The notes under the pieces were generated by a model. The model had not been told where the DNA came from. It was given only the letters and a program-made list of their open reading frames with translations, and did not search any database. Both the position numbers and the translations under genes were made by a program. A stretch of DNA of 64,000 nucleotides from Deltaproteobacteria bacterium (GTDB taxonomy: Bacteria; Desulfobacterota; JAENJC01). The stretch's first letter is position 1, and the number at the start of each line of letters is the position of its first letter. The stretch is taken from NCBI GenBank assembly GCA_030646755.1, contig JAUSKU010000076.1, positions 5,162-69,161 of the forward strand. Reading direction: 5' to 3'. This document shows, piece by piece, positions 1 through 64,000 of the stretch.

Positions 1-332
1 CCTCGACCTCAAGCATCAAGATAACAAGGTATTCAAACGACGAGATTGATATTCAGGCCGACATGGCCGAAAACGGCTTCCTTGTTCTTAGTGAGAAATA
101 CTACCCTGGTTGGAAGGCATACGTCGATGGTAAAGAGACAAATATCTTAAAGGCCAACTATATTATGAGGGCCCTCTACTTGTCTAAGGGATCGCATACG
201 GTAGAGTTTGTCTTTGATCCATGGGCATATAAAGTTGGGCTTCGGGTGAGCTCGGCTACATTCCTCTTCCTTATTGGAGCGGTGGTTTGGAGGGTGAGGG
301 AGAACAAGGTAAAGATAACAGTAGAGGTATAG
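1..332 (+). CDS. C-terminal fragment of a YfhO-family (GT-C) membrane glycosyltransferase-like protein; the gene starts upstream of the window
   Basis: The translation ...YYPGWKAYVDGKETNILKANYIMRALYLSKGSHTVEFVFDPW is the characteristic YfhO C-terminal motif. The frame is open to the window edge. Confidence 0.55.
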   Translation, partial: STSSIKITRYSNDEIDIQADMAENGFLVLSEKYYPGWKAYVDGKETNILKANYIMRALYLSKGSHTVEFVFDPWAYKVGLRVSSATFLFLIGAVVWRVRENKVKITVEV

Positions 333-350
333 GTAAAGGGAAAAAATAAA

Positions 351-590
351 ATGAAACGGTTCCTGAAAGTCATTTATGCAGGTTGGATGAAGTTCGCCCA
401 TATCCTGGGTTGGGTAAATACGAGGATAATCCTTACCCTTGTCTATCTCATTATATTTACCCCCCTTGCCCTTATCTTCAGGCTGATAGGAAAGGATCCG
501 ATGGATAGGCGACTTGAGAAAGGTAACAGCTATTGGGTAAAAAGGGAGCAAAAGGTCTTCAGGCAAGAGGATTACCGGAGGCAGTTCTGA
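351..590 (+). CDS. small two-TM membrane protein of the kind found next to NodU/CmcH carbamoyltransferases (SxtJ-like); hypothetical
   Basis: ATG at 351 preceded by an A/G-rich stretch. A hydrophobic 79-aa product lies immediately upstream of and overlapping the carbamoyltransferase gene. The family assignment is from memory of sxtJ/sxtK-like neighbours, not from a search. Confidence 0.4.
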   Translation: MKRFLKVIYAGWMKFAHILGWVNTRIILTLVYLIIFTPLALIFRLIGKDPMDRRLEKGNSYWVKREQKVFRQEDYRRQF

Positions 591-2506
591 GTAGTTACAT
601 ATTAGGCATCTCTGCTTTCTACCATGACTCCGCCGCCTGCCTTGTAAGGGACGGCGAGATCATAGCTGCTGCCCAAGAGGAGCGGTTTACAAGGAAGAAG
701 CACGACGCTGACTTTCCCCATAAGGCTATAGGTTACTGCCTTAAAGAGGCAGGTATAGGTATAGATAATGTTGACATCATTGCCTTCTACGACAAACCCT
801 TCATAAAGCTCGAACGGATACTTGAAACATACCTTTCTGTGGCACCCAGAGGGTGGCTTTCCTTTTTGACCGCAATGCCCGGATTATTAAAACAAAAGAT
901 GTGGGTCCCCCAGATTATCCAAAAAGAGCTGGGATATAGCGGTGAGATTATATTCTGCGAACACCATGAGGCCCATGCCGCATCCGCCTTTTATCCTTCC
1001 CCATTTGAAGAGGCGGCGATACTTACTATGGATGGAGTTGGTGAGTGGGCGACGTCAAGCATAGGTATAGGTAGAGGTAAAGATATAGAACTGCTGTATG
1101 AGCAGAGGTTTCCACATTCCTTGGGCCTCCTCTATTCAGCAATTACATACTACCTCGGTTTCAAGGTCAACAGCGGTGAATACAAGGTTATGGGGCTTGC
1201 GCCATATGGGGAGCCTGCATATAAAGACCTGATACTTAACGAGTTGATTGACCTCAAGGAAGACGGCTCTTTCAGGCTAAACATGAAATATTTCGGCTTC
1301 CTGGATACCCTGAGGATGACAAACAGGAATTTTGACAGACTGTTCGGCGCTCCGGCAAGAAAGCCTGAAACCAGGCTTGCACAACGTGAAATGGATATTG
1401 CAAGGTCCTTACAGGAGGCGACGGAAGAGATCATGCTCAGGATGGCAAGGCATGCCCATAAGATAACAGGAATGAAGAACCTGTGTCTTGCCGGAGGGGT
1501 AGCATTAAACTGCGTAGGTAACGGCCGGATTCTTAGAGAAGGGCCATTTGAGAATATCTGGATACAGCCTGCGGCAGGGGATGCAGGGGGGGCCTTGGGT
1601 GCAGCATTGTTTGGATGGTACAAGTATCTGGGGAATGATAGGATGGTTAGCAGTGTCACCCCCACCCCCACCCACCCCCGTCAAGGGGGAGGGGAAGAGA
1701 GAAAGGAAGAAGAAAGCCTCCCCTCCCTTGGCGGGAGGGGATTGAGGGGAGGGGGAGACTTCATGAAGGGCTCCTACCTCGGCCCCTCCTTTACGGATGA
1801 TGAGATAGAGGAGTTCTTGAAATCAAAGAACGCTCCATTTAAAAAAGTTTCGATCTCGAATATACCAAAAGAGACAGCAAGGCTACTTTCTGATGGCAAG
1901 GTTATCGGCTGGTTCCAGGGAAGGATGGAGTTCGGGCCGAGATCCCTGGGCGCAAGGAGTATCATAGGAGACGCCAGGAATCGGGAGATGCAATCGACCA
2001 TGAACCTCAAGATAAAGTTCAGGGAGTCGTTCCGCCCGTTTGCGCCTTCGGTTCTCCGGGAGGATGTGAACGAATGGTTTGAAATGGACTGCGACAGCCC
2101 ATATATGCTATTAGTTGCCCCCACTAGGGGAAGTAAGAGGATTCCTTTGACTGAAGAACAGGAAGGGCTTTTTGGCATCGAAAAACTCAATATCCCGAAA
2201 TCTGAAATACCGGCAGTTACGCATGTGGATTATTCTGCGAGGATACAGACGGTTCATAGGTATACAAATCCGCTCTATTATGATACGATAACTGAGTTTA
2301 AAAAACTCACAGGTTGTCCGGTGATAGTAAATACCTCCTTTAATGTAAGAGGAGAACCGATAGTCTGTACACCTGATGACGCATACAGGTGTTTTATGAG
2401 GACAAACATGGATAACCTCGTTATCGGCAGCTTTATTCTCGACAAAAAGGACCAGCCTGAATTTAAAGAAGATATGGATTGGCAAAAGGAGTTCGAGTTA
2501 GATTGA
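533..2506 (+). CDS. carbamoyltransferase, NodU/CmcH (HypF-like) family, carrying a ~35-aa in-frame low-complexity insertion; the exact start is uncertain
   Basis: ILGISAFYHDSAACLVRDGEIIAAAQEERFTRKKHD, the HEAHAASAF motif and a C-terminal YrdC-like region are typical of O-carbamoyltransferases. The ATG at 533 overlaps the upstream small ORF, so the true start may be later. Confidence 0.85.
   Translation: MGKKGAKGLQARGLPEAVLSSYILGISAFYHDSAACLVRDGEIIAAAQEERFTRKKHDADFPHKAIGYCLKEAGIGIDNVDIIAFYDKPFIKLERILETYLSVAPRGWLSFLTAMPGLLKQKMWVPQIIQKELGYSGEIIFCEHHEAHAASAFYPSPFEEAAILTMDGVGEWATSSIGIGRGKDIELLYEQRFPHSLGLLYSAITYYLGFKVNSGEYKVMGLAPYGEPAYKDLILNELIDLKEDGSFRLNMKYFGFLDTLRMTNRNFDRLFGAPARKPETRLAQREMDIARSLQEATEEIMLRMARHAHKITGMKNLCLAGGVALNCVGNGRILREGPFENIWIQPAAGDAGGALGAALFGWYKYLGNDRMVSSVTPTPTHPRQGGGEERKEEESLPSLGGRGLRGGGDFMKGSYLGPSFTDDEIEEFLKSKNAPFKKVSISNIPKETARLLSDGKVIGWFQGRMEFGPRSLGARSIIGDARNREMQSTMNLKIKFRESFRPFAPSVLREDVNEWFEMDCDSPYMLLVAPTRGSKRIPLTEEQEGLFGIEKLNIPKSEIPAVTHVDYSARIQTVHRYTNPLYYDTITEFKKLTGCPVIVNTSFNVRGEPIVCTPDDAYRCFMRTNMDNLVIGSFILDKKDQPEFKEDMDWQKEFELD
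1656..1758. repeat. G-rich palindromic MITE-like element, copy 1, in-frame inside the carbamoyltransferase CDS
   Basis: Module A (cacccccacccccacccacccccgtcaaggggagggg) plus module B (cccctcccttggcgggaggggattgaggggaggggg) are also found at 23002..23100 (reverse orientation) and 48081..48176. The element translates as SVTPTPTHPRQGGGEERKEEESLPSLGGRGLRGGGD, which is absent from homologues. Confidence 0.6.
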
Positions 2507-3543
2507 AGTTTAAAAATATACTGATAGGAATAACAATATCTGTTTTCAGTATACTGTTGTCCTTTGCCGTTGCGGAGATTGCTGTCCGCATTTTATATCC
2601 CGGCATAATACCGAGCACAAAGTACGACTGGAGCTCAAGGCATAAGGGATATAAGCTTGAGAAGCCTCATACCACCTTCAGGATTGTAGTCCTTGGAGAC
2701 TCTTTTACATTCGGACAAGGTGTTAGTAGGGATGAGACCTTTCCAAAGAGGCTGGAATCAATGCTCAACAGTTACGGCGGAAGAATCAGGTTTGAGGTAG
2801 TTAATTTAGGGTTTTGCGGGTTGGAAACCAGAGGAGAACTTGAGTTACTCACCCAGGCAGGGATTAATCCTGAGACTTGGCAGCCGGACGAGAGATACCG
2901 TGGGTTGGCATATCAGCCGGATCTGATAATACTTGAATATACCCTGAATGATTCTTCTACGAGTGGAAGGACGCTGGAACAGATAAAGAAGTTTGATGAC
3001 CAATGGAGGAGAGGAGATGTTGTCATAAGGCCCAATAACGGAGCATACAGCCTTCCTGTGCCTGCCAAAGTTGATAAATTTTTGACGGTAAATTCCAGAC
3101 TTTACCTCTTTTCCCTTGATAGATACAATCAGATATTGGGGAGGCTTGGCTTGAGGGAGGCGGGTGACTCTGCTATAAATAGTATGCTAAGCCGTTATGA
3201 AGACAGTTTCGATGGATGGGTAAATGTTAAACAATCATTGTCTGAAATGGCACAGGTTGCCAAAATGAATGATCTGCCTATAGTCTTGGCCATCTATCCC
3301 CAATTAATACAATTAGACAATTATCCTTTTAAAGGAATCCATCAAAAGGTAAAATGGGTAGGGGATGTCTGGGGATTCCATACCCTGGATCTATTTCCTG
3401 CGTTTGAAGGAAAGAACGGAGCCTCCCTTTGGGTCACTCCATCTGACGGGCACCCCAATGCCGATGCCCATGAAATAGCAGCAAAGGCAATATTCTATTA
3501 TCTTACAAAAGAAGGGTTGATCCCGTATCATAAGGGAGGATAG
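2503..3543 (+). CDS. SGNH/GDSL-family hydrolase (putative sugar O-acyl esterase/transferase), paralog A
   Basis: An N-terminal TM helix is followed by a RIVVLGDSFTFGQGV GDSL block. A TTG at 2503 overlaps the upstream stop (the ORF track extends it to 2479). The product is ~45% identical by eye to the 36509..37549 product. Confidence 0.7.
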   Translation: MKFKNILIGITISVFSILLSFAVAEIAVRILYPGIIPSTKYDWSSRHKGYKLEKPHTTFRIVVLGDSFTFGQGVSRDETFPKRLESMLNSYGGRIRFEVVNLGFCGLETRGELELLTQAGINPETWQPDERYRGLAYQPDLIILEYTLNDSSTSGRTLEQIKKFDDQWRRGDVVIRPNNGAYSLPVPAKVDKFLTVNSRLYLFSLDRYNQILGRLGLREAGDSAINSMLSRYEDSFDGWVNVKQSLSEMAQVAKMNDLPIVLAIYPQLIQLDNYPFKGIHQKVKWVGDVWGFHTLDLFPAFEGKNGASLWVTPSDGHPNADAHEIAAKAIFYYLTKEGLIPYHKGG

Positions 3544-3548
3544 ATAGT

Positions 3549-3707
3549 ATGGGCAAGCTCGCGATATTTAAAGAACTCTGGGGCTTTATGAAGGCCAGGA
3601 AGAAGTGGTGGCTTGGACCGATAATTCTATTGCTGCTTCTACTTGGCATTTTAATAGTCTTTACGGAAAGTTCGGCCTTGGCGCCATTTATTTATGCTAT
3701 CTTCTGA
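3549..3707 (+). CDS. 52-aa single-TM small protein (DUF5989-like), missed by the ORF track because it is under 60 aa
   Basis: ATG at 3549 sits 3 nt after the upstream stop. MGKLAIFKELWGFMKARKKWWLGPIILLLLLLGILIVFTESSALAPFIYAIF matches the conserved small protein commonly co-located with carbamoyltransferase/glycosyltransferase clusters. The assignment is from memory. Confidence 0.5.
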   Translation: MGKLAIFKELWGFMKARKKWWLGPIILLLLLLGILIVFTESSALAPFIYAIF

Positions 3708-3720
3708 GAAAGGAACTACA

Positions 3721-4593
3721 ATGAAGGTCATTATTATCGGAGCATCTGGTCAGGTAGGTGGGGCAATAATGCGCCTTGCGCCTAAGGATTGGGAAACTAC
3801 CGGGACATATAGCGGTAAGCCGAAGCCCGGTCTTATACATCTTGATGTCTCCAACAGGAAAGAGGTATTTGAGGTATTTGAAAAGGTCAGACCCGATGTG
3901 GCGATACTTTCAGCCGCATTTACAAATGTAGACCTATGCGAGACCGATAAGGAGCGGGCAGACGCCGTTAATGTCAGCGGCCCTCTTAATATCTGCGATG
4001 CATCTGTGAAACACGGTTCCAAGATGGTCTATATGTCTACTGATTACGTCTTTGACGGGGAAAACGGGCCTTACAGGGAAGATGATGCTCCGAATCCTCT
4101 CGGGTATTATGCCTGGACAAAGCTTGAAGGGGAACGGATAACGGCCTTTACACCTAATCATCTGATAATAAGGACGACAGGCGTCTACAGCGCTGACCCT
4201 GATTCCTTGAACTTTGTCATGCAGGTGATAAAGAGGCTTGGGGCAGGGGAATCTATGAGGGTTCCGAGCGATCAGTACGGCACCCCCACCCTTGCCGACA
4301 ACCTTGCTGAGGGGATTTTGACCCTTTTAACTCTCGGAAAGACCGGCATTTTTAACGTGGCCGGTTCAGACTTTATGGACAGGTATTCGTTTTCACTCCT
4401 TATTGCAGATATATTCGGTCTTGATAAAACCCTTATTACCCAGATAGACACTCCTTCCCTCGGACAAAAGGCAAGAAGGCCTTTAAGGGCAGGGCTTATA
4501 GTTGAGAAGATCGAAAAAGAGGCCGGAATAAAGATGGTTGGAGCAAGGGAGGGTTTAATGTTTGTCAAGGAGAGGCTCAATGCTTCACGGTAA
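3721..4593 (+). CDS. RmlD-like NAD(P)-dependent sugar nucleotide reductase (dTDP-4-dehydrorhamnose reductase family)
   Basis: [16 protein letters not shown] Rossmann motif and a Y..WTK catalytic pair ([10 protein letters not shown]). The ATG at 3721 has an AAGGA RBS. No rmlABC genes are nearby. Confidence 0.75.
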
Positions 4594-5359
4594 GAAAATA
4601 GTAGTTGTCATGCCTGCATATCATGCGGAAAAGACCCTTGAACAGACTTACAGGGAGATACCTTTTGATGTCGTTGATGACGTCGTTCTTGTTGATGATG
4701 CGAGCAGGGACAATACTGTAAAAAAGGCAAGAGATCTCGGTATTAAGCACGTCATAGTACATGAAAAGAACATGGGTTACGGCGGAAATCAAAAGACCTG
4801 CTATAAGAAGGCATTGGAGCTGGGGGCGGAGATTGTGGTTATGCTTCATCCCGATTATCAATATACTCCTAAGCTGATAACCCCTATGGCATCCATGATA
4901 GCCTCCGGTGAATTTGACGTTGTTCTCGGCTCAAGGATATTAGGCACAGGCGCCTTAAAAGGCGGTATGCCCCTTTATAAGTATATCTCCAATAGGTTTC
5001 TTACGTTAATAGAAAATATCCTTCTTGGATATAAGCTTTCTGAATACCACACAGGCTACAGGGCATTCAGCCGTGAGATTCTGGAGAGGCTTCCTCTCCA
5101 CGAGAATTCAAATGACTTTGTCTTTGACAACCAGATGCTTGCCCAAGCCGTCTTCTTCGGATACAGAATCGGCGAAATAACTTGCCCTACTAAGTATTTT
5201 ACAGATGCATCTTCAATAAATTTCAGGAGAAGCGTTACCTATGGCTTTGGAGTCCTTTTGACGGCCATTAAGTTCAGGATACACAGGATGGGACTTATAG
5301 AGTTTCCTATGTTTACTAAAACAGATAAGAACATGTCAAAAATGGGAGAGTTCAAATAA
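4580..5359 (+). CDS. GT2 glycosyltransferase, ArnC/DPM1-like polyprenyl-phosphate sugar synthase type
   Basis: [18 protein letters not shown]...[12 protein letters not shown]...DYQYTP; the ATG at 4580 follows an AAGGAGAGG RBS. Confidence 0.8.
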
Positions 5360-6333
5360 TGTGCCCTTTTTGTAAAAGCTACAAAACAGGGAAGTTGTTT
5401 GACCTGGATAAAAGGGTATACGGCGACAGATTTTCAATAGTTAAATGCGAGGTATGTGGAATCGCATGGACGGACCCTATCCCGGATGAAAGAGAAATCT
5501 CCAAATTCTACCCGGAGGAATATCATGGCAAGATGGGTAGGCAAAGGTTCATGCCTGTCATGGAGTTTCTGGTCTGGCTTTCGAGAAGCAAAAGGGCCAA
5601 AGAGGTCTCATCCCTTAACTCCGTTTTACCCGGAAAGATATTGGATATCGGTTGCGGAAGAGGCTGGATGATAAGCATCCTTAAAAGGATGGGATGGGAG
5701 GTATACGGCACAGAACTTTCCGTGGAGTCTTCGTCATTTGCAAGGGAAAGTCTCAATTTGAATGTACTTACAAAAAAGGTCGCTGACTGTAATTTCCAAT
5801 CAGGACATTTTGATGTAGTCACACTTTGGCACGTCCTTGAACACCTTCCGGACCCGATCTCAGGCCTCAAAGAGATAAACAGGATATTAAAAAATAAAGG
5901 GGCGTTGGTGGTCGAGGTCCCTGATTTAGGAGGATTTCAGGCGAGGTTATTCGGGAACAAGTGGTTTCATCTGGATTCGCCAAGGCACCTGTTCCATTTT
6001 ACAGATAAAACATTAAAAAGGTGCCTTGAGGATACCGGGTTTAAGGTCATAAAGCGCAGAAACATGTCCTGGGAATACGATCTCTTCGGCTTTGTTCAAA
6101 GTAGTTTAAATCTTCTCTGTTTTAAGTTCGACTATCTTTACAACTTCCTCAGGAGCAGGGATGGAAGAATGATTAAAGGGCCTCCGCTAAGATATATCTG
6201 GGACCTCCTGGCAAGCATTGTTTTATTCCCTTTTCTATTAGCTGTCTCAGTGCCAGTATCTTTAATAAGTTCGGCACTGGGGGCAGGAGGCACCATCAAA
6301 TATCATTGTATAAAAAGGCCTGATTTAAAATGA
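5359..6333 (+). CDS. class I SAM-dependent methyltransferase with an N-terminal Cys4 zinc ribbon
   Basis: CPFCKS...CEVCG ribbon; LDIGCGRGW motif I; FDVVTLWHVLEHLPDP. The start overlaps the upstream stop (TAATG). Confidence 0.75.
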   Translation: MCPFCKSYKTGKLFDLDKRVYGDRFSIVKCEVCGIAWTDPIPDEREISKFYPEEYHGKMGRQRFMPVMEFLVWLSRSKRAKEVSSLNSVLPGKILDIGCGRGWMISILKRMGWEVYGTELSVESSSFARESLNLNVLTKKVADCNFQSGHFDVVTLWHVLEHLPDPISGLKEINRILKNKGALVVEVPDLGGFQARLFGNKWFHLDSPRHLFHFTDKTLKRCLEDTGFKVIKRRNMSWEYDLFGFVQSSLNLLCFKFDYLYNFLRSRDGRMIKGPPLRYIWDLLASIVLFPFLLAVSVPVSLISSALGAGGTIKYHCIKRPDLK

Positions 6334-7955
6334 GAAAGTTTTTATCTAATCTTACCCAACATACCCCATTTCTGATATTCATAACCATAATTTTTTTCTA
6401 TATATTTTACCCTTTCCATTATGAAGAGGGAGGAATTTCTGCGGACGCAGTTTTCGATGCCCAGATAGCAAGAAATATCCTGCTTGGCGATGGTCTTGGG
6501 TGGCAGGCAACGCTCCAACCACCTTTTCATGCAATATTAACATCTGCCGTATATCCATTAACAGGAAGTATACTTATAGGTGGCATCCTGATATCAAAGC
6601 TCATGTGGTGGCTTTTGCCTATTCCTGTTTATATACTGGCAAAGGAGATGTTTGGGACCAAGATTGGACTGACTTCAGCTATCCTTGCTTTTTTTCATCC
6701 TCACTTCAGTTTCTCATCAGGGATGATGGAGCCGACCGTAACCTATCCGACCCTTTTGTTATTTGGCATCTGTTTTATGTGGCATGCATTTTCGAAAGAA
6801 AAGATCTTTTATGCCTTCCTCGGAGGATTGTTTTTTACCTTTTCATACCTTAGTCGTTCGGAGGGGTTATTTATATTTCTCATTTCTCTTTCTGTCTTAT
6901 TATTCATTGCCTTTAAAGACTATTTTAAAACAGGCGCTGTTCACAAAAGATTGCTGATCATAGCTGTTTTAATTATTTCTTTCATCTTATCATCTCTTCC
7001 ATATATCTTATTTTTAAAGGATACCTACGGTAAGGTGGTCCTTTCACCTAAGTCGACTTACGTCCAGACATGGATGAAGTGGAGGATATATCATGATAAC
7101 GATCTTGGCGAGACTGGAAATCCTGACCTCTGGGGCCTGAGTAAAAACGGTAAGCTTATGTGGCAGAAACCTAAAGGAATAGGAGACCTTGTAAGATACC
7201 TCATGTCTCAGCCGGAAAAGAGCCTTAGGGTCTACCTCCTTAACTTCAGCATGCAGATACCGGGAAGGATACCAAACAACTCCGGGCAGTGGCTCTATCC
7301 ACAGGTATATCCCTGGTACTTTGTCATACCGGCCTTTTTCTGGATTGCTTCTCGCAGACGGAAAGAGGATTGGGAAAAAACCATATTCCTGCTATCACCC
7401 TTTTTGATCTTATTTATACTCCCTATATTTTCCGAAGGATGGTGGAAATACCTGCTCCCATATTCCCCTTTTTTGATCATCCTTGGAGTTGCAGGCGTTT
7501 CCGATATATGCGAACGATTCCGTTGGAAGCAACTGCTTCCAGCTTTTACTGTGATTATAGCCATCTATTCCCTCTGGACAGTAAAGGCCAGCCCCCTCGT
7601 AAAACATGGCGATAAAGGAGTTATTGCGAGAGGTTCCATGCTTAATGAACAGATAAAAGCCGGAAAATGGGCGCAAAAACGGTTCAAGGGCATCCAGAAT
7701 TACATGGTCCAGTGGAGCAAGTTGACATATTACCTGAACGGAAGATGGATTGCAAAGCCTGTGACAACATACGATGGGATGATTTGGTATGCAAGGAAGA
7801 ACAGGGTGGATTACATTGTGATCGAGACCAGTGGCAGGGACGAATCGGAAGAGATAATAAGGATCATGGGGAATACAGCTGACCTTGAAGTTGCGGATGT
7901 ATATGAGAGCACGACCAGCAGCTACAGTGTTGTATTTTTAAGGCTCAGAAAATAA
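6330..7955 (+). CDS. ArnT/PMT-like GT-C membrane glycosyltransferase (GT39/GT83-type)
   Basis: A polytopic membrane protein whose first periplasmic loop reads DAVFDAQIARNILLGDGLGWQATLQPPFH, resembling the ArnT DxxYAEIAREML..GDW...KPPL motif. ATGA overlap with the upstream gene. Confidence 0.65.
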   Translation: MRKFLSNLTQHTPFLIFITIIFFYIFYPFHYEEGGISADAVFDAQIARNILLGDGLGWQATLQPPFHAILTSAVYPLTGSILIGGILISKLMWWLLPIPVYILAKEMFGTKIGLTSAILAFFHPHFSFSSGMMEPTVTYPTLLLFGICFMWHAFSKEKIFYAFLGGLFFTFSYLSRSEGLFIFLISLSVLLFIAFKDYFKTGAVHKRLLIIAVLIISFILSSLPYILFLKDTYGKVVLSPKSTYVQTWMKWRIYHDNDLGETGNPDLWGLSKNGKLMWQKPKGIGDLVRYLMSQPEKSLRVYLLNFSMQIPGRIPNNSGQWLYPQVYPWYFVIPAFFWIASRRRKEDWEKTIFLLSPFLILFILPIFSEGWWKYLLPYSPFLIILGVAGVSDICERFRWKQLLPAFTVIIAIYSLWTVKASPLVKHGDKGVIARGSMLNEQIKAGKWAQKRFKGIQNYMVQWSKLTYYLNGRWIAKPVTTYDGMIWYARKNRVDYIVIETSGRDESEEIIRIMGNTADLEVADVYESTTSSYSVVFLRLRK

Positions 7956-7980
7956 CAGGCCCCGCATAGGAGATGTTGCC

Positions 7981-9615
7981 ATGTGGACAGATAAGTTCAG
8001 AAAGGTCAGCGCCGAAGCCTTATGGCTAATATTTTTATTTTTTCTTTCATTAGGGGTGAAGGCGTATCTTCTTTTTGAATTCCCCCATGTAGTATTCCTG
8101 AATGAGGCTGATGCCATGGGTTACTTTGCCATCGCGAAGAGTATTATTAATACATGGGGTTTAGGTGACACGTCCATCCATTTTCCACCTTTTTACCCTT
8201 TCGTAATTGCCATTGCCTCGCTGCTTACCGGGGAGTTTGAGATAGCGGGAAGAGTGGTTTCATGTATTATGGGCTCCCTTCTTGCCTTTCCTATTTACCT
8301 TATCGGCAGGGAACTTTACGGCAAGAGGGTGGGCCTCCTTTCTGCTATAGTGGCGATCTTTCTGGGGACATTTGTTGATCTGTCGCTTCAGCCTCTTACC
8401 CAGATGACATATATTCTGTTACTTATAACCGGCATATATCTCGGTATCATTCTGATTAAAAGCCGCTCCCTTACTCTTCACCTTCTTCTGGGACTTACCT
8501 TTGGCGCTGCATACCTGACCCGACCTGAGGGGTTAGTGCCATTTGCCGTTGTCGGGATGACGGTTTCCATTGCAGCACTCAATGAACCCAGCCTGCCGAT
8601 TAGAAGAAGGGTAAAGAGTATATTTCTCATGCTCCTTGGATTTTCGGTTTTGGCTCTACCTTACATCAACTACCTTCACAACCAGACTGGGATATGGACC
8701 ATAAGCGGGAAATCCAGCGCTGCTGTTATAGGAACCGATGCCTCTGCCAGATTGCTTCCAGGGGGCAAGACCCTCGGCGAGGCCTCACATGGAAAGGTTG
8801 GGCTCGGTGACCTATTCCCAAGCCCAGAGGCCTTTCTTAAGACTTATTGGGGGAACATAACCAGATTCGCAGCAATAATCCCTGATCATTTCCCTGTTAA
8901 ATATTTAATCCTGGCCTTCTCCGGGCTTTTATTTGCGATAAAATCAATATTCGATGCGGAAAAAAGTTTAAGGAAGACAATCGTATTGCAAATATTTATA
9001 TTGCTTGCATGTTTGGCAGCCATTCTCCCTGTCTTTGCCTTTAGTGGCATAGGAATGGCTCCTTCATACTTCTTGCCGTTGTTTTATTTAATCATCCTGT
9101 GGTTTGCGAGGGGAGTGGCAGGTGTTGAGGACCTATTTTTGAATTTTATGAAAAATTTAACAGGTAGTGGATTTTTTGAACGGATCAAAAAGTGGTCATT
9201 ACTCTCATTTTCAGTAGTTCTTTTTTTCAGTTATTCTTCAATTCTGCCTGTTTGGAATGAGATGCACAGCGAAGATTCCAGGGTCTACGCAGCAAGTCAG
9301 GAGTTTTTTCTGAAAGATACTGGAAAGTGGCTGAAAGATAACACATCAAAAGATTCCGCTATTATGTCAAGATGGAGCAACATGGGATTTTATGCGGACA
9401 GGAAGTGGGTTTATATCCCTGACGGGGAGATATCAGAAGTGGTTAACTATGCCAAAGAACATAATGTGAGCCATATAATCATAGACTCCAATGCTATTCC
9501 CCGCAGGAGGCCAAAGCTTGGGGCACTGCTTAATCCTTCTGATTTCGAAGGATTAAGACCTGTCTATGTTAGAGAAAAGTATTGGATAAGGGTTATAATA
9601 TATAAGGTACTGTGA
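7981..9615 (+). CDS. ArnT/PMT-like GT-C membrane glycosyltransferase, paralog of 6330..7955
   Basis: NEADAMGYFAIAKSIINTWGLGD...HFPPFYPF; multi-TM protein. Confidence 0.65.
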   Translation: MWTDKFRKVSAEALWLIFLFFLSLGVKAYLLFEFPHVVFLNEADAMGYFAIAKSIINTWGLGDTSIHFPPFYPFVIAIASLLTGEFEIAGRVVSCIMGSLLAFPIYLIGRELYGKRVGLLSAIVAIFLGTFVDLSLQPLTQMTYILLLITGIYLGIILIKSRSLTLHLLLGLTFGAAYLTRPEGLVPFAVVGMTVSIAALNEPSLPIRRRVKSIFLMLLGFSVLALPYINYLHNQTGIWTISGKSSAAVIGTDASARLLPGGKTLGEASHGKVGLGDLFPSPEAFLKTYWGNITRFAAIIPDHFPVKYLILAFSGLLFAIKSIFDAEKSLRKTIVLQIFILLACLAAILPVFAFSGIGMAPSYFLPLFYLIILWFARGVAGVEDLFLNFMKNLTGSGFFERIKKWSLLSFSVVLFFSYSSILPVWNEMHSEDSRVYAASQEFFLKDTGKWLKDNTSKDSAIMSRWSNMGFYADRKWVYIPDGEISEVVNYAKEHNVSHIIIDSNAIPRRRPKLGALLNPSDFEGLRPVYVREKYWIRVIIYKVL

Positions 9616-9618
9616 GTT

Positions 9619-10797
9619 ATGAATATCCAGCAGATGAGAAATATAGATTCCTTAATTGGAGGGATCGTTTGCCTGCTCTTAGAGATCTCTGAGCGGATCA
9701 AAAGGATATTTTTCAACAGACCTTCCATTCCTTCTGATGTAGAAAATATACTGATTACAAAGTATCTGGGAATGGGGAGTATCCTGCTCGCAACCCCGAT
9801 GTTAAGGAGCTTGCGGTCCAAGTTCCCAAAAAGTAAAATTGTCTTCATGACATTTGACGGCAACGCACAGTTTGCCAGGCAAATTAGCGTGATTGATGAA
9901 GTGATTTCAATAAGAACCAAGACATTGTCATCATTCACAATAGACCTGTTGAGGGCTCTTTTTAAAATAAGACGAAAAAGGTTCGATCTGGTCTTTGACC
10001 TCGAGTTTTTTGCCAGATTTTCTACAATTGTCTCATACCTGAGCGGAGCAAAGATGAGGGTTGGGTACTATCTTCCGAAGTTATGGAGGGGTGACCTCCT
10101 TACCCACCAGGTCCATTTTAACCCGTATAAGCACGTCACAGAGGTTTTTGCGGCGCAGTTAAAATCCATCGGAATAAAGGTAACGGATTTCAGCTTAGTT
10201 CCGCCCGTTCTCAAGGAAGAAAAGGTTGCGAGCGTTCGATCATTGCTCAAAGAAAAGGGCGTTAATGAAGGAGAAAAAATAGTATCGGTAAATGTCAACG
10301 CCAGCGACCTGTCTGTAGAGAGGAAGTGGCCCAGAGAGAGTTTTGTAGAGCTTATAGCTTCTATCATTGAACGGGAAAAAGAGACGAGGATTATCCTTGT
10401 AGGTTCAAAAGGAGAGGTAAAATATGTAAAAAGTGTATATGATTCACTACCTGAAGAAACTAGGGGCAGGGTGATAGATCTTTCTGGGAATCTTGATATA
10501 GAGGAGTTCATAGCGCTTCTCAAGCATAGCGCCCTCTTTATAACCAATGACAGCGGTCCTCTTCATATCGCATCCTCCCTTGGTACGCCTACCGTCTCGT
10601 TCTTTGGGCCCGAGTCTCCATCACTTTACGGACCCGTAGGCAGCCGTAATATGGTTTTCTATGCAGGAATATATTGCAGTCCCTGCCTTAATGTTTATAA
10701 TGCCAAAACTGCAATGTGCAAAGGGGACAATCGCTGCATGAAAGAGATAAAGCCTTCAGAAGTTATAGATACCTTGCTTAAAGAAGGGATGTTATAA
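9619..10797 (+). CDS. GT9-family glycosyltransferase (LPS heptosyltransferase-like) with a Cys-rich C-terminal tail
   Basis: ILITKYLGMGSILLATPMLRSLRSKFPKSKIVFMT and LVGSKGE...ITNDSGPLHIASSLGTPTVSFFGP motifs are typical of GT9. Confidence 0.75.
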   Translation: MNIQQMRNIDSLIGGIVCLLLEISERIKRIFFNRPSIPSDVENILITKYLGMGSILLATPMLRSLRSKFPKSKIVFMTFDGNAQFARQISVIDEVISIRTKTLSSFTIDLLRALFKIRRKRFDLVFDLEFFARFSTIVSYLSGAKMRVGYYLPKLWRGDLLTHQVHFNPYKHVTEVFAAQLKSIGIKVTDFSLVPPVLKEEKVASVRSLLKEKGVNEGEKIVSVNVNASDLSVERKWPRESFVELIASIIEREKETRIILVGSKGEVKYVKSVYDSLPEETRGRVIDLSGNLDIEEFIALLKHSALFITNDSGPLHIASSLGTPTVSFFGPESPSLYGPVGSRNMVFYAGIYCSPCLNVYNAKTAMCKGDNRCMKEIKPSEVIDTLLKEGML

Positions 10798-11687
10798 TGA
10801 CTCGATTCGAGAGGATAATCAGGGCATGTCCCGTATGCGGAGATAAGGATTTTAAGAGGCTGTTTTCCAAGGATGGGCTTGAATTCGTCAAATGTAGAGG
10901 TTGCGGCTTGGTTTACATCAACCCCCAGCCTGCGGACGATGAGATAAGCGCCTTATACTCCGAGGATTACTATAAACCCTGGGGTCTGGATACAGATTCT
11001 TCGGTAGTTTCAGAGATGAAGATCACTACCTTTGACGACAAGCTTACAATGGTCGAGAGGTTCATTAAGAAAGGAAGGATACTCGATATAGGATGTGCCA
11101 CAGGATTCTTCCTTGAGGCTGCGAAGAGGAAGGGATGGGACGTCTTCGGAGTGGAGATATCCCCATACTCTGCAGCAATAGCCCAGGAAAGGTTTGGAAA
11201 AGACAGAGTCTTCAGCGGACCACTGGAAGCGGCATCGTACAAGGACGGTTTTTTCGATGTGGTCTTTATGTCGGATCTTGTAGAGCATGTAAAGGACCTT
11301 GATCTTTTTTTTAAAGAAGTCTTTCGAATAGTAAAGGTTAAGGGAATTATTGCAATAGTGACCCCGAACATAGAAAGCCTGTCTTACAGAATCATGAGAA
11401 AGTTATGGCCTCACCTCAAGATGGAGCATCTCTACTATTTTTCGCCTTCAACGATGAAAAGGCTTCTTGAGAGGGAGGGGTTCAACCCGGTTTACATGTC
11501 CGCTGCAACCAAGGCGTTGAACCTGAGTTATGTAGAAAGGCAGTTTTCAACTTATCCAATGCCATTGTTGACCCCTGCGCTCAAGTGGCTTGCAGCGGTA
11601 TTGCCTGATGGCCTGAAAAACAGGAAGATCATGGTACATACCGGAGAAATATTTGTGATTGCCGAGAGAGTAATTAAAAATGCCTGA
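10797..11687 (+). CDS. class I SAM-dependent methyltransferase with an N-terminal Cys4 zinc ribbon, paralog of 5359..6333
   Basis: CPVCGDK...CRGCG ribbon; LDIGCATGFF motif; FDVVFMSDLVEHVKD. Confidence 0.75.
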   Translation: MTRFERIIRACPVCGDKDFKRLFSKDGLEFVKCRGCGLVYINPQPADDEISALYSEDYYKPWGLDTDSSVVSEMKITTFDDKLTMVERFIKKGRILDIGCATGFFLEAAKRKGWDVFGVEISPYSAAIAQERFGKDRVFSGPLEAASYKDGFFDVVFMSDLVEHVKDLDLFFKEVFRIVKVKGIIAIVTPNIESLSYRIMRKLWPHLKMEHLYYFSPSTMKRLLEREGFNPVYMSAATKALNLSYVERQFSTYPMPLLTPALKWLAAVLPDGLKNRKIMVHTGEIFVIAERVIKNA

Positions 11688-13062
11688 TAAGATCCTACTG
11701 CTGAACCCGCCCGGTAAAAAGTTATATGTCCGGGATTATTACTGCAGCAAGATATCTAAAAGCAACTACCTCTTTCATCCCGTTGACCTACTGATGCTCA
11801 GCGGCAGACTGGCTGAACGGTATGAGGTGCGGCTGATAGATGCCATTGCCGACAGAATAGATGATGCCTCCTGCTTAACTATGATTGATGCCATCTCTCC
11901 AGATGTCATAATTTCATTGATTGGCGCCGTATCTCTTGATGAGGACCTGCCGTTTATAAAAAGACTTGCAAAAGATGGACGGCGTATCGTGGTAAGCGGG
12001 GATATCTCACTGGAAAACACAGAGAAATGGTTGGACGGCTATCCCTTTATAGATGCTGTCATCCTTGACTTCACCTCGGATGACATAATTCATTACCTGA
12101 AAGGTAATCACAGCGCAATCAGCGGCATGGTTTACAGAACAGTGAAGGGGATAAGCAAGACCAATCCGGCAAGACCTAAGAATGAGGCTTTTTTCTTGCC
12201 TATACCGAGACACGACCTATTCTCATCTAAAAACTACCGTTTCCCTTTCGTAAGGCACAAACGGTTTGCTACTGTACTTACTGATTATGGCTGTCCGTTC
12301 AGGTGCTCCTTCTGTGTCATGAGCACCCTCGGTTACAGATACAGAGAGGTTGAAAATGTAATCGAGGAGCTCAAAACATTAAAGAGACTTGGCAAGAAGG
12401 AGATCTTTTTTATAGACCAGACCTTCGGTATAAATAAAAAACGCATCCTTGACTTATGTCAAAGAATGAAGGAGGAGGGGTTCAATCTAGGCTGGGTATG
12501 TTATTCAAGGGTGGACTTAGTAGTTGAAGAGGTGATAAAGGGGATGAAGGAGGCTGGCTGTCACACTATAATCTTCGGCGTAGAGTCTGCCAGTGAGGAG
12601 ATACTGAAAAAATATCAGAAGGGTTACAATAAGACCCAGATAAGGGATGCTTTCAGGCTTTGCAAAAAATACAATATTAGAACAGTTGCTACATTCATCC
12701 TCGGCCTGCCTGAGGAGACGGAAGAAACCGCCAATGAGACGATAGAGTTTTTGAAGGAGTTAGATTGCGACTTCGCCTCATTTAATGTGGCGGTTCCCAG
12801 GATGAATACTCCCTTAAGACAAAAGGCTATCCGGGAGGGGCTCATAACCTCTGACCTGGAGATTATGGACCAGGGAGGCGCTTCCATAGCCATGCCGACC
12901 AGGCACTTGACTATGGAACAGGTTCAGGATCTGAAAAAAAAGGCGATCAGGGGGTTCTATCTGAGACCCTCATATCTATGGAGAAGGTTGAAAGGCGTAT
13001 CGTCTTTGTATGAGCTTAAGGAACAGGTTTCCGAGGGGTTAACTTTGCTGAAGGGGATATAG
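11680..13062 (+). CDS. B12-binding domain radical SAM enzyme (class B), 1 of 3 in tandem
   Basis: N-terminal cobalamin-binding Rossmann-like domain (KILLLNPPGKK...) followed by a CPFRCSFC radical SAM cysteine triad. Confidence 0.8.
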   Translation: MPDKILLLNPPGKKLYVRDYYCSKISKSNYLFHPVDLLMLSGRLAERYEVRLIDAIADRIDDASCLTMIDAISPDVIISLIGAVSLDEDLPFIKRLAKDGRRIVVSGDISLENTEKWLDGYPFIDAVILDFTSDDIIHYLKGNHSAISGMVYRTVKGISKTNPARPKNEAFFLPIPRHDLFSSKNYRFPFVRHKRFATVLTDYGCPFRCSFCVMSTLGYRYREVENVIEELKTLKRLGKKEIFFIDQTFGINKKRILDLCQRMKEEGFNLGWVCYSRVDLVVEEVIKGMKEAGCHTIIFGVESASEEILKKYQKGYNKTQIRDAFRLCKKYNIRTVATFILGLPEETEETANETIEFLKELDCDFASFNVAVPRMNTPLRQKAIREGLITSDLEIMDQGGASIAMPTRHLTMEQVQDLKKKAIRGFYLRPSYLWRRLKGVSSLYELKEQVSEGLTLLKGI

Positions 13063-13064
13063 AT

Positions 13065-14489
13065 ATGGCGCGCGTAGCATTTGTACAGAATATGGCATTT
13101 GAATACCTTGGAGTTATGTACATATCCGCCATGCTGAAAAAGCACGGACACAAGGTGGAGATGTTCATTGTAGGGAAGAACGAAGAGAAGACGATAGAAG
13201 AGATTTCATCCTTCAAGCCAGACCTGGTCGGATTTCCATGTACTACGGGGGTGCACAGGTGGGCTCTTAAGTTCGCTGGGAAGATGAAGTTGAGGGTGCC
13301 ATGTAAGGTGATCTTCGGAGGTGCCCATGCAACATACTTCCCTGAAGTCATCAACGACCCCCAGGTAGACATCATCTGTCGAAGCGAAGGGGAGTATGCA
13401 GCCCTTGAGATAGCCGATAAGATAGACAGGGGTTCCGACATCTCAGACACCTTAAACTGTTGGGTGAAGGTGAACGGGTTGGTTGTAAAGAACGACCAGC
13501 GCCCCCTCGTTGAAAACCTCGATGAACTTCCGTTCCCTGACAGGGAACTATATATAGGCAAATACCCATACCTCAAGAGGTCGCAGAAGGCATTCATAGG
13601 CGGAAGGGGTTGCCCCTTTGACTGCACATTCTGTTTTAACCATGCCCTTATTAAGCTATACAAGGGAAAGGGCAAGGTGGTGCGATACAGGAGCGTAGAC
13701 AACCTTATCGCTGAAATTAAAGAGGTCAGGGATAGATACGGTCTGAGAACGGTGTACATGCAGGACGACACCTTCATCCTCAACAAGAAGTGGGTTGCGG
13801 AGTTTGCGGAAAAATACAAGAGGGAGGTAGGGCTGCCGTTTGTCTGCCTTATAAGGGCTGATCTCGCGGACGAGGAGATGATAAAGAAACTTGCTGAGGC
13901 GGGATGCAAGAATGTCTTCTTTGGTGTTGAGGCAGGCTCCGAAGACCTGCGCAATTCCCTACTGAAAAAGAAGGTAACCGATGAGGAGATTAGGAGTGTT
14001 GCTGCACTTCTTAAAAAATATGGGATGAAGTTCAGGACCTACAACATGCTTGGGCTGCCTGGAGAGACCCTCGAAGACGCATTCAGGACTGTAACGATCA
14101 ATGCAGAGATAGGGACGGATTATCCGTGGTGTGCACTTTTCCACCCCTTTCCAGGAACTGAACTGGCGGAATATGCAAAGGAAAAGGGGCTTCTTGATGC
14201 ATCCGTGGATACCGCAAACCCTTCATTTTTCAAGGACAGTATCATAAAGTCCGAACACAAGAGGGAGCTTGTTAATCTCCAGAAGCTCTTTTTCTATGGT
14301 GTGAAGTTTCCAAGGAGCATGCCGCTGATAAAAAGGTTGATACGTCTGAGGCCCAATATCTTTTTTGACTTAGCCTTCCTTGCCAGTTACGCTTGGTGCT
14401 ATCTGCTCAGTGAAAACCTCACATTAAGAGAGATGCTCTCCGTTGGTTTCAGGAACGTCAAGGGGTTCTTCTTCTCAAAAGGGGACTGA
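13065..14489 (+). CDS. B12-binding domain radical SAM enzyme (class B), 2 of 3
   Basis: MARVAFVQNMAFEYLGVMYISAMLKKHGHKVE B12-like domain; GGRGCPFDCTFC radical SAM motif. Confidence 0.8.
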   Translation: MARVAFVQNMAFEYLGVMYISAMLKKHGHKVEMFIVGKNEEKTIEEISSFKPDLVGFPCTTGVHRWALKFAGKMKLRVPCKVIFGGAHATYFPEVINDPQVDIICRSEGEYAALEIADKIDRGSDISDTLNCWVKVNGLVVKNDQRPLVENLDELPFPDRELYIGKYPYLKRSQKAFIGGRGCPFDCTFCFNHALIKLYKGKGKVVRYRSVDNLIAEIKEVRDRYGLRTVYMQDDTFILNKKWVAEFAEKYKREVGLPFVCLIRADLADEEMIKKLAEAGCKNVFFGVEAGSEDLRNSLLKKKVTDEEIRSVAALLKKYGMKFRTYNMLGLPGETLEDAFRTVTINAEIGTDYPWCALFHPFPGTELAEYAKEKGLLDASVDTANPSFFKDSIIKSEHKRELVNLQKLFFYGVKFPRSMPLIKRLIRLRPNIFFDLAFLASYAWCYLLSENLTLREMLSVGFRNVKGFFFSKGD

Positions 14490-14507
14490 CACATACCCCT
14501 TCATGCA

Positions 14508-15962
14508 TTGTCTGGAGGTAAATCTATTTTGAAGACTATCGTATTTGTGAGTCCTCCGCTAACCTTAAGGGAAAGGTACGGTGTAGACCGTCAGAGCGGC
14601 GGGGAGACAATGCCGCTGGGCCTCGCCTTTCTTGCAGGGGTTACGCGGCGCGAAGGTTACGAGACGTATATAGTAGATGCGGAGGTCCTTGGCCTTACTC
14701 CTGAGGGAGCGTCTGAGGCCATAATGCGGCATAACCCGGATGTGGTCGGTTTTACTGCGGTAACGATATCGGTACACCATGCCGCTACCGTAGCCAGACT
14801 AATAAAGAACATTGATAATAAGGTTATAACTCTCGTGGGCGGACATCACATATCTGCGGTCCCCAGTGAGACGATGAAGCTTTTCCCTGAGTTCGACATA
14901 GGCGTGCTTGGTGAAGGAGAAGTAACTATTGTGGAGCTCCTTGACGCCCTGAAAAATGGCCGCAACCTGAAAGATGTGAAGGGCCTTATCCTGAGGGAAG
15001 GAGATGGCTTTTACTTAACAGGGAAAAGAGAGCGCTTGAAAGAGCTTGACTCGCTGCCCTTGCCTGCATGGGACCTCCTTCCAAAAATCTCCGAATACTA
15101 CTGCCCTCCCGTGCACACGGTAAAGAAGCTGCCTGCAACCAACCTGGTCACCTCAAGGGGGTGTCCCGGACAGTGTGTCTTCTGCGCTAGGACCGTATAT
15201 GAAAACAAGGGCACGTATTTCACTGCGGCCCGGGTCATGGAGATGATCAAGGACCTGTATCATAATTACGGCATCAGGGAGATACAGTTCAGGGACGACA
15301 ACTTTACCGTCTTCAGGAAAAGGCTTCTGGAGTTATGCGAAAATTTGAAGGAGGCAAGGCTCGACCTGGCATGGTCCTGTACGGGAAGGGTGGATACTGT
15401 TACGCCTGAGACACTTAAGGCTATGAAAGAAGCAGGGTGCTGGCAGATATGGTACGGTATAGAGAGCGGCTCACAGAGGATTCTTGACCTTGTGCAAAAG
15501 GGGACCACTATAGAGGGAATAAGAGAAGCAGTGAGGTGGACAAAGGATGCCGGTATAAACCCTTGCGGTTTCTTTATAATCGGACATCCAGGTGAGACAA
15601 AGGAGTCGATAAATGAGACCATAGATTTTGCCGTAAACCTCGATCTTGCAGAGTGCCACGCAAGCTTTATGACTCCCTTCCCTGGTTCGGAGCTTTATAT
15701 TACTTACGAAAAATACGGCGCCTTTGAAAACGACTGGAAAAGATTAAACGGATGGACCCCCATGTTTGTTCCATACGGCCTTACTAAAGAAGAGATGAAG
15801 TATTATTCGAACAAATTTCACAAGAGGTTCTTCTTTAGACCGAAAATAATAATCTCATATCTCTTTAAGATACGGAGCTGGAAACACCTTGCTGTTTACA
15901 TGCAGGGATTCCGGGCGCTCCTGAGCTTCCTTAGCAAGAAAGAAAAGAATACGGCCCAATAA
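14508..15962 (+). CDS. B12-binding domain radical SAM enzyme (class B), 3 of 3. The start is TTG 14508, or TTG 14529 with a GGAGGT RBS.
   Basis: ILKTIVFVSPPLT...; SRGCPGQCVFC motif. Confidence 0.8.
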   Translation: MSGGKSILKTIVFVSPPLTLRERYGVDRQSGGETMPLGLAFLAGVTRREGYETYIVDAEVLGLTPEGASEAIMRHNPDVVGFTAVTISVHHAATVARLIKNIDNKVITLVGGHHISAVPSETMKLFPEFDIGVLGEGEVTIVELLDALKNGRNLKDVKGLILREGDGFYLTGKRERLKELDSLPLPAWDLLPKISEYYCPPVHTVKKLPATNLVTSRGCPGQCVFCARTVYENKGTYFTAARVMEMIKDLYHNYGIREIQFRDDNFTVFRKRLLELCENLKEARLDLAWSCTGRVDTVTPETLKAMKEAGCWQIWYGIESGSQRILDLVQKGTTIEGIREAVRWTKDAGINPCGFFIIGHPGETKESINETIDFAVNLDLAECHASFMTPFPGSELYITYEKYGAFENDWKRLNGWTPMFVPYGLTKEEMKYYSNKFHKRFFFRPKIIISYLFKIRSWKHLAVYMQGFRALLSFLSKKEKNTAQ

Positions 15963-16025
15963 CTGATATCGGAGGTAATTAATATTAAACTGAGATATTC
16001 CTTTATCATAATATCCCTGTCCGTT

Positions 16026-17858
16026 GTGGTGTTGTATGCCGACACGATATCTCTGTTCTTCTATTACGACGACTTTGAGCGCCTCAGGGATGTAATAGCA
16101 GGCCAGGGTAATCCTTTTTTTATCTTTACACCTATTTATCGTCCCGGGGTTGCCTACTTCACCCCTATCTTTTATTTGTTTTTTGGCTCCTGTTATAAGC
16201 TCTTCGGTTTTAACCCGACCCCCTTTCACTTAATGAGTATAATCACCCATATCGTCAATTCAAGCCTTGTATGCTATTTTACCTTCCTTCTAACCAGGCA
16301 GAGATTTTTGGCAATGACAGCGGGAATCGTGTTTGCTATAAGTTTTAATATTGTTGATGCCGTTATCTGGCCATCGGCCTATGCAGACCCGATAGCCTTC
16401 CTGTTTTCTATCACGGCCCTCATAGGATTTTATAAATATTTAAAAACACCCAAATCGGCTTATTACGTCATAACCATTATATTTTTCATCCTTGCGCTTT
16501 CTGCAAAGATACAAGCCATGTTTCTACCGATAGGCTTGTTCGTGACAGAACTATATTACTTGACCACCGTGCAACAGAAGTTCAAAACCGCAGTGTTGAT
16601 CAAGTATCTGCCATTTATCATATTGAACCTCGTTTATCTGCTTCTTTTAAAGATCTTTGCCCCTCCCCTCGATGCAGGCTCAATAATTAACCTGAGCACG
16701 ATTTTATCGAACATTATTATAATCCCCCTGCTCTATATAATCCCGGAAGGGATATTGCCGCATTCTATCTTATATCCTCTTATAATTGATATTGGTCTGT
16801 TTGTTATACTACTCGTATTATTTTTCCGGCATTCAGCTAAGAATAACCTAATATGGTATGGGCCTGCCTTGCTGTTTATGGGGATATTGGCGCTGGTCCC
16901 TCTTAAGTGGAACTTCCCTTTGTATCCAGACCCAATGAATGAGAGCATCAGACACCGTCTTTACCTCGGTAACCTTGGATTTTCTATACTCGCAGGGGTG
17001 ATTATTCATGAGATATATCTTTTGACCTCGAATAGACTTACAAGGAGGGCGCTCTTTGTTTGCGGCCTGTTTGTCTTTCTTGCTCTAAATCTGAGTCAGT
17101 TATACAGGATAAAATCAGCATATATAAAAGTGACCTCGGATACCGAAAAGTCGCTTAATCAACTCAGAGAGTTGATTACTCAACTTCCGATTGAAAAAAG
17201 AAATATCTATATAGTGAATTTTCCACCTAACCAAGGGTTTGGAGTATCTATACAGAAACTCTTTCTGAATATAAAGGGGCTGAATCTTGGATTATGGCCT
17301 ACCGAGATACCTATAGGGTTGCCGGAAGATAGCCTTCAGATCTATTTGCATCTCAATGGCAACATATATGACCGCAATAGCAATGTTAGGAATGTTGCTT
17401 CAACTGCATGGGAGCATTTATACTCCGGCCAGTTTCTTCTGCTGACGGGGAAACAAGCAGATGCGGTGGAAGAGTTGCGAATGGCTTCAACAAATAGCTC
17501 ATGGGGTGATGGGAAAATTCATCATATTTTAGGTGTCACCTATCTTGGATTAGGGGAAAAAGAGCAGGCAATCGAAGAATTAAACAAGGCAATATTGAAT
17601 AATAGACGATATCCTGAAATTTATTCTTTACTTGGGACGTTGTATTTTGAAAAAGGAGATATTAACAGGGCTATTGAAAACCTTGGGCTTGCATTAAAAT
17701 CTAATCCTGCGGATTTCAAGATAATGGAGGATCTGGCTCTTATATATGAGGCTAAAGGAGAGATCCAGAAAGCAAGAATTTTATTTAAAAAGGCATTGTC
17801 ATTTGAGAGCAGACCAGAGTATAGGCGACAGATTGAGGAAAAGTTGCACAAGCACTGA
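16026..17858 (+). CDS. TMTC-like membrane protein: DUF1736-type multi-TM domain plus C-terminal TPR repeats (putative GT-C O-mannosyltransferase-like)
   Basis: The membrane domain aligns by eye with the 57474 and 59292 products (FHLMSIITHIVNSSLVCYFTFLL vs NWHPLTMISYALDYSIWGL...). The C-terminal 150 aa are TPR-like (GDGKIHHILGVTYLGLGEKEQAIEELNKAI...). GTG/alternative start. Confidence 0.55.
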   Translation: MVLYADTISLFFYYDDFERLRDVIAGQGNPFFIFTPIYRPGVAYFTPIFYLFFGSCYKLFGFNPTPFHLMSIITHIVNSSLVCYFTFLLTRQRFLAMTAGIVFAISFNIVDAVIWPSAYADPIAFLFSITALIGFYKYLKTPKSAYYVITIIFFILALSAKIQAMFLPIGLFVTELYYLTTVQQKFKTAVLIKYLPFIILNLVYLLLLKIFAPPLDAGSIINLSTILSNIIIIPLLYIIPEGILPHSILYPLIIDIGLFVILLVLFFRHSAKNNLIWYGPALLFMGILALVPLKWNFPLYPDPMNESIRHRLYLGNLGFSILAGVIIHEIYLLTSNRLTRRALFVCGLFVFLALNLSQLYRIKSAYIKVTSDTEKSLNQLRELITQLPIEKRNIYIVNFPPNQGFGVSIQKLFLNIKGLNLGLWPTEIPIGLPEDSLQIYLHLNGNIYDRNSNVRNVASTAWEHLYSGQFLLLTGKQADAVEELRMASTNSSWGDGKIHHILGVTYLGLGEKEQAIEELNKAILNNRRYPEIYSLLGTLYFEKGDINRAIENLGLALKSNPADFKIMEDLALIYEAKGEIQKARILFKKALSFESRPEYRRQIEEKLHKH

Positions 17859-17910
17859 GAATGTTCCCAAAATCATAGACAGAAGCCCTTCCATATGATA
17901 CAAATAACTC

Positions 17911-20418
17911 ATGAACAACGAGAACTTTAAAGACCTCCTGCCCCTCGTCAGCAAACCAAGCCGCTATCTCGGAACCGAGGTCAACTCCATACACAAGGAC
18001 CTGGATAAGGTAGATATCAAGATCGCCCTGGCATTCCCTGATGTATATGAAGTTGGGATGTCCCATCAGGGACTCCATATCCTTTACCATATATTAAACA
18101 GTTTCCCATACGTCGCGGCAGAGCGGGCATATGCCCCCTGGCTCGATATGGAGAAGCTCCTCAGGGAAAGGGGCCTTCCGCTTTCCTCCCTGGAATCAAA
18201 CATCCCTCTTCGGGAGTTCGACATATTGGGGTTTTCCCTCCAGTACGACCTCTGCTATACCAACATGCTCAACATGATGGACCTTGCAGATATCCCTCTC
18301 CGGGCTTCGGAGAGGGATGGGACCTTCCCCCTGGTTATTGCAGGAGGCCCCTGCGTATTCAACCCTGAGCCTGTGGCAGAATTCCTTGATGCAGTTCTTA
18401 TAGGTGACGGGGAAGAGGCGCTTCCTGAGATAGTTGAGACATACAGGAACTGGAAGTTGAGTGGATGCGAAGGTGGGAAGTTGGGCCTTCTTCGAACCTT
18501 GGCGACAATTAAGGGTGTGTATGTGCCTTCCTTCTTCGATGTCTCATACAAAGACGACGGGACTGTTAAAGAGATAAGACCGAAGTATGACGACTATCCA
18601 AAGGTCGAAAAGAGGATAGTCGGAGACCTCAACACCGTCCCATATCCTGATAAGCCGATAGTCCCTTTCATGCAGATCGTCCATGACAGGGTAAACCTGG
18701 AGGTAACAAGGGGATGCACAAGGGGTTGCAGGTTCTGCCAGGCAGGGATGATATACAGGCCAACAAGGGAGAGGACGCCTGAGAAGCTCCAGGAGATAGC
18801 AGAGAAGGCGTTGCGTTCTACCGGGTACGAAGACCTGTCACTCCTCTCCCTTTCCACAGGCGACTACTCCTGTATAAGCGATCTGCTTGCCAATCTTATG
18901 GACAGATATTCCGATGAAAAGATTGCCATATCCCTGCCTTCCATGAGGGTCGACACCATGAGCCCTGAGCTGATCTCTGAGATAAAGAGGGTCAGAAAGA
19001 CAGGTTTTACAATGGCCCCGGAGGCCGGAAGCGAGAGGCTCAGGGAGGTAATTAACAAGGGGATAACGGAGGAGGACCTCCTGAATTCAGTCCGGCAGGT
19101 ATTTGAGGCGGGATGGGATTCGGTAAAACTCTACTTCATGATAGGCCTGCCAACGGAGACCGATGACGATATCGTGGCCATAGCGGATATGGCGGGCAAG
19201 GCGATGAAGATATGCAGGCAACTGAGGGGGAAGAGTGCCACGGCGTCAGTTGCAACCTTTGTCCCAAAACCCCACACCCCTTTTCAGTGGGAGCCTCAGA
19301 TGAGGATTGACGAGACAAGGAGGAGGCATGATATACTAAAGAGGGAGCTGAAGAAAAACAGGGTGACCTTCAAGTGGCATGAACCTGCAATGAGCGAATT
19401 GGAGGGGGTATTCGCAAGAGGGGACAGGCGCTTGTCAAAAGTAATAGCCAGGGCCTTCGAACTTGGGTGCAGGTTTGACGGATGGGGGGAGATCTTCAGG
19501 TACGACCTCTGGCAGAGGGCCTTCGATGAGTGCGGAGTTGTTCCTTCTTTTTACCTGAGAAAAAGAGGTTTTGAAGAGACCCTACCATGGGACCACATAG
19601 ATTCTGGGGTATCAAAGAAGTACCAGGTATTAGAGGCAAAAAGAAGCTACGAGAACGTATTTACTCCGGACTGCCGCTATGATGACTGCACCGGCTGCGG
19701 CCTTTGTGACTTCAAGACGATAAAAAACAGGATTGGGGAGGGAGATGTCACGAGAAGGCCCAAACCTCTCCTTAAACCAAAACCGAACCTTGCAGTGCGG
19801 CGGATAAGGCTCACCTACTCAAAGCTTGAAGAGGCCAGGCTTCTGGGACATCTGGAGCTGGCCAGCGTGTTTTCGAGAGCAGTAAGGAGGGCGGGCATTC
19901 CGGTGCGCTACTCCTCAGGATTTCACCCAGCGCCCAGGATAATATTCTCCCCCCCGATATCTCTCGGAATGGAATCTATGGAGGAGTTTGCAGATATAGA
20001 GATAGAGGGTTATATTTCCTGTACGGAGATAAAGGACAGGCTGAACCTGGAACTCCCTAAAGGCATCAAGATAACAGAGACTGGAGACATAGAGATGGGG
20101 CTACCTGCCGTCACTTCGGCAGTGACGAAGGCGGACTATGAAATAAAGTGGCCAGTGGTCGGTGGTCAGGGGTCAGCGGTTTTAAGGGATTTTATGGGAA
20201 AGGACTCATTTCTCTTCAAAAAGGAACGAACCGGTAGGGAGTATGATATAAGGCCGCTGATTGAACGGCTTGAGGCTGCGGACAATAAGATAGGGATGAC
20301 CATAAAGGCCGGGAAGGAAGGGGGCATAAAACCTGGGGAGCTTGTCCAGACCCTCCTGGGCCTCAATGATGAAGAGACAAAGTTGCTGAGGATTATGAAG
20401 ACGAGGACGTACTTATAA
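17911..20418 (+). CDS. radical SAM protein of the TIGR03960 family fused to a C-terminal TIGR03936/DUF2344 domain
   Basis: N-terminus VSKPSRYLGTEVNSIHKD; radical SAM CTRGCRFC. At 835 aa the length equals TIGR03960 (~600) plus DUF2344 (~230). It sits directly upstream of an RNase G gene, the usual genomic context. Confidence 0.75.
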   Translation: MNNENFKDLLPLVSKPSRYLGTEVNSIHKDLDKVDIKIALAFPDVYEVGMSHQGLHILYHILNSFPYVAAERAYAPWLDMEKLLRERGLPLSSLESNIPLREFDILGFSLQYDLCYTNMLNMMDLADIPLRASERDGTFPLVIAGGPCVFNPEPVAEFLDAVLIGDGEEALPEIVETYRNWKLSGCEGGKLGLLRTLATIKGVYVPSFFDVSYKDDGTVKEIRPKYDDYPKVEKRIVGDLNTVPYPDKPIVPFMQIVHDRVNLEVTRGCTRGCRFCQAGMIYRPTRERTPEKLQEIAEKALRSTGYEDLSLLSLSTGDYSCISDLLANLMDRYSDEKIAISLPSMRVDTMSPELISEIKRVRKTGFTMAPEAGSERLREVINKGITEEDLLNSVRQVFEAGWDSVKLYFMIGLPTETDDDIVAIADMAGKAMKICRQLRGKSATASVATFVPKPHTPFQWEPQMRIDETRRRHDILKRELKKNRVTFKWHEPAMSELEGVFARGDRRLSKVIARAFELGCRFDGWGEIFRYDLWQRAFDECGVVPSFYLRKRGFEETLPWDHIDSGVSKKYQVLEAKRSYENVFTPDCRYDDCTGCGLCDFKTIKNRIGEGDVTRRPKPLLKPKPNLAVRRIRLTYSKLEEARLLGHLELASVFSRAVRRAGIPVRYSSGFHPAPRIIFSPPISLGMESMEEFADIEIEGYISCTEIKDRLNLELPKGIKITETGDIEMGLPAVTSAVTKADYEIKWPVVGGQGSAVLRDFMGKDSFLFKKERTGREYDIRPLIERLEAADNKIGMTIKAGKEGGIKPGELVQTLLGLNDEETKLLRIMKTRTYL

Positions 20419-20478
20419 AAGTGGTCAGGGATCAGGGGTCAGTAAAATCCGACCACCGGCCACTAACATGGGGTCATT

Positions 20479-21474
20479 ATGCCTGAACTTCGCCTGAACC
20501 TTATAACACGTGAGTGGGTTATAATAGCCAAAGAGAGAGCAAAGAGGCCAGAGGAGTTCAGGATAACATCCGAGAGAAGGGCTCTGCCACAGTTTTCCGA
20601 GACATGCCCTTTCTGTCCCGGGAATGAGGGGAGGACACCGCCTGAGACCTATTCCCTCAGGGATGAGAATGGATGGTCAGTGAGGGTTACCCCGAACAAG
20701 TTTGCCGCTCTTTCCTACAAAGGTGAAAGAAAGAGGGAGAACGGGGGCATAAAAAGGACGCTGAGCGGGGTAGGTATCCATGAGGTGATTGTTGAGACCC
20801 CTTCCCACAACATGACTACGGCCCTTCTTCCCCTGAACCAGGTGGAGAATATCCTCAGGGTATACAGGGAGAGGTTTGTGGAGGCGTACAAAGACCCGAG
20901 GGTGGAACATGTCATAATCTTCAAGAACCAGGGGGAAAGGGCGGGGACGTCACTGGAGCACCCCCACTCCCAGCTGGTAGGTACCCCTGTGACGCCGATC
21001 CAGGTCAGGATGAGGGTTGATGAGGCGATACGTTTCTTTGACGACACAGGCGACTGTCTCATGTGCAAGACCCTGAAGGATGAGCTGCAGGAAGGAACAA
21101 GGATAATAATGGAGACAGAGCACTTTGTGGCATTCATACCCTATGCAGCCCTCTCCCCTTTTCATACATGGATATTTCCCAGGAGGCACAACCCCTCCTT
21201 TGCAGGTATAACTGATGAAGAGATAAACGACCTGGCAAGGATCATGAAGACCACACTGGGAAAGGTATATTACGGTCTTGATAATCCTGATTTTAATTAT
21301 ACAATACGTTCCATGAGGCCCATATCAGGCAACATAGAGTTTTTCCACTGGTATCTCAGCATAGTACCAAGGGTTTATCAGACATCGGGGTTTGAGATGG
21401 GGTCCGGAATGTATATAAATATGGCTCTGCCTGAGGCAAGCGCAGAGTTTTTAAGGAGCATAGATGTCCAATGA
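20479..21474 (+). CDS. GalT-like HIT-superfamily nucleotidyltransferase (galactose-1-phosphate uridylyltransferase family)
   Basis: Zinc-site CPFCPGNE followed by the HPHSQL histidine-triad variant. Confidence 0.7.
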   Translation: MPELRLNLITREWVIIAKERAKRPEEFRITSERRALPQFSETCPFCPGNEGRTPPETYSLRDENGWSVRVTPNKFAALSYKGERKRENGGIKRTLSGVGIHEVIVETPSHNMTTALLPLNQVENILRVYRERFVEAYKDPRVEHVIIFKNQGERAGTSLEHPHSQLVGTPVTPIQVRMRVDEAIRFFDDTGDCLMCKTLKDELQEGTRIIMETEHFVAFIPYAALSPFHTWIFPRRHNPSFAGITDEEINDLARIMKTTLGKVYYGLDNPDFNYTIRSMRPISGNIEFFHWYLSIVPRVYQTSGFEMGSGMYINMALPEASAEFLRSIDVQ

Positions 21475-22984
21475 ATTGATTATAAACGCCACAAGTTATG
21501 AAACAAGGGTCGCCCTTCTCGAAAATGGCATAGTTTCCGAGCTTTTCATCGAGAGAAGCCGGGACTTGGGGATATTCGGGAACATATACAAGGGAAGGGT
21601 CGTAAAGATACTTCCAGGTATGCAGGCAGCCTTTGTGGATATAGGACTTGAGAGGACCGCCTTCCTGTATGTTACCGACGTAAGTGAGGGAGTTGAAGAG
21701 TATGATGTCTTTATGAAAGAAGGGGATGAAGGGATAGAGTTCGAATCAGAGCTTGGCTCCGTCCGATTTTCCCCTGCCGCATCCGTCCCGATAGAGGACC
21801 TCTTAAAAGAGGGACAGGAAGTGCTGGTACAGGTGTCAAAAGAGCCCCTCGGTACAAAGGGCGCGAGGATAACATCCCATATATCCCTTGCCGGAAGACA
21901 CCTGGTATTCACGCCGACCGTTGATCATGTAGGAGTATCCAGGAGGATCGAGAACGATAAGGAGAGAAAGAGGCTTAAGGACATTGTTTCGGGTATAAGG
22001 CCTCCAGGAACAGGATTTATAGTAAGGACCGTAAGCGAGGGAAAGAGCGAAGAAGAGCTGAGGGCTGACATGGATTACCTGGTCAAGCTCTGGGACAACA
22101 TACAGAAAAAGAGGGAAAACGCCTCAGCCCCAGCCCTGATCCATTCGGAGCTTAACCTTACTCTCAGGGTCATAAGGGACATGTTCTCGGCAGATATATC
22201 CAGGCTGGTCATAGACTCAAATAATGAGTATGAGAAGGCGATGGAGTTTGTAAATACCTTTATGCCAAAGGTTTCCGAGTTCATAGAACTTTATGAAAGA
22301 GATGAACCGATATACGATGCCTACGGGATAGAGCTTGAGATAAGCAGAGCTCTTGGTAAAAGGGTGTGGCTCAAATCCGGCGGGTATATAATCATAGACC
22401 AGACCGAGGCCTTGGCTGCCATAGATGTCAACACAGGAAGGTATACTGGCAAAAAGAAGCTCGAGGACACTGTACTTAAGACAAACCTGGAGGCAGTCAA
22501 GGAAGTGGCTTATCAGCTGCGGCTGAGGAACCTGGGCGGGATCGTAATCATAGACTTCATAGACATGGATAAGCCCGCCAACAGGGAGAAGGTATATAAT
22601 GCCCTCATGGAGGCCCTCAAAAAGGACAAGGCCAGGACCAACATATTGAAGATATCGGAGTTCGGCCTCATTGAGATGACCAGGAAAAGGGTCAGGGAGA
22701 GTCTCAACCAACTTCTTTGCGAGCCTTGCCCTTATTGTGACGGAAGGGGAACGATAAAGTCGAAGAATACCATATGCTACGGGATATTCAGGGCTGTAAG
22801 GCGGGAGTCTCCCGACCTCCCTGGAGAAAAGATATTGATCGCAGTAAACCCCGAGATAGCAGACCTGTTATATGATGAAGAAAGCCAGGGTGTCGAAGAA
22901 CTTGAGAAATCTCTCGGCAAAAAGATCATCATTAAGGCCAGAAATACCTTCCATCAGGAGCAGTACGAGATAACAGGGATATAA
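21464..22984 (+). CDS. rng: ribonuclease G (RNase E/G family)
   Basis: S1 domain at the N-terminus and an RNase E/G catalytic core (DFIDMD...). ~505 aa, typical of Rng/CafA. Confidence 0.85.
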   Translation: MSNELIINATSYETRVALLENGIVSELFIERSRDLGIFGNIYKGRVVKILPGMQAAFVDIGLERTAFLYVTDVSEGVEEYDVFMKEGDEGIEFESELGSVRFSPAASVPIEDLLKEGQEVLVQVSKEPLGTKGARITSHISLAGRHLVFTPTVDHVGVSRRIENDKERKRLKDIVSGIRPPGTGFIVRTVSEGKSEEELRADMDYLVKLWDNIQKKRENASAPALIHSELNLTLRVIRDMFSADISRLVIDSNNEYEKAMEFVNTFMPKVSEFIELYERDEPIYDAYGIELEISRALGKRVWLKSGGYIIIDQTEALAAIDVNTGRYTGKKKLEDTVLKTNLEAVKEVAYQLRLRNLGGIVIIDFIDMDKPANREKVYNALMEALKKDKARTNILKISEFGLIEMTRKRVRESLNQLLCEPCPYCDGRGTIKSKNTICYGIFRAVRRESPDLPGEKILIAVNPEIADLLYDEESQGVEELEKSLGKKIIIKARNTFHQEQYEITGI

Positions 22985-23001
22985 ACCTTATTTTCTCTAA
23001 T

Positions 23002-23100
23002 TCCCCCTCTCCCTTGACGGGAGAGGGTTGGGGTGAGGGTGAAACGTCACCATGCTGGTTCCCCTCCCCTTAATCCCCTCCCACCAGGGGAGGGGATTAA
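23002..23100. repeat. G-rich palindromic MITE-like element, copy 2, intergenic and in reverse orientation
   Basis: ccccctctcccttgacgggagagggttggggtgagggtg plus cccctccccttaatcccctcccaccaggggaggggattaa are the reverse complements of modules A and B. Confidence 0.6.
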
Positions 23101-23139
23101 TAGATGGTTGCTTTAGTCAAAGTCTATTCTTAGGTTATT

Positions 23140-23955
23140 ATGGTTATTCCTAAAAAACGTTTCGGCCAGCATTTTCTTAAAGATAAAAATATTATCCGCA
23201 AGATAGTTGACGGGGCCGGTGTTTCAAAAGATGATCTCGTCCTGGAGATAGGGCCTGGGCTTGGGGATATGACCTCTCTCCTTTGCGAGAGGGCTGAGAG
23301 GGTCATTGCTGTTGAGTTAGACAGGGAGCTTTACTCCATCCTCTTAGAGAAGTTCGGTAGGGGGACAGGGGAAAATAATGTTGAAATCGTTAATGCAGAT
23401 GCCCTGAGGTTTGACATTGGCGGACTCTTCGAGAGATTCGGCAAGAAGATTAAGGTCGTTGCCAATCTCCCTTACAACATCTCTACCCCATTACTTTTCA
23501 AGTTCTTTGAGGATAGGGATTACATATCCTCCATGACCCTGATGTTTCAGAAGGAGGTGGCCGACAGGCTTACAGCAGTCCCTGGAACCAAGGATTACGG
23601 GGTGCTTTCAATCTATGCGCAACTGTACACCAAACCATCCTTCCTGTTCAAGGTCTCACCCCATGCATTCACGCCGCCCCCTAAGGTTGATTCAGCAGTT
23701 GTAAGACTCGATGTCCTCAAGGAACCCTCTGTTAAGGCAATTGATGAAGGGTTTATGCTTAAGGTTGTAAAGGCTGCATTCGGGCAAAGGAGAAAGACCC
23801 TGAGTAATGCCCTTAGTTCAGGACTAGGGCTCCCTAAGGAGGCTGTGAATACGACGCTGAAGAGGGCTATGGTGGATGGTTCGAGGAGGGGGGAAACCCT
23901 CACCCTTGGAGAGTTCTGCAATCTCTCAGATGTCTTTGCGGCTGACACTTTGTAA
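23140..23955 (+). CDS. rsmA: 16S rRNA (adenine1518/1519-N6)-dimethyltransferase
   Basis: FGQHFL start; LEIGPGLG SAM motif; NLPYNISTP. Confidence 0.9.
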   Translation: MVIPKKRFGQHFLKDKNIIRKIVDGAGVSKDDLVLEIGPGLGDMTSLLCERAERVIAVELDRELYSILLEKFGRGTGENNVEIVNADALRFDIGGLFERFGKKIKVVANLPYNISTPLLFKFFEDRDYISSMTLMFQKEVADRLTAVPGTKDYGVLSIYAQLYTKPSFLFKVSPHAFTPPPKVDSAVVRLDVLKEPSVKAIDEGFMLKVVKAAFGQRRKTLSNALSSGLGLPKEAVNTTLKRAMVDGSRRGETLTLGEFCNLSDVFAADTL

Positions 23956-23975
23956 GTTAATCCTATTTTTTTTAG

Positions 23976-24004
23976 TTGACTAAGTACAAATTATGTGATA
24001 AAGT
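23976..24004 (+). promoter_or_regulatory. sigma70-like promoter for carD/cdnL
   Basis: TTGACT (23976..23981), 17-bp spacer, TAAAGT (23999..24004). The AAGGAGG RBS lies 6 nt before ATG 24045. Confidence 0.45.
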
Positions 24005-24044
24005 CCAACAGTCCTAATTACAGGCCTACACTAAGGAGGCATCT

Positions 24045-24527
24045 ATGTTCAAGATTGGAGACAAGGCAGTTTATCCAGCTTACGGGGTAGGTGTTATCGA
24101 GGCCGTTGAGGAAAAGGATATCATGGGGACGAGGCAGACTTTTTTTATCTTCAGAACCCTCGACAGCGATGTCACAATCATGATACCTAAGGAAAATACC
24201 GTTAAGGTAGGGCTCAGGAAGATCATCGGGGCAAAGGAAGTTCCAAAGGTTTACAAGATACTTAGTCAGAAAGATGTCAGGTTTGAAACCCAGACATGGA
24301 ATCGCAGGTTCAGGGCATATACGGAAAAGATAAACTCTGGCTCACTCCTCGAGGTAGCAGAGGTAATGAGAGATCTCTTCCTGCTTAAGTCCGCAAAGGA
24401 TCTCTCCTTTGGCGAAAGGAAGATGTTAGACACAGCGAGGAACCTCCTTATAAAGGAGCTGGCAGTTGCAGAGAACGTCGGCAAGGAAAAGGTTGAGGAA
24501 GGGATAAGGAGCATTCTCCAGAATTAA
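24045..24527 (+). CDS. cdnL: CarD/CdnL-family RNA polymerase-binding transcription factor
   Basis: MFKIGDKAVYPAYGVGVIE... matches the CarD_CdnL_TRCF N-terminal domain; 160 aa. Confidence 0.85.
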   Translation: MFKIGDKAVYPAYGVGVIEAVEEKDIMGTRQTFFIFRTLDSDVTIMIPKENTVKVGLRKIIGAKEVPKVYKILSQKDVRFETQTWNRRFRAYTEKINSGSLLEVAEVMRDLFLLKSAKDLSFGERKMLDTARNLLIKELAVAENVGKEKVEEGIRSILQN

Positions 24528-24557
24528 TAAAAGTCAGTCAGCCGTTTTATCAGACAG

Positions 24558-24590
24558 AGCAACGTGGCAAACCCATGTTGCTTTTTTTGT
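24558..24590 (+). terminator. rho-independent terminator after carD
   Basis: gcaacgtggcaaacccatgttgc hairpin followed by TTTTTTT. Confidence 0.55.
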
Positions 24591-24627
24591 TTCAACCAAT
24601 ACCTGCAAACAATGGGGAAGCGAGACC

Positions 24628-25338
24628 TTGGAAAGAGAAGATGTCGTTAAAAATCTGAATAATGTCAGGCGGTCTGTTATAAGGCTCCTGCTCTCTTTCT
24701 CCGCCATGGCCATGATCAGCTACTTCTTTTGGAAGGAGATACTCGGCTTTATTCAAAAACCGTTAGGGATGTCCCTTGTTTACTACAGCATACCGGAGGC
24801 CTTTTTGACTTCGGTAAGGATTGCGCTTTTTGCAGGGGTCTTTTTATCAGCGCCCTTCATGTTTAATGAGATATGGAGTTCTATTGCCCCCTTTTTTACT
24901 CCTCATAGCAGGAGATATTCGCCCTGGGTCATAGGATCCGCATCTCTCCTCTTTTATGCCGGGGGCATTATCTGTTATTTGCTTCTCTTGCCGGCAGGGA
25001 TAAAGTTCCTTATAGGTTATCAAACCGACCATATAATTGCAGCCATTTCCGTAGAAAGTTATATATCTTTCTTCGCCTCAATGATATTTGGATTCGGCCT
25101 CGCCTTTGAGATGCCACTGGTCATGCTTCTCCTTGGGAAGGCCGGCATTGTTAATGCGGCCATTTTACGGAAATACAGGAGATATGCCATCCTCGTAATC
25201 GTCATAGCTTCGGCAATTATTACTCCTACCCCCGACTTATTAAACTTAAGCCTTATGGCAGCCCCGCTCTTTGCCCTATATGAGCTGAGCATAATCCTTG
25301 TAATGCTCTTTGGGGCTGAAAAGACCAGGACCACTTAA
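24628..25338 (+). CDS. tatC: twin-arginine translocase subunit TatC (TTG start)
   Basis: Six-TM topology; ~236 aa as expected for TatC. Confidence 0.8.
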   Translation: MEREDVVKNLNNVRRSVIRLLLSFSAMAMISYFFWKEILGFIQKPLGMSLVYYSIPEAFLTSVRIALFAGVFLSAPFMFNEIWSSIAPFFTPHSRRYSPWVIGSASLLFYAGGIICYLLLLPAGIKFLIGYQTDHIIAAISVESYISFFASMIFGFGLAFEMPLVMLLLGKAGIVNAAILRKYRRYAILVIVIASAIITPTPDLLNLSLMAAPLFALYELSIILVMLFGAEKTRTT

Positions 25339-25405
25339 AAGACCTTGAAATGGTGTAATTTTATATGCTATAAATTCGGCTTTAAGTGTTTATAAGGAGG
25401 CCCCA

Positions 25406-25693
25406 TTGACCCTGACTATTAAAGAAGTGGAACATGTCGCAAACCTGGCAAGGCTTGATCTGGCTGAAGGAGAGGCCGAAAGATTTAAAGGACAGATCGA
25501 CGCAATACTCAGTTATGTAGAAAAACTGAAGCAGTTGAATACAGATGGGGTCGAGCCCACTTCCCATGCCATACCGGTCAACAACGTCTTCAGAGAAGAC
25601 AATATCATGCAGCCTTTGGGGCAGGAAAGGGCCCTGGCTAACGCCCCTGACAAGGCAGACGGATGCTTCAGGGTGCCGAAGGTGGTGGAATAA
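25406..25693 (+). CDS. gatC: Asp/Glu-tRNA amidotransferase subunit C
   Basis: TTG start 6 nt after an AGGAGG RBS; [20 protein letters not shown] is the GatC signature. Confidence 0.85.
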
Positions 25694-25694
25694 A

Positions 25695-27152
25695 ATGAAA
25701 CTATACGAACTAACCATCCATGAGCTACATGAAAAGCTTAAGAACAAAGAGGTCTCGTCGGTAGAGGCAACGAGGGAAGTGTTTTCCCGAATAGATGCCG
25801 TTGAAGACAAGGTCCGCTCCTTTGTTACCATCACCAGGGATGAGGCGCTCAAGCAGGCGGAAGATGCAGACAAGAGGATAGCAGCGGGGGATATAAGGCC
25901 CCTTACAGGCATACCTATTGCCGTAAAAGACATCTTCTGTACAAAGGGGATAAGGACAACCTGTTCATCAAAGATACTGGAAACTTTCATACCACCTTAT
26001 GATTCTACTGTAGTTGCTAAACTGAAGGAGGAAGGGGCGGTAATCCTGGGCAAGACCAATATGGATGAGTTTGCCATGGGCTCTTCCACTGAGACATCAT
26101 TTTTCGGGATAACAAGGAACCCGTGGGATTTGGCCCGTGTTCCGGGTGGGAGCAGCGGAGGCTCCGCCTCGTCCGTTGCAGCATCGGAGTGTATAGCATC
26201 TATTGGTACTGACACAGGGGGTTCCATAAGGCAGCCTGCCTCCTGTTGCGGGATCGTGGGCTTGAAACCAACATACGGCAGGGTCAGCCGATACGGGATG
26301 ATAGCCTTTGCATCATCCCTTGACCAGGGCGGACCTATGACAAAGGATGTAATGGATGCGTCCATCATGCTCCAGGCCATAGCCGGACATGACAGGATGG
26401 ATTCTACGTCGGTAGGTATAGCTGTCCCCGACTATTCAAAGGCCCTCAGTGGAAATATAAAGGGGCTAAGGATCGGTCTCCCGAAAGAGTACTTCATTGA
26501 AGGGATGGACAGGGAGGTTGATGAGTCGGTTCGCAAAGCGGTTAAGGATATGGAGAAGCTTGGAGCCGAGGTTGTCGAGATAACCCTTCCTCATACCGAA
26601 TATGCAGTGGCAGTATATTACCTTGTTGCAACAGCCGAGGCATCTTCAAATCTTGCCCGTTTTGACGGAGCGAAATACGGATACAGGGCTAAAAATGCCA
26701 AAGACCTCCTCGACATGTATAAAAGGTCAAGGGCAGAAGGTTTTGGCTCCGAAGTTAAGAGGAGGATAATGCTCGGAACCTATGCCCTCTCTTCAGGATA
26801 CTATGACGCATATTACCTCAAGGCCCAGAAGGCAAGGACACTTATAAAGAAAGACTTTGATGATGCGTTCAAAAAGTGCGATGTCATAGTTACGCCAACG
26901 GCGCCTACTCCAGCCTTTAAGATAGGAGAGAAGACGGCTGACCCTCTTCAGATGTATTTATCCGATATATTTACCATCTCCGTGAACCTGGCCGGAGTTC
27001 CAGCCATATCGCTCCCCTGCGGCTTTACCGGCAGCAACCTGCCGATAGGGCTCCAGATCATTGGAAAGGGATTTGATGAGGAGACTGTGCTCCGGGCGGC
27101 GCACTCCTATGAACAGGCAACTGAATGGCACAAGAAAAGAGCAAATCTTTAA
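25695..27152 (+). CDS. gatA: Asp/Glu-tRNA amidotransferase subunit A
   Basis: ATG at 25695 directly after the gatC stop. [15 protein letters not shown]... plus the amidase signature [14 protein letters not shown]. The ORF-track extension to 25545 is a frame artefact. Confidence 0.9.
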
Positions 27153-27165
27153 ATACAATACTTTT

Positions 27166-27242
27166 AATCCACAGATTACGCAGATGGCGCAGATTGATTT
27201 ATAGGCAAAGATTAAAATCTGTGGAATCTGTGAAATCTGCGG
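27166..27242. promoter_or_regulatory. array of 9-10 bp-phased AATCTGYGG / CCGCAGATT repeats (three inverted plus three direct) upstream of the phosphomannomutase gene
   Basis: aatccacagatt / acgcagatggcgcagattg / aaatctgtgg aatctgtga aatctgcgg. A related array is at 54693..54851. Confidence 0.4.
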
Positions 27243-27263
27243 ATAAAATGTTTTGAGGAGCAT

Positions 27264-28724
27264 ATGATCAACAAAGGCATTTTCAGGGAATACGACATAA
27301 GGGGCATAGCGGAGAAAGACCTTACCGATGAGGTGGTAACGCTGATAGGGAAGGGGTACGGGACCCTTGTAAGGCGTGAGACGTCAGACGTCAGACGTAA
27401 GCCGAAAGTGGCCGTGGGGCGGGATGTAAGGCTCAGCTCTAAGAGGCTCAGGGACGCCCTTATAAACGGTCTGACCTCTGTCGGTATTGACGTCATGGAT
27501 GTAGGCGAATGCCCGACCCCTCTCCTGTATTTCGCCGCATATACGCGGGATGTGGACGGCGGTATAATGATAACCGGGAGTCACAACCCCCCGGAATACA
27601 ATGGTTTCAAGATACTGATAGGTAAAGACACCATCCACGGCGGAGGGATTCAAGACCTCAGAAAGCTTATAGATACAGGTTCATTCGCCACCGGCCCAAT
27701 CGGCAGCGTTGAAGCCTTTGACGTGATCCCGGCCTACATCAAGGACGTAAAAGAAAGGTTCAACGCTGCCGGGAAAAAGATAAAGGCCGTAGTTGATTCA
27801 GGTAACGGCACAGGCGGCCTCGTTGCCCCGGAACTGTTAAAAAGCATAGGAGTCGATGTAATCCCGCTCTTCTGTGAGGTGGACGGCAATTTCCCGAACC
27901 ACCACCCCGACCCTACAGTCCCGGAAAACCTCAAAACCCTTATAGACAGGGTCATATCCGAGAATGCAGACCTTGGCATTGCCTATGATGGGGATTCGGA
28001 CAGGATCGGTGTTGTAAATGAGAAGGGCGCCATTATCTGGGGAGACCAGCTTATGATCCTCTTTGCGAGGGACATATTGAAGGGGACTGTCCCAGATTTA
28101 CGGACACCCCCCCTCAATCCCCCCCTTGCTAAGGGGGGGACGAAAGGGGGGGTAGAATCGGGACTGTCCCCGGCTTTGACGGAGAAACCTGTATTCGTTG
28201 GTGAGGTGAAGTGTTCCCAAGTCATGTATGACGACATTGAGAAGAAGGGCGGAAGGGCCATCATGTGGAAGGCAGGGCACTCCCTGATAAAAGACAAGAT
28301 GAAGAAGGAGAAGGCTGTCCTTGCAGGGGAGATGAGCGGGCATATTTTCTTTGCCGATAGATACTATGGTTTCGATGACGCCATCTACGCCACCTGCCGG
28401 GTCATAGAGATACTGAAAAAAGAAGGGAAACCTCTTTCCGAGCTTCTGGCCGACCTTCCAGAGACCTTTAACACGCCGGAGATCCGGGTAGACTGCCCGG
28501 ATGACAAGAAGTTCGATATAGTAGAGAGGGCGAAGGAGAAACTGGCAAAGGACTATCCCATAATCGATGTAGATGGTGTTAGAGTGAAGTTTAAAGAGGG
28601 TTGGGGCCTGATAAGGGCGTCCAATACCCAGCCTGTATTGGTGACAAGGTTTGAGGCGTCATCGGAAGAAAAACTCTTGGAATACAGGCATATTGTAGAG
28701 AAACTGCTGAAGGAGGTTATTTAA
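27264..28724 (+). CDS. phosphomannomutase/phosphoglucomutase (alpha-D-phosphohexomutase) with a ~30-aa in-frame insertion
   Basis: TGSHNPPEYNGFK active-site loop; GEMSGHIFFADRYYGFDD. The insertion lies between the LFARDIL and VFVGEVKCS blocks. Confidence 0.85.
   Translation: MINKGIFREYDIRGIAEKDLTDEVVTLIGKGYGTLVRRETSDVRRKPKVAVGRDVRLSSKRLRDALINGLTSVGIDVMDVGECPTPLLYFAAYTRDVDGGIMITGSHNPPEYNGFKILIGKDTIHGGGIQDLRKLIDTGSFATGPIGSVEAFDVIPAYIKDVKERFNAAGKKIKAVVDSGNGTGGLVAPELLKSIGVDVIPLFCEVDGNFPNHHPDPTVPENLKTLIDRVISENADLGIAYDGDSDRIGVVNEKGAIIWGDQLMILFARDILKGTVPDLRTPPLNPPLAKGGTKGGVESGLSPALTEKPVFVGEVKCSQVMYDDIEKKGGRAIMWKAGHSLIKDKMKKEKAVLAGEMSGHIFFADRYYGFDDAIYATCRVIEILKKEGKPLSELLADLPETFNTPEIRVDCPDDKKFDIVERAKEKLAKDYPIIDVDGVRVKFKEGWGLIRASNTQPVLVTRFEASSEEKLLEYRHIVEKLLKEVI
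28094..28159. repeat. diverged G-rich palindromic element inserted in the phosphomannomutase CDS, flanked by 11-bp direct repeats
   Basis: ccccccctcaatcccccccttgctaagggggggacgaaaggggggg is flanked by GGGACTGTCCC at 28083..28093 and 28160..28170. It is related to module B of the element family. Confidence 0.5.
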
Positions 28725-28731
28725 TACAGCC

Positions 28732-30060
28732 ATGGCCACTATTGCTCCGCTTCGAGGTGTTTTATACAATCCTGAAAAAACCGGGGATATTTCCAATATT
28801 GCTGCCCCCCCTTATGATGTGATATCTCCCAAAAAACAGGAAGAGCTATACCAGAAAAGCCATTACAATGTTGTCAGGCTTGAGTATGGTAAGGAGTATC
28901 CAGCGGATAATGAGGCTGAAAATCGCTACACGAGGGCTTCGGAAGAGTTTAAAAAATGGCTGGAGAACGGGGTGCTTGTGAGGGATGAAGCCCCTGCCAT
29001 ATACGTTTATGAACAGGACTATGTGGGGAAAGACGGCTGTATTAAGACAAGGAAGGGGTTCATTGCCCGTGTAAGACTGGAGGAATTTGATTCCGGTGTG
29101 ATCCTCCCCCATGAAAGAACCCTTTCAGGCCCCAAGACTGACAGGCTCAAGCTAATAAAGGCTTGCAGGGCAAACTTCTCCCCCATATTCTCCCTCTACT
29201 CTGACCCTGACATGAGGACAGATACCCTCCTTTCAGGTGCAACCAAGGAATCACCCATTATTAACTTTAATGATGAGGACGGTATTTCCCACAGGCTCTG
29301 GAAAGTCACAGATGAGGAGGTCATAACAAGGCTTCAGGAAGAGATGGCAGATAAGATGATATTCATAGCAGACGGGCACCACCGATATGAGACCGCCCTT
29401 AATTATAGAAATGAAGTCATTAAGACACACCCCCATTTTACAGGCACAGAGAGTTTTAATTACACCCTCATGTACTTTTCAAATATGGATGATGAGGGAC
29501 TGACAGTATTTCCAACCCATAGACTGATATACGGATTGGGAGATTTCAACCCCGAACTCTTTGAGGAGAAGCTTTCTGAAAATTTTGAGATAGAAAGGTT
29601 TCAGGATATAAGAGAAAACCTGAAGGCCTTTCTTGAAAGGCTCTCGGAAAAGGGGAAGGATACTCACTCCTTTGGCGTATATGCAAAAGGGTGGAACAGC
29701 GCCGCCATCGTCACCCTTAAGAACGAGGGGACAATGGACGGGTTTGCAACCGAACACTCCATAGCTTACAGAAGGCTTGACGTCACCATCCTACATACAC
29801 TGATAATCGAAAACATCCTGGGTATAAGCAGGGAAAAGCAGGAGAGGAAGGAGAATATCGAATATATCCAGGACGAGATGGAAGGGCTGTCAAAGGTGAT
29901 GGATGGGAACAGGCAGATCCTTTTTATGCTGAACCCGACCAAGGTCAGAGAAGTAGAAGATGTAGCAAGGGCAAAAGATAAGATGCCGCAGAAGTCTACA
30001 TACTTCTATCCAAAGGTTCCGACAGGCCTTGTTATAAACGTAATAGACCGCAGAAGGTAG
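28732..30060 (+). CDS. DUF1015 family protein
   Basis: N-terminus MATIAPLRGVLYNPEK...APPYDVIS matches the DUF1015 consensus (from memory); ~440 aa. Confidence 0.55.
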   Translation: MATIAPLRGVLYNPEKTGDISNIAAPPYDVISPKKQEELYQKSHYNVVRLEYGKEYPADNEAENRYTRASEEFKKWLENGVLVRDEAPAIYVYEQDYVGKDGCIKTRKGFIARVRLEEFDSGVILPHERTLSGPKTDRLKLIKACRANFSPIFSLYSDPDMRTDTLLSGATKESPIINFNDEDGISHRLWKVTDEEVITRLQEEMADKMIFIADGHHRYETALNYRNEVIKTHPHFTGTESFNYTLMYFSNMDDEGLTVFPTHRLIYGLGDFNPELFEEKLSENFEIERFQDIRENLKAFLERLSEKGKDTHSFGVYAKGWNSAAIVTLKNEGTMDGFATEHSIAYRRLDVTILHTLIIENILGISREKQERKENIEYIQDEMEGLSKVMDGNRQILFMLNPTKVREVEDVARAKDKMPQKSTYFYPKVPTGLVINVIDRRR

Positions 30061-30068
30061 AAATCCTT

Positions 30069-30108
30069 TTGACTTTTTCTGACTTTCTACTGTATACTGT
30101 ATACAATT
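30069..30108 (+). promoter_or_regulatory. promoter/operator of the GntR-family regulator gene; near-leaderless
   Basis: TTGACT (30069..30074), 18-bp spacer, TATACT (30093..30098). Tandem GTATAC palindromes (tgtatactgtatac) end 5 nt before the ATG. Confidence 0.35.
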
Positions 30109-30801
30109 ATGGCACGCAGACCAAGAAGGACAATCGATAAGACCCAGACCTTGAGGGAGAGGATAGTAAATGTCCTCAGGGAATCTATCATAAAGGGGAC
30201 ACTGAAACCCGGTGAACGCGTGGCGGAGTCGGATCTTGCCGAGAAGTACGGGATAAGCAGGACCCCCATAAGAGAGGCCTTCAGGCAGCTCGAAACGGAA
30301 GGATTTTTGAAGGTCATCCCGAGGAGGGGGGCTGAGGTGGCCTCTCTTACGGAGGAGGATGTACGGGAGTTTTATGAAGTAAAGTCTCTCCTGGAGAGTT
30401 ATGCTGCAAAGGTCGCCGCGGAGAGGCTTACCGAAAGGGATATAAAGAGGCTTGAACTTCTTAATGCATCCATGGAGCGTTTCGCCCAGAATGGCGATAT
30501 AAAGGGGTTTTTCAAGGCTGACAACGAGTTCCACGACGTATTCATCCAGAAATGCGGGAACGACAAGCTTTGCAATATCATTCAAAATCTGCTTCAGCAG
30601 TTCCAAAGGGTCAGGATTGCATCCTTCGTCATAAAGGGGAGGATGGAGGTATCGGTAGAACAGCATAAGGACATTATAAAGGCCTGTTGTGATAAAGATT
30701 CCGGCCTTGTTGAGCAGCTTGTCAAGAGGAATGCCGAGTACAGCGCAAAGCTTCTGACCCAGCGCTTTCAAAAAAGCGGTGAAGCAGAGTTAAGGGGGTA
30801 A
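30109..30801 (+). CDS. GntR-family transcriptional regulator (FadR/FCD subfamily)
   Basis: wHTH AEKYGISRTPIREAFRQLETEGFL plus a C-terminal FCD-like helical domain. Confidence 0.8.
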   Translation: MARRPRRTIDKTQTLRERIVNVLRESIIKGTLKPGERVAESDLAEKYGISRTPIREAFRQLETEGFLKVIPRRGAEVASLTEEDVREFYEVKSLLESYAAKVAAERLTERDIKRLELLNASMERFAQNGDIKGFFKADNEFHDVFIQKCGNDKLCNIIQNLLQQFQRVRIASFVIKGRMEVSVEQHKDIIKACCDKDSGLVEQLVKRNAEYSAKLLTQRFQKSGEAELRG

Positions 30802-30804
30802 CTA

Positions 30805-31494
30805 ATGATTATTACTAAACAGAAACCCTTTGAGGTCATAAAGGATTATCTCAGGGACAACAAGAAGATATACATAGTGGGGTGCGGCGAATGCGCAACC
30901 CTCTGTAAGACCGGTGGGCCTGAAGAGATCGAGGAGATGGCCCAGAAACTTCGAGAAGCGGGGAAGGAAGTAACCGGAGGTTATGTGGCCACCGCTCCAT
31001 GCAATGTGATCGGCACCAAGATCGAGATGAAGAAGAAGGGAGACCCTGTCAAAGAGGCGGATGCGGTAATAGTCCTCGCGTGCGGCGCAGGCGTCGGGTC
31101 TGTGGCAGAGACGTATGAAGATAAAAACGTGGTTCCTGGCTGCGATTCCCTGTTCCTCGGGAATACCATCAGGGTAGGATATTATGACGAAAGGTGCACG
31201 ACCTGCGGAGAGTGCATCCTTGAGGAGACCGGAGGCATCTGTCCCGTGACTACATGCGCCAAAGGGCTTCTCAACGGACCTTGCGGCGGCATGAACAACG
31301 GGAAGTGCGAGATAAGCCCTGATATAGAGTGCGCATGGGTCAAGATATACCAGAGGCTTGAGAAAAAGGGGAAGCTTGATAAGTTTGAAAAGATCCATGA
31401 GGCCAAGGACTATTCAAAACACACGAAACCCGGTATTTTTGAAGGCGAGAAGTACGCAAAGATGAGGAAAAGGCCTGAGGGAGGCAAGAAATGA
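30805..31494 (+). CDS. metV: MetV-like zinc-finger protein (MTHFR C-terminal-domain family), partner of MetF
   Basis: Cys-rich (CGECATLCKTGGP...LACGAGVG...CTTCGECIL...GLLNGPCGG). It is translationally coupled to the downstream metF, as in acetogen/sulfate-reducer metVF. Confidence 0.6.
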   Translation: MIITKQKPFEVIKDYLRDNKKIYIVGCGECATLCKTGGPEEIEEMAQKLREAGKEVTGGYVATAPCNVIGTKIEMKKKGDPVKEADAVIVLACGAGVGSVAETYEDKNVVPGCDSLFLGNTIRVGYYDERCTTCGECILEETGGICPVTTCAKGLLNGPCGGMNNGKCEISPDIECAWVKIYQRLEKKGKLDKFEKIHEAKDYSKHTKPGIFEGEKYAKMRKRPEGGKK

Positions 31495-32366
31495 AGAGTT
31501 TCAGAGAAGCCTTGGAGGCCGGTGAATTTGTCATCACTGCCGAGTGCGGGCCGCCTAAAGGGACTGACATAACGGAACTGAAGGAACATGCGAAACACCT
31601 CCTGGGAAAGGTCCACGCACTCAACGTGACTGACAACCAGTCATCAGTTATGAGGGCCGGTTCCCTTGCAATAAGCAAGGTACTTCTCGATATGGGGCAT
31701 GATCCCATATACCAGATTACATGCAGGGACAGGAACAGGCTTGCCATCCAGTCGGACCTGCTTTCCGCCCATATCCTCGGGATAAGGAACGTCCTCTGCC
31801 TCACAGGTGACAGTGTGAGCGTTGGCGATCACAAAGGGGCAAAGGCAGTATTCGATCTTGAGTCCGTCCAACTCCTCAAGGTTGTGGAGTCTTTGAATAA
31901 CGGGAAGGACATGGCGGGTAACGACCTTAAGGGTTCAACAAGCCTATTTCCAGGCGCAGTGGTGACACCTGAGGCAAACCCTGTGGAGCCCCAGCTGATG
32001 AAGTTTTCAAAGAAGGTAAGGTCCGGGGCAAGGTTCTTCCAGAGCCAGGCCATATATGACATAGAAAAGTTCAAGACCTTTATGGATTACGCAAGGAAGT
32101 TTGACACCAAGATACTTGCCGGGATATTGCTCCTGAAGAGCGCAGGTATGGCCAATTTCCTAAATGCCAATGTCCCTGGTATAACCGTCCCGCAAAACCT
32201 TATAGATGAACTTAAGGCAGCAGGGAAAGAAAAGGCCCTGGACTGCGGGATGGACATAGCGGCCCGCCAGGTAAGGGAACTAAAAGATATCTGCGACGGC
32301 GTCCACATCATGGCCATAGGTCTTGAGGACAAGGTGCCGGAGATACTAAAAAGAGCAGGATTTTAA
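31491..32366 (+). CDS. metF: 5,10-methylenetetrahydrofolate reductase
   Basis: FEFFPP-equivalent ITAECGPPKG; TIM-barrel MTHFR family; 291 aa. Confidence 0.85.
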   Translation: MKSFREALEAGEFVITAECGPPKGTDITELKEHAKHLLGKVHALNVTDNQSSVMRAGSLAISKVLLDMGHDPIYQITCRDRNRLAIQSDLLSAHILGIRNVLCLTGDSVSVGDHKGAKAVFDLESVQLLKVVESLNNGKDMAGNDLKGSTSLFPGAVVTPEANPVEPQLMKFSKKVRSGARFFQSQAIYDIEKFKTFMDYARKFDTKILAGILLLKSAGMANFLNANVPGITVPQNLIDELKAAGKEKALDCGMDIAARQVRELKDICDGVHIMAIGLEDKVPEILKRAGF

Positions 32367-32371
32367 TGTAG

Positions 32372-32398
32372 GGGCGGGGTTACCCCGCCCCTACACCA
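32372..32398 (+). terminator. perfect 12-bp GC-rich hairpin after metF (no T-tract)
   Basis: gtaggggcgggg tta ccccgcccctac. Confidence 0.35.
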
Positions 32399-32407
32399 GT
32401 CAAATAT

Positions 32408-33133
32408 ATGCCCCAATCCACCCTAAAAGTTGTTCTCCTCCGCCACACTCCTGAGCCTGAAGAGGCAATAGCCCTGGCTGCGAAGCTCTGCTATTCTTCC
32501 GCCAACATAGGGGACCTCCAGGGAAAGATAGAGGCCAAGGACCAGAAGGGGTTTGTGGAGAAGCTCGTCAAGATCGGGCACATGTCCCCGATAGAACATG
32601 TCTCTTTTACCTTCGGTATAGAGGGCATCTCAAGGGCGTGTTCCCACCAGCTCGTCAGACACAGGCTTGCATCATATTCCCAGCAGTCCCAGAGATATGT
32701 GAAGGCAGGGGGAGAAAAGGGTTTTAACTTTATCATTCCACCGAGCGTTGTCGAGGCCGGAAGGAGGGAATGGTTCATCGAAAAGATGGACCAGCTTCAG
32801 ATGTGGTATGACGAACTGGTTGAGGAGCTGGGAGACCTTGGAGAGAAGTCCAACGAGGACGCCAGGTTCCTTTTGCCTAATGCGGCTGAGACAAAGATAA
32901 TAGTCACGATGAATGCAAGGGAGCTCCTTCATTTCTTCAGGCAGCGTTGCTGCAACAGGGCACAGTGGGAGATAAGGAGGATGGCAGAGGAGATGCTCAA
33001 GCTTGCCAGGGAAGTAGCCCCTACTATATTCAGGTCCTCAGGCCCTGGCTGTGTCTCAGGCCCCTGCACAGAAGGTGAAATGACATGCGGAAAGATAAAA
33101 GAGGTAAGAGAAAAATACGGAGTTAAGCCTTAG
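32408..33133 (+). CDS. thyX: FAD-dependent thymidylate synthase
   Basis: RHRLASYSQQSQRY ThyX motif. Confidence 0.9.
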   Translation: MPQSTLKVVLLRHTPEPEEAIALAAKLCYSSANIGDLQGKIEAKDQKGFVEKLVKIGHMSPIEHVSFTFGIEGISRACSHQLVRHRLASYSQQSQRYVKAGGEKGFNFIIPPSVVEAGRREWFIEKMDQLQMWYDELVEELGDLGEKSNEDARFLLPNAAETKIIVTMNARELLHFFRQRCCNRAQWEIRRMAEEMLKLAREVAPTIFRSSGPGCVSGPCTEGEMTCGKIKEVREKYGVKP

Positions 33134-34412
33134 CAGATAGCGCCCTTCTTCCGATGTCCTTCCTGTAATGCACGCCGTTCCAGTTTATCTTTGAAACAGC
33201 CTGATACGCACTATCAATCGCCTCTTTGATGCCATTGCCCAATGCGGTCACGCCCAAGACCCTTCCGCCGTTTGTTACAACCTTCCCATCTTTCAGAGCA
33301 GTCCCGGCATGGAATACCATCACGTCATTCATCTTTGCCGCGTCATCAAGGCCCTTTATCTCGTCCCCTTTTTTGTAATCACCGGGGTATCCGCCTGCTG
33401 CCATGACAACGCATACCGAGGCCCTATTATCCCACTCAATCCTTATATCCGAAAGCCTTTCGTCAATCACAGCCTCCATGACCTCTATGATGTCGCTCTT
33501 CATCCTCATCATCAGAGGCTGTGTTTCAGGGTCACCGAACCTGGCATTGAACTCCAGTGCCTTTGGGCCTTTTCTGGTCATCATCAAGCCCGCATAAAGA
33601 ACTCCTTTGTAAGGCCTCCCTTCCGAAGCCATGCCTTGCACTGTCGGAAGCATGATCTCTTTCATGACCCTTTCCCTGAGTTCATCAGTCAATACTGGCG
33701 CAGGGGAATAAACTCCCATGCCTCCGGTATTCGGTCCCTCATCGTTATCATAGATCCTTTTGTGGTCCTGGGCAGAAGGCATGGGAAGAACGATCTTCCC
33801 GTCGGTAAAGGCCAGGAAGGAGACCTCTTCACCCTCCAGAAACTCCTCTATTACCACCTCGTCCCCCGCAGCGCCAAAGGCCTTGTCCCCCATTATCATG
33901 TTCACTGCATCAATCGCCTCTTCCAAAGTTGATGCGACTATAACGCCTTTCCCTGCTGCAAGGCCTGAGGCCTTGACTACTATGGGAGCACCCTTGGCCT
34001 TAACATAAGAAATGGCCTTCTCCTTCTCTGTAAAGGCCTCGTATTCTGCGGTAGGTATGCCGTATTTTTTCATAACGGCCTTTGAGAACGCCTTGCTACC
34101 CTCTATCTCGGCGGCCCTCCTGCTTGCCCCGAATATCCTCAGCCCAGCATTCTCGAATTCATCAACTATCCCTGCTGTCAGAGGCACTTCAGGCCCGACC
34201 ACAGTAAGATCGATACCTTCCTTTTTTGCAAAGGAGAGAAGCCGGTCTATATCCTCGACTTTGATGTCCACACACTCTGCAATCTGAGCAATGCCGGCAT
34301 TCCCAGGGGCGCAAAATAATATTGAATTTTGAGTTTTAAATTTTGTACTTTGTTTTATCTTCCAAACAAGGGCGTGTTCGCGACCGCCGGAGCCTACAAC
34401 TAAAATCTTCAT
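33123..34412 (-). CDS. purD: phosphoribosylamine--glycine ligase
   Basis: MKILVVGSGGREHALVWK...APGNAG. The start was chosen at the internal ATG (34412) matching the PurD N-terminus; the ORF track extends to 34463. Confidence 0.9.
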   Translation of the reverse strand: MKILVVGSGGREHALVWKIKQSTKFKTQNSILFCAPGNAGIAQIAECVDIKVEDIDRLLSFAKKEGIDLTVVGPEVPLTAGIVDEFENAGLRIFGASRRAAEIEGSKAFSKAVMKKYGIPTAEYEAFTEKEKAISYVKAKGAPIVVKASGLAAGKGVIVASTLEEAIDAVNMIMGDKAFGAAGDEVVIEEFLEGEEVSFLAFTDGKIVLPMPSAQDHKRIYDNDEGPNTGGMGVYSPAPVLTDELRERVMKEIMLPTVQGMASEGRPYKGVLYAGLMMTRKGPKALEFNARFGDPETQPLMMRMKSDIIEVMEAVIDERLSDIRIEWDNRASVCVVMAAGGYPGDYKKGDEIKGLDDAAKMNDVMVFHAGTALKDGKVVTNGGRVLGVTALGNGIKEAIDSAYQAVSKINWNGVHYRKDIGRRALSAKA

Positions 34413-34443
34413 TATCTTTCTCCTTGAAATTTTATCAAATGTA

Positions 34444-36363
34444 CTAATGCTTTGGATTCTCAACTTTACTTAGCCTGCTTAGCCTTAAAGGCGGTGTTGG
34501 CATATTTGGATGTTTTTGTAAATCCCCCCATTTAATGCTTATCAACTCTATTTGCCGGCCTTTATTCTCCTCCATATCTTTTCTGTTTAGACAAAAGGTG
34601 ATTATCTTTCCAAACTCAGATTTCTCATCTGATATGCGTTGCATTTTCTTAAGGCCTGCCTTTACTTCTATCTCTTCATCGGAATATATCTTTCTCATCC
34701 ACTCAGGGACGCCACCTACAGGTTCTACATGTATTGCAAGACACTCAGGGGAATCAAGGAAGTGAGTTGTTACTGGATTTACCATGCAACTATCAGTGAT
34801 ATCCCATCCCCGATTGTTGAAAGGTATTCCATACTTGGATTCCTGGTCCCTGCATTTATATTCTACAGGCAGAAGAGGATCTGTCGTCTGTCTCATTTGT
34901 GTAAGCTCTTTTTGGGCTACTTCAGCCGTTATGCAAATTGTCTTTCTAATTTCGCTGCGATGCCAGTGACGGGGGTTAATTTTCGCATGTGTTAAACTAA
35001 ACAGGCTCCAGCCCAGAAAGACAGCGCTCAAAATCAGGTTTAATACATAGGAGATATTTTTTGAAAATTTATACTGGACTAAACGGCCTATATAGAAATA
35101 TAGCGCTATAATCCCAATAACAATCGATGCTCCAAAATCCACAAAATATCGAGACGAGAACACTGGAAAGCGGGAATAAAAATAAAACAGCATTACGAAA
35201 CTACAGAATGACCATAATCCACTCATCTGAATGACTTTTTTGTCAAGAGAAGAGCTAAAACTGCTCTTGTTGATGAGGCCAACCGCCACAATAACCCATG
35301 ACAGGAATAAAAGAAAGGGGGTCAAAGAATCATATGGCCTAAAATAGAACTCCCGTATTCGTGGAAAACCCGACCCCGTTAACAGCCTTTCATCAAGGAA
35401 GTAAGGTATATCAAGATCGGTAAAAAATAAATCTGAAAACAATTCACTTCCTGCATTTAGAATTGGCATCCGTGCAAATGAGTCATCAAACTTCATGATA
35501 TAATCCTGAATGGGATACCCGCTCAGCAACAAGTTGTGGCCAAATTCAATGGGACTGTTAAAGCGCAAATAATTAGTTACTAACAAAAATATGATCCCTG
35601 CACTAAAAAGAAGAAGACCGAGCCAACGGAATTTTATCTGTCTATCTTTTGCAAGGTAAAATATCATTAATAAAGTTACCGCACCGTAAGAAATAGCGGT
35701 AGGTCGAAGGTTTGGTGAAAAACCTGCAAGAAAGCAAATTAAGAAGAAAAGGCGACTCTTGTGATTATTCAAAAAGAGCAGCAGCAATGCAAAGAGCATT
35801 AACGCCCAGAGGTAACTATATGCGATGACCTCTTCATAAGAGTCAAATCTGGCACGTACCATAGTAATAAAGGCAGGGTTAAGCAATCCAAAAACGAGAA
35901 TCGGAATATTTTTAACTCTTTTTTTAAATTGATCTCTTATACTCAGATCAGTATTTATAAGCGAATCGAGAGACTTCCAAAATATTGCTGCAACCAAAAA
36001 GTAAACTATTGCAAAGACTATCCTGTCAGGAAAACCGAATGAGCCAAAGGCCTTGCCAAGGATTTCAAATGGTAACCGTATAATAGGAACACCCAGGCCC
36101 CAAAGTTGGTGCATGCCGTTACCCCAAGCCCAGTCACCACTATGGCCATAAGGAACAGGGTTTAGCGCAAGTTCTCCTCGCAAAAAGGCGTCAGTCTGCA
36201 GTCGAAGCGATTGATTAAATGAATACCACTTTCCGATCTCAGGAATTAACCCGGTAACGTAAAGCATTATCCCAGTTATAATGATAGGCACAAGGATAGG
36301 GAATGGCCCCTTTAAACTTAGCAGAAATTTCTTCTTGCTTGCCTTACTTAATATTTCCGCCAT
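34444..36363 (-). CDS. large polytopic membrane protein, probable GT-C-type glycosyltransferase (shares a DWAWG loop motif with 37553..39487)
   Basis: Over 12 predicted TM segments. The loop YGHSGDWAWGNGMHQLWGLGVP resembles [14 protein letters not shown] of the adjacent ArnT-like gene. The ATG at 36363 overlaps a TAA (TAATG). Confidence 0.45.
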   Translation of the reverse strand: MAEILSKASKKKFLLSLKGPFPILVPIIITGIMLYVTGLIPEIGKWYSFNQSLRLQTDAFLRGELALNPVPYGHSGDWAWGNGMHQLWGLGVPIIRLPFEILGKAFGSFGFPDRIVFAIVYFLVAAIFWKSLDSLINTDLSIRDQFKKRVKNIPILVFGLLNPAFITMVRARFDSYEEVIAYSYLWALMLFALLLLFLNNHKSRLFFLICFLAGFSPNLRPTAISYGAVTLLMIFYLAKDRQIKFRWLGLLLFSAGIIFLLVTNYLRFNSPIEFGHNLLLSGYPIQDYIMKFDDSFARMPILNAGSELFSDLFFTDLDIPYFLDERLLTGSGFPRIREFYFRPYDSLTPFLLFLSWVIVAVGLINKSSFSSSLDKKVIQMSGLWSFCSFVMLFYFYSRFPVFSSRYFVDFGASIVIGIIALYFYIGRLVQYKFSKNISYVLNLILSAVFLGWSLFSLTHAKINPRHWHRSEIRKTICITAEVAQKELTQMRQTTDPLLPVEYKCRDQESKYGIPFNNRGWDITDSCMVNPVTTHFLDSPECLAIHVEPVGGVPEWMRKIYSDEEIEVKAGLKKMQRISDEKSEFGKIITFCLNRKDMEENKGRQIELISIKWGDLQKHPNMPTPPLRLSRLSKVENPKH

Positions 36364-36530
36364 TATTTCTTCCTTTGATCCATTCTCTCAGCCTCTCTCA
36401 AGTGTTCATACATATCCACGACTTTAGGCTTTATTGCCAGGGCTTTTCTGAAAAGCTTTGCAGCCTCCTTCTTTTTCCCTTCTTTAATCTCCTGACGATC
36501 CTCTATTGCTACCGTGGAGCCAACCTTTCC
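36364..36530 (-). pseudogene. remnant of a TPR-domain gene 3' end; no start codon; its stop is coupled (TAATG) to the downstream membrane protein gene
   Basis: The minus-strand frame reads EGKVGSTVAIEDRQEIKEGKKKEAAKLFRKALAIKPKVVDMYEHLREAERMDQRKK*. It overlaps the SGNH gene 3' end in another frame. Confidence 0.3.
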
Positions 36531-37549
36531 TTCTTGAGGTATGTAAATATATCAGCAGCAGCTATTTCATGAGATCTGGCGTTGGGGTGATGATCAATGA
36601 GATTGACTCGAAGAGATTCAACATCCAGCCCTTCAAATGCCGGCAGCAGGTCATGGGTGTAAAAACCTAACGTATTAGCCGTATCGCAGACTTTTTTATG
36701 TACCATTTTATAAGGATATTTATCTAAAAGTTCCATATAGGGATAGGCTATCAAGACAATAGGGATTTCTTTTTGTTTAGCAATATTGGCCATCCCGTAT
36801 AGGGCTTGTTTTACATATATCCATCCAGGATAATTTTCATTGTACTTTTCTATAGTATCCACTATGGCTGAATTCCCCCCTTCTCGCAGTCCAAGGCGGG
36901 CCAGTATTTGGGTGTATCTACCCAGAAAAAACAGGTAAAATCTGGAATTGTTGGTTAAGAACATATCAATTCTATTAGGGAGGGGCAAGGCATATGGCCC
37001 AGAATTATATTGAATGGCTAGATGACCATTTTTAAATCTGCGTTGGTTTGGCAGCAGGTCCTCCAAAAGAAACCGTTTTGTAGATGTTACATCGTTCAAT
37101 GTATATTCTACCAAGACCATGTCGGGTTGATATGCTAACCCATAATATCCGGAATCTACCGACCACGTTGAAGGGTTCAATCCCTTTTGTGTAAGAACAA
37201 TCAACTCCTGAACAGTATTTAGGTCAAGGAACCCTAAATTTATTACCTCAACCCTGGTTTCCGAGCTTTTGCTGTTAAGCAACGATTCCAGCCTGTACGC
37301 AAATGTCTCTTCCTTTTTTACCCCCATGCCGAAGGTGAAAGAATCTCCGAGAACAACAATTCTAAAGGTATTGGGCGGTTTTTGAAGGGTGTACCCTGCG
37401 TGCCTTAAGCTCCAGTCATACATCGTAGTCGGAACAATGCCTGGATAGAGAAAACGTACGGCAATCTCTGCCACAACAAAGAACAAGGAGATACTGCAGA
37501 GGGACAATATCAATCCTATGATGACATTTCTGGGTTTTTCATTGCCCAT
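36509..37549 (-). CDS. SGNH/GDSL-family hydrolase, paralog B
   Basis: FRIVVLGDSFTFGMGV; the architecture is colinear with 2503..3543. Confidence 0.7.
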   Translation of the reverse strand: MGNEKPRNVIIGLILSLCSISLFFVVAEIAVRFLYPGIVPTTMYDWSLRHAGYTLQKPPNTFRIVVLGDSFTFGMGVKKEETFAYRLESLLNSKSSETRVEVINLGFLDLNTVQELIVLTQKGLNPSTWSVDSGYYGLAYQPDMVLVEYTLNDVTSTKRFLLEDLLPNQRRFKNGHLAIQYNSGPYALPLPNRIDMFLTNNSRFYLFFLGRYTQILARLGLREGGNSAIVDTIEKYNENYPGWIYVKQALYGMANIAKQKEIPIVLIAYPYMELLDKYPYKMVHKKVCDTANTLGFYTHDLLPAFEGLDVESLRVNLIDHHPNARSHEIAAADIFTYLKKERLAPR

Positions 37550-37552
37550 ATC

Positions 37553-39487
37553 TTATTTGTTTACGGCCTCATTAAGGTGTTCTCTATACTCTATAGAATC
37601 AGGTTTTATTTCCAGTGCCTGTTTAAACATTTTAATAGCTCTTAATTTATTGCCTTCCTTCAATAATACCATACCCAAGGTATCCATATATTCCGGGGTA
37701 TCGGGCTCTATTCCTAATGCTTTTTCCGCATATTTCCTTGCATCCTCTAATCTCTTTCCATCATTAAGATAAAGCCATGCCAGATTGTTAAGGGCCTCGG
37801 CCTGCGTGTCGTCCAGACGTAAGGCCTCCACATATGCCTTTTCCGCCCCCTTCCTATCATCATTTCCCAAAAGGATAGAGCCGATGACCGAATTAATCTT
37901 GGCCTTGGTCACCAGATCCAACTCGAAAGAAAGAAGCCCCCTATATTCCTCAAGGGCCTCGCCCTTAAAGCCCGCTTTTTCCAGGCTGCTGGCATACGAT
38001 AACCTTAGTAAGCCATCGAATGGAAAGGCTTTCAGAGCATTTCTATATTCTGATACAGCTTCCCGATACATACCATTCTTCATATATATATTTCCCAATA
38101 TCTTCTGAGAATGTTCAGGTGGATATCTAAGTATGTTTAGGTTGGCAACTACGCCCATTAGCATAATAGATAGGATGACAATAAATGTTTTTTTGTAGTC
38201 TCTTTCTTTAAAATATGCATATGACCTATCTATGGAGAATGCCGCATAAACACAGAGGAATGGAACTATAGGGAGCCGGAACCTGCCGATTATATAGAAT
38301 AAAACCAGGGTAAACATGAAGATCAAGACTATCCCATAACTCAGGAGGTGCCCCCTCCAGTTTCCGAGGGAAAGAAACAATCCTATAATGACAAAAGGTG
38401 AAATAATGCCGAATGAAATCAGAGGTAAACTCAGGACTGTGGAAGAGTGTTTAACAAAGTAATAATCCACATTATTCGGAACCTCATACCAGTTCCAAAA
38501 CAAGAGAAACTTTTTGAAGGTAAGTCTGACAAATGCTGCCGGTTTTTCATAAATAAACCTTTTGCCTAAAGAGAACCAATAATTTGATATTTCCGAAGAT
38601 TTAAGCTTTCTCCCTAATAACTTTTCCGGAACCCCTCTCGTTCTCTCCTCCTCCCGTTGTGGAATCAATTTGTACAGATTGCTTGTTAGCGCCCCGCCGT
38701 CTGATTCAATATTGTTTCCTTGGAAAAAATTTATTCCGCCATTGTAAGTGACGAGCACAAAATCTCTTTCAACAATGTAATTCCGTATCGTGGCTGGAGA
38801 TATTATAAGCACAGTTCCAAGAATGAAGGCGCATATTGATGCTAAATCCTTTTTTCCCTTCCTTTTCCAGTCAACCCCCCATAATATAAATAAAGGGATA
38901 AAAAGGAGGACATTCGGCTGACTAAGGACTGTTAGACCAAGAACAATGCCTGAGATTAACCAGAGGGTTGAAGAATCTTTTTTTTTCGCCTTAAGCACCA
39001 ACAGGATGGCAAGAGTCGTAGTAAATGCAGCCAGCGAATTCTTTAATAACTCTCCATCCATGAATATGGAATATGAATAAAAGGCCCCTATGAGTCCGGC
39101 TATTCTGCCTACCCTTTTACTGAAAAGCTCCTCACCTATCCAATATGTCACCATCCAGGTAACGGAGCCCAAGAACACCTGTAAAACCCCTACAACTAAG
39201 TAATTATGCCCAAAGATGTGATAAACTATGGCGAGAAAATAGGCATAGAAAGGGGAAGCCCAGTAGACCTTGTCGCCTCCTATCCAATTACCTTGAGCAA
39301 TCCCCCATGCCCAGTCGTCGTAATATTGAGAATCCAGTTGCGGATTTGTTAAAAAAGGATGGTCTCTGATCTCGATGATATAAATAAGGCGGATGGAAAG
39401 AGCTATTATAAATATGATTAATGGCCAGGGATCTTTTGAGGCGGGAACAGTCCCCTTATCAGAAGTCTCCATCGCTTTTTGCATCAA
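37553..39487 (-). CDS. ArnT/PMT-like GT-C membrane glycosyltransferase with C-terminal TPR repeats
   Basis: [17 protein letters not shown]...WASPFYAYF loop after the first TM helix. The C-terminal 230 aa are TPR ([22 protein letters not shown]...). Confidence 0.65.
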
Positions 39488-41043
39488 TGCCTGAAATGCC
39501 TCATACCTGTAAATACCATCGCCAGACCATGCTCGTTGGCTGCCTCTATCACCTCGTTGTCCCTTATAGAGCCGCCAGGCTGGATGATGGCCGTTGCCCC
39601 TGCCTCTGCGGCTGTATCCACACCGTCCCTGAAAGGGAAAAAGGCATCGGAGGCCACAACGGAACCTTTCAGGCCAGAGTGGGCCTTTATAGCCGCGATC
39701 TTTGATGAATCAACCCTCGACATCTGGCCAGCCCCTATGCCGACCGTCCTGTCCTCGAATGCATACACTATGGCATTGGACTTTACATGCTTGCAAACCT
39801 TCCATGCAAAGAGAAGGGCCTTAAGCTCTTCATCGGTTGGCTTTCTTCTTGTAACGACCTTTAGGTCTTTTTCTTCAAGGCTTCCAAGGTCCCTGTCCTG
39901 GACAAGGATTCCGCCAACCACCTTCTTTATGTCCATCCCGCCTGGATGGTATTTCGTGAATATGGGGGCCTGAAGGAGTCTGAGATTCTTGCTCCCCTTG
40001 AATATCTCCAGTGCCTCAGGGGAAAATCCAGGTGCAATCACCGCTTCCATGAAGGTTGATGTTACCTCCTGGGCTGTCTCCTCATCAACGATCCTGTTAA
40101 AACCGGCTACACCTCCGAAGGAGGATACAGGATCACCAGCCCTGGCCTTTCTATAGGCATCTGCCGGGTTACTGCCGGAAATGGCTACACCGCAGGGGTT
40201 TGTATGCTTTATCACAACAGCCGCTATCTCAGGGAACTCCTTGACCGTCTCGAAGGCTGCATCCAGGTCCAGGATATTGTTGAACGAAAGCTCCTTCCCC
40301 TGAAGCTGTCTTGAGTTGGATACGCAAGGCTCTCCGCTCTCCCTTTCCACGTAAAAGGCTGCGCCCTGGTGGGGATTTTCCCCGTACCTCAGATCCTGGG
40401 CCTTTTTATATTGCAACGTAAGGGTTTCAGGGAACTTCTTCTCAGGCCTTCTTTCCTCAAGTCTACCGAGATAGTTGGAAATGGCGCCGTCATATCTGGC
40501 AGTAAGTTCAAATACCTTCTTTGCCAGCCTGAAGTGGGTATCGGAAGAAAGGTGACCTCCGCTCTTTTTAAGCTCATCGAGGATGACGTGGTAGTCATCG
40601 GGATCGGTAACCACAGCCACATCCTTGTGGTTTTTGGCAGCAGAACGCAGCATGGTAGGCCCGCCTATATCTATATTCTCTATGGCCTCTTCGAAGGTGC
40701 ACCCTTTTGAGATGGTCGCCTCAAAAGGATAAAGGTTCACCACCACCATATCGATGGGCTTTATACCGTGCTCCTCCATGTCCTTCACATGCTCCGGGTT
40801 GTCCCTCATCCCAAGGAGACCGCCGTGGATCTTCGGATGAAGGGTCTTCAGCCTCCCGTCCATCATCTCAGGGAAACCTGTGTAATCAGAGACATCAGTC
40901 ACCTTTATCCCGTTTTCCCTGATCAGCTTTGCAGTCCCTCCGGTGGAAAGGATCTCAACCCCTAACTCTGAAAGCCCCTTGGCAAAATCAATTATTCCCT
41001 TCTTGTCAGAAAGACTGATAAGAGCCCTCTTTATAACGGCCAT
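39484..41043 (-). CDS. purH: bifunctional AICAR transformylase / IMP cyclohydrolase
   Basis: [24 protein letters not shown]...TGGTAK; 519 aa. Confidence 0.9.
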
Positions 41044-41052
41044 TTTATCCTC

Positions 41053-41529
41053 CTACCTCTTAAGTTCCACAAGCTTTTTAAGATGCAGCATCTCTTCCCG
41101 TACGAGTTCATCAACTGCGGCAATATCGCCTTTATTTATCAGAGGCTTCATCCCTTGAAGAAAGAGTATCGAGTCCTTCTCAAACTCGATGGCCATATCT
41201 ATGGCATCTTTTTCGCTTTTTATCTCAAGGGCAGCCTCTTCCGCTTTAAGTTCGGTGGTAAATACCCTCGCATCTGCCAGGGCCTTGAGATAAAGGGTAT
41301 ACTCCTCGACTTCCGCAGGAGATAAATCCGAATCTCCTGTACTGAATCTCGACAATATTCCCTGAAACCTCTTTATATGGTTCTTTTCCTCACCTGCAAG
41401 CCAAACTATCAGCTCTCTGGCCTTGCCGTCAGAGACCTTAGTAGCGGCTTTGCCGTAAAAGGCAGCCCCGTTTTTTTCGATCTGGATGGCTATCTCCAGA
41501 AGTTCCTTCCCTGAAAATATTATCGACAT
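41053..41529 (-). CDS. ferritin-like/rubrerythrin-family protein (no rubredoxin domain)
   Basis: ExxH-type diiron helices (AGEEKNHIKRF; FEKDSILFLQGM). The ATG at 41529 has a GGGGAGG RBS. Confidence 0.5.
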   Translation of the reverse strand: MSIIFSGKELLEIAIQIEKNGAAFYGKAATKVSDGKARELIVWLAGEEKNHIKRFQGILSRFSTGDSDLSPAEVEEYTLYLKALADARVFTTELKAEEAALEIKSEKDAIDMAIEFEKDSILFLQGMKPLINKGDIAAVDELVREEMLHLKKLVELKR

Positions 41530-41578
41530 AAAAACCTCCCCTTTTATATGTAGAGACATAACATGTTACGTATCTACC

Positions 41579-43090
41579 TTATTTCCCCGTCGGCACACCA
41601 CTGGTAAGCAGGTATTTAAGGTCATCATCCTCAAACTTTATCCCGCCTCCGACGAACACAGAACGCCTGTCATTGTTGGCAATGTCATCACCCCCGCCCA
41701 CTAAAAACAGGTGTTTGAAGAAATCATAGCTGGCCGATGCCTTGAGGCGGGGGGTAGACTCTCTGTTGAAATCCCATGCATCTAGAGAGAGCTTCACCCT
41801 GTCCCTGAACAGATGGTAGTCAGCACCCACCCCTCCGGTAGATTCGACGATCCCACCTCTTACAGTCAGGTCATAGTACCTCTTGGCAATCTGGGCATTG
41901 AACTTGAGCCTGTCCGATGTCTTCTCTTCGTGGGTGGCAAGGGTAGTCCCATTAGTTGTGGTTACTCTGTCAGTAGTTGTACTGTACCCATCAGGGTCGT
42001 CCACTATCCCCAACAGATAGTATTTGTCAGGCTTTGGCTGGATCTTCAGGTTCAGGTAGCTCTTGGTCTCTTCCCTCCTGGTAAGGTACTCACCTCTGTA
42101 GTCTATGAAGAACTTGAAGGACTGGATCTTCGTAAAATAGTTATCAAGGCCTGTCAATGTGCTGTTAAGCTTCTCATAAGTTGTGTCCTCATTTATAAGC
42201 CTTCCTATGGTCCCTTCACCCTTCTCTATCTTCTTGGATACGTTGGTTATGGAGTCCAGTGTGTCCTGAAGCTTGCTTGATGCGGTCTTTATATTCTCCA
42301 CCGTGTCCTTGAGATTCCCTCTGTTCTCCTTGATTATATCGGAGAGGTTGTCCGCAGCGAGCTTCAGGGAGTCGGATATCTCCGGGGTCCTGTCCTTGAG
42401 GACCTTTGAAAACTCCTCAAGGTTAGCGATGGTCTGATTAAGCGCGTCCCTGTTCTGGCTGGACATCTCCCTCATGTCCTGGCTGAATGCCTCGAAGTTA
42501 TCTATCATCCTGCCAAGTTTGTTTTCAGTAAAAGCCATATTCAGGTTTTCGCTTATGTCCCGGATATTGTCTATTATGGCCCTTAAGGAATCCTTACCTT
42601 CTTCGCCGCCAAGGACCTTGTTCATAGAGGAAGTAACCCCTTTGATATCTGTTATGACATCCGATAGCTGGGAGAAGAGCTGGTCCATGTCCGCTGGGGA
42701 CGAGGCCTTGACTATCTCCTCTCCCCTCTTCAACTTCCTTGCCTGGGCTGAGCCTGGCACTATCTCAATATGCTTTTCCCCCATCAATCCCGTTCCCCTT
42801 ACAACCGCCTCAGAGTCCTCCGGGATATTGAGGCCGTCCGCTATCCTTAAGGTAAGCACTGCCATGTTGTCGGAAAGGCGGATGTCTTCAACCTTCCCAA
42901 TCTCAACACCGGCTATCTTCACAGGGGATTTAAGGTCCACGCCGGCCATAGTTTTAAACCTGACCTTGAGTGTGTACCCCTTTTCCTTCCCGAATTTGTA
43001 TTGGCCTATGGTCAGGGTCATGTATGTAAGGATCACAACACCTATGACAACGAATATTCCGACCTTGGCCTCTGTGGTAATCTGGCTCAT
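41579..43090 (-). CDS. mlaD: MCE-domain protein, MlaD-like with a long C-terminal helical extension
   Basis: N-terminal TM plus the MCE fold (KVGIFVVIGVVIL...GVDLKSPVKIAGVEIGKV); last in a mlaE-mlaF-mlaD gene order. Confidence 0.75.
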   Translation of the reverse strand: MSQITTEAKVGIFVVIGVVILTYMTLTIGQYKFGKEKGYTLKVRFKTMAGVDLKSPVKIAGVEIGKVEDIRLSDNMAVLTLRIADGLNIPEDSEAVVRGTGLMGEKHIEIVPGSAQARKLKRGEEIVKASSPADMDQLFSQLSDVITDIKGVTSSMNKVLGGEEGKDSLRAIIDNIRDISENLNMAFTENKLGRMIDNFEAFSQDMREMSSQNRDALNQTIANLEEFSKVLKDRTPEISDSLKLAADNLSDIIKENRGNLKDTVENIKTASSKLQDTLDSITNVSKKIEKGEGTIGRLINEDTTYEKLNSTLTGLDNYFTKIQSFKFFIDYRGEYLTRREETKSYLNLKIQPKPDKYYLLGIVDDPDGYSTTTDRVTTTNGTTLATHEEKTSDRLKFNAQIAKRYYDLTVRGGIVESTGGVGADYHLFRDRVKLSLDAWDFNRESTPRLKASASYDFFKHLFLVGGGDDIANNDRRSVFVGGGIKFEDDDLKYLLTSGVPTGK

Positions 43091-43096
43091 AAACTC

Positions 43097-43873
43097 CTAT
43101 TTTATATTTTCTGCCGTTATCGGCCCCTCTGCCCTTCCGTGGATAAACTGCTGCACTATCTCATTCTTGGAGTTTTTTATCTCGTCAGGAGTCCCGACCT
43201 CTATAATCTTACCTTTATAAAGCATGGCAATCTTGTCCGCTATCTTGTAAGCGCTGACCATGTCGTGGGTTATGGCTATAGAAGTCACCTTAAGCGTCTT
43301 CTTCAGATGGATGATAAGTTCATTTATCACATCAGCCATGATGGGGTCAAGTCCTGTCGTGGGCTCGTCATAAAGAAGTATCTCCGGCTCCATGCAGATG
43401 GCCCTTGCCAGGCTCACCCTCTTCATCATCCCGCCAGAAAGCTCAGATGTCCTGAGGTTTTCCACGTTAAAAAGCCCAACGAGCTTGAGCTTTTCTACGG
43501 CCCTTTCCTTTATCTCCTTGCCGGAAAGATTGGTATGCTGCTTCAGGCCGAAACCTACGTTCTCCCATACGGAGAGGGAATCAAAAAGGGCTCCTCCCTG
43601 AAAGAGCATCCCGAACTTCTTCCTTATATCGTTCAGTTCCAATTCCCTGAGAGAGGTAACCTCCTGCCCTGAAACATACACCTTACCTGCATCAGGCCTG
43701 AGGATGCCTATTATACACTTGATGAGGACACTCTTCCCGGTACCGCTCCCTCCAAGGACTACCATGCTCTCGCCCTTGTTGATCTCAAGGTCAGCACCCT
43801 GGAGGACCTTCTTGGAGCCAAAGGACTTATACAGGTCAACAACCTTTATCATCGGTTCAGAAAGTTCAGTCAT
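43097..43873 (-). CDS. mlaF: ABC transporter ATP-binding protein MlaF
   Basis: Walker A GGSGTGKS, signature LSGGM, Walker B LLYDEP. Confidence 0.85.
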   Translation of the reverse strand: MTELSEPMIKVVDLYKSFGSKKVLQGADLEINKGESMVVLGGSGTGKSVLIKCIIGILRPDAGKVYVSGQEVTSLRELELNDIRKKFGMLFQGGALFDSLSVWENVGFGLKQHTNLSGKEIKERAVEKLKLVGLFNVENLRTSELSGGMMKRVSLARAICMEPEILLYDEPTTGLDPIMADVINELIIHLKKTLKVTSIAITHDMVSAYKIADKIAMLYKGKIIEVGTPDEIKNSKNEIVQQFIHGRAEGPITAENIK

Positions 43874-43874
43874 A

Positions 43875-44645
43875 TCAAAAAAGGAATGCCGTTATAAAGT
43901 AATTTGAAATAAGTATCAGCATGGAAGATAGCACCACTGCCCTGGTAGTGGCTATACCTACCCCCTCGGCACCTCCCTTTGTATAGAAACCCTGATAGCA
44001 GCCAATAAGGGCTATTATTATGCCGAATACTGCGGCCTTTAAAAGTCCTCCGTATATATCTTCCATCTCCAGATACTCCTTGGTCCTCTTTATATAAACC
44101 GTTGGGTTTGCCCCAAGCAGGTTGACCCCTATTAAATAGCCTCCTATGATCCCTATCATGTCAGCTATGGCCGTAAGAATCGGAAGTACCAAAAAGGCCG
44201 CAATAAACCTCGGCACAATAAGGTATTTGACCGGGTTGGTCGCCAGGGTGAGGAGGGCGTCTATCTGCTCAGTCACCCGCATGGTCCCTAGCTCCGCTGC
44301 CATTGCAGCCCCGACCCTTCCTGAGACCATCAAGCCCGTAAGCACTGGGCCAAGCTCCCTTGTCATGGAGAGGGCCACAACCGTACCAACGAGGGACTCC
44401 GCGTTGAACCTCCTGAAGCCTGTATAACTCTGAAGGGCAAGGACCATCCCTGTAAATGTTGCGGTAATAAGGACCACGGGCATGGAGTTTACCCCAACCT
44501 GCTCCATCTGCCTAAGGATATCCCTAATGGCATAGGGAGGCCTTACAGCCCACTTTATGGTCTGAAAAAGGAGGAGGGCAATCCTCCCCGCCTCTTCTAT
44601 GAAGCGGATGATCTTTGCCCCGAGTATGTGAAAAAGTTTTAACAT
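43875..44645 (-). CDS. mlaE: ABC transporter permease MlaE
   Basis: MlaE/YrbE-family permease; 256 aa; multi-TM. Confidence 0.85.
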   Translation of the reverse strand: MLKLFHILGAKIIRFIEEAGRIALLLFQTIKWAVRPPYAIRDILRQMEQVGVNSMPVVLITATFTGMVLALQSYTGFRRFNAESLVGTVVALSMTRELGPVLTGLMVSGRVGAAMAAELGTMRVTEQIDALLTLATNPVKYLIVPRFIAAFLVLPILTAIADMIGIIGGYLIGVNLLGANPTVYIKRTKEYLEMEDIYGGLLKAAVFGIIIALIGCYQGFYTKGGAEGVGIATTRAVVLSSMLILISNYFITAFLF

Positions 44646-45748
44646 TTAGTTCTCACGTAAACCCTCGGCACCCTTCCCGAAACCCTGCAAAAAAGCTCAT
44701 ATGAGATAGTCCCTGCCCTCCTGGCCAGTTCGTCGGCAAAGCTCTCCATATCTCCCTGCCTTCCCCAGAGCACTACCTCGTCACCTACAACTGCCTCAGG
44801 GATATCGGTTATGTCAATCATAATCAGGTCCATGCACACCAGCCCTGCAATCTTTGCCATCTTTCCTCTTACAACTACTTCACCGACATTGGAAAGATGT
44901 CTTGGATACCCGTCGGCATAACCTATTGGAACAACACCTATAATGCTGTCCCGCTCAGCTATAAACTTCCTTGCATAGCTTACACTCTCACCCTTGCTGA
45001 TTCTTTTTATCTGAATTATACCACTCTTTAAGGTCATGACAGGCTTCAACTCTATTTTATCCCTAAACCAGATGGATGGGTAGGAACCGTACAGGGTTAT
45101 ACCTGGCCTCACAAGATTAAGGTAATCCGGGAATTCATCCCAAATCATTGCCGCACTATTTTCAATGTGAATATAATCTGGAGAAAATCCCAAAGATCTG
45201 ATTTGATTTATAGTTTCGGAAAAGACATGGAACTGTTCCTCCATGAACCCCCTATCCTTATTATCTGCTGTGGCAAAGTGGGAAAGTACACCTTCGATTT
45301 TTATGTTTTTAAGCTCTTTTACTCTTTTAAAAAAATATTCAATGTCGTCGGGCAGGATTCCCAGTCTCTTCATCCCTGTGTCTATTTTTACATGGACTGG
45401 AACAATTCTCCCAGCTCTTTCTGCCTCGCTGGAAAGCTCCTCTATGGTCTCTAAGGAATAAACTACAGGTGTAAGATCATATTTCAGTACAACCTCAGCC
45501 TCTCCCTGGAATATACCATTGAGAAGAAGTATGGGCTTTTTGATTCCGGCATCCCTGAGTTCAATCCCCTCCTGGAGAATAGCCACTCCCAGCATGTCAG
45601 CGCCGAGCCTCTCAAGTTCCCTTGATACCTTCACAGCACCGTGGCCATAGGCATTAGCCTTGACAACAGCCAGGATCTTCCTGTCTCCGGCCTTTCCCTT
45701 TATATTACTGTAATTGTGGCCAAGGGCATCCAGGTCTATCTCCGCCAT
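44639..45748 (-). CDS. alr: alanine racemase
   Basis: AVVKANAYGHG PLP-lysine motif. Confidence 0.85.
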   Translation of the reverse strand: MAEIDLDALGHNYSNIKGKAGDRKILAVVKANAYGHGAVKVSRELERLGADMLGVAILQEGIELRDAGIKKPILLLNGIFQGEAEVVLKYDLTPVVYSLETIEELSSEAERAGRIVPVHVKIDTGMKRLGILPDDIEYFFKRVKELKNIKIEGVLSHFATADNKDRGFMEEQFHVFSETINQIRSLGFSPDYIHIENSAAMIWDEFPDYLNLVRPGITLYGSYPSIWFRDKIELKPVMTLKSGIIQIKRISKGESVSYARKFIAERDSIIGVVPIGYADGYPRHLSNVGEVVVRGKMAKIAGLVCMDLIMIDITDIPEAVVGDEVVLWGRQGDMESFADELARRAGTISYELFCRVSGRVPRVYVRTKC

Positions 45749-45784
45749 GGTAGGCCTTCCAAACTCAATATTTGAAATTTTAGC

Positions 45785-46774
45785 TTATCCCCCTATCTGC
45801 GACATAGTCCTCTCAAAATCAAGCTCAGCCCTTCTGTCCAGCTCATGCCCTTCCGGCTTTATTCCCGCAGCCTTCATAAAAAGCTCCTTAAGTTCTTCCA
45901 GGGAAGCCCCTTCCCTGATAGGGGTCTTCATGTCCACACCTAGTTTTTCATTGAAGAGACAGGACCTCAACCACCCGTCGGAAGAAAGCCTTAACCTGTT
46001 GCACGATCCGCAGAAATGGTCGCTCATGGAGCTTATAAAACCTATAGTCCCTATAGCTCCCTTTATTTTAAAGGTCTTGGCGGGTCCCATACCTGCTCCC
46101 TTCTCAACCGTTTCGAGCTCAAAGACTTTCTTAAGCCTTTCTATAAGCTCGGCAGCCTTGATAAACTTCTTCTCTTTATGCAGCCTCAAATCTCCTATCG
46201 GCATGAACTCTATGTAACGGACATGTAGAGGCCTGTCGAAGGTCAATCTCGCCATATCCTCTACCTCGTCATCGTTAAACTCTGGGATTATAACAGCATT
46301 AAGCTTAACTGGTGACAGGCCTGCCTCAAGGGCGGCATCAACTCCTTCAAGAACGGCCCTAAGGTCCCCTCCCCTTGTGATCTCAAAAAACCTGTCAGGC
46401 CTCAGGGAGTCGAGACTGATATTTACCCTGTCCAGCCCGGCGCCCTTCAGCTCCTTTGCCAACTTTGAAAGGAGGAGGGCATTGGTGGTCATGGTTACCT
46501 CTTCGATCCCATCAACTTCTTTAAGCATGCCAACAAGTCTCGGAAGGTCCCGCCTTACCGTCGGCTCGCCACCTGTGAGCCTGACGCTCCTTATCCCAAG
46601 CCAGGCGCCTGCCCTTACTATCTCCCTTATTTCACCATAGTGAAGGACTTCATAATGAGGAATAAGGTTTACCCCTTCAGGCGGCATGCAGTATGTGCAG
46701 CGCATGTTGCACCTGTCTGTCAGGGAGATCCTGAGGTACTCTATCTTTCTGTTGTAAGAATCGGTGATAGGCAT
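45785..46774 (-). CDS. moaA: GTP 3',8-cyclase
   Basis: IEYLRISLTDRCNMRCTYC radical SAM motif and a C-terminal second cluster; start chosen at MPITD. Confidence 0.85.
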   Translation of the reverse strand: MPITDSYNRKIEYLRISLTDRCNMRCTYCMPPEGVNLIPHYEVLHYGEIREIVRAGAWLGIRSVRLTGGEPTVRRDLPRLVGMLKEVDGIEEVTMTTNALLLSKLAKELKGAGLDRVNISLDSLRPDRFFEITRGGDLRAVLEGVDAALEAGLSPVKLNAVIIPEFNDDEVEDMARLTFDRPLHVRYIEFMPIGDLRLHKEKKFIKAAELIERLKKVFELETVEKGAGMGPAKTFKIKGAIGTIGFISSMSDHFCGSCNRLRLSSDGWLRSCLFNEKLGVDMKTPIREGASLEELKELFMKAAGIKPEGHELDRRAELDFERTMSQIGG

Positions 46775-46811
46775 ATGATTTTTGTAAGGGCACAAGGGCC
46801 ATGCCCCTGCC

Positions 46812-47306
46812 TTATGGTTTACGTTTGTATTCCCCTGACTTTCCGCCAGCCTTATACAAAAGGCCGATGTTCTCGAAGGTCATCTCCTTGTCTACGGCCT
46901 TGCACATATCATATATCGTAAGGAGTGTAGTGGTAACGGCGGTAAGGGCCTCCATCTCAACCCCTGTCTGACCCGTGGTCTGTACCCTGGCCTCCACATC
47001 AATGGACACAAGGCCGTCATCGTCCGGAACCGGGTTTTCCTTGAAGTTTATGCCTATGCCGGTAAGAAAGAGAGGATGGCACATTGGAATAATCTCGGAT
47101 GTCTTCTTTGCCCCCATTATGCCAGCCACCTGGGCCACAGCCAAGACGTCACCCTTCTTCATCTTTCCTTCCAGGATGAGTTGCAACGTCTCTGGTTTCA
47201 TACATACCCGTCCTCCGGCAATGGCAACCCTACTGGTTGCCTCCTTGCCGGAAACATCCACCATCCTTGCCCTTCCCTCAGAATCAAAGTGTGTAAACCT
47301 TTCCAT
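46812..47306 (-). CDS. moaC: cyclic pyranopterin monophosphate synthase
   Basis: [24 protein letters not shown]...; the internal ATG was chosen because the upstream ORF-track extension lacks homology. Confidence 0.8.
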
Positions 47307-47355
47307 GCCGTTATCATGCCACCTTGAGGCCTCATTGTCAACTGGCAAATAACTC

Positions 47356-47384
47356 TTGACTAAAACCCCAAACCGTCCTAAAAT
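47356..47384 (+). promoter_or_regulatory. sigma70-like promoter for moaDE in the divergent moaC/moaDE intergenic region
   Basis: TTGACT (47356..47361), 17-bp spacer, TAAAAT (47379..47384). Confidence 0.45.
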
Positions 47385-47406
47385 GCCTTCTTTATAGGGA
47401 CTTTTT

Positions 47407-48072
47407 ATGATAAAAGTACGGTTTTTTGCGGTCATCAAAGAACGATTAGGAAAGGAAGATATCTCTCTTGACCTATCTAAAGGGAGTGTGGCTGAAATAA
47501 TAAGGGCCATAGGAGAGGAGTTCCCAAATTTTGAATCTGTGTTGAAGAGCTTCAATGCAATGATAGCGGTAAATCACGAGATGGCGGATATGGACACTAT
47601 CGTAAAGGATGGAGACGAAGTGGCCTTTATCCCTCCCTTTTCTGGGGGCGAAGGGATGGTCAGGATACAAGAAGGGAACTTTTCCTTAGATGAGGAGATA
47701 GAAAGGGTCAAAAAAAGTTCAAAGAGGATCGGCGGAATTGCCGTGTTCCTGGGAACCGCCAGGGATCTCTCAAAAGGTAAGGACATAAGTGGCCTTTCCT
47801 TCGAACATTACCCGGTGATGGCAGATAGAAAGCTCAATGAGATTAGGGAACGGGCAATAAAGGAATTTGGAGTCATAGAGGTCTCCATAGTCCACAGGAC
47901 AGGTAAAATAGGGATAGGCGAAAACATTGTCCTCATAGTTGCCGCAGCAGAGCACAGGAAAGAGGCATTTAAGGCCTGCGAATTCACTATTGATGAACTT
48001 AAAAGGATTACCCCCATCTGGAAAAAGGAAACTACCATAAGCGGTGAGGAATGGGTTGAGCAACACCCATAG
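47407..48072 (+). CDS. moaDE: molybdopterin synthase MoaD-MoaE fusion
   Basis: The N-terminal ~80 aa are a ubiquitin-like MoaD ending in GG (IPPFSGG). The C-terminal ~140 aa are MoaE. Confidence 0.8.
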
Positions 48073-48080
48073 TTTAATGT

Positions 48081-48176
48081 CATCCCCTCCCCTGGCGGGA
48101 GGGGATGAAGGGGAGGGGGAATTTTAGCATGACAGTTCACCCCCACCCCAACCCTCCCCCGTCAAGAGGGAGGGAG
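48081..48176. repeat. G-rich palindromic MITE-like element, copy 3, intergenic, ordered module B then A
   Basis: catcccctcccctggcgggaggggatgaaggggaggggg ... cacccccaccccaaccctcccccgtcaagagggaggg. Confidence 0.6.
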
Positions 48177-48194
48177 TAATTGCAGGAGGCTAAT

Positions 48195-48434
48195 ATGGCT
48201 GAAAAAAAGATCTGTCCCACATGCGGCCAGGTTATCAAGGAAAAGAAGGGCGGATTAATCCTGCCTATCATAATCGGAACTGTTATCTGGTTATTAATTA
48301 CAATTGCATTTAATCAATACTACTTTGCAGGCTCTGGGTTCTGGGACACTATGCCTCTAATACACCTGTTTTTCGGTGTTCTCCTCGGCATAACCAACGG
48401 CCTTATTGTGGGCTTAATAATGAGGAAAAAATAA
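48195..48434 (+). CDS. small zinc-ribbon (CPTCG) membrane protein; hypothetical
   Basis: MAEKKICPTCGQ plus two TM helices. Confidence 0.4.
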   Translation: MAEKKICPTCGQVIKEKKGGLILPIIIGTVIWLLITIAFNQYYFAGSGFWDTMPLIHLFFGVLLGITNGLIVGLIMRKK

Positions 48435-48444
48435 AGAAACCTTT

Positions 48445-48924
48445 ATGCGTAAGAAGCTGCTGTATCTGATATTGTTGCTCTTATTAACATATGGATGTAA
48501 GGGCAAGGAGGTCGTAGGCACAACTGCTGTTGATTTTGTTCTTGAGGGGATCAGCGGAGGACAGATTACATACTCAGAACTAAAAGGCAGGCCTGTACTC
48601 CTTTACTTTTTTGCATCCTGGTGAGTACGCTGCAAAGACGAACTCCCTCTGGTCGAGAGGGCATATAAAAACCATAAAGATAAAGGGTTGCAGATAATAG
48701 GGATCGGCTTCCAGGACACAAGGGAAAATATCAGAAATTATGCTAATGAAAATAAACTCCCATATCCTGTAGCATACGATGACGAGAACAAAGTTGCCTC
48801 CTCTTACGGCCTTCCGTACGGTGCCGGCGTTATATTTATATCAAAGGACGGGATCGTGACAGGCAGGTTCAGAAGCGGCTTCACGGAACCTGACTTCGAA
48901 AAAGAACTGAAAAAGATGCTATGA
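48445..48924 (+). CDS. thioredoxin-fold (TlpA/ResA-like) thiol:disulfide oxidoreductase selenoprotein with a UxxC redox motif; in-frame UGA at 48622..48624
   Basis: ATG at 48445 gives signal peptide MRKKLLYLILLLLLTYGC, then ...PVLLYFFASW-U-VRC... It continues in the same frame as ORF-track 48688..48924. A hairpin ccctct-GGUCG-agaggg lies 21 nt downstream of the UGA as a SECIS candidate. Confidence 0.6.
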
Positions 48925-50435
48925 AAAAAATCCTATTTATAACCCCCCCATACCATGCAGGCGTAGTAGAAGTTGCCGGCCGCTGGGTCCCGCTGAACAT
49001 GGTCTATATCGCGGCTGCTGCAAGAGAAGCCGGCCTTGAGGCCCATATCTATGATGCCATGACCAAGGGCGTCGGACATGCCGAGATAGAGGCAAAGATA
49101 AGGGAGCTTCAGCCTGATTACGTTGCAACTACTGCCATAACCTGCACATCCCCCGACGCCTTAAAGGTAATTGAGACTGCCAAAAGGGTGAACCCGAAGA
49201 TAGTCACTATAATAGGCGGGATACACTCAACCTTTATGTATAATGAGATGTTTGATCTCTCCAAAGGGAATCTCGACTTTATAGTAAGAGGAGAGGGAGA
49301 CATAACTGTTAGAGAACTCCTTGCCACCATTGAAGCAGGCGGAGACCTTAACGATGTCCGCGGCATAGCCTACAAAAAAGGTGACAAGATAATAAAGACA
49401 CCGGGACGTCCCCTGATGCCTGCATCAGAGCTTGATAGCCTTCCCCAGGCGTGGGACCTGTTGGATTGGGAAGATTACGTTTATTTCATACTCCCGAAGT
49501 CAAGGCTCGGCGCGATAGCTACCTCAAGAGGTTGCGACAAGGATTGCACCTTCTGCTCCCAGAGGATTTTCTGGGAGAAGTCGTGGAGGGGAAGGAGTCC
49601 GGATTCTCTCATTAAAGAGATAGAGCTCCAGCACCTCAAATACGGTGTAAATGTAATCCTTCTGACTGACGACTATCCTACCCTCGACAGGAATAGGTGG
49701 GAAACCTTCCTGGACATGCTGATTGAAAAAAACTGGCCGATATACCTCCTTATGGAGACAACGGTTGGAGACATCATCAGGGACAGAGACATCTTAACAA
49801 AATATAGAAAGGCGGGGATTATACATATCTACGTCGGAACCGAATCTGTCAGCCAGGAGACCCTTGATTTAATAAAGAAGGATGTCAAGGTTGATGAGTC
49901 GAGGGAGGCGCTCCGGCTGCTGAACGAACACGGGATCATAACTGAAACCTCCATGATCCTCGGCTTCCCTTCGGAGACAAAAAAGTCTATTGAAGATACG
50001 CTGGTATTGGCAAAAGAATACAACCCAGACTTCTGCCATTTCCTTGCCATAGCGCCATGGCCTTATGCAGACATATATGCTGAACTGGAGAGGTATATTG
50101 TTGTCAAAGACTACAAACGCTATAACCTCATAGACCCTATAATAAAGCCGGAAAAGATGACCTTGGAAGAGATAGACCAGGCCATAGTTGACTGCTACAG
50201 GGATTTCTATATGGGGAAGATGCATGAAATAATGGGATTGAAGGACCAGTTCAAGAGAGAATACCTCCTTACCTCAATGAAGCTCATGATGAACTCTTCA
50301 TTCCTTATAAAGAAGCTTGGCCACATGGAAGGAATGCCAGAGGAAATGAGGCTCAGGATGTCATCCGGGGCCGCGGCCCATGGAGAGATGGTTGCTATGA
50401 ACAAAGACCTTTTGAAGGAGAGGATTAATAAATGA
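48921..50435 (+). CDS. B12-binding domain radical SAM enzyme (class B), fourth copy in the window
   Basis: MKKILFITPPYHAG... cobalamin-binding domain; SRGCDKDCTFC. ATGA overlap with the selenoprotein stop. Confidence 0.8.
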   Translation: MKKILFITPPYHAGVVEVAGRWVPLNMVYIAAAAREAGLEAHIYDAMTKGVGHAEIEAKIRELQPDYVATTAITCTSPDALKVIETAKRVNPKIVTIIGGIHSTFMYNEMFDLSKGNLDFIVRGEGDITVRELLATIEAGGDLNDVRGIAYKKGDKIIKTPGRPLMPASELDSLPQAWDLLDWEDYVYFILPKSRLGAIATSRGCDKDCTFCSQRIFWEKSWRGRSPDSLIKEIELQHLKYGVNVILLTDDYPTLDRNRWETFLDMLIEKNWPIYLLMETTVGDIIRDRDILTKYRKAGIIHIYVGTESVSQETLDLIKKDVKVDESREALRLLNEHGIITETSMILGFPSETKKSIEDTLVLAKEYNPDFCHFLAIAPWPYADIYAELERYIVVKDYKRYNLIDPIIKPEKMTLEEIDQAIVDCYRDFYMGKMHEIMGLKDQFKREYLLTSMKLMMNSSFLIKKLGHMEGMPEEMRLRMSSGAAAHGEMVAMNKDLLKERINK

Positions 50436-52363
50436 TCTCCCAAAGAACCCGTCTCATCCTCTTGACTTTATCCGCCATAATCCCCTTTTTTATATATCTG
50501 CTTACCGTTGCCCCGACCGTGGTCTTTTTTGACTCCGGGGAACTCATAACAAGCTCTTTCCTTGTCTCCCCGGCTCATCCTCCGGGATATCCGCTGTATG
50601 TAATGATGGGTAAATTTGCGACCTTTCTCCCCTTTGGCAGTGTAGCATATAAGGTCAACATCATGGCGGCCTTTTTCAGCTCCCTCGCTGTCATGACAGT
50701 CTTCCTGATAACCTCTCAAGTCATAAAGGACCTTCAGGTTTCCGAGACGCTGAGAAGGTATCAAGAGCTGATTTCGTTCGCAACGGCTATAACATTTGCC
50801 TTCTCTTACAGCCTGTGGAATCAGGCTATCATCGCAGAGGTTTACCCGCTCAATACCTTTATAACCGGACTTCTCATATATATTCTTTTATCGTGGAGGG
50901 ACAAAGCCCAGGAAATTAAGAAGATGAGAAGATGGGAAGATGGGAACCTCTCAACCTCTCAACCTCTCAATTTCTCAACTTCTCAACTTAATGATTCACG
51001 TCTTTTGTATTTAGTTTGCTTCCTGTTCGGGCTCGGCCTCGGCAATCACCATACCCTTCTTGTCATATTGCCTATTATCTTTCTGGTTGTGGCCGTGACA
51101 AACTGGCGCCTACTCTTTGATGCAAAGGCTTGGAGTATTTCCCTGGCATTCTTCATGCTCGGTCTTTCGGTATATATATTCCTTCCTTTGCGGGCCCTGC
51201 AAAACCCGGAACTCAACTGGGGAGACCCGGACACCATATCCAAATTAAAATGGGTCATATTCAGGGAAGGGTATCCAAAAGGAGAGCTATCCCGTCCCTG
51301 GGGTCTCTTCTGGCAGCAGGCGAAGACCTTTGACATAATCTATGAGTTTAGCGGCGCGGGCCTCCTTATGGGGTGCCTGGGAATAATAGCCTATATCATA
51401 AAAAAACCGATGGAGGTCCTCATAACAGTATCGGTAATCCTGATTTTAAGCCTCGGTATCATCATTTACGGGAACCCCATCCCCGAGAATGTCTTTCTAA
51501 TAGAATCCTTTCACACACCCTCCTATATGATATTTTCCGTCTGGATAGGGGCAGGGATGTTTTTCCTCCTCAGTCTCATTTATAGATTTGCCGGAAAAGT
51601 TTTTGAATCAAAGGTGATGACAGCGGTATTGGCTGTATTGATCATACTCCTTCCAACCTCGCTCTGTGCATACTTTTATCCATGGAACGACAGAAGTGAT
51701 GATTTCATTGCTTATGATTACGCACAGAACGAGCTTGCCACCATGCCGTCGAACTCCGTACTCTTCACATGGGGTGACAGCGGCGCTTTCCCTCTCTGGT
51801 ACGCCCAGATGGTGGAGAGGTTCCAGCCTAGCGTTTTGCTGATACATACCCCGCACCTGTCTACAAAGTGGTATATAGACGAATTACCGGATTCCGTAAG
51901 GCTGGGACAGCTTCAATGGATACAGAAAGATGACCTTTATGCTGAGGCAGTCTTCATGATAATGCTTAGGGAAAATTACGGAAACTACCCGCTCTATATT
52001 GACTATTCCACCAGATATTCTGTGCCGGTAGAGGGTTATGCATCAATCCCCCAGGGCCTTGTCTATGAACTTAGCACAGATTCCATGAAAATGACTGATA
52101 TCAATATGTGGGGTAAGTATGCCATGAGGGGGATATACAAAAAAGACCCATACAGGGATCTTGATACAGGGAAGGCGGTATCCATATACGCCAACACACT
52201 CTTTGATGTAGGGAACCATCTCCTCAGGCTTGGATACTCGGATGAGGCCTATACCCAGTTTGGAGAGGCGGCAAAGATAAGCCCGGGGTTGAAACAGCAG
52301 GTAAGAGAGATAATGTTCGGCCAGCCTGAAAAGCCTGAGGGAAAGCCTGAGGGGCATCCATGA
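50432..52363 (+). CDS. DUF2723 (TMEM260-like) polytopic membrane protein, putative GT-C glycosyltransferase
   Basis: VVFFDSGELITSSFLVSPAHPPGYPLY matches the DUF2723 N-terminal signature. Confidence 0.7.
   Translation: MISQRTRLILLTLSAIIPFFIYLLTVAPTVVFFDSGELITSSFLVSPAHPPGYPLYVMMGKFATFLPFGSVAYKVNIMAAFFSSLAVMTVFLITSQVIKDLQVSETLRRYQELISFATAITFAFSYSLWNQAIIAEVYPLNTFITGLLIYILLSWRDKAQEIKKMRRWEDGNLSTSQPLNFSTSQLNDSRLLYLVCFLFGLGLGNHHTLLVILPIIFLVVAVTNWRLLFDAKAWSISLAFFMLGLSVYIFLPLRALQNPELNWGDPDTISKLKWVIFREGYPKGELSRPWGLFWQQAKTFDIIYEFSGAGLLMGCLGIIAYIIKKPMEVLITVSVILILSLGIIIYGNPIPENVFLIESFHTPSYMIFSVWIGAGMFFLLSLIYRFAGKVFESKVMTAVLAVLIILLPTSLCAYFYPWNDRSDDFIAYDYAQNELATMPSNSVLFTWGDSGAFPLWYAQMVERFQPSVLLIHTPHLSTKWYIDELPDSVRLGQLQWIQKDDLYAEAVFMIMLRENYGNYPLYIDYSTRYSVPVEGYASIPQGLVYELSTDSMKMTDINMWGKYAMRGIYKKDPYRDLDTGKAVSIYANTLFDVGNHLLRLGYSDEAYTQFGEAAKISPGLKQQVREIMFGQPEKPEGKPEGHP
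50919..50998. repeat. eight consecutive 8-bp units (aagatgRg x3, aacctctc x3, aatttctc, aacttctc) inside the DUF2723 CDS
   Basis: Direct reading of 50919..50998; it encodes KMRRWEDGNLSTSQPLNFSTSQLN. Confidence 0.5.
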
Positions 52364-53226
52364 AGATAACCGGGGAAACGAAGGTCATTGGAATCTTCGG
52401 ATATCCGGTCAGACACTCCCTGTCACCTTTGATGCAAAATGCTGCCTTAATGGACCTTGGGCTAAATTACATCTATCTGCCATTTGAGGTAAGACCTGAA
52501 CAACTTGAGACTGCTATAAAAGGAATCAGAGCCCTCGGAATATCCGGCGTAAATATTACTATCCCTCACAAAGAGAAGGTGATCCCTTTCCTCGATGAGG
52601 TGACAGAAGAGGCATCTCTCATAGGCTCCGTCAACACCATAGAAAACAAGAATGGCAAGTTGATAGGACATAACACCGACTCCATGGGATATATAAGGTC
52701 TCTTCGTGAAGACGGGGGTTTCGAACCCAGAGGGAAGAATATATTAGTCATAGGAGCAGGCGGGGCTGCCAGGGGGATAATAGCCGGCCTGTCAATGAAT
52801 GATGTATCGGTTATTTTTATCGCCAACCGGACTGTGGAAAAAGGAAAGGCCCTCGCTGAGGAGTTTAAAAATAAATTCAGACAGATAAATTTTTCCGCCC
52901 TCCCCCTCTCATCCCTTAAAGATCCTGAGATCCTTTCTCAAGTCGACTTAGTAGTTAACGCCACTTCCATGGGGCTGGAAGAAGGTGCCCCGGACGTCGA
53001 ATTTTCATTAACCCCTCCGCATACCCTTGTTTCAGATATAATCTATAAGCCGGCAGTGACACCTTTTTTAAAGAAGGCCCAGGATGCCGGACGCAAGACA
53101 TTAGGCGGCCTTGGGATGCTCGTATACCAAGGGGCTATAAGCCTTGAGATATGGACGTCTCAAAAAGCGAAGGTTGAAGTGATGAGGAATTCCCTTACGC
53201 CTTTCCTCGCTCCTTGCAAATCTTGA
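52360..53226 (+). CDS. aroE: shikimate dehydrogenase
   Basis: GIFGYPVRHSLSPLMQNAA; NTD..G; GAGGAARG Rossmann motif. Confidence 0.85.
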   Translation: MKITGETKVIGIFGYPVRHSLSPLMQNAALMDLGLNYIYLPFEVRPEQLETAIKGIRALGISGVNITIPHKEKVIPFLDEVTEEASLIGSVNTIENKNGKLIGHNTDSMGYIRSLREDGGFEPRGKNILVIGAGGAARGIIAGLSMNDVSVIFIANRTVEKGKALAEEFKNKFRQINFSALPLSSLKDPEILSQVDLVVNATSMGLEEGAPDVEFSLTPPHTLVSDIIYKPAVTPFLKKAQDAGRKTLGGLGMLVYQGAISLEIWTSQKAKVEVMRNSLTPFLAPCKS

Positions 53227-53268
53227 ATCAGATGTTAAACTAATTAAAAATATCTAAAGGAGACCCGT

Positions 53269-53508
53269 ATGCCAAAGAAAACTGAAGAAAAAAAGGAAAC
53301 GGCAGGCCGCTTAGGCGTTCCGCCTGTTAGAGAAACCTACCAGGAGATGAAGGGGAGCAAGAAGGTTGAGGATGAGGTAGAAAAAAGGGAAAGAAGAAGA
53401 GAGGAAAAGGTACACGAGCATCTGGAACATGAGAAGGTGAAGGGTTACAAAGAACACCTCCCTCCTGTTGAAGACCGGATAAAGACAGAGCGCCCTCCAT
53501 TTAAATAG
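53269..53508 (+). CDS. small highly charged (K/E/R-rich) hypothetical protein
   Basis: ATG with a GGAGA RBS; 79 aa; low complexity. The coding status is uncertain. Confidence 0.3.
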   Translation: MPKKTEEKKETAGRLGVPPVRETYQEMKGSKKVEDEVEKRERRREEKVHEHLEHEKVKGYKEHLPPVEDRIKTERPPFK

Positions 53509-53524
53509 AGGCAGAGGTATAAAA

Positions 53525-53572
53525 GTAAAGGTAGAGGTAGAGAAATTCCTTTACCTTTACCTTTACCTTTAC
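53525..53572. terminator. hairpin built from (CTTTAC)4 and its inverted complement between convergent genes
   Basis: gtaaaggtagaggtagag aaattc ctttacctttacctttacctttacc. Confidence 0.4.
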
Positions 53573-54445
53573 CTAATGAGACTTGAAGTCAATATCAAAG
53601 ACATGATATGTGCTTCCCGGCGGGAAGTAGATAAGTCCCCAGTAAGAAACAACTGCGGTTAAGAATGCGACAATGGCAAGGTTCGCCCCCCTCCTCCCCT
53701 TCCAGCCGTAGAATAGCCTCATGTGTATCGCAAGGCCATACGCAAGCCATGTGATGAGAGACGTGGAATTAACCAGGTCCCACTGCCACCATGTTCCGAA
53801 CAGGATCGAGGAATAGTAAGAACCGAGGGCAAACATCACTGTATGGGTTATAAAACCGAGATTGATGTAACGGAAGATGAGGTCATCCAAAACTTCAGGT
53901 CCCAGGTTTTGCTTTCCCCTGGCCACTGACCACTGACCACTGACCACTAATAAATAAACCCCTGCCAAACAAGCAGCCGCAGTATAACTCCCAAAGGCCA
54001 CCCATGAAAACAGGGCATGAAAGTCAACCCAAAGGCTCCTCTCTGATATGGTCAATGGTATTCTCTCCGTCTTGAATGTAAGACCGTAAAAGATTATGAG
54101 TGACGCAATAGGAACGGTTGTTAAAATAAGTAACCTGAAATGTCCATGGATAGACCTGTAAGAAAATGCAGTGTAAAGAAGCATAAACCACGACCCTGCC
54201 AGTGCCGCCTCGTAAGTGCCAAATACTGGAGGGTGCCCTATCCCATACCAGCGGATGCCGGCTGATGTGGCTTGGAAGAACAGGCCTGTCGTCAACATCA
54301 AAGCTGACAACCTTGCCTGTAACATCATCGCTGATATAAGGGATACCGAATATAAAAAGATACTCCCAATAAGAAACCAGAACTCTATTCCGCTCACTGC
54401 GCCACCTCTCCCGCGACTATCATCTGAATAATGAGCCTCTTGCAA
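53573..54445 (-). CDS. ccsA: cytochrome c assembly protein, CcsA/ResC family
   Basis: Tryptophan-rich WWD heme-handling motif FGTWWQWDLV; polytopic. Confidence 0.75.
   Translation of the reverse strand: MQEAHYSDDSRGRGGAVSGIEFWFLIGSIFLYSVSLISAMMLQARLSALMLTTGLFFQATSAGIRWYGIGHPPVFGTYEAALAGSWFMLLYTAFSYRSIHGHFRLLILTTVPIASLIIFYGLTFKTERIPLTISERSLWVDFHALFSWVAFGSYTAAACLAGVYLLVVSGQWSVARGKQNLGPEVLDDLIFRYINLGFITHTVMFALGSYYSSILFGTWWQWDLVNSTSLITWLAYGLAIHMRLFYGWKGRRGANLAIVAFLTAVVSYWGLIYFPPGSTYHVFDIDFKSH
53921..53948. repeat. (CCACTGA)3.5 heptanucleotide tandem repeat (GTGGTCA on the coding strand) inside ccsA
   Basis: ccactgaccactgaccactgaccacta encodes VVSGQWSVA. A related GTGGTCAG motif occurs at 20148..20180 and 20422..20466. 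Confidence 0.5.
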
Positions 54446-54941
54446 AAGTCCTTAACCACAGGACACAGAAAAAATAATAAATAAGGAGAAAGGGTGAAAA
54501 TGGAGAAAAGGAGAGGATACATATCAGTTACAAAGTTTCTACCTTTCCCCAATTTCTCCATTTCTCCTAAATCTCCAGGGCCTCTGTGTTTTGAATAGTT
54601 TTGCAATTAGCTTTTAATGATAACATCAAATCCCGGTCTTTTGAACTACAAAGTCAAAAGTCATTACTTTGACATCTAAGTTCTGCAATTGGCCGCAGAT
54701 GCACGCAGATAAACGCAGCTACCAACAGTAGGTGCTTCTAAGCAAAACCAACAGTTATTGTTTGTAATGATTTCACCCAAAAGGTGAGTATTGTTTTTTG
54801 TTTAAGTCTTTGAAATATCAGTGCAAATCCGTGTAAATCTGTGGCTAAATGCTTTTTTAGGTGACATATAAATTGCAAAAGCGTTCACGTTTGCATGGTG
54901 CATAGTTTACAAATATATACCACCATCTTTAACGATTTTCA

Positions 54942-54970
54942 TTGACACAATTATATCTAATTGATATAAA
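54942..54970 (+). promoter_or_regulatory. sigma70-like promoter for the 55015 gene
   Basis: TTGACA (54942..54947), 17-bp spacer, TATAAA (54965..54970). Confidence 0.45.
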
Positions 54971-55014
54971 GATATTATCACTTTGTTGTTTTTCCCAAAA
55001 AACGAGGCAAAGGA

Positions 55015-57429
55015 ATGGCCTTACCAGCTCAAAAAAAGTTTTTGCTTCCCCTTTTTTTCCTTTCCGGCTTTTCAGCCCTTATCTATGAGGTTATATGGGC
55101 CAGGATGCTGACCCTTGTGTTCGGCTCCACGGTTGAGGCGATAAGCGCCGTCGTCACAGCCTTTATGGCAGGACTTGCTGTTGGAAGCTACTTCATGGGA
55201 AAGTGGGCGGATAGACGAAACAACACCTTGCTGATATATTCCATTACAGAGTTCGGCATCGGAATAGTCAGCCTCTTCTTTTACTTTATTATTATATACC
55301 TTCCTGATATCCATTCCACATTTCACGATATAGTAGATATTAAAACTTCCTTTGTAGTATTCAATAACAGCGGATATATCATGGATTTTCTCCTGGTCTT
55401 TATACCCGCAACCCTGATGGGTGCTACATTCCCATTGATGGTAAAATCTTATGTCTCATCCCGAAATTATGTGGGCGAGGGAATGAGCGTAATTTATGCC
55501 ATAAATACACTTGGGGCAGTATTTGGCGCTTTCTCTGCAGGATTTCTCCTGATCCCCTATTTTGGCGTAATGAGGACTGTTTTTATCGCAGTAACGATCA
55601 ATATCTTGCTGGCCATGGCCGCTTATCTGATAAAAAGGGTTCTCCCACTCAGACCAGCCATTTCAGTAATAACGCCTATACCACCCGCATTCCAGGATAA
55701 CGATACGTCGCGACCTCTGGCCCCGATTTCCCATACAGAACCGATTGCAGCATTCTCAGTACTGCTTGTTATGACCCTTTCAGGGTTTGCATCTCTCGCC
55801 TATCAGATCGCATGGACCAGGGTTCTGACCATGGTAATAGGGAACTCTGTTTATGCATTCGCTACAATACTAACAACCTTCCTGGCGGGTATAGCCATAG
55901 GGAGCTTTGCCTTTATCAGGCATATAGACAGGGTAAAAGACAAGATTCTTTTATTGGGAATCCTGCAGCTTTCCCTGTGGCTTTCAGTTGTCACCTTCCT
56001 TCCAAGGGTTGATTCTCTCCCATCCATCTTTCTGGCACTTTTCAGGCACCTACCTGCAAACTTCACGGGAATTATATTTATTGAATTCATTGTTACATTC
56101 ACCGTCGTCCTTCTCCCCACGATACTTATGGGCGCATCCTTCCCGGTTGCAGCAAGGATATACATAAACACAGTCGATTCAATAGGAGAAGGGTTGGGAA
56201 GGCTTTATGCCGTTAACACCGTAGGAGCTATCTTCGGCTCCTTTCTTACAGGCTTTATATTCATACCCGCTCTTGGTGTACAAAAGACCATATTCTTCAT
56301 ATCTGCCCTGAACCTCTTTTCCGGCATCATCCTTATAGGTCAGGCCGGAAGTTTACGGAAAACCTGGAGGATTTCTGTTCCCGCATTTTCGGTTATATTT
56401 TTCCTGTATTTCGGCGCTACAAACCATGACTGGAACAAGAACCTTTTGAACAGAGGGGTTTATGTCTACGCCGAATGGCTGAAAAAGCTCCCTGAGATGG
56501 GGGCAGACCTGGATAAGTTTTCAAGCCAGTTTGAACTACTTTATTATGAAGAAGGAAGGGGTGGAACTGTTGCTGTTTCTAAAACGCGAGACAGGGTGCT
56601 GTCCCTTCAAATAAACGGCAAGACCGATGCAAGCACAAGCGATGCAGATATGCAAACCCAAATCATGATAGCAGCCTTACCCCTTCTTACGCATCCTGAT
56701 CCTGAAGAGATTGCCATAGTAGGCTTGGGAAGCGGAGTTACTCTTGGAGCCGCTGAAAGGTTCCCTCTAAAAAAGATCGAATGCATAGAAATTATCCCTG
56801 AGGTTGTCAAGGCTAACAGGTATTTTACCAACTTCAATCACAATGCATTAGATGACCCCAGGGTATCCCTTATAATAGGAGATGCACGTCGTCATTTAAC
56901 TGTTTCCAGGAAGAAGTATGATATTATTATAGATGAGCCTTCAAATCCGTGGATAGCCGGGTCATCCAACCTTTTTACTTTAGAGTTTTTCCGGCTTGTA
57001 AAAGACAGGCTTAATGAAAACGGCATATTATGTCAATGGTTTAATCTTTATACAATCGATACATCCGAACTGAAGATCCTTCTTAACACGTTCAGAACCG
57101 TTTTCCCTCATGTGACTGTCTGGGCATTTTCAGAGGAAGATTTGATTATTTTGGGTTCCAACAATCCCTTACAGATTGACGAAGATCGTTTAGACTATGC
57201 CTTCTCTGAATTTGAAATAAAAAAAGAGCTTTTACGGGCCGGGATAGTAGATAAGGATCGAATCAAATCAGCATATTTGATCGGGAATAACGAACTTGAA
57301 AGATTTTGCAAGGGAGCCGGATTAAACACAGACAATAGGCCCGTCATAGAATTCGAGGCCCCAAAGAGGCTTTACCGTCCCACTACGGAAAAGAATATCT
57401 CGGCCATCCTTTCATCTGCATCATTTTAA
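55015..57429 (+). CDS. fused MFS-like membrane domain / spermidine synthase-like (polyamine aminopropyltransferase fold) protein
   Basis: Two 7-TM halves starting with FFLSGFSALIYEVIWARML are followed by a SpeE-like C-terminal domain (IVGLGSGVT...DIIIDEPSNPW). Confidence 0.75.
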   Translation: MALPAQKKFLLPLFFLSGFSALIYEVIWARMLTLVFGSTVEAISAVVTAFMAGLAVGSYFMGKWADRRNNTLLIYSITEFGIGIVSLFFYFIIIYLPDIHSTFHDIVDIKTSFVVFNNSGYIMDFLLVFIPATLMGATFPLMVKSYVSSRNYVGEGMSVIYAINTLGAVFGAFSAGFLLIPYFGVMRTVFIAVTINILLAMAAYLIKRVLPLRPAISVITPIPPAFQDNDTSRPLAPISHTEPIAAFSVLLVMTLSGFASLAYQIAWTRVLTMVIGNSVYAFATILTTFLAGIAIGSFAFIRHIDRVKDKILLLGILQLSLWLSVVTFLPRVDSLPSIFLALFRHLPANFTGIIFIEFIVTFTVVLLPTILMGASFPVAARIYINTVDSIGEGLGRLYAVNTVGAIFGSFLTGFIFIPALGVQKTIFFISALNLFSGIILIGQAGSLRKTWRISVPAFSVIFFLYFGATNHDWNKNLLNRGVYVYAEWLKKLPEMGADLDKFSSQFELLYYEEGRGGTVAVSKTRDRVLSLQINGKTDASTSDADMQTQIMIAALPLLTHPDPEEIAIVGLGSGVTLGAAERFPLKKIECIEIIPEVVKANRYFTNFNHNALDDPRVSLIIGDARRHLTVSRKKYDIIIDEPSNPWIAGSSNLFTLEFFRLVKDRLNENGILCQWFNLYTIDTSELKILLNTFRTVFPHVTVWAFSEEDLIILGSNNPLQIDEDRLDYAFSEFEIKKELLRAGIVDKDRIKSAYLIGNNELERFCKGAGLNTDNRPVIEFEAPKRLYRPTTEKNISAILSSASF

Positions 57430-57473
57430 ATATTATCAATGTCTAACCCCATGACGTTATATAAAGACGAGTA

Positions 57474-59225
57474 ATGAGATTCCTGTCTAATAAAAACCTG
57501 ACGTTACCTTTTCTGATCGCCCTTGTCACGTTTATAACCTATCTCCCGGCCCTGAACAACGATTTTGTGAACTGGGACGACCCGACCTATGTCTATGAAA
57601 ACCCGCATCTCCAATTATTAAATTTAGATTTCATAGAATGGGCCTTTTCATCAGTATATTTCAGCAACTGGCACCCTCTTACGATGATTTCCTATGCATT
57701 GGATTATTCCATCTGGGGGCTGAACCCATTTGGATACCACCTGACCAATATATTTTTTCATGCTTGCAATACCTTCCTGGTTTTCGTCCTGGTTGTGCGT
57801 TTGATAGAATGTCAACCCAACTCCCCCATCCCCCTTTTTAATAAAGAGGGGGTCAGGGGGCGTTATCCTTCATCCCTCGTTGCCGCCTCTGTAACCGCCC
57901 TTCTATTCGGCATCCACCCTATACATGTAGAGTCGGTTGCATGGGTGTCCGAAAGAAAGGATGTCTTATGCGCCTTTTTCTTTTTACTGGCCCTTCTCGT
58001 ATATCTCAGATATGTCTCTGCGAAAACCAGAACATCACTCCTCTATAGTCTGTGTCTCCTTCTCTTCGCAATGGCGCTGCTGAGCAAGCCTATGGCCGTG
58101 TCATTCCCTGTTGTCCTGCTGATACTGGACTTCTACCCCTTAAAGAGATTCCGGGCCGGAGATGAAAAGATTAAGAGAATCCTGGCGGAAAAACTGCCAT
58201 TCTTCCTGTTCAGCCTTTTGTCGTCATTGATGACCGTATGGGCGCAATATTTGGGAGGATCATTAAAACCGCTTGAAATCTATCCCCTTACTACTCGTTT
58301 CTTTGTAGCCATGTGGGCGATACTTTTCTATCTGTCAAAGATGCTCATCCCTCTTGACCTTGCCCCTTTTTACCCCTACCCTTCCCAAATCACCGCAACA
58401 CATATAGGGGCCTTTATCCTCGTATCCGGGCTGATCGCCTACTGCATTAAGAATAGACTTTTAACTGCCGTCTGGTCTTATTATATAATCACCCTTATTC
58501 CTGTCATCGGGATCGTGCAGGTCGCCGGATTCGCAGCAGCCGACCGTTATACATACCTGCCTAGCATAGGGCCGTTTATGCTTGCCGGCATTGCCATAAG
58601 CCTGCTCATTGAAGGCTATTCAAGATACAAAAAGGCAGTTGTTGCCGTGCTTGCAGGCCTGACTGTCCTTACTGTAAGTATGACAATAAAACAGATAGAG
58701 GTATGGAGGGACTCTATTACCCTCTGGTCTCATGAGATAAAGATATATCCTGATTTCTACAGCTCCTATTATAGCCGTGGGAATGCCTATATAAAATTGA
58801 ATAGATATGATGAGGTAATAAGCGATTATACCAAGGCCATTGAACTTAACCCTAAATACCTGGATGCCTACAATAACCGGGGGAACATCTATTTCGATTT
58901 GGGCAATTATCAGGCAGCATTATCGGATTATAATAAGGCGCTTGAACTCAACCCTCTGGACAGCCAGGTCTACACCAATCGAGGCAACGCATATCTCGGG
59001 TTGGGGGACTATGCTCAGGCAATAAAGAACCATGATAGGGCCATTGAGCTCAACCCAAACGACGCAACGGCTTACAACAATCGCGGTGCCGCCTATTTCA
59101 GATCAGGAAATTACGCCCATGCGATAAGGGACTTCAGCAGGGCCGTCGAGCTTGATCCGCAGTTCACTGATGCATATAACAATTTACAAGCGGCCGACCG
59201 CTCCTTTAAAGCCATCGATAGATAA
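57474..59225 (+). CDS. TMTC-like protein: DUF1736 membrane domain plus C-terminal TPR repeats (putative GT-C O-mannosyltransferase-like)
   Basis: FVNWDDPTYVYENPHL...NWHPLTMISYALDYSIWGLNPFGYHLTN and seven C-terminal TPR units (YNNRGNIYFDLGNYQAAL...). Confidence 0.65.
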   Translation: MRFLSNKNLTLPFLIALVTFITYLPALNNDFVNWDDPTYVYENPHLQLLNLDFIEWAFSSVYFSNWHPLTMISYALDYSIWGLNPFGYHLTNIFFHACNTFLVFVLVVRLIECQPNSPIPLFNKEGVRGRYPSSLVAASVTALLFGIHPIHVESVAWVSERKDVLCAFFFLLALLVYLRYVSAKTRTSLLYSLCLLLFAMALLSKPMAVSFPVVLLILDFYPLKRFRAGDEKIKRILAEKLPFFLFSLLSSLMTVWAQYLGGSLKPLEIYPLTTRFFVAMWAILFYLSKMLIPLDLAPFYPYPSQITATHIGAFILVSGLIAYCIKNRLLTAVWSYYIITLIPVIGIVQVAGFAAADRYTYLPSIGPFMLAGIAISLLIEGYSRYKKAVVAVLAGLTVLTVSMTIKQIEVWRDSITLWSHEIKIYPDFYSSYYSRGNAYIKLNRYDEVISDYTKAIELNPKYLDAYNNRGNIYFDLGNYQAALSDYNKALELNPLDSQVYTNRGNAYLGLGDYAQAIKNHDRAIELNPNDATAYNNRGAAYFRSGNYAHAIRDFSRAVELDPQFTDAYNNLQAADRSFKAIDR

Positions 59226-59291
59226 GCCTTCCAGAGGTATTGTCAACACATTTAGGTTGACTGAAAGGGCGCGTTCACGTATCATAACAAG

Positions 59292-61298
59292 GTGAAGAAA
59301 AGAAAGAAGCAGGAAAACCTTACTACGCAAAAAACCTCTATTTCACAAGCACATAGCGATCCTCAACAACATAGCGCTTTTATTTTTTCCGAGCATCTCC
59401 TGCCATTTATTACGGCTTTTTCTGTTGCCCTTATCACCTTCATAATCTACCTCCCCACCCTTAATAACGGCTTTGTAAACTGGGACGACCCCACATATAT
59501 CTACGAAAACCCGCACATACGCTTATTAAACCTCTCTTTTATAAAATGGGCCTTCTCATCTGTATACTTCAGCAACTGGCACCCGTTAACGGTGATCTCC
59601 TATGCATTGGATTATGCCGTATGGGGGCTAAACCCTTTCGGATACCACCTGACCAACATTGTTTTTCATGCGGCAAATACGTTTCTGGTTTTTGTCCTGG
59701 CTGTACGTTTAACCGAATGTGGAATAACTCAAAATTTAAAATTCAAAACTCAAAACTTTCAGTTGATCTCCGCCTCTGCAACCGCCCTTCTCTTTGGCAT
59801 ACACCCTGTCCATGTGGAGTCTGTTGCGTGGGTGTCTGAAAGAAAGGATGTCTTATGCGCCTTTTTCTTCTTATTAAGCCTTATTTCATACGTCAAATAT
59901 GTATCTGTAAAGACTACTAAGCCTTATGTCCTGAGTCTTGTCTTTTTCATACTGGCGCTGATGAGCAAACCGATGGCTGTCTCATTGCCTGCGGTACTGC
60001 TGATACTGGACTTTTATCCGTTAAAGAGATTCCAGGCCGGGAATGAAAAGATAAAAAGAGTCATGGTGGAAAAACTGCCTTTCTTTCTGTTCACCCTTTT
60101 GTCGTCATTGATAACCATATGGGCTCAATACTCTGAAGGAGCGTTAAAGCCGCTTGAAATCTATCCCCTTACTACCCGATTTTTTGTAGCCATATGGGCG
60201 ATACTTTTCTATCTGTCAAAAATGCTCCTTCCTCTCGACTTTGCCCCGTTTTACCCATACCCTTCCCAAATCACCATAATGCACATAGGGGCCTTTATCC
60301 TAGTGTCAGGACTGACAGCCTACTGCATTAAGAATAGACTCTTATCCGCCGTCTGGTCTTATTATATAATCACACTTATCCCTGTTATCGGAATAATTCA
60401 GGTTGGCAACTCTGCGGCGGCCGACCGTTATACATACCTGCCCTCCATAGGACTGTTCGTGCTTGTGGGCATAGCTATAGCCCGATTCATTGAAATGCAT
60501 TCGAAGTATAGAACGGCGGTAGCGGTCGTGCTTGCAGGCCTTGCTATTTTTACTGTAAGCATGACCATTAAACAGATAGGTGTGTGGAGGGACTCTATTA
60601 CCCTCTGGTCTCATGAAATTGCAATATTTCCCGAGACTATGGCAGCTCCTTATGATTACCGTGGGACCGCTTATAGCAAATTAGGCAATTATGAGAAGGC
60701 CATTGCGGATTTTAATATGGCAATAAAGTTAAACCCTGCTTATCCTGAGGCTTATAACAACAGGGGAGATGTTTATTTTAAATTGGGAGATTATCAGCAA
60801 GCAATCAAAAATTACAGTACCGCAATTGAGTTAGCTCCCGGATATGCCGAAGCTCATAATAACCGTGGACGTATCTATGCTATGCAAGGGAGACTTGATG
60901 AGGGGATGCATGAATTTCAGACTGCATTAAAATTGAAACCTATTTCAGAAGCCCACAGCAATCTGGGAAGCATCTATGCAAGTAAAGGAAGACTAACAGA
61001 AGCGATCGCTGAATTTCAGAAAGCGTTGAGTCTCGAGCCGGATGAACATATCTATTACTACGGCTTAGGTAATGTCTATCATACTCTGGAGCAGCTGGAT
61101 GAGGCCAAATATTATTATGAGGAAGCTTTACGTCTGAACGGGAATTTTGTAGAAGCCCATTACAGTTTAGGAGTAGTTTATATTAAAATGGGATTTAAAG
61201 AAAAAGGAATAATGGAATTAGAATCAGCGTTAAAGCTAAAACCTGGATTTGAACCTGCCCGCCAACTACTGGAATCCCTCATTACTTCCCGTCATTGA
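59292..61298 (+). CDS. TMTC-like protein, tandem paralog of 57474..59225 (GTG start)
   Basis: The N-terminal 450 aa are ~75% identical to the upstream paralog; longer TPR tail. Confidence 0.65.
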   Translation: MKKRKKQENLTTQKTSISQAHSDPQQHSAFIFSEHLLPFITAFSVALITFIIYLPTLNNGFVNWDDPTYIYENPHIRLLNLSFIKWAFSSVYFSNWHPLTVISYALDYAVWGLNPFGYHLTNIVFHAANTFLVFVLAVRLTECGITQNLKFKTQNFQLISASATALLFGIHPVHVESVAWVSERKDVLCAFFFLLSLISYVKYVSVKTTKPYVLSLVFFILALMSKPMAVSLPAVLLILDFYPLKRFQAGNEKIKRVMVEKLPFFLFTLLSSLITIWAQYSEGALKPLEIYPLTTRFFVAIWAILFYLSKMLLPLDFAPFYPYPSQITIMHIGAFILVSGLTAYCIKNRLLSAVWSYYIITLIPVIGIIQVGNSAAADRYTYLPSIGLFVLVGIAIARFIEMHSKYRTAVAVVLAGLAIFTVSMTIKQIGVWRDSITLWSHEIAIFPETMAAPYDYRGTAYSKLGNYEKAIADFNMAIKLNPAYPEAYNNRGDVYFKLGDYQQAIKNYSTAIELAPGYAEAHNNRGRIYAMQGRLDEGMHEFQTALKLKPISEAHSNLGSIYASKGRLTEAIAEFQKALSLEPDEHIYYYGLGNVYHTLEQLDEAKYYYEEALRLNGNFVEAHYSLGVVYIKMGFKEKGIMELESALKLKPGFEPARQLLESLITSRH

Positions 61299-61609
61299 GG
61301 CGGCCTGAATTTGTGATAATGCTAATATATTTCTATCGTTAGTGAACAAATCCCCAGTCTTTAGGCTGGGGATTCAGGCATCAGAAATCAAATGGCCTCC
61401 GCTTCGCTCCGGGCGGCCATTTATCCCCAGGCTTGAAAACCAGGGGTTTTCTGGCCGATTTTATAAAGATTGGGGCTTCAGGAGTATCGTTCTTTGAATA
61501 ATTAGAGGATGGGTTGTTGTAAAAACCCATCCTCTAACATGGCGCAGTACTTCGTTGAAATGCTTCTTTACATAGTAAGGTAAAAAATAATCAATAGACT
61601 CCTTAGTAG

Positions 61610-62887
61610 CTATCGTCCTTTTTGAGTATATTTCATTGTTAAGTAATCATAACCCCCGATATCGGAGTATGTCGTACCTGTTACATATACTGCTCCCGCA
61701 GCATCTACAGCGATATCTGATGACTCATCAGCGGAGCCTCCGTCAAATGTCCTCACCCACTTTTCATTTCCGCCTGTATCATATTTAATTGTAACAACAT
61801 TTGTCGGCATGTTAACAGGTTGGATTCTCCCGGTAATATAGATACCACTATCTACATCCATAGCCATAGCGGAAGGCTTTTCACCATTATTCCCGCTGTC
61901 ATATCTTGTTGTCCATTGCAAGCTACCGTTGACGTCATACTTGACAGTAACAATATTTGCTACCCGGTTACTGTTGTCACTTGAACCAGTCACGTAGACA
62001 TTCCCTGTAGCATCGACCATAATGGCTTCAGCCAAGTCCTCGTAACCATAGCCAGCATCGTAATTCCTAATCCACTGCTCATTCCCATTTGTATCATACT
62101 TTATTGTAGTGTAATCGTTCCATCCCCCTGCATTTTCGCTTCGCCCCGCTATATAAATATTGCCTGAAGAATCAACTAAGAGTGCGGCAGGCCTATCCTC
62201 AAAACCACCGTCATATCGCCTGGCCCATAATTCATTTCCATTAGGGTCATACTTTACAGTCGCAAAGTCAAAGCCGCCTGAAGAAGAGTCGCTATATCCT
62301 GTCACACATATATTCCCAGACGTATCTAAAGCAAGACCGAACGGGTAATCGCTCCATAACCCGCCATACCACTTAACCCACACCTCATTCCCATTCGCAT
62401 CATATTTTATTGTAGCATAATCATTTCCGCCGGAAGGGCCAATGCTACTTTTTGCTACATATATATTTCCAGAAAAATCAACGGCGATAGCATTACCGCC
62501 ATCCTTTACCCATAATTCATTTCCATTTGTATCATACTTTAGAGTGGCAGTAGTCCCTGTCACATAAACATTGCCGAAGGAATCAACAACCAAAGCAGAA
62601 GGCACATCCGGCATCGCCCAATACCCATTATCATACCGCTTGACCCACAGTTGATTCCCATTAGTATCATATTTTATTGTCGCATAGTCGGAATTTTCTC
62701 CCCAACTTGTTCCCGTCACATATACGTTACCCCACGGATCAAGTGAAACGGCAATCACCTTATCATTACCATGGACAGCTCCATCATATGTTCTTATCCA
62801 TTTTTCTATAGCAACTTGCGCCCCAGCATAATGCGGTAACAATAAAAACAGGAACGACATCACTGCAACGGATATTTTCCACCTCAT
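61610..62887 (-). CDS. secreted beta-propeller (SBBP-type) repeat protein
   Basis: Signal peptide MRWKISVAVMSFLFLLLPHYAGA; more than 8 repeats of YDTNGN(E/Q)LWV(K/R)RYDG. Confidence 0.65.
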   Translation of the reverse strand: MRWKISVAVMSFLFLLLPHYAGAQVAIEKWIRTYDGAVHGNDKVIAVSLDPWGNVYVTGTSWGENSDYATIKYDTNGNQLWVKRYDNGYWAMPDVPSALVVDSFGNVYVTGTTATLKYDTNGNELWVKDGGNAIAVDFSGNIYVAKSSIGPSGGNDYATIKYDANGNEVWVKWYGGLWSDYPFGLALDTSGNICVTGYSDSSSGGFDFATVKYDPNGNELWARRYDGGFEDRPAALLVDSSGNIYIAGRSENAGGWNDYTTIKYDTNGNEQWIRNYDAGYGYEDLAEAIMVDATGNVYVTGSSDNSNRVANIVTVKYDVNGSLQWTTRYDSGNNGEKPSAMAMDVDSGIYITGRIQPVNMPTNVVTIKYDTGGNEKWVRTFDGGSADESSDIAVDAAGAVYVTGTTYSDIGGYDYLTMKYTQKGR

Positions 62888-62985
62888 AATAACTCCTCCT
62901 TATCAATATAGTATTTTGATCTTTATATTCCACATTCATATCTCAAAAGCAGAGACCCTTTTTTCACCTCCTTTCTTGCCGATTT

Positions 62986-63035
62986 GACACAAAAAAAACG
63001 CCTCCCCAGATGATTTCCAGGAAAGGCGTTTCACT
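62986..63035 (-). terminator. rho-independent terminator for the minus-strand TMTC-like gene
   Basis: On the minus strand: aaacgcctttcctggaaatcatctggggaggcgtttttttt. Confidence 0.5.
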
Positions 63036-63061
63036 AAAAGCGTTGTTAAGGCTGGTTTTAT

Positions 63062-63085
63062 TGAATTGAATTGAATTGAATTGAA
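63062..63085. repeat. (GAATT)4-5 pentanucleotide microsatellite in the 3' region of the minus-strand TMTC-like gene
   Basis: ttattgaattgaattgaattgaattgc. Confidence 0.5.
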
Positions 63086-63230
63086 TTGCAGGAGACGTGC
63101 CATTGGAACCTCCTTCTTATCAACAGGGATTTTTGAACTAATTTGTCTTCCTATATATCTCGTTAAATCTTTAATGTCAATAAATATTTTGGGACGGTTT
63201 TACAGAGGAATCGGGCAGGTTTAACGGGGT

Positions 63231-64000
63231 TCAATTCTCAATTAAAGCAAGTTCCTGCCGGGCCGGATAAAAATCCGGCTTCAACTTCAGTGCCATTTCA
63301 AATGCCTCCCTCGCATTGTCCTTCACGCCCTTTGCGAGATATGCCTTCCCCAGATTAAAATAGACGTAGTGGTCCGGCTTAAGCTTTATAGCAGCCTGAT
63401 ACTCAAGTATGGCGTCATCAAGGCGCCCCATTTTATAATAGGTGTTTGCAAGATAGTTATAATATGAGGGGTCGTTTGGATTCAGCTCTATCGCTGCATT
63501 ATACTCCCGCACCGCCTCATCAAAGCACATCTGCTTAAGATATATGCTTCCCAGGCTACTGTGGTAGTATGGATTATTTGGGCTTAGCCTGATAGCCGCC
63601 TGATGCTGCCTTATGGCATCTTCAAGACGTCCGAGCTTGCCGTAAGTGACTCCAAGATTATAATTAGCATTAGTATGGAGCGGGTTCAACTCAACTGCCT
63701 TTTCAAGGTCGCTAACAGCCTTGGCATACTCTCCTCTCATCAGATAGGCCTGTCCGCGGTTGTTATACCCCAGTACCGTTTCTTGATTGAGTTTAATTTG
63801 ATGGGACCAGAGGGTTATAGAGTCCTGCCATATGCCTATTTGTTTTATTGTCTTGACGATCAAAATCCCTGATAGAAGGACCAAGATGCCTATGATGCCG
63901 GCCAGATAATGTTTTTTTGAAAGACCCTCAAAGACGCGTCCTATACCCAGCCCGGCAAGAAGGAATAGACTCAGGCTCGGTAGATACGTGTATCGGTCAG
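63231..64000 (-). CDS. TMTC-like protein, third paralog; the N-terminus lies beyond the window end
   Basis: TIKQIGIWQDSITLWSHQIK plus TPR repeats are colinear with the 57474 and 59292 products. The frame stays open upstream of the first in-window ATG (63884) to nt 64000. Confidence 0.6.
   Translation of the reverse strand, partial: DRYTYLPSLSLFLLAGLGIGRVFEGLSKKHYLAGIIGILVLLSGILIVKTIKQIGIWQDSITLWSHQIKLNQETVLGYNNRGQAYLMRGEYAKAVSDLEKAVELNPLHTNANYNLGVTYGKLGRLEDAIRQHQAAIRLSPNNPYYHSSLGSIYLKQMCFDEAVREYNAAIELNPNDPSYYNYLANTYYKMGRLDDAILEYQAAIKLKPDHYVYFNLGKAYLAKGVKDNAREAFEMALKLKPDFYPARQELALIEN

What the first reader, a model, noticed from the sequence alone, without database searches (positions are those of the whole stretch)
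351..17858. ~17.5 kb co-directional Arn-like envelope-glycan operon with unusually heavy tailoring (carbamoyl, O/N-methyl, three class-B radical SAMs)
Genes from 351 to 17858 are all on the plus strand with overlapping or near-overlapping stop/start codons (TTGA, TAATG and ATGA junctions), so they are probably co-transcribed. Their content reproduces the logic of the Arn pathway: an ArnC/DPM1-like GT2 (4580..5359) would make a polyprenyl-phosphate sugar, and two ArnT-like GT-C transferases (6330..7955, 7981..9615) would move it to a periplasmic acceptor. A GT9 heptosyltransferase-family gene (9619..10797) points to an LPS-core/lipid A context. Superimposed on this are an RmlD-like 4-ketoreductase, a NodU-type O-carbamoyltransferase flanked by two tiny membrane proteins (351..590 and the unannotated 52-aa ORF at 3549..3707), an SGNH acyl-esterase/transferase, two zinc-ribbon SAM methyltransferases, three consecutive cobalamin-dependent radical SAM enzymes and a TMTC-like TPR transferase. 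I do not recognise this combination as any described pathway. The simplest reading is synthesis of a lipid-linked, carbamoylated, multiply methylated (including C-methylated at unactivated carbons) sugar that decorates lipid A, protein or a polysaccharide. The complete lack of formyltransferase, aminotransferase and decarboxylase genes argues it is not Ara4N.
Basis: partly seen in the sequence, partly recalled or inferred. Interest (0 to 1): 0.8.

Follow-up and report, generated by a model that had tools for sequence, protein, structure and literature searches.

The report
Mosaic surface-sugar decoration gene cluster
This is a real, tightly packed gene cluster from an uncultured diderm bacterium. 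It looks like a patchwork of separable modules for decorating cell-surface sugars rather than one new pathway, and its most interesting part is an unstudied, widely conserved pairing of a heptosyltransferase-like enzyme with a radical-SAM enzyme.

Summary
Sixteen + strand genes run from 1 to 17858 with overlapping or short junctions, and nearly every family call was confirmed: SxtJ, carbamoyltransferase, SGNH, DUF5989, RmlD-type reductase, a DPM/AglJ/ArnC-like GT2, two Zn-ribbon methyltransferases, two PMT_2 GT-C enzymes, GT9, three radical-SAM enzymes and a GT-C+TPR protein.

Corrections:
- The cluster is cut at the left edge; GT4 and an 801-aa YfhO lie upstream.
- Only two of the three radical-SAM proteins pass the B12-domain threshold. 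The third is closest to the cobalamin-independent dehydratase AprD4.
- The GT-C fold matches STT3, DPY19 and ArnT about equally.
- The small-protein/carbamoyltransferase/GDSL set has the same family content as saxitoxin sxtI-J-K-L.

Synteny argues against a single fixed pathway. Close relatives shuffle, invert or lack modules. Only [GT-C]-GT9-(MT)-rSAM is conserved. It stands alone in Geobacter-like and Nitrospirota genomes, and 33 of 58 metagenome loci have GT9 directly upstream of the rSAM.

Best reading: one allele of a hypervariable envelope-glycan locus built from polyprenyl-phosphate-sugar/GT-C modules plus tailoring. It is not Arn. I rate it a new variant of a known kind. The product and acceptor are unknown.

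The parts
1..332 (+). 3' end of a YfhO-family GT-C gene that runs off the left edge of the window. The full gene is 801 aa and is preceded by a GT4 gene.
   Evidence: Pfam YfhO, 45 bits against a cutoff of 28.5. Locus L046 from the same sample shows GT4-YfhO-SxtJ with overlapping junctions.
351..590 (+). SxtJ-family small membrane protein (79 aa, one hydrophobic stretch long enough for a hairpin). First gene of the carbamoylation cassette.
   Evidence: PF19588, 52.6 bits. Hydropathy.
533..2506 (+). NodU/SxtI-type O-carbamoyltransferase. The start is uncertain: TTG 533, or CTG 587 five nt after a GGAGG. It carries a Gly/Glu/Pro-rich insert between the N and C domains.
   Evidence: Carbam_trans_N 335 bits and Carbam_trans_C 245 bits. 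The NodU equivalog scores 140 bits against a cutoff of 1000.
2479..3543 (+). Membrane-anchored SGNH/GDSL hydrolase or transferase. It corresponds in family to sxtL. The likely start is TTG 2503.
   Evidence: Lipase_GDSL_2, 44 bits. N-terminal TM helix. A paralogue lies at 36509-37549(-).
3549..3707 (+). DUF5989 (SxtK-like) 52-aa single-TM protein.
   Evidence: PF19451, 83.2 bits against a cutoff of 27. The gene is 90% identical in relative L128.
3694..4593 (+). RmlD-type NDP-4-keto-6-deoxyhexose reductase.
   Evidence: RmlD_sub_bind 212.7 bits. TIGR01214 216.6 bits against a cutoff of 224. STDYVFDG and YxxxK motifs are present.
4562..5359 (+). Soluble or peripheral GT2, predicted to be a polyprenyl-phosphate sugar synthase. 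The ATG at 4580 is the likely start.
   Evidence: Glycos_transf_2, 72.9 bits. Best NCBIfam matches are AglJ, PpgS, Dol-P-hexose transferase and ArnC. Best PDB match is Pyrococcus DPM synthase 5mlz (3e-10), then ArnC.
5359..6333 (+). SAM methyltransferase MT1, with an N-terminal Zn ribbon and a C-terminal TM anchor.
   Evidence: Methyltransf_23, 103 bits. TM helix at residues 285-303. It travels with GT2 and GTC1 as an inverted unit in L129.
6330..7955 (+). GT-C glycosyltransferase GTC1 (PMT_2 family) with a C-terminal soluble domain of about 120 aa.
   Evidence: PMT_2, 34.3 bits against a cutoff of 26.1. It is 25% identical to GTC2 over the full length.
7981..9615 (+). GT-C glycosyltransferase GTC2, the first gene of the conserved core module.
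   Evidence: PMT_2, 51.5 bits. AF2 model pLDDT 86 with a GT-C_A fold matching STT3, DPY19 and ArnT. The E42-x-D44 loop motif is invariant. Only about 21 close homologues were found.
9619..10797 (+). GT9 (heptosyltransferase-family) GT-B glycosyltransferase.
   Evidence: Glyco_transf_9, 94 bits. The Hep I, II and III equivalogs are all below cutoff. PDB matches are 3tov, WaaF and WaaC. A GT9 gene lies directly upstream of rSAM1 homologues in 33 of 58 loci.
10797..11687 (+). SAM methyltransferase MT2 with an N-terminal Zn ribbon and no TM helix.
   Evidence: Methyltransf_23, 90 bits. It is present between GT9 and the rSAM in most close relatives and in L132.
11680..13062 (+). Radical-SAM enzyme rSAM1. 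It has an AprD4/HpnJ-like architecture, and its B12 domain is below the Pfam threshold.
   Evidence: Radical_SAM 93.6 bits; B12-binding 16.9 bits against a cutoff of 32.1. AprD4 6fd2 matches at 2e-30 over nearly the full length. At least 1910 homologues score E<=1e-60.
13065..14489 (+). B12-binding radical-SAM enzyme rSAM2.
   Evidence: B12-binding 60.7 bits and Radical_SAM 96 bits. It is 89-93% identical in L004 and L127.
14508..15962 (+). B12-binding radical-SAM enzyme rSAM3. It is paired with the downstream GT-C+TPR gene.
   Evidence: B12-binding 82.8 bits and Radical_SAM 92.2 bits. It is absent from L004. Its best paralogue is 48921-50435, which also precedes a GT-C gene.
15984..17858 (+). 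TMTC-like GT-C plus C-terminal TPR protein. The proposed start is ATT 15984. NCBI annotates only 514 aa.
   Evidence: TPR families. The FFYYDDFE motif after TM1 is invariant. PMT_2 hits 3 of 11 family members. It aligns over the full length with the 10-TM+TPR protein at 59292-61298. The AF2 membrane domain is low confidence.

Best explanation
The region is one allele of a hypervariable envelope-glycan assembly and decoration locus. The host is an uncultured diderm bacterium, labelled 'Deltaproteobacteria bacterium' in NCBI. The locus is built from separable modules rather than one linear pathway.

Module A (off-window GT4 and YfhO, then 351-3707) is a carbamoylation cassette: SxtJ, O-carbamoyltransferase, a membrane-anchored SGNH protein and DUF5989. 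It has the same family content as sxtI-J-K-L. I infer that the two small membrane proteins hold the soluble carbamoyltransferase at the inner membrane, so that it carbamoylates a hydroxyl of a lipid-linked sugar or glycan using carbamoyl phosphate. The SGNH domain would act on the periplasmic side.

Module B (3694-7955) is RmlD, GT2, membrane-anchored MT1 and GTC1. GT2 loads a sugar onto polyprenyl phosphate, MT1 methylates at the membrane, and after flipping GTC1 transfers the sugar to a periplasmic acceptor. This is the three-component Gtr/Arn/PpgS logic.

Module C (7981-14489) is the conserved core: GTC2, GT9, MT2 and rSAM1, with rSAM2 in some relatives. The GT-B enzyme GT9 adds a heptose-type sugar on the cytoplasmic face. 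MT2 and the AprD4-like rSAM1 tailor that sugar or its precursor. GTC2 adds a further residue in the periplasm.

Module D (14508-17858) pairs a B12 radical-SAM enzyme with a TMTC-like GT-C+TPR transferase.

Shown: gene families, folds, module boundaries, conservation patterns and diderm context. Inferred: every substrate, the order of steps, and the acceptor. My guess for the acceptor is LPS core or O-polysaccharide, with roughly even odds against protein.
For: -
- GT2's nearest characterised relatives are all polyprenyl-phosphate glycosyltransferases.
- GTC2 has a confident GT-C_A fold with an invariant ExD loop motif.
- Modularity: GTC2-GT9-MT2-rSAM1 stands alone in Geobacter/Geoanaerobacter MAGs and in a Deltaproteobacteria MAG. 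A membrane protein-GT9-rSAM1 trio stands alone in Ca. Magnetoovum.
- Relatives L004, L127, L128 and L129 reshuffle the other genes. The carbamoylation cassette is absent from L127. RmlD is absent from L127 and L129. GT2-MT1-GTC1 is inverted as a block in L129. rSAM3-TPR is absent from L004.
- The GT9-rSAM1 linkage is strong: 33 of 58 loci have GT9 directly upstream, and 17 of 18 have GT9 within 5 kb.
- The neighbours point to an envelope context: a Wzx-type flippase and GT4 upstream in L127; an MsbA-like ABC transporter and a PMT_2 gene beside GT9-rSAM1 in L061 and L064-L066; Wzx, GT4 and a sulfatase-family gene in L132.
- MlaFED is in the window.
- sxtI, J, K and L are listed consecutively in the published sxt gene table (PMC2679770).
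- The same design recurs in Chloroflexota locus L012: GT2, PMT_2, SxtJ-like, carbamoyltransferase, small TM protein, SGNH, an SDR and methyltransferases.
- GC is lower across the GT-C genes, 0.41-0.43 against 0.47-0.52 in the flanks. This resembles many surface-glycan loci.
Against: - There is no biochemical or structural data for any member.
- No dedicated small flippase (GtrA, ArnE/F) lies inside 1-17858.
- Only one GT2 is present for four or more GT-C enzymes, so donors must also come from elsewhere.
- GT9, RmlD and all the rSAMs fall below every equivalog cutoff, so the sugar identities are guesses.
- Tight gene overlaps could still mean that, in this organism, all the products act on one glycan.
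- The TPR-bearing GT-C and the STT3/DPY19-like fold fit a protein acceptor as well as they fit LPS.
- The left end of the locus was not seen.
Confidence: 0.6

Rival explanations
1. This is the first reader's model: a single co-transcribed Arn-like pathway. All 16 genes cooperate to make one lipid-linked sugar that is carbamoylated, O/N-methylated and C-methylated. The two ArnT-like GT-C enzymes then move it onto lipid A or the LPS core.
For: - Junctions overlap throughout and there is no intergenic terminator.
- A GT2 plus GT-C logic is present.
- GT9 and MlaFED indicate a diderm host.
- The Chloroflexota locus L012 also combines a carbamoyltransferase, GT2, PMT_2 and methyltransferases.
Against: - Modules are lost, swapped or inverted independently in relatives that share 54-93% identity.
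- The core module works without any adjacent GT2, carbamoyltransferase or RmlD in Geobacter-like and Nitrospirota genomes.
- The ArnC and ArnT models are not met.
- The GT-C fold is no closer to ArnT than to STT3 or DPY19.
- rSAM1 is AprD4-like and is not demonstrably B12-dependent.
Confidence: 0.15
2. This is a protein glycosylation system. The GT-C enzymes (STT3/PMT/TMTC-like, one with a TPR substrate-binding domain) would O- or N-glycosylate periplasmic, S-layer or pilin proteins. The donors would be polyprenyl-phosphate-linked sugars made by the AglJ/DPM-like GT2. The methyl, carbamoyl and radical-SAM enzymes would tailor the glycan.
For: - The best NCBIfam match for GT2 is AglJ, and for GTC2 it is archaeal STT3.
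- The top Foldseek matches are STT3, AglB, PglB and DPY19.
- The GT-C+TPR architecture is that of the eukaryotic TMTC protein O-mannosyltransferases (my background knowledge). It is repeated four or more times in the window, and a TMEM260-like gene is also present.
- In loci L068-L079, YfhO-GT2-rSAM1-like genes follow pilin-like and T2SS-F genes.
Against: - All of these matches are far below family cutoffs.
- GT9, the MsbA-like transporter and the Wzx/GT4 neighbours point to LPS or polysaccharide.
- No candidate acceptor protein gene lies in the cluster.
- GTC1 and GTC2 lack TPRs.
Confidence: 0.2
3. This is a small-molecule (natural product) cluster. The sxtIJKL-like cassette, the B12 radical-SAM enzymes (as in aminoglycoside, phosphonate or RiPP pathways) and the methyltransferases would make a secreted glycosylated metabolite rather than an envelope component.
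For: - SxtJ, SxtK, the carbamoyltransferase and the GDSL protein occur together in the saxitoxin cluster.
- The rSAMs match AprD4, PhpK and ApyD distantly.
Against: - Pfam/NCBIfam scans of the 16 genes show no PKS, NRPS, amidinotransferase, cyclitol, aminoglycoside-core or precursor-peptide family.
- Four or more GT-C membrane transferases, YfhO, GT4 and Wzx are hallmarks of envelope glycan assembly.
- sxtJ/K-type genes also sit beside a carbamoyltransferase in the non-toxin locus L012.
Confidence: 0.05

Closest known systems
Three-component extracytoplasmic glycosylation systems: polyprenyl-phosphate sugar synthase, flippase and GT-C. Examples are Gtr O-antigen glucosylation, ArnC/ArnE-F/ArnT, PpgS/Rv3779, CsbB/YfhO, and the GT136 pentofuranose systems (Kelly et al. 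2024, PMC11127046).
   Same: A DPM/AglJ/ArnC-like GT2 sits next to PMT_2-family GT-C enzymes that carry a C-terminal soluble domain. An auxiliary SDR (RmlD-type) lies beside the synthase. The whole sits inside, or next to, a Wzx/GT4-type polysaccharide locus. The module is gained, lost and inverted as a block (L129).
   Different: No GtrA, ArnE/F or MATE flippase lies inside the visible cluster. There is one GT2 for four or more GT-C enzymes. A membrane-anchored methyltransferase is inserted between the synthase and the GT-C. Radical-SAM enzymes and a carbamoylation cassette are attached, and neither is part of any described three-component system.
Arn (Ara4N lipid A modification) pathway
   Same: A GT2 plus GT-C division of labour in a diderm host. 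ArnT is among the structural matches of GTC2 (TM about 0.5).
   Different: The ArnC equivalog scores 23 bits against a cutoff of 529. No ArnT model is hit. No ArnA, ArnB, ArnD, ArnE or ArnF families are present. STT3 and DPY19 match the fold at least as well.
Saxitoxin sxtI-sxtJ-sxtK-sxtL genes: O-carbamoyltransferase, two small proteins of unknown function, and a GDSL lipase
   Same: All four families are present and contiguous: Carbam_trans_N/C, PF19588 SxtJ, PF19451 DUF5989 and GDSL/SGNH.
   Different: The gene order differs: J-I-L-K here against I-J-K-L. The context is glycan assembly, not alkaloid biosynthesis. Homology of the SGNH protein to SxtL was tested only at superfamily level. The role of J and K is unknown in both systems.
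LPS inner-core heptosyltransferases (WaaC, WaaF, WaaQ; GT9). The Pseudomonas aeruginosa core, which carries a carbamoylated heptose, is recalled from memory as a precedent.
   Same: The GT9 GT-B fold family. PDB matches are WaaF and WaaC. The host is diderm. An MsbA-like transporter sits beside GT9-rSAM in some loci.
   Different: The protein is below all Hep I, II and III equivalog cutoffs (97 against 135, 96 against 170, 66 against 185 bits). It is obligately paired with a radical-SAM enzyme, which is not a feature of any characterised Waa cluster that I know of.
AprD4 (radical-SAM diol-dehydratase for aminoglycoside C3' deoxygenation) and the class B (cobalamin) radical-SAM enzymes acting on sugars or lipids (GenK, Fom3, HpnJ, HpnP/R)
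   Same: rSAM1 aligns with AprD4 over about 365 residues (E 2e-30). All three rSAMs have the N-terminal Rossmann-like domain plus a radical-SAM core. rSAM2 and rSAM3 pass the B12-binding threshold.
   Different: rSAM1 has the canonical CX3CX2C motif, whereas AprD4 has CX3CX3C. No conserved AprD3-like reductase partner is present. All NCBIfam equivalogs are missed by a wide margin (HpnJ 151-213 bits against a cutoff of 578). The reaction type, whether methylation, dehydration or rearrangement, is unknown.
TMTC, TMEM260 and PMT protein O-mannosyltransferases (GT-C with TPR or other luminal domains)
   Same: A multi-TM domain with an acidic DD motif after TM1, followed by C-terminal TPRs. PMT_2 hits appear in 3 of 11 family members.
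   Different: The window protein itself has no Pfam GT-C hit. The AF2 membrane domain is low confidence. The protein is bacterial and is paired with a B12 radical-SAM gene.

Membership tests
Arn (Ara4N) pathway | ArnC: undecaprenyl-phosphate Ara4FN transferase equivalog | tested here: not met
   NF007986 scores 23.4 bits against a cutoff of 529. PDB ArnC matches only at E 1e-4.
Arn (Ara4N) pathway | An ArnT-specific GT-C (GT83) | tested here: not met
   GTC1 has no NCBIfam hit. GTC2 hits only archaeal STT3 and LA_3751/2, both weakly. Foldseek ranks ArnT below STT3 and DPY19.
Arn (Ara4N) pathway | ArnA (decarboxylase/formyltransferase), ArnB (aminotransferase) and ArnD (deformylase) are present | tested here: not met
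   None of these families appears among the 16 genes or in the 3.6 kb upstream. The rest of the genome was not seen.
Three-component polyprenyl-P-sugar / GT-C glycosylation | A GT2 polyprenyl-phosphate glycosyltransferase | tested here: inconclusive
   The top matches are AglJ, PpgS, Dol-P-hexose transferase, DPM synthase 5mlz and ArnC. All are below equivalog cutoffs. Activity was not tested.
Three-component polyprenyl-P-sugar / GT-C glycosylation | A GT-C fold transferase with an acidic first-loop motif | tested here: met
   PMT_2 is above its cutoff for GTC1 and GTC2. The AF2 model has pLDDT 86 and a GT-C_A fold. E42-x-D44 is invariant.
Three-component polyprenyl-P-sugar / GT-C glycosylation | A dedicated flippase (GtrA, ArnE/F or MATE) | tested here: not met
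   No such family lies in 1-17858. A Wzx/MurJ-type gene lies upstream of GT4-YfhO in relative L127. The window's own upstream region was not seen.
sxtIJKL-type carbamoylation cassette | A carbamoyltransferase with N and C domains | tested here: met
   PF02543 scores 335 bits and PF16861 scores 245 bits.
sxtIJKL-type carbamoylation cassette | Adjacent SxtJ and SxtK/DUF5989 small proteins | tested here: met
   PF19588 scores 52.6 bits against 24.4. PF19451 scores 83.2 bits against 27.
sxtIJKL-type carbamoylation cassette | An SxtL-type GDSL lipase | tested here: inconclusive
   GDSL/SGNH superfamily membership is met. No direct comparison with SxtL was possible.
LPS heptosyltransferases (GT9) | The GT9 family domain | tested here: met
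   PF01075 scores 94 bits against a cutoff of 22. PDB matches are 3tov, WaaF and WaaC.
LPS heptosyltransferases (GT9) | Equivalog-level match to Hep I, II or III | tested here: not met
   TIGR02195 scores 97.4 against 134.6. TIGR02201 scores 96.4 against 170.2. TIGR02193 scores 65.9 against 185.3.
LPS heptosyltransferases (GT9) | An ADP-heptose donor and a Kdo2-lipid A acceptor | not testable with these tools
   This needs an enzyme assay. No gmhA, hldE or waaA genes are in the window.
RmlD (dTDP-4-dehydrorhamnose reductase) | Equivalog score and catalytic motifs | tested here: inconclusive
   TIGR01214 scores 216.6 bits against a cutoff of 224.05. STDYVFDG and YxxxK are present. RmlA, RmlB and RmlC are not in the cluster, but an RmlC-like gene is adjacent in L004.
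Class B (cobalamin-dependent) radical-SAM enzymes | An N-terminal B12-binding domain plus a CX3CX2C radical-SAM core | tested here: met
   This holds for rSAM2 (60.7 bits) and rSAM3 (82.8 bits) against a cutoff of 32.1. The motifs are CPFDCTFC and CPGQCVFC.
Class B (cobalamin-dependent) radical-SAM enzymes | The same feature, tested for rSAM1 | tested here: not met
   B12-binding scores 16.9 bits against 32.1. Only 3 of 120 homologues carry PF02310. The best solved relative is AprD4, which is cobalamin-independent. The N-terminal domain is nevertheless homologous to that of rSAM3.
Class B (cobalamin-dependent) radical-SAM enzymes | Methyltransferase activity (C-methylation) | not testable with these tools
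   No equivalog is reached. The family also includes ring-contraction, cyclase and dehydratase enzymes.
TMTC/PMT-like GT-C+TPR transferases | A GT-C membrane domain with a loop-1 acidic motif, plus C-terminal TPRs | tested here: inconclusive
   The TPRs are met. The FFYYDDFE motif is invariant. PMT_2 hits only 3 of 11 homologues. The AF2 membrane domain has pLDDT about 50. hhalign against the GTC2 family gives no signal.

The most novel reading that the evidence does not exclude
The conserved [GT-C]-GT9-(methyltransferase)-radical-SAM module is a previously unrecognised envelope-glycan pathway. It is found from Desulfobacterota to Nitrospirota and Poribacteria. In this reading, a radical-SAM enzyme performs oxygen-independent chemistry (deoxygenation, C-methylation or rearrangement) on a heptose- or Kdo-type core sugar, or on its lipid-linked precursor. 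The recurrent B12-rSAM/GT-C gene pairs, three of them in this window, would mark a general strategy of radical tailoring of polyprenyl-phosphate-linked sugars before periplasmic transfer.
Probability: 0.25. Interest if true: 0.75.

Novelty: new variant of a known kind. Interest (0 to 1): 0.5.

Why it matters
Surface glycans control phage, predator and host recognition. Their chemistry in uncultured anaerobic diderm bacteria is almost unknown.

This locus shows a familiar architecture, in which lipid-phosphate sugar donors are used by periplasmic GT-C transferases. Here that architecture carries enzyme types rarely linked to envelope glycans: radical-SAM enzymes and a saxitoxin-type carbamoylation cassette.

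Two leads come out of it that can be tested:
1. A heptosyltransferase-family enzyme is tightly coupled to an AprD4-like radical-SAM enzyme in many metagenome loci across several diderm phyla. This could reveal new LPS-core chemistry in anaerobes.
2. The sxtJ/sxtK small proteins have had no assigned function since 2008. Here they sit in a glycan context, which suggests they tether carbamoyltransferases to the membrane.

If the region is only a patchwork of ordinary decoration modules, it is still a useful catalogue entry, but not a new kind of system.

Tried and rejected
1. Structure of the GT-C+TPR protein. The AF2 model was poor in the membrane domain (pLDDT 61.7 overall). Foldseek returned only TPR proteins. 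hhalign of its family against the GTC2 family gave no signal. Its GT-C status therefore rests on the conserved motif, on PMT_2 hits in 3 of 11 homologues, and on a paralogue alignment.

2. Extending the locus to the left. Look-ups with P0025, SxtJ and RmlD returned only short Logan contigs. The 83-kb NCBI contig is not in the index, so only 3.6 kb upstream was seen.

3. Rfam and tRNA scans of the window found nothing.

4. The promoter and terminator scan was indistinguishable from shuffled sequence.

5. Extra conserved cysteines in rSAM1 (C260, C274, C294) looked like a possible auxiliary Fe-S site. They are shared with AprD4, so nothing can be claimed.

6. Literature. No paper mentions DUF5989. 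Nothing links GT9 with radical-SAM enzymes in LPS work. G. sulfurreducens GSU1512-1514 (hypothetical, methyltransferase, heptosyltransferase family) are co-regulated in one RNA-seq study, but I could not check their homology, so this stays an unverified lead.

7. A plasmid database search with rSAM1 gave only a 29% identical hit.

8. The naive ORF caller mis-called genes in GC-rich loci as antisense ORFs (families F12, F18, F32, F35). Neighbour statistics therefore rely on tblastn hits.

9. The natural-product reading was considered and rejected, because Pfam/NCBIfam scans of the 16 genes show no scaffold-forming enzyme families.

Full report

Yes. ORF listing and translation show an unbroken series of + strand genes from the left edge of the window to 17858. 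Junctions run from a 58-nt overlap to a 63-nt gap.

Pfam and NCBIfam scans confirm almost every family call:

| Coordinates | Assignment | Key score |
|---|---|---|
| 351-590 | SxtJ | 52.6 bits (cutoff 24.4) |
| 533/587-2506 | NodU-type carbamoyltransferase, both domains | E 8e-100 and 5e-73 |
| 2479-3543 | Membrane-anchored GDSL/SGNH protein | 44 bits |
| 3549-3707 | DUF5989 | 83 bits |
| 3694-4593 | RmlD-type reductase | TIGR01214 216.6 (cutoff 224) |
| 4562-5359 | GT2 | 72.9 bits |
| 5359-6333, 10797-11687 | Methyltransf_23 with N-terminal CxxC...CxxC ribbons | 103 and 90 bits |
| 6330-7955, 7981-9615 | PMT_2 GT-C proteins | 34.3 and 51.5 bits |
| 9619-10797 | GT9 | 94 bits |
| 11680-15962 | Three radical-SAM proteins | see below |
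| 16026-17858 | Polytopic protein with C-terminal TPRs | TPR families |

The 52-aa ORF is therefore a genuine gene. The RmlD-type reductase carries the STDYVFDG and YxxxK motifs. The best matches of the GT2 are polyprenyl-phosphate glycosyltransferases: AglJ, PpgS, Dol-P-hexose transferase and ArnC.

**2. Corrections to the observation**

(a) The cluster is truncated by the window. Positions 3-332 are the C-terminus of a YfhO-family GT-C. A contig from the same sample (L046) shows GT4 (373 aa) and YfhO (801 aa) immediately upstream, with overlapping junctions.

(b) Strand alone does not delimit the cluster. The + strand run continues to 33133 through a TIGR03960/TIGR03936 radical-SAM fusion, GalT, RNase G, KsgA, CarD, TatC and others. 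The 3' border at 17858 is justified by synteny instead. In relative L004 the rSAM2 gene abuts that housekeeping block directly. In L129 the block is on the other strand.

(c) Only rSAM2 and rSAM3 pass the Pfam B12-binding threshold (60.7 and 82.8 bits against 32.1). rSAM1 scores 16.9 bits.

(d) The GT-C+TPR gene most likely starts at ATT 15984, not at the GTG the ORF finder used or the internal ATG NCBI used for its 514-aa product. A GGAGG lies 8 nt upstream. The extension restores a first TM helix that is conserved in all homologues. The 88%-identical homologue has a Met exactly at that position.

The promoter and terminator scans do not differ from shuffled sequence and find no intergenic terminator. 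Co-transcription is plausible but unproven.

**3. Source and context**

Identical proteins are recorded in NCBI as 'MAG... [Deltaproteobacteria bacterium]' on an 83,430-bp contig with locus tags Q7T53_. An identical Logan contig comes from SRR13727527. The window also encodes MlaFED, so the organism is diderm. No tRNA or Rfam features are present.

**4. The locus is a mosaic**

GTC2 has only about 21 close homologues among 5.8 billion proteins, all from metagenomes. Their neighbourhoods are informative.

*Stand-alone core.* The four genes GTC2-GT9-MT2-rSAM1 stand alone, flanked by unrelated genes, in uncultured Geobacter and Geoanaerobacter MAGs and in a Deltaproteobacteria MAG (44-63% identity). 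Geobacter sp. L1geo lacks MT2. A 525-aa membrane protein-GT9-rSAM1 trio sits between Rnf and chemotaxis genes in Ca. Magnetoovum, a member of Nitrospirota.

*Closer relatives (54-93% identity) reshuffle everything else:*
- L004 has GT2-B12 rSAM-PMT_2-RmlC-like-RmlD-GT2-GTC1-GTC2-GT9-MT2-rSAM1-rSAM2. It lacks rSAM3, the TPR gene, MT1 and, in the part held, the carbamoylation cassette.
- L127 has Wzx-GT4-YfhO-GT2-(MT-GT2 fusion)-MT-MT-PMT_2-GTC2-GT9-MT-rSAM1-rSAM2. It has no carbamoylation cassette and no RmlD.
- L128 keeps DUF5989-RmlD-GT2 but has other methyltransferases and an extra B12 rSAM.
- L129 has GTC2-GT9-MT2-rSAM1 followed by an inverted GT2-MT1-GTC1 block.

The window therefore holds one allele of a hypervariable locus. 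It is made of separable units:
- A: (GT4, YfhO), SxtJ, carbamoyltransferase, SGNH, DUF5989.
- B: RmlD, GT2, MT1, GTC1.
- C: GTC2, GT9, MT2, rSAM1 (and rSAM2 in some relatives).
- D: rSAM3, GT-C+TPR.

GC falls to 0.41-0.43 over the GT-C genes, against 0.47-0.52 in the flanks.

**5. The conserved pair**

A metagenome scan with an rSAM1 alignment found 291 relatives, of which 80 were kept.
- tblastn shows a GT9 gene directly upstream of the rSAM in 33 of 58 loci with enough upstream sequence.
- It is directly downstream in 4 of 53.
- It is within 5 kb in 17 of 18 loci with 5 kb on both sides.

The rSAM1 family has at least 1910 members at E<=1e-60. Named examples come from Ca. Magnetobacterium, Ca. 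Magnetoovum and Poribacteria. Only 3 of the best 120 carry a Pfam B12-binding hit.

Recurrent neighbours are glycan-assembly genes:
- GT4.
- PMT_2 GT-C.
- An MsbA-like ABC transporter, in the order GT9-ABC-rSAM-PMT_2-GT9 in L061 and L064-L066.
- Asparagine synthase, Wzx, and a sulfatase/EptA-type protein.
- In one clade, YfhO-GT2 downstream of pilin-like genes.

I found no paper describing this pairing.

**6. What the enzymes resemble**

*GT2.* The best solved relative is Pyrococcus Dol-P-Man synthase (3e-10), followed by ArnC (1e-4).

*GTC2.* It has no PDB sequence hit, but the AF2 model is confident (pLDDT 86). The model matches STT3/AglB/PglB, DPY19, ArnT (TM about 0.5), ALG9/12 and AftA/B. 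This is a GT-C_A fold with an invariant E42-x-D44 loop motif, and it is no closer to ArnT than to the protein-modifying enzymes.

*GT9.* It matches 3tov, WaaF and WaaC but misses all heptosyltransferase equivalog cutoffs.

*rSAM1.* It aligns with AprD4, the cobalamin-independent diol-dehydratase that deoxygenates an aminoglycoside sugar, over about 365 residues (2e-30). rSAM1 keeps the canonical CX3CX2C motif. Its N-terminal domain is homologous to the B12 domain of rSAM3.

*All three rSAMs.* Each hits HpnJ, PhpK, BchE and ApyD models far below cutoff. The reaction type is open. 'C-methylation' is only one possibility.

*GT-C+TPR protein.*
- It has an invariant FFYYDDFE motif after TM1.
- PMT_2 hits 3 of 11 homologues.
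- It aligns over its full length with another 10-TM+TPR protein in the window.
- Its AF2 membrane domain is unreliable.

**7. The carbamoylation cassette**

The published sxt gene table lists sxtI (carbamoyltransferase), sxtJ, sxtK and sxtL (GDSL lipase) consecutively. J and K are of unknown function and are proposed to act with SxtI (PMC2679770 and PMC2684587).

The window's SxtJ, carbamoyltransferase, SGNH and DUF5989 genes have the same four-family content. A Chloroflexota locus (L012) has MT-GT2-PMT_2-GT2-SxtJ-like-carbamoyltransferase-small TM protein-SGNH-SDR-sugar C-methyltransferase. So the cassette recurs next to GT2/GT-C glycan genes in a distant phylum.

The cassette is present in L128 and absent in L127, so it behaves as an optional decoration.

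**8. Most likely mechanism (inferred)**

- Module B works as a three-component-type system (Kelly et al. 2024, PMC11127046). GT2 loads a sugar on polyprenyl phosphate. The membrane-anchored MT1 may methylate it. GTC1 transfers it in the periplasm. RmlD supplies or modifies a 6-deoxyhexose.
- In module C, GT9 adds a heptose-type residue on the cytoplasmic face. MT2 and rSAM1 tailor it or its precursor. GTC2 adds a periplasmic residue.
- In module A, the carbamoyltransferase is tethered by the two small membrane proteins and carbamoylates a lipid-linked sugar. The SGNH domain acts outside the membrane.
- Module D is an independent B12-rSAM/GT-C pair.

The acceptor is unresolved. GT9, the MsbA-like and Wzx neighbours, and the Mla genes favour LPS core or O-polysaccharide. 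The TPR domains and the STT3/DPY19-like fold keep protein glycosylation alive.

**9. Comparison with the known, and novelty**

The locus works like the three-component polyprenyl-phosphate-sugar/GT-C systems. It fails the membership tests for Arn: ArnC scores 23 bits against 529, no ArnT model is hit, and there is no ArnA, ArnB or ArnD. It meets the family content of the sxtIJKL cassette.

Its GT9, RmlD and radical-SAM proteins are family members but not equivalogs of any characterised enzyme. I rate it a new variant of a known kind.

The part most worth following up is the widespread, uncharacterised GT9-radical-SAM coupling. Second is the recurrent B12-rSAM/GT-C pairing, which occurs three times in this window.

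**10. Score**

Interest is 0.5. The cluster is real, unusual in composition and undescribed. However, the 'single exotic pathway' that motivated the original 0.8 is not supported. The chemistry remains unknown, and the overall architecture is a familiar one for surface-glycan diversity.

Noticed in passing
window 48921-52363 (+): There is a second 'B12 radical-SAM then GT-C' pair. A 504-aa B12-rSAM (30% identical over its full length to rSAM3, E 1e-54) overlaps the start of a 643-aa TMEM260-like GT-C (PF11028, 146 bits). With rSAM3 and the TPR GT-C, and with rSAM-after-GT-C pairs in Nitrospirota loci L014 and L016-L018, this pairing looks recurrent.
   Followed up: partly
window 34444-39487 (-): A PMT_2+TPR GT-C (37553-39487) is followed by a 346-aa paralogue of the cluster's SGNH protein. 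The paralogue has the same N-terminal TM helix and FRIVVLGDS block but gave no Pfam hit at 1e-5. A 639-aa 8-TM protein of unknown family follows. This may be another GT-C/SGNH decoration unit.
   Followed up: partly
window 57474-61298 (+): Two tandem paralogues (64% identical) each have about 10 TM helices, C-terminal TPRs and an FVNWDDPTY loop motif, which is TMTC-like. The cluster's TPR protein aligns with one of them over 577 residues. Counting these, the 64-kb window encodes at least eight GT-C-type membrane proteins.
   Followed up: partly
window 15962-16031: The GT-C+TPR gene probably uses a non-canonical ATT start at 15984. A GGAGG lies 8 nt upstream, and the 88%-identical homologue has a Met at that position. 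NCBI annotates a truncated 514-aa product that lacks the first TM helix and the DD motif.
   Followed up: yes
window 533-602: The carbamoyltransferase has no ATG near its conserved N-terminus (SSYILGISAFYHDSAA). The candidate starts are TTG 533, which overlaps sxtJ by 58 nt, and CTG 587, which lies 5 nt after a GGAGG.
   Followed up: partly
window ~1650-1760: The carbamoyltransferase carries a low-complexity Gly/Glu/Pro/Arg-rich insert of about 35 aa between its N and C domains. The insert coincides with an inverted repeat on the minus strand at 1703-1741.
   Followed up: no
window 17911-22984 (+): A fused TIGR03960 B12-type radical-SAM/TIGR03936 protein (835 aa) is followed by GalT and RNase G. 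The block is conserved at 79-86% identity in relatives L004 and L129, and it marks the fixed border of the variable glycan locus.
   Followed up: partly
L068-L079 (metagenome loci): In one clade, rSAM1 homologues (about 51% identical) lie in the order T2SS-F, pilin-like (N_methyl) genes, YfhO, GT2, rSAM1-like, MT2-like, rSAM3-like. No GT9 is adjacent. This hints at pilin or another protein as the acceptor in that lineage.
   Followed up: no
L127 5209-6672 and L128 2671-4158: Close relatives encode a methyltransferase-GT2 fusion protein (487-495 aa) right after the orthologue of the window's GT2. This suggests a functional link between methylation and GT2 chemistry.
   Followed up: no
window 41579-44645 (-): A MlaD-MlaF-MlaE (outer-membrane lipid asymmetry) operon is present. 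It indicates a diderm envelope.
   Followed up: yes

Follow-up and report, generated by a model that had tools for sequence, protein, structure and literature searches.

An inverted pair of triplex-motif repeats in frame within a carbamoyltransferase gene

The insert and its host gene

We analyzed a 64-kb stretch of DNA (the window) that derives from one metagenome-assembled contig and centered the analysis on a palindromic segment inside a carbamoyltransferase gene. The gene and the parts of the segment are as follows.

587 to 2506, plus strand: carbamoyltransferase gene of the TobZ/NodU/CmcH type, host of the insertion
1653 to 1760, no strand: palindromic insertion (inverted pair of triplex-motif modules with a spacer), encoding residues ~356-391
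1656 to 1693, minus strand: module B, in its C-rich form on the coding strand, TCACCCCCACCC-CC-ACCCACCCCC-GTCAA-GGGGGAGGG
1694 to 1718, no strand: purine-rich spacer, GAAGAGAGAAAGGAAGAAGAAAGCC, encoding EERKEEES
1719 to 1756, plus strand: module A, TCCCCTCCC-TTGGC-GGGAGGGGA-TTG-AGGGGAGGG-GGA

The segment at 1653-1760 is a 108-nt palindrome of G and C tracts (GTGTCACCCCCACCCCCACCCACCCCCGTCAAGGGGGAGGGGAAGAGAGAAAGGAAGAAGAAAGCCTCCCCTCCCTTGGCGGGAGGGGATTGAGGGGAGGGGGAGACTT) that encodes the peptide SVTPTPTHPRQGGGEERKEEESLPSLGGRGLRGGGD. In the protein it is bracketed by the block GAALFGWYKY upstream and the block MKGSYLGPSFTDDEIEEF downstream, the position and peptide that the initial annotation had given. 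Read on the minus strand, module B runs in the order pyrimidine arm, loop, purine arm, loop and mirror purine arm. Its triplex motif spans 1659-1693 (minus strand) with one mismatched triad, and the module has one mismatch to a pan-phylum consensus drawn from 118 copies among the matches listed. The triplex motif of module A spans 1719-1753 (plus strand) with no mismatched triad. The 41-nt arms of the whole insert are 71% complementary, and folding as RNA with ViennaRNA, which counts Watson-Crick pairs only, predicts one extended hairpin at -61.2 kcal/mol, with z = -2.3 relative to dinucleotide shuffles. Three of the six frames across the insert are free of stops, so its open frame is unremarkable by itself. 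A search of the whole window against Rfam returned nothing at gathering thresholds, and a relaxed search returned sub-threshold hairpin look-alikes, mainly miRNA precursors, along with DUF1874 RNA at 25 bits against a 42-bit cut-off; we rejected a known RNA family for the insert as there was no Rfam fit. An intein or intron was also dropped from consideration given the length of 108 nt, the lack of splice or intein motifs and the many intergenic copies described below.

The carbamoyltransferase contains full-length matches to both Pfam domains (Carbam_trans_N at residues 4-340 and Carbam_trans_C at residues 430-619) and matches NovN, GdmN, VtdB and TobZ in the PDB. The NCBI product (P0001, 100% identical to the window protein) has 639 residues and begins at the CTG at 587. 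The orthologues start with TTG rather than CTG, and an in-frame TTG at 533 is another possible start in the window. The reading frame begins at 533 or 587 and ends at 2506; the 639 codons of the product are free of stops and frameshifts, and every column that is invariant across the other 22 aligned homologues is retained. Compared among the window and three orthologues (L001, L002 and L003), the gene has a dN/dS of 0.03-0.08 at a dS of at least 1. This substitution pattern demonstrates purifying selection, and therefore the carbamoyltransferase does not appear to be inactivated, as the initial annotation had thought it might be.

Homologues reveal filled, empty and rearranged versions of the site. 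Between the motifs ...LGN(D/E)R and MKGSYLGP, 116 of the 120 best homologues carry 7-13 residues while the window protein carries 40. The orthologue L003 (81% identical) has an empty site that is visible in the DNA alignment, and relative to it the net gain in the window is 32 residues, or 96 nt. These results bear out the proposal of an extra palindromic segment lying in frame without a stop or frameshift; the added residues are of low complexity as predicted, although the estimate of ~35 was slightly high. When the same segment was looked for in unrelated bacteria, we found comparable segments only in the two closest orthologues (L001 and L002, 85% identity), where they occur in rearranged versions. 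With nothing comparable in the next orthologue, the segment reads as the in-frame insertion of a dispersed palindromic repeat and not as an ancestral linker. The edges of the insert match to about one codon across the window, L001 and L002, and the two orthologues have 37 and 22 residues of differing sequence at the site.

In the AlphaFold model residues 356-394 are coil with a pLDDT of 24-28, flanked by helices at 331-347 and 404-413; structural comparison of the model with TobZ, GdmN and VtdB gives TM-scores of 0.66-0.74. In the solved homologue NovN, 17 residues separate the two aligned blocks versus 53 in the window protein. According to the model, the insert is a disordered loop in the linker that joins the Kae1-like N-terminal domain to the YrdC-like C-terminal domain, in agreement with the surface loop that had been suggested from the sequence.

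Related copies in the window and in other genomes

Counting the intragenic one, four related copies lie within the 64 kb of the window. The other three are listed here.

23005 to 23097, minus strand: intergenic copy beginning 21 nt past the stop of the gene at 21464-22984
28083 to 28170, plus strand: copy in frame within a phosphomannomutase/phosphoglucomutase (PMM/PGM) gene (27264-28724)
48083 to 48174, plus strand: intergenic copy with module A first, then spacer and module B, beginning 11 nt past the stop codon of the upstream gene (47407-48072)

A scan of the window for three-block triplex motifs detected 9 loci, two of them in 1653-1760, versus none in each of 30 dinucleotide shuffles, and the same scan recovered an E. 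coli positive control (L122). The PMM/PGM copy lies between domains of the protein and is itself composite: an older palindrome holds, nested in its apex, the C7/G7 triplex-motif hairpin at 28104-28160. The older palindrome is bounded by the 11-nt sequence GGGACTGTCCC at 28083 and 28160. Since it also occurs in L119, which lacks the C7/G7 module, the pair of GGGACTGTCCC sequences belongs to the older palindrome and is not a duplication made by insertion. Across related lineages at least four kinds of palindrome are found in this loop, one of them the product of a nested insertion.

With a 24-nt degenerate core pattern we found more than 115 stretches in many phyla among the matches listed, including Chloroflexota, Planctomycetota, Nitrospirota, Armatimonadota, Deferribacteres, Atribacteria, Firmicutes and Actinobacteria. 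The flanking sequence TCACCCYCACCC, which lies outside the search pattern, is conserved in ~85% of the matches listed. Among the copies listed, 17 of 94 fall in an ORF that reaches at least 60 codons on both sides, compared with 64% of random positions; the family is therefore mostly intergenic and the carbamoyltransferase copy is an exception. It is not the only one. A PMT_2 gene of L001 carries a further in-frame copy that the window orthologue lacks, and others come from different phyla: a CobB-type protein (L077) has one between its CbiA and GATase_3 domains, a dihydrolipoamide dehydrogenase (L105) has one in its lipoyl-to-E3 linker, and a UvrA-like protein (L046) has one between its halves. 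Wherever triplex-motif pairs form part of an enzyme here, they stand at domain boundaries, for example in the carbamoyltransferase, in PMM/PGM, in the CobB-type amidase and in the lipoyl-E3 fusion. When the 36-residue peptide of the insert was searched with phmmer against 1.84 billion representatives, the one hit was a repetitive protein of 1588 residues that contains no stretch resembling the peptide, and we judged it spurious; so short and biased a peptide is ill suited to a census of translated copies by phmmer. A literature search with the core sequence string gave unrelated papers only.

Clustering all ORFs of the 115 loci listed revealed no recurrent neighbor family, a comparison that covers neighbors only and that a trans-acting gene elsewhere would escape. 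The most widely shared neighbor family was present at 7 of the 115 loci listed, and the top clusters seem to consist of ordinary housekeeping genes. A linked mobilizing gene was rejected on this basis.

Relation to BoxC/PIT/TM triplex motifs and to other repeats

BoxC/PIT elements were described in E. coli by Hoyne et al. (2000, 2002, as cited in PMC4666352). The motif defined by Holder et al. 2015 (PMC4666352) has three blocks in a row on one strand: a pyrimidine arm, the purine arm that is its Watson-Crick complement, and a further arm running antiparallel to the purine arm, in which G faces G and either A or T faces A (class II purine motif). Its stems are 8 nt or longer and its loops short. 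Its strict form, TMECO, has the consensus CCCTCNCCC N3-6 GGGNGAGGG N3 GGGNGAGGG and was catalogued in 262 proteobacterial genomes (PMC4666352). The same authors showed by NMR and CD that oligonucleotides of the E. coli motif fold as a triplex, found no stable triplex in vivo, and reported inverted pairs of type A and type B motifs as well as local instability (PMC4666352).

Both modules of the intragenic copy have this architecture, with no mismatched triad at 1719-1753 (plus strand) and at most one at 1659-1693 (minus strand). The likeness extends to the lengths of the arms (~9 nt), of the loops (3-6 nt) and of the whole module (~37 nt), to G.G-C and A/T.A-T triads in the mirror purine arm, and to multi-copy dispersal, frequent inverted pairs of two types, lack of a linked transposase and local instability. 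All four copies in the 64 kb are paired, and the same pairing is found in other phyla and in E. coli, where the hrpB-mrcB spacer has the same two-module layout. Where pyrimidine/purine hairpins of the window and the retrieved loci are flanked by an exact copy of the purine arm, that copy is a mirror image in 37 instances and a direct repeat in 2; ten distinct arm variants obey the mirror rule. An alternative-hairpin switch, in which the third arm pairs with the pyrimidine arm, needs a direct repeat and was rejected on the same counts. A G-quadruplex was likewise set aside as the organizing principle: four G-tracts are present in many copies, and the GGGGGAGAG...GAGAGGGGG variants keep the mirror symmetry without four good G-tracts. 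For the E. coli motif, Holder et al. excluded G4 by NMR (PMC4666352). By analogy with that motif, the copies in the window may fold as triplexes.

The intragenic copy departs from the published elements in several respects. Its modules are C-type and CCCCTCCC-type variants, its host is an uncultured MAG labeled as a deltaproteobacterium, and it lies in frame in coding sequence, whereas the motif is reported as always intergenic in E. coli MG1655 (PMC4666352); both 1653-1760 and 28083-28170 are inside ORFs. In the pattern scan of the window neither of its modules fits the strict TMECO consensus, the sole match being 23005-23039 in the intergenic copy. With blastn the whole element at 1653-1760 had no match in E. 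coli, and the consensus of the T-type module alone did find E. coli. A 40-nt query that is 38/40 identical to the reverse complement of 23003-23042 matched 5403 of 5426 E. coli genomes at a median of 16 places per genome, with the best matches ~95% identical. Judged from these searches, the sequence relation to the E. coli copies holds for the family and not for the intragenic copy itself. A single degenerate pattern captures both the C-type modules of the gene and the T-type modules of E. coli, and the two types have conserved flanks in common. Because the strict pattern is missed and blastn finds no E. coli match, we base membership on the architecture together with the intermediate variants caught by that one pattern. 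As the two modules are variants of the strict pattern, we file the insert as a G/C-rich triplex motif and not as strict TMECO.

The initial annotation had likened the insert to Rickettsia palindromic elements (RPEs). According to Ogata et al. 2000, RPEs reportedly lie in frame in ORFs of unrelated function, and to our knowledge they have not been described with a mirror-repeat third arm. The analogy holds for the way of working: here too a dispersed palindrome lies in frame and adds a few dozen residues to a host gene that stays intact and apparently keeps its function, and intergenic copies exist as well. It does not extend to the sequence family, which is the BoxC/PIT/TM type of paired triplex motifs. 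RPEs are Rickettsia-specific families, whereas the element described here has none of their tags or A/T-containing stems, carries a mirror third arm and G/C tracts, and resides in a host that is no Rickettsia. We set it apart from RPEs by description, so that the resemblance is functional only.

Some RPEs have been classed as CGTC-tagged REPs, and in-frame palindromic repeats are already documented far outside Rickettsia (PMC3733652). REPs are defined by an unpaired GTAG or CGTC tag ending a palindrome of 20-40 bp; they are mostly intergenic, near the 3' ends of upstream genes (PMC3733652). Di Nocera et al. 2013 described intragenic GTAG- and CGTC-tagged REPs as singles and as dimers, the dimers encoding 20-30 residues, with uvrA among the genes entered (PMC3733652). 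The two intergenic copies in the window resemble REPs in starting 11 and 21 nt after a stop, and the UvrA-like gene of L046 carries a triplex module in a counterpart of a gene that REPs enter. Unlike REPs, the element here shows no unpaired GTAG/CGTC tag and no CCA tail, and among the neighbors at the 115 loci listed we found no link to a RAYT transposase. Since the consensus of the 118 copies listed opens with TCACCC and carries neither GTAG nor CGTC at its end, membership in the GTAG/CGTC REPs was rejected. Relatives do have true GTAG-headed palindromes in these protein loops (11165-11192 of L001 and 3821-3847 of L121), and therefore the two kinds share sites yet are distinct.

The MITEs of Coxiella, as outlined in PMC5896051, are short non-autonomous repeats that insert in frame and can extend or create coding sequence. 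The element shares these traits and differs in that we saw no terminal inverted repeats that would link it to a known IS; no direct repeat or target-site duplication is present at 1653/1760, and no transposase neighbor recurs among the 115 loci listed.

Origin and persistence of the insert

Very probably, then, 1653-1760 is an inverted pair of BoxC/PIT/TM-family triplex repeats that inserted in interdomain-linker DNA and is carried as a tolerated passenger. The pair would have entered the linker-coding DNA of an O-carbamoyltransferase, and each module, when single-stranded, could adopt a hairpin fold or that of a purine-motif triplex. Jointly the modules make up a long palindrome. The copy survives in the gene because the net 96 nt is a multiple of three, because the reading frame has no stop and because the C/G tracts give a stretch rich in Pro, Gly, Thr, Arg and Glu in a linker that already varies in length. 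At the protein level the insert would be a passenger, while at the DNA level it would act like its intergenic relatives, keeping the family consensus and being locally unstable. Local instability would also account for the rearranged versions in the orthologues. We infer a single ancestral insertion followed by remodeling, and neutrality of the insert peptide.

Repeated independent colonization of the linker, with the site acting as a permissive or targeted hot spot or being overwritten from copies elsewhere in the genome by gene conversion, is a possible if doubtful account that competes over the history only. In its favor, L002 is the closest relative of the window gene (dS 1.0) and has a T-type module with TTA as its second loop, whereas the window and L001 have C-type modules, a difference that involves coordinated changes in all three arms. 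In L001 the right half of the insert is another kind of palindrome, headed by GTAG; at least four kinds of palindrome have entered the PMM/PGM loop, one of them nested; and module B sits at the family consensus despite saturated synonymous sites. Set against this are the edges that agree within about one codon in three orthologues and the stretch after module B, where the window and L001 have 13 of 16 positions in common although this stretch lies outside the family consensus. The insert-bearing proteins are also slightly nearer to each other (86-87%) than to L003 (85%), which fits one event.

Module B is identical at 35 of 38 positions (92%) between the window and L001 while the synonymous sites of the gene are saturated, a similarity that would not be expected for a purely neutral passenger. 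This similarity, the different module subtypes in the closest pair of orthologues and the copy placed exactly in the apex of an older hairpin (in PMM/PGM) all point to active renewal or selection. We consider it rather unlikely that BoxC/TM repeats, even when intragenic, undergo active renewal or selective maintenance in place of being passive relics. If insertion or gene conversion were aimed at hairpin loops, such alignable and datable sites would offer the first handle on how the family spreads, a question since the 1990s, and would also indicate that transcribed coding sequence tolerates triplex-prone DNA. Conserved coding sites at which some alleles are filled, some empty and some rearranged form a clean system for measuring the rate of turnover and the movement of the repeats.

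A co-opted function, as a longer interdomain tether or as a DNA or RNA structure that, for example, pauses transcription or translation between the domains, is improbable. The insert has been kept in three lineages across a dS of at least 1, is more conserved than synonymous sites and would form a very stable mRNA hairpin (-61 kcal/mol). However, the encoded peptides vary among the three orthologues in length (40, 37 and 22 residues) and sequence, the sister lineage and ~116 other homologues do without the insert, and AlphaFold models no structure there. The conservation moreover belongs to the whole repeat family in all genomic contexts and not to this gene, and PIT elements in E. coli showed neither promoter nor terminator activity in the summary given by PMC4666352.

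Very little speaks for inactivation of the carbamoyltransferase by the insertion or for a decaying pseudogene. A low-complexity insert of 32 residues between two catalytic domains and the unusual CTG start would fit such a loss, but the low dN/dS against three orthologues, the 639 uninterrupted codons, the retained invariant columns, the two full-length Pfam domains and the alternative TTG start at 533 all argue against it.

As selfish DNA that is apparently tolerated in a protein loop, the carbamoyltransferase copy is genuine if fairly ordinary. Palindromic repeats in frame in protein loops were already known, as was the conservation and abundance of BoxC/TM motifs. What is modestly new is that these repeats occur in frame in genes, in interdomain linkers, and far beyond Proteobacteria, so that the locus joins in-frame palindromic repeats with BoxC/TM triplex motifs.

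An assembly artefact, in which a chimera or mis-join placed an intergenic repeat inside the gene, would fit the single source assembly on record for P0001 and the frequent position of such repeats at contig ends in the scanned genomes (they thus disturb assemblers), but it can be dismissed almost entirely given the exactly preserved frame, the flanks colinear with those of the orthologues, the inserts at the same site in independent JGI and Logan assemblies of related organisms, and the PMM protein that is recorded with its insert from both NCBI and a Logan assembly. On the practical side, the inserts inflate protein lengths, break assemblies and give rise to low-complexity 'PTPT...GGGE' or 'SPSP...KGEG' stretches in MAG proteomes.

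Insertion in the interdomain connection of the carbamoyltransferase

The carbamoyltransferase gene is read as one uninterrupted ORF (window 533/587-2506, + strand), and the palindromic element that the initial annotation placed in frame within it is confirmed. On the coding strand the first half of 1653-1760 reads GTGTCACCCCCACCCCCACCCACCCCC GTCAA GGGGGAGGGG and leads into a purine spacer, after which the second half reads TCCCCTCCC TTGGC GGGAGGGGA TTG AGGGGAGGGGGAGACTT. The halves are inverted repeats with 41-nt arms that are 71% complementary, and translation in the gene's frame recovers the peptide originally quoted. The RNA folds as a single long hairpin (-61.2 kcal/mol; z = -2.3 against dinucleotide shuffles), the z being only modest because shuffled C-runs and G-runs pair well too. 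The element lacks stops in three of its six frames, so that an open frame is in itself unsurprising.

A Pfam search assigns residues 4-340 of the window protein to Carbam_trans_N and 430-619 to Carbam_trans_C, and the closest solved structures are the O-carbamoyltransferases NovN, GdmN, VtdB and TobZ. An identical protein is recorded as a 639-residue carbamoyltransferase from a MAG labelled 'Deltaproteobacteria bacterium', as against a usual homologue length of 605-609 residues. In an alignment of the 120 best homologues, 116 proteins have 7-13 residues from ...LGN(D/E)R to MKGSYLGP, where the window protein has 40. In its two closest relatives, P0002 and P0003 (each 85% identical), the segment runs to 37 and 22 residues, and in the homologue P0088 to 20 residues of unrelated sequence. 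The orthologue at locus L003 (81% identical) shows the empty site, ...CGG GTG ATT GAT GGA AGG ATA GAT TCA ATG AAG..., relative to which the window gene has a net gain of 96 nt. The segment is thus extra, as had been claimed, and the added length, put earlier at ~35 residues, comes to 32.

HMMER alignments to solved structures are interrupted exactly at the insert: window residues 10-341 and 395-622 match NovN 25-343 and 361-572, with 17 residues between the blocks in NovN versus 53 in the window protein. In an AlphaFold2 model (23 homologues as input; mean pLDDT 72, pTM 0.76; TM-scores of 0.66-0.74 to TobZ, GdmN and VtdB), residues 356-394 have a pLDDT of 24-28 without secondary structure and fall after the last helix of the N-terminal domain (331-347) and before helix 404-413. 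From the alignment break, the low pLDDT and the helix positions, the insert is predicted to be a disordered extension of the connection between domains, in keeping with the surface loop first envisaged. Inactivation of the enzyme, the other outcome then considered, is contradicted by a dN/dS of 0.03-0.08 among orthologues, which shows strong purifying selection on the host gene. Since synonymous sites are saturated (dS 1.0 to >2), the enzyme has probably long been functional with the insert in place.

Triplex-type modules and family membership

All copies in the window are built from ~38-nt modules that share one plan, some as its reverse complement: two C-rich arms joined by a short linker, then a 5-nt loop and a G-rich arm pairing with the second C-rich arm.

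Modules of the carbamoyltransferase element and sibling copies in the window
1656-1693, - strand: module B, C-rich on the coding strand; triplex motif at 1659-1693 with one mismatch
1719-1756, + strand: module A; triplex motif at 1719-1753 with 0 mismatched triads
23005-23097: intergenic sibling copy, its start 21 nt beyond a stop codon
28104-28160: sibling copy within the PMM/PGM gene
48083-48174: intergenic sibling copy, its start 11 nt beyond a stop codon

The outer arm of a module repeats the inner arm in mirror order and not directly. Of the pyrimidine/purine hairpins at all fetched loci, 37 are flanked by an exact mirror of the purine arm and 2 by an exact direct copy; an alternative hairpin, for which a direct repeat would be needed, was therefore rejected. 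Ten different arm sequences obey the mirror rule. Mirror-repeat arms are characteristic of an intrastrand purine-motif triplex, in which the triads are G.G-C and A/T.A-T. Scanned for this architecture, the window yielded nine loci versus none in 30 dinucleotide shuffles, and each of the four window elements had one triplex motif per strand. A weaker, A/T-containing triplex-like motif with one mismatch lies at 57819-57852 (- strand). The stretch around it and a second one ~1.9 kb downstream, within 57508-60230, have three co-linear blocks in common at 79-84% identity. At 61744-62689, 58-nt units recur every ~135-153 nt with one gap of 315, resembling a repeat-domain gene read from the minus strand.

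Repeats of this kind were called BoxC in the 1990s, re-described as potential intrastrand triplex (PIT) elements by Hoyne et al. (2000) and renamed TM/TMECO by Holder et al. (2015, PMC4666352). The latter study counted 3610 occurrences of the pattern CCCTCNCCC N3-6 GGGNGAGGG N3 GGGNGAGGG in 262 proteobacterial genomes and found type A and type B motifs commonly paired and inverted. By CD and NMR single-stranded TMECO formed a very stable triplex, none stable being detected in vivo; the motifs had no transposon link and no promoter or terminator activity, and between-strain local variability was clearly raised at them (PMC4666352). The strict pattern is fitted by window 23005-23039 (0 matches in 100 shuffles). 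A 40-nt query matching the reverse complement of 23003-23042 at 38/40 positions has matches in 5403 of the 5426 complete E. coli genomes, at a median of 16 places per genome and ~95% identity at best, and the E. coli hrpB-mrcB spacer carries two facing modules in precisely the arrangement of the intergenic copies in the window.

Neither module inside the carbamoyltransferase gene fits the strict pattern and the whole element has no E. coli match by blastn; we therefore classify 1653-1760 as a BoxC/TM-type pair of G/C-rich triplex motifs and not as strict TMECO, with triplex folding predicted from its sequence. Rfam holds no family matching the element, and membership of the REP super-family was rejected, the defining GTAG and CGTC tags being absent. 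The analogy once drawn with Rickettsia elements stands insofar as it is established that bacterial ORFs can carry palindromic repeats in frame, both as Rickettsia RPEs and as REPs in many species (PMC3733652); it does not extend to the element itself, which is of the BoxC/TM kind. In E. coli MG1655 the motif is always intergenic (PMC4666352), whereas the window pair is in frame in coding sequence.

Distribution and shared permissive loops

A degenerate 24-nt core, ACCCNCYCCCGTCAAGRGRGAGGG, scanned over a species-representative genome collection, matched at least 115 stretches. Those listed include all classes of Proteobacteria together with Dehalococcoidia, Planctomycetota, Nitrospirota, Nitrospinota, Armatimonadota, Deferribacteres, Atribacteria, Firmicutes and Actinobacteria, and the isolates Deefgea rivuli DSM 18356 and Sphingomonas ursincola. 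The upstream TCACCCYCACCC, outside the search pattern, is kept in ~85% of the matches listed; its variable Y co-varies with the Y/R pair of the stem, the clue from which the mirror-repeat outer arm was recognised. Core and conserved third arm thus extend to at least nine phyla beyond Proteobacteria (L004-L118), far outside the 262 proteobacterial genomes of the published strict-pattern census, and several complete Dehalococcoidia chromosomes carry multiple core copies. Among the matches listed, an ORF of at least 60 codons spans both sides of 17 of 94 usable copies versus 64% of random positions, which indicates that the family avoids genes; no recurrent neighbour gene family was found beside the scan loci listed.

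While in-frame palindromic repeats and the BoxC/TM family are established (PMC3733652, PMC4666352), triplex-motif pairs in frame within coding sequence are new here, as is their confinement, among clear cases, to interdomain linkers. The clear in-frame copies in other phyla, among the matches listed, lie at domain boundaries.

In-frame copies in other genomes
Deferribacteres CobB-type protein: between CbiA (11-188) and GATase_3 (260-457)
Burkholderiales dihydrolipoamide dehydrogenase: linker from the lipoyl domain (5-76) to the E3 domain (142 onward)
UvrA-like protein: between its two halves

The window has a second in-frame repeat insertion at 28083-28170, in the PMM/PGM gene 27264-28724, where the loop between aligned blocks has 38 residues versus 7 in the Pseudomonas aeruginosa enzyme (~31 added). 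At least four kinds of repeat-derived peptide occupy this loop in relatives. The DNA of L121 has a GTAG REP here, that of L119 a GGGACTGTCCC...GGGACTGTCCC palindrome. This older palindrome is also present in the window and L120, where its apex holds a nested C7/G7 triplex-motif hairpin. GTAG-headed REP-like palindromes, GTAGGGGC...GCCCCTAC, at L001 11165-11192 and L121 3821-3847 are in frame, encode ...PLQ(D/E) and occupy the same two protein loops in relatives. GTAG REPs and triplex motifs therefore use common permissive sites and form mosaics, a further new finding. The L001 PMT_2 glycosyltransferase (gene 18610-20259) has a 36-nt net in-frame insert with a C/G-tract module, NPPQSPLKLRGE... 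(motif 19036-19079), absent from the window (6768-6800) and L002 orthologues; the related genomes, on sequence comparison, differ in the presence of this insert.

History of the insert and the host gene

Three orthologues bear the insert, at sites that agree to about one codon, and its contents differ.

Inserts in orthologues
Window: C-type module B, purine spacer and module A
L001: module B 35/38 nt identical to the window and the stretch after it 13/16 alike; right half without the module A hairpin and with a GTAG-headed REP-like palindrome, GTAGGGGCAATTCATGAATTGCCCCTAC, instead
L002: one partly decayed T-type module with an E. coli-like TTA second loop

Neutral DNA at dS 1.9 would be expected to retain ~31% identity; module B, at 35/38 nt, thus appears far better conserved, which fits the pan-phylum conservation of the family. 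We favor a single ancestral insertion followed by partial deletion and replacement, much like events at E. coli TM sites (Holder et al., PMC4666352). Repeated colonisation of the site, or gene conversion from other copies, may instead account for the differences, as the window and L002 are the closest gene pair yet have the most different inserts. Four other readings each conflict with specific results: co-opted function, pseudogenisation, an ancestral linker and assembly error.

In substance the evidence supports the original interpretation: a member of a known and conserved repeat family that is mostly intergenic lies in frame in a disordered interdomain loop of a constrained gene. We infer that the copy persists through its open frame and a length that is a multiple of three, and its C/G tracts, encoding Pro, Gly, Thr, Arg and Glu, would suit a flexible linker. 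Selection would remove copies landing elsewhere in genes, leaving ORFs depleted and survivors restricted to linkers, and the differences among orthologues may reflect the local instability known for triplex motifs. No target-site duplication was found at the insertion.

P0002, the product of L001 gene 10001-11944, has six extra residues, GAGTGR, after KEA near residue 60 (alignment A1, columns 95-100) that are absent from every other aligned homologue and may be another small G-rich insertion. The annotated carbamoyltransferase start is CTG (587-589), overlapping the stop of the upstream gene (CTGA), versus TTG at the matching position in all three orthologues; translation could alternatively start at the in-frame TTG at 533. 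The gene belongs to a conserved cluster (window genes 351-590, 587-2506, 2479-3543, 3549-3707 and 3694-4593; Pfam labels taken from syntenic loci L001-L003), with an SxtJ-like small protein upstream and a GDSL-type lipase, DUF5989, an RmlD-like reductase and GT2 and PMT_2 glycosyltransferases downstream, whose content points to a putative role in carbamoylation of a cell-surface glycan.

Follow-up and report, generated by a model that had tools for sequence, protein, structure and literature searches.

Within the 64-kb stretch of DNA analyzed here (the window), three radical SAM genes, termed R1, R2 and R3, lie in tandem among glycan-related genes, which raises the question of whether they carry out one repeated reaction or several, and on what substrate. 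A first-pass annotation had described all three as cobalamin-binding enzymes and suggested iterative or multi-site C-methylation of a sugar or lipid. Most likely, they modify a lipid-linked or nascent sugar by radical chemistry.

Operon Layout and Gene Content

The three open reading frames match exactly the same-strand coordinates originally given for them (11680–15962), and spacing across the trio is operon-like, with an 8-nt overlap between MT_b and the start of R1 and gaps of 2 nt (R1–R2) and 18 nt (R2–R3). The glycan operon runs from the carbamoyltransferase, its first gene visible in the window, to the TPR membrane protein, its last (Table 1). The carbamoyltransferase matched the NodU profile at 139.9 bits, under the cut-off of 1000, and the RmlD-type reductase, near which no RmlA, RmlB or RmlC was found, matched TIGR01214 at 216.6 bits versus a cut-off of 224.05. 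The top NCBIfam matches of the GT2 were AglJ, PpgS, and dolichyl-P hexose transferase, all below cut-off, and the GT9 fell under every heptosyltransferase equivalog cut-off. The two PMT_2 copies share 25% identity; the TPR membrane protein gave no significant match to a local PMT_2 HMM and has paralogs at 57474–59225 and 59292–61298. The upstream genes are glycan-related, in line with the proposed glycosylation operon, and the glycan or lipid-linked-sugar context is kept across phyla. A fifth radical SAM gene, of the TIGR03960 family, lies 2 kb downstream of the trio (17911–20418). No cob, cbi or btu genes and no cobalamin riboswitch were seen within the window.

Table 1. Genes of the glycan operon and the separate R4 gene, with window coordinates and the main profile matches.
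Feature	Coordinates	Strand	Evidence
NodU/CmcH-type O-carbamoyltransferase	533..2506	+	Carbam_trans_N 335 bits, Carbam_trans_C 245 bits (Pfam)
GDSL/SGNH hydrolase or acyltransferase-like protein	2479..3543	+	Lipase_GDSL_2 44.4 bits (Pfam)
RmlD-type NAD(P)H 4-ketosugar reductase	3694..4593	+	RmlD_sub_bind 212.7 bits (Pfam)
Small GT2 glycosyltransferase, lipid-phosphate sugar synthase type	4562..5359	+	Glycos_transf_2 (Pfam)
Class-I SAM methyltransferase MT_a	5359..6333	+	Methyltransf_23 103 bits (Pfam)
GT-C membrane glycosyltransferase, PMT_2 family, copy a	6330..7955	+	PMT_2 34.3 bits, above cut-off 26.1
GT-C membrane glycosyltransferase, PMT_2 family, copy b	7981..9615	+	PMT_2 51.5 bits
GT9 (heptosyltransferase-family) glycosyltransferase	9619..10797	+	Glyco_transf_9 94.1 bits (Pfam)
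Class-I SAM methyltransferase MT_b, N-terminal Cys4 zinc ribbon	10797..11687	+	Methyltransf_23 90.3 bits
R1 radical SAM, degenerate AprD4-like N-terminal Rossmann domain	11680..13062	+	Radical_SAM only
R2 canonical class-B radical SAM	13065..14489	+	PF02310 60.7 bits, PF04055 96 bits
R3 canonical class-B radical SAM	14508..15962	+	PF02310 82.8 bits, PF04055 92.2 bits
Polytopic membrane protein, C-terminal TPR repeats	16026..17858	+	TPR only (Pfam)
R4 BchE-like class-B radical SAM	48921..50435	+	BchE 407.5 bits vs cut-off 481.35; PF02310 85.7 bits

Divergence of R1, R2, and R3

All three proteins contain a Radical_SAM Pfam domain (E-values 1e-26 to 1e-27), and the CxxxCxxC motifs were located as described, at residues 205 (CPFRCSFC, R1), 183 (CPFDCTFC, R2), and 219 (CPGQCVFC, R3). 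The Cys triads are invariant across the three families, and all three ORFs are intact. Pairwise identity was 32.5% over 255 aa for R1–R2, 30.1% for R1–R3, and 27.1% for R2–R3, so that an earlier estimate of less than 30% held for the last pair but was slightly exceeded by the other two. The old divergence proposed alongside that estimate is borne out, with identities of 45–98% to orthologs in several phyla versus 27–33% among R1–R3, and unbiased clustering placed the three in separate clusters. By these sequence comparisons, R1, R2, and R3 are three anciently separated orthologous groups and not local duplicates; they belong to a known enzyme class and are themselves uncharacterized. Their age also bears on iteration: TokK and CysS, which methylate iteratively, are one enzyme each, and a set of three orthogroups this old speaks for a different reaction by each, not for iteration.

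Cobalamin Domains and the Question of Methylation

An N-terminal cobalamin domain had been assigned to each ORF; PF02310 matches were obtained for R2 and R3, and also for R4, but not for R1 (Table 1). GGxH and GEGE motifs are common to R2, R3, and R4. R2 (MDO8446183.1) carries FGGAH and SEGE, and 119 of 120 members of its family contain both PF02310 and PF04055. In the R3 family, the invariant residues G111, G112, H114, G135, and E136 align to the GGPH/GEGE of TokK, MgmA, and CysS, and the R3 AF2 model has a pLDDT of 89. The true start of R3 is probably the TTG at 14529 rather than 14508, with GGAGG upstream at 14514–14518 and a 477-aa gene call in a related locus (L035). From these signatures, R2 and R3 look cobalamin-dependent, and C-methylation by both is plausible.

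R1 (MDO8446182.1) differs: residues 1–200 had no Pfam match even at E ≤ 10, including PF02310, SGD stands in place of GGxH, and GEGE is deleted. Both motifs are missing family-wide, and 117 of 120 members carry PF04055 only. Residues 28–392 align to AprD4 (PDB 6FD2) through the N-terminal domain, and AprD4 was the best structural match of the R1 AF2 model (pLDDT 89.3; TM 0.77), although the fold comparison ranked AprD4 first for R3 as well and does not separate the two. AprD4 binds no cobalamin (PMC12931638). Cobalamin binding by R1 is doubtful from sequence, but residual binding is possible because a PF02310 match persists in 3 of the 120 family members. As R1 combines a missing cobalamin-domain signature with likeness to AprD4, cobalamin-dependent methylation by R1 is unlikely; more probably, R1 performs 5′-dAdo-radical chemistry without cobalamin, such as an AprD4-type dehydration or deoxygenation. 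An AprD4-like R1 could pair with the RmlD-like reductase, but this gene is not conserved next to R1 orthologs.

These results bear directly on the suggestion that R1–R3 are all cobalamin-dependent class-B C-methyltransferases placing several C-methyls, by iterative or multi-site action, on one sugar or lipid. Characterized B12-type radical SAM enzymes are methylases far more often than anything else (PMC12931638), the cobalamin domains of R2 and R3 are canonical, and the operon contains two class-I methyltransferases, thus suggesting a heavily methylated product; however, the R1 family has lost the cobalamin signature and aligns to a cobalamin-independent enzyme. The closest profile neighbor, HpnJ, points both ways, since stringent SSN thresholds keep it in one cluster with Fom3 and MoeK5, which are methylases (PMC9204698), yet it is a proposed ring-contraction enzyme and non-methylase, a reaction proposed only, from a knockout (PMC9204698; PMC13459092). 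Methylases and non-methylases of this cluster are also not separable by sequence, a 2026 review having described non-methylating members as lacking clear features that set them apart from alkylating enzymes (PMC12931638). The claim of iterative or multi-site C-methylation was not upheld, and we consider methylation by all three enzymes unlikely.

A Conserved Cassette Across Phyla

R1, R2, and R3 groups co-occur with GT9, a zinc-ribbon class-I methyltransferase, a small GT2, and PMT_2 GT-C transferases in Elusimicrobia, Omnitrophota, Verrucomicrobiota, Nitrospirota, Schekmanbacteria, and CPR MAGs, the same gene combination recurring in at least five phyla among loci that were all chosen by similarity to R3, R1 or R2. 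Cassette make-up differs between phyla: the order R3-R2-GT9-R1-GTC-MTb was found in seven Elusimicrobia loci, which are non-independent samples, GT9-MT-R1-R3-R2 in an Omnitrophota locus (L012; identity 84% for R2, 73% for R1, and 73% for GT9), R3+GT9+R1 in Verrucomicrobiota, GT2-rSAM-GT9-MT-R2-...-YfhO in Schekmanbacteria, and GT9-R1 alone in Ca. Magnetoovum, and a Hydrogenedentota R2 ortholog stands by itself. CPR loci contain domain fusions (PMT_2~radical-SAM/SPASM and B12-rSAM~methyltransferase).

GT9 is the steadiest partner of R1 and R2, its orthologs (35–73% identity) adjoining R1 or R2 orthologs and lying within 2.5 kb of 11/13 and 9/11 of them, respectively; MT_b orthologs (41–48% identity) were also present in cassettes of other phyla. 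Of the three groups, R3 is found most widely, and GT2 and GT-C usually flank it. Among 24 R3 orthologs with enough flanking sequence, 15 had a GT2 or GT-C within 2.5 kb (both in nine), and 16 had a further radical SAM paralog within 6 kb, and about one third of the R3-ortholog loci had no GT2, GT-C or GT9 nearby. The top matches of the R3-adjoining GT2s were AglJ, PpgS, dolichyl-P hexose transferase, ArnC, and PgfS (236 bits in L008), and in four loci R3 adjoins a GmhA/HddA/GmhB/HddC-like NDP-heptose gene set. R1–R3 thus appear to be parts of a cell-envelope glycoconjugate cassette that is modular and moves horizontally.

Some orthologs are solitary (L036) and, as described, composition varies among phyla, as would be expected if unrelated or decaying paralogs had come to lie beside glycan genes by chance. 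Intact ORFs with family-invariant Cys triads, confident AF2 models, gene spacing that points to translational coupling, and the recurrence across phyla all argue against a meaningless tandem, which we regard as extremely improbable.

The cassettes also speak to a substrate other than a sugar, namely a protein or peptide side chain (as for MgmA, Mmp10, and RiPP methylases) or a lipid chain (as for HpnP/R and ladderane-type enzymes), with the glycosyltransferases working on that final macromolecule too. Such substrates are suggested by sub-threshold matches to ApyD (136–184 bits), the RiPP C-methyltransferase family, MgmA/MJ0865, and the ladderane lipid radical SAM enzyme, by the second rank of MgmA among structural matches, and by a 72-aa ORF between the radical SAM genes of one locus (L001). 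In addition, PMT_2/TMEM260/TPR-type GT-C enzymes are usually protein O-glycosyltransferases, and protein is thus plausible as the final acceptor. However, the cassettes hold no conserved precursor peptide, leader peptidase, exporter or lipid-biosynthesis genes, the steady partners are GT9, GT2, GT-C, and sugar-nucleotide genes, and the closest solved structure (AprD4) is sugar-acting, as is, by proposal, the best curated HMM (HpnJ); a non-sugar substrate is distinctly unlikely.

R4, a Separate Case

A gene described as a fourth copy is present downstream in the window; however, it is BchE-like and falls outside the R1–R3 set. The claimed selenoprotein and DUF2723 genes have counterparts beside it: R4 overlaps the TMEM260-like (DUF2723) GT-C gene by 4 nt, and the ORF ahead of it has a thioredoxin fold and contains one TGA in frame (FFASW-U-VRC). 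The TMEM260-like adjacency was, however, absent in relatives (62–69% identity), and in one (L042) the R4 ortholog lies among ResB/CcsA/thioredoxin/multiheme cytochrome genes. R4 is a separate case, outside the R1–R3 cassette.

Proposed Function

With about even confidence, we propose that R1–R3 are three old orthogroups within the branch of B12-type radical SAM enzymes that resembles HpnJ and AprD4, and that they tailor sugars within a mobile envelope-glycoconjugate cassette, R2 and R3 using cobalamin and R1 more probably not. Gene order, family assignments, motifs, and conserved synteny are observed; we infer substrate, lipid-linked state, and chemistry, the lipid linkage from neighboring genes only, whose GT2 matches are below cut-off. 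In the Arn pathway, ArnD modifies a lipid-linked sugar between the ArnC and ArnT steps. By analogy with this step, and with HpnJ acting on lipid-linked glucosamine, the GT2 would load a sugar onto polyprenyl phosphate, the GT9 would add a sugar to the lipid-linked acceptor at the cytoplasmic face, the radical SAM enzymes would next modify the sugar(s) on the lipid at unactivated carbons, and the GT-C enzymes would pass the decorated sugar to a periplasmic or surface acceptor. For R2 and R3, the reaction might be C-methylation, the commonest in the class, and rearrangement would fit the data equally.

Comparison With Known Systems

R1, R2, and R3 reached no curated NCBIfam cut-off, and chemistry is thus not transferable from any characterized enzyme. 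HpnJ (TIGR03471) was the best NCBIfam match of all three, at 150–213 bits versus a cut-off of 577.6, so they are not HpnJ equivalogs; nevertheless, the match is nearly full-length (e.g., R3 54–479 versus profile 48–471 of 472) and the two-domain architecture is common to both. The proposed HpnJ substrate, hopanoid-linked glucosamine, is a sugar on an isoprenoid lipid (PMC9204698; PMC13459092), which parallels the lipid-linked-sugar context proposed for R1–R3. Unlike the HpnJ setting, the window and related loci contain no hopanoid genes (shc/hpn), the partners being GT9, GT2, GT-C, and methyltransferases.

AprD4 (NF033070), a radical SAM 1,2-diol dehydratase of apramycin biosynthesis, was the top PDB match of R1–R3 in both sequence and structure; it acts on a glycoside and, like R1, is without cobalamin motifs. 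However, identity is only 21–24%, R1 scores 133 bits versus a cut-off of 500, and AprD4 is an actinomycete antibiotic enzyme, whereas the R1 context is envelope glycan. AprD4 works together with the reductase AprD3 (PMC5461906), and no conserved reductase partner was seen beside R1 orthologs.

With the cobalamin-dependent methylases TokK (7KDX), CysS (9N1B), MgmA (9CCB), and TsrM (6WTE), and with OxsB, R2, R3, and R4 share a Rossmann cobalamin domain and radical SAM core (TM-scores 0.64–0.73), the GGxH/GEGE motifs aligning column-for-column with TokK, CysS, and MgmA. Identity is 15–21%, however, C-terminal regions are unlike, R1 lacks the motifs, and the substrates (carbapenem, peptide, protein, and nucleoside) are unrelated to the R1–R3 context. 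R4 aligns nearly end to end (3–460) with positions 1–459 of 497 of the profile for BchE, the anaerobic Mg-protoporphyrin IX monomethyl ester cyclase (TIGR02026), but is below its cut-off; one relative is neighbored by cytochrome c maturation genes and, unlike the BchE setting, the window contains no photosynthesis genes.

Three-component lipid-linked glycosylation pathways differ in that no radical SAM enzyme was found in them in the literature searched; here, no flippase gene was identified and GT2 matches lie below equivalog cut-offs. The likeness is in the partners, as in many loci R3-family genes are flanked by a polyprenyl-P-sugar synthase-type GT2 and a GT-C, resembling the GtrB/GtrA/Gtr*, ArnC-ArnD-ArnT, PpgS/Rv3779, and PgfS pathways.

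Organization of the Trio and Its Operon

R1, R2, and R3 are three consecutive plus-strand ORFs, as the first-pass annotation had read them to the nucleotide, and each of the cysteine triads that it quoted was located (see the table). A Radical_SAM domain was found in each of the three (Pfam, E ∼1e-26), and PF04055 scores of 90–96 bits across R1 to R4, with CxxxCxxC within the core, place the trio and the distant fourth gene, R4, in the radical SAM superfamily; the triad is invariant in the family alignments of R1 and of R3. R1 overlaps the upstream Zn-ribbon methyltransferase (MTb) by 8 nt, and gaps of 2 and 18 nt follow, so that the packing of the trio resembles that of a translationally coupled operon. 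A GGAGG at 14514–14518, upstream of a TTG at 14529, and an R3 gene call of 477 aa in L035, an independent assembly of this region, suggest that the TTG is the true start of R3. The R1 and R2 proteins are identical to MDO8446182.1 and MDO8446183.1 in GenBank, respectively, and the nearest named relatives of the trio proteins are from Nitrospirota (Ca. Magnetoovum, Ca. Magnetobacterium, and Thermodesulfovibrionales).

Features of the trio operon and of other loci in the window
Feature	Position	Strand	Length	Remarks
NodU-type carbamoyltransferase	533-2506	+		first in the same-strand run that ends with the trio
GDSL protein		+		after the carbamoyltransferase
DUF5989 ORF	3549-3707	+	52 aa	between the GDSL and RmlD-like genes
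RmlD-type 4-ketoreductase		+		after the GDSL gene; 216.6 bits, cut-off 224
Small GT2	4562-5359	+		
Class-I methyltransferase		+		between GT2 and the PMT_2 pair
Two PMT_2 GT-C transferases		+		upstream of GT9; both above the Pfam cut-off
GT9	9619-10797	+		PF01075, 94.1 bits
Zn-ribbon class-I methyltransferase (MTb)	10797-11687	+		between GT9 and R1
R1	11680-13062	+	460 aa	CPFRCSFC
R2	13065-14489	+	474 aa	CPFDCTFC
R3	14508-15962	+	484 aa	CPGQCVFC; length as first called
Polytopic TPR membrane protein	16026-17858	+		directly after R3
Fifth radical SAM gene	17911-20418	+		TIGR03960, 810 bits, cut-off 462
Second envelope-glycan-like group	34444-39487	-		opposite in orientation to the trio operon
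Thioredoxin-fold lipoprotein	48445-48927	+		ResA/TlpA-like; one in-frame TGA
R4	48921-50435			
CcsA-like gene	53573-54445	-		
Polytopic membrane paralog	57474-59225	+		C-terminal TPR repeats
Polytopic membrane paralog	59292-61298	+		C-terminal TPR repeats

The two PMT_2 proteins are the GT-C transferases that three-component lipid-linked glycosylation would call for; among the closely spaced genes of the operon, none stood out as a candidate flippase of the GtrA or ArnE/F type. The GT9 matches PF01075, although it reaches none of the WaaC/WaaF/WaaQ equivalog cut-offs (TIGR02195, 97.4 bits, cut-off 134.6; TIGR02201, 96.4, cut-off 170.2; TIGR02193, 65.9, cut-off 185.3). Scans for promoters and terminators at the operon borders returned counts equal to those of shuffled sequences.

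Several further genes were recorded. The small DUF5989 ORF is also called in L035 (1820–1978 there), downstream of the carbamoyltransferase. The TPR membrane protein that follows R3 was considered as a GT-C, a reading that the local PMT_2 HMM did not support; two tandem membrane proteins elsewhere in the window, 64% identical to each other, are distantly related to it (23–27% identity). A fifth radical SAM gene, immediately downstream of the operon and absent from the first-pass annotation, encodes a genuine TIGR03960 member fused to TIGR03936/DUF2344, where TIGR03960 bears the NCBIfam name 'B12-binding radical SAM protein'; GalT-like and RNase G genes follow it, and it was treated as a unit separate from the trio operon. 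The second envelope-glycan-like group comprises a 639-aa membrane protein without a Pfam match, a protein with weak resemblance to GDSL enzymes, and a GT-C of the PMT_2 family whose C terminus carries TPR repeats.

Cobalamin Motifs in R2 and R3 but Not in R1

The trio had been annotated as three B12-binding radical SAM paralogs with an N-terminal cobalamin-binding domain in every ORF, an arrangement taken to suggest iterative or multi-site C-methylation of a sugar or lipid. That domain was recovered in R2, R3, and R4 (PF02310 at 60.7, 82.8, and 85.7 bits, respectively; Pfam cut-off 32.1) but not in R1, whose residues 1–200 have no Pfam match even at E ≤ 10. Among the best 120 homologs of R1, 117 carry PF04055 only, and among the best 120 of R2, 119 carry both the B12-binding domain and PF04055. 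The motifs FGGAH/VGGHH/IGGIH and SEGE/GEGE/GEGD are common to R2, R3, and R4, whereas R1 has VSGDI and a gap at these positions, without GGxH or GEGE. Profile–profile alignment showed the R1 and R3 families to be homologous throughout (probability 100%, 458 columns, 28% identity), with the invariant SGD of the R1 family opposite the invariant GG.H of the R3 family and a three-residue deletion in the R1 family opposite the GEGE of R3.

In a PDB search with the R3 profile, the motif columns matched GGPH...GEGE in TokK, GGP...GEGE in MgmA, and GGPQ...GEGE in CysS, all of which were crystallized with cobalamin; AprD4 gave this profile scarcely any alignment in its N-terminal domain (2.3 bits). According to PMC12931638, AprD4 falls within B12-rSAM sequence space without binding cobalamin, and R1 aligns with it across residues 28–392. 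Read from sequence, the class B signature (PF02310 together with the GG(x)H and GEGE motifs) is present in R2 and R3 and absent from R1, and the one operon encodes proteins both with (R2 and R3) and without (R1) cobalamin motifs.

Confident AlphaFold models (pLDDT 89) were obtained for R1 and R3. The N-terminal domain is Rossmann-like in each, and the top-ranked structure for each is AprD4 (TM 0.73–0.78), followed by MgmA, TsrM, OxsB, TokK, and CysS. Separation of R1 from R3 by fold was therefore uninformative: with AprD4 at the top for both models and the cobalamin enzymes next, fold alone does not discriminate between them. The 64-kb window has no Rfam match at all, and hence no cobalamin riboswitch, and its annotated ORFs include no cob, cbi, or btu genes, an absence that is uninformative for a fragment of 64 kb.

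Distribution and Synteny of the Three Orthogroups

In total, 34 loci were fetched and compared by tblastn with the window proteins and by unbiased clustering of all their ORFs. By both approaches, R1, R2, and R3 each fall into an orthologous group of their own, and the three groups occur together. The R3 family is large and unnamed, 46–57% identical across phyla, and hosted by Elusimicrobia, Omnitrophota, Verrucomicrobiota, Planctomycetota, Nitrospirota, several CPR phyla, and one Nanoarchaeota bin, all of them MAGs. Within the trio, pairwise identities are 32.5% for R1–R2 (over 255 aa), 30.1% for R1–R3, and 27.1% for R2–R3; the mutual identity of under 30% estimated previously thus holds for R2–R3 but not for the other two pairs. 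The accompanying claim of old divergence and no recent duplication agrees with the separate orthogroups and with the higher identity of R3 orthologs across phyla than of the trio members among themselves. That all three are cobalamin-dependent methylases, as first annotated, is unlikely, since R1 lacks the cobalamin motifs and three ancient orthogroups are unlike what iterative methylation looks like.

The cassette recurs in several arrangements. Seven Elusimicrobia loci share the order R3-R2-GT9-R1-GTC-MTb, an Omnitrophota MAG (L012) has GT9-MT-R1-R3-R2, and Verrucomicrobiota carry R3, GT9, and R1 together. Searches from R1 recovered just GT9 (60%) and R1 (65%) in Ca. Magnetoovum, and searches from R2 recovered GT2-rSAM-GT9(43%)-MTb(43%)-R2(56%)-membrane proteins-YfhO in a Schekmanbacteria MAG; a Hydrogenedentota genome has the R2 ortholog alone. 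Of 13 R1 orthologs, 11 have a GT9 within 2.5 kb, as do 9 of 11 R2 orthologs, and GT9 partners are present in CPR bacteria too. Among the 24 R3 orthologs flanked to either side by at least 2.5 kb of sequence, a GT2 lies within 2.5 kb in 13, a GT-C in 11, either in 15, and both in 9, as called with locally built HMMs; one or more further rSAM paralogs lie within 6 kb in 16 of the 24. These counts include Elusimicrobia loci that are mutually related, and all loci were picked via the R1–R3 proteins. That the adjacency of the trio to glycan genes is meaningless seems hardly credible.

The Omnitrophota locus L012 (JAGVOB010000208, 6555–13207) belongs to another phylum than the window, and its radical SAM order, R1-R3-R2, differs. 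It is 84% identical to the window in R2, 73% in R1, and 73% in GT9 but only 56% in R3, and these identities, together with the changed order, suggest that part of the cassette was recently transferred laterally, with mosaic assembly. In the bin labeled 'Nanoarchaeota archaeon' (L030, NZBI01000014), an R3 ortholog of 48% identity occupies 10001–11419, the result either of transfer between domains or of misbinning. At the edge of the cassette, a flavin amine-oxidase/NAD_binding_8 protein is found repeatedly, in Elusimicrobia (L005, 17622–18962) and Schekmanbacteria (L038, 1448–2746), and could be a redox partner of one of the cassette radical SAM enzymes.

Partner Genes and Candidate Substrates

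The small GT2s flanking R3 orthologs resemble lipid-phosphate sugar synthases most closely, with best NCBIfam matches to AglJ, PpgS, dolichyl-P hexose transferase, ArnC, and PgfS (236 bits in L008), none of which reaches its equivalog cut-off. The typical CPR arrangement is GT2-R3-GTC. Nitrospirota-type loci have GTC-R3-GT2-MT, followed by a gene set resembling GDP-heptose synthesis and modification, namely SIS/GmhA, a GHMP kinase, a GmhB-like HAD phosphatase, an NTP-transferase, a transaldolase, and oxidoreductases. A complete-looking NDP-heptose-type pathway, with these first four functions plus a transaldolase-like protein, a GFO/IDH oxidoreductase, an SDR, and an epimerase, stands beside R3 in four loci (L003, 4620–9998; L008, 13190–20844; L024; and L028), which points to a heptose-derived sugar as the putative substrate in those genomes; such pathway genes are absent from the window. 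The recurrent partnership with GT9, the Zn-ribbon methyltransferase, GT2, and GT-C yields a testable substrate hypothesis, a lipid-linked hexose or heptose.

Two fusions occur in CPR (Patescibacteria), a PMT_2~radical-SAM/SPASM protein of 854 aa and a B12-rSAM~class-I methyltransferase of 719 aa. These predicted proteins connect membrane glycosyltransfer, radical SAM chemistry, and methylation in the manner of Rosetta-stone fusions. In L007 they lie at 11452–14016 and 5342–7501, respectively, and the same pair is present in L019. A peptide, protein, or lipid chain in place of a sugar as the substrate has sub-threshold matches to ApyD, MgmA, and the ladderane rSAM in its favor, but the cassettes lack precursor or lipid genes, and we regard it as quite improbable.

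Alongside the gene content, motifs, and synteny observed directly, we propose, with evenly balanced confidence, that the cassette makes a decorated envelope glycoconjugate via lipid-linked intermediates with radical SAM tailoring. GT2 (and GT9) would load sugars on a lipid carrier, and R2 and R3 would apply cobalamin and 5′-dAdo radical chemistry to unactivated sugar carbons, with C-methylation as the prior favorite and rearrangement equally allowed. R1 would probably perform cobalamin-independent radical chemistry, for example dehydration or deoxygenation. The class-I methyltransferases, the carbamoyltransferase, and the GDSL enzyme would add O-decorations, and the GT-C enzymes would move the product to an acceptor outside the cytoplasm. 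In this model we infer the identity of the substrate, its attachment to lipid, and the reactions performed. A joint reading, in which R3 and R2 tailor polyprenyl-phosphate-linked sugars between GT2 and GT-C while R1 represents an envelope-glycan AprD4-type branch with GT9, is offered tentatively and is doubtful.

The R4 Locus

R4 had been described as a fourth copy beside a GT-C and a selenoprotein gene. Its position and these neighbors stand: R4 and a TMEM260-like GT-C gene share a 4-nt overlap, and upstream of R4 are a small Zn-ribbon membrane protein and the thioredoxin-fold lipoprotein, whose TGA (48622–48624) is read FFASW-U-VRC, making it a likely UxxC selenoprotein by prediction. The scan for a SECIS-like hairpin showed a small one ∼24 nt downstream of this TGA that is only weakly better than shuffles (z = -1.76), and the thioredoxin homolog in L042, a locus with an R4 ortholog, is an uninterrupted 188-aa ORF. 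As a further member of the set formed by the trio, however, R4 did not hold up. R4 is BchE-like (TIGR02026, 407.5 bits), although its score remains below the equivalog cut-off of 481.35, and its pairing with the GT-C is not conserved; because relatives at 62–69% identity lack the GT-C, a general rSAM/GT-C link via this pair was rejected.

In L042 (639–8411), the R4 ortholog lies amid B12-rSAM, ResB-like, CcsA-like, Zn-ribbon, ResA/TlpA thioredoxin, and multihaem cytochrome genes, a set that resembles System-II-like cytochrome c maturation, and in L039 it lies amid FabF, RpiB, SHMT, and an SLT-TPR protein. The window itself has a CcsA-like gene near R4 (region 48180–54445). The BchE-like family of R4 is possibly tied to haem or cytochrome maturation, not glycans, and R4 is a question separate from the R1–R3 cassette.

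Significance and Comparison With Known Enzymes

Three well-conserved orthogroups are defined here in phyla for which metagenomes are the only source (Elusimicrobia, Omnitrophota, CPR, Nitrospirota, among others), at present an annotation-level advance and no surprise. With cobalamin motifs in two of its members and not in the third, all encoded by a single operon, the trio is a natural comparison set and could help show what distinguishes, within this fold, chemistry that depends on cobalamin from chemistry that does not. If the joint reading given above is true, the R3 family, and R2 with it, would provide the first demonstrated case of radical SAM enzymes acting on polyprenyl-phosphate-linked sugars in three-component glycosylation, C-methyl or rearranged sugars would be expected on the surface glycoconjugates of numerous uncultured phyla, CPR among them, and R1 would establish a second branch of the cobalamin-independent AprD4-type radical dehydratases, one devoted to envelope glycans. 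Confirmation of the substrate hypothesis would add radical chemistry to the means by which bacteria are known to decorate their envelope glycans.

None of R1–R4 reaches a family cut-off among the curated HMMs, and the literature searched held nothing relevant that links B12-rSAM enzymes to GT9, GT-C, heptose, undecaprenyl, or Elusimicrobia cassettes. B12-type radical SAM enzymes comprise >100 sequence groups, the majority without known function, and methylases and non-methylases in this cluster have no clear distinguishing features (PMC12931638). The trio are uncharacterised members of this known enzyme class and not a new kind of system. Their best curated HMM is HpnJ (TIGR03471; R1 180.6, R2 150.9, and R3 213.2 bits), with scores far below the cut-off of 577.6, so that equivalog identity was rejected. 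A knockout led to the proposal that HpnJ carries out a ring contraction on hopanoid-linked glucosamine, and the enzyme is classed as a non-methylase (PMC9204698, PMC13459092); it groups with the methylases Fom3 and MoeK5 at stringent thresholds (PMC9204698). The context of the trio differs from that of HpnJ, as no Pfam families of hopanoid genes (shc, hpnH/I/K) were found among the window ORFs or the neighbors in related loci. Equivalog identity with the AprD4 family (NF033070) was likewise rejected for R1, which scores 133.3 bits against a cut-off of 500 and is 21–22% identical to 6FD2. The RmlD-type reductase of the window operon was considered as an AprD3-like partner of R1, a pairing that is not conserved, with no ortholog of the reductase beside R1 orthologs elsewhere. 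AprD4 is the closest solved structure to the trio, an enzyme that dehydrates a glycoside and requires the reductase AprD3 (PMC5461906).
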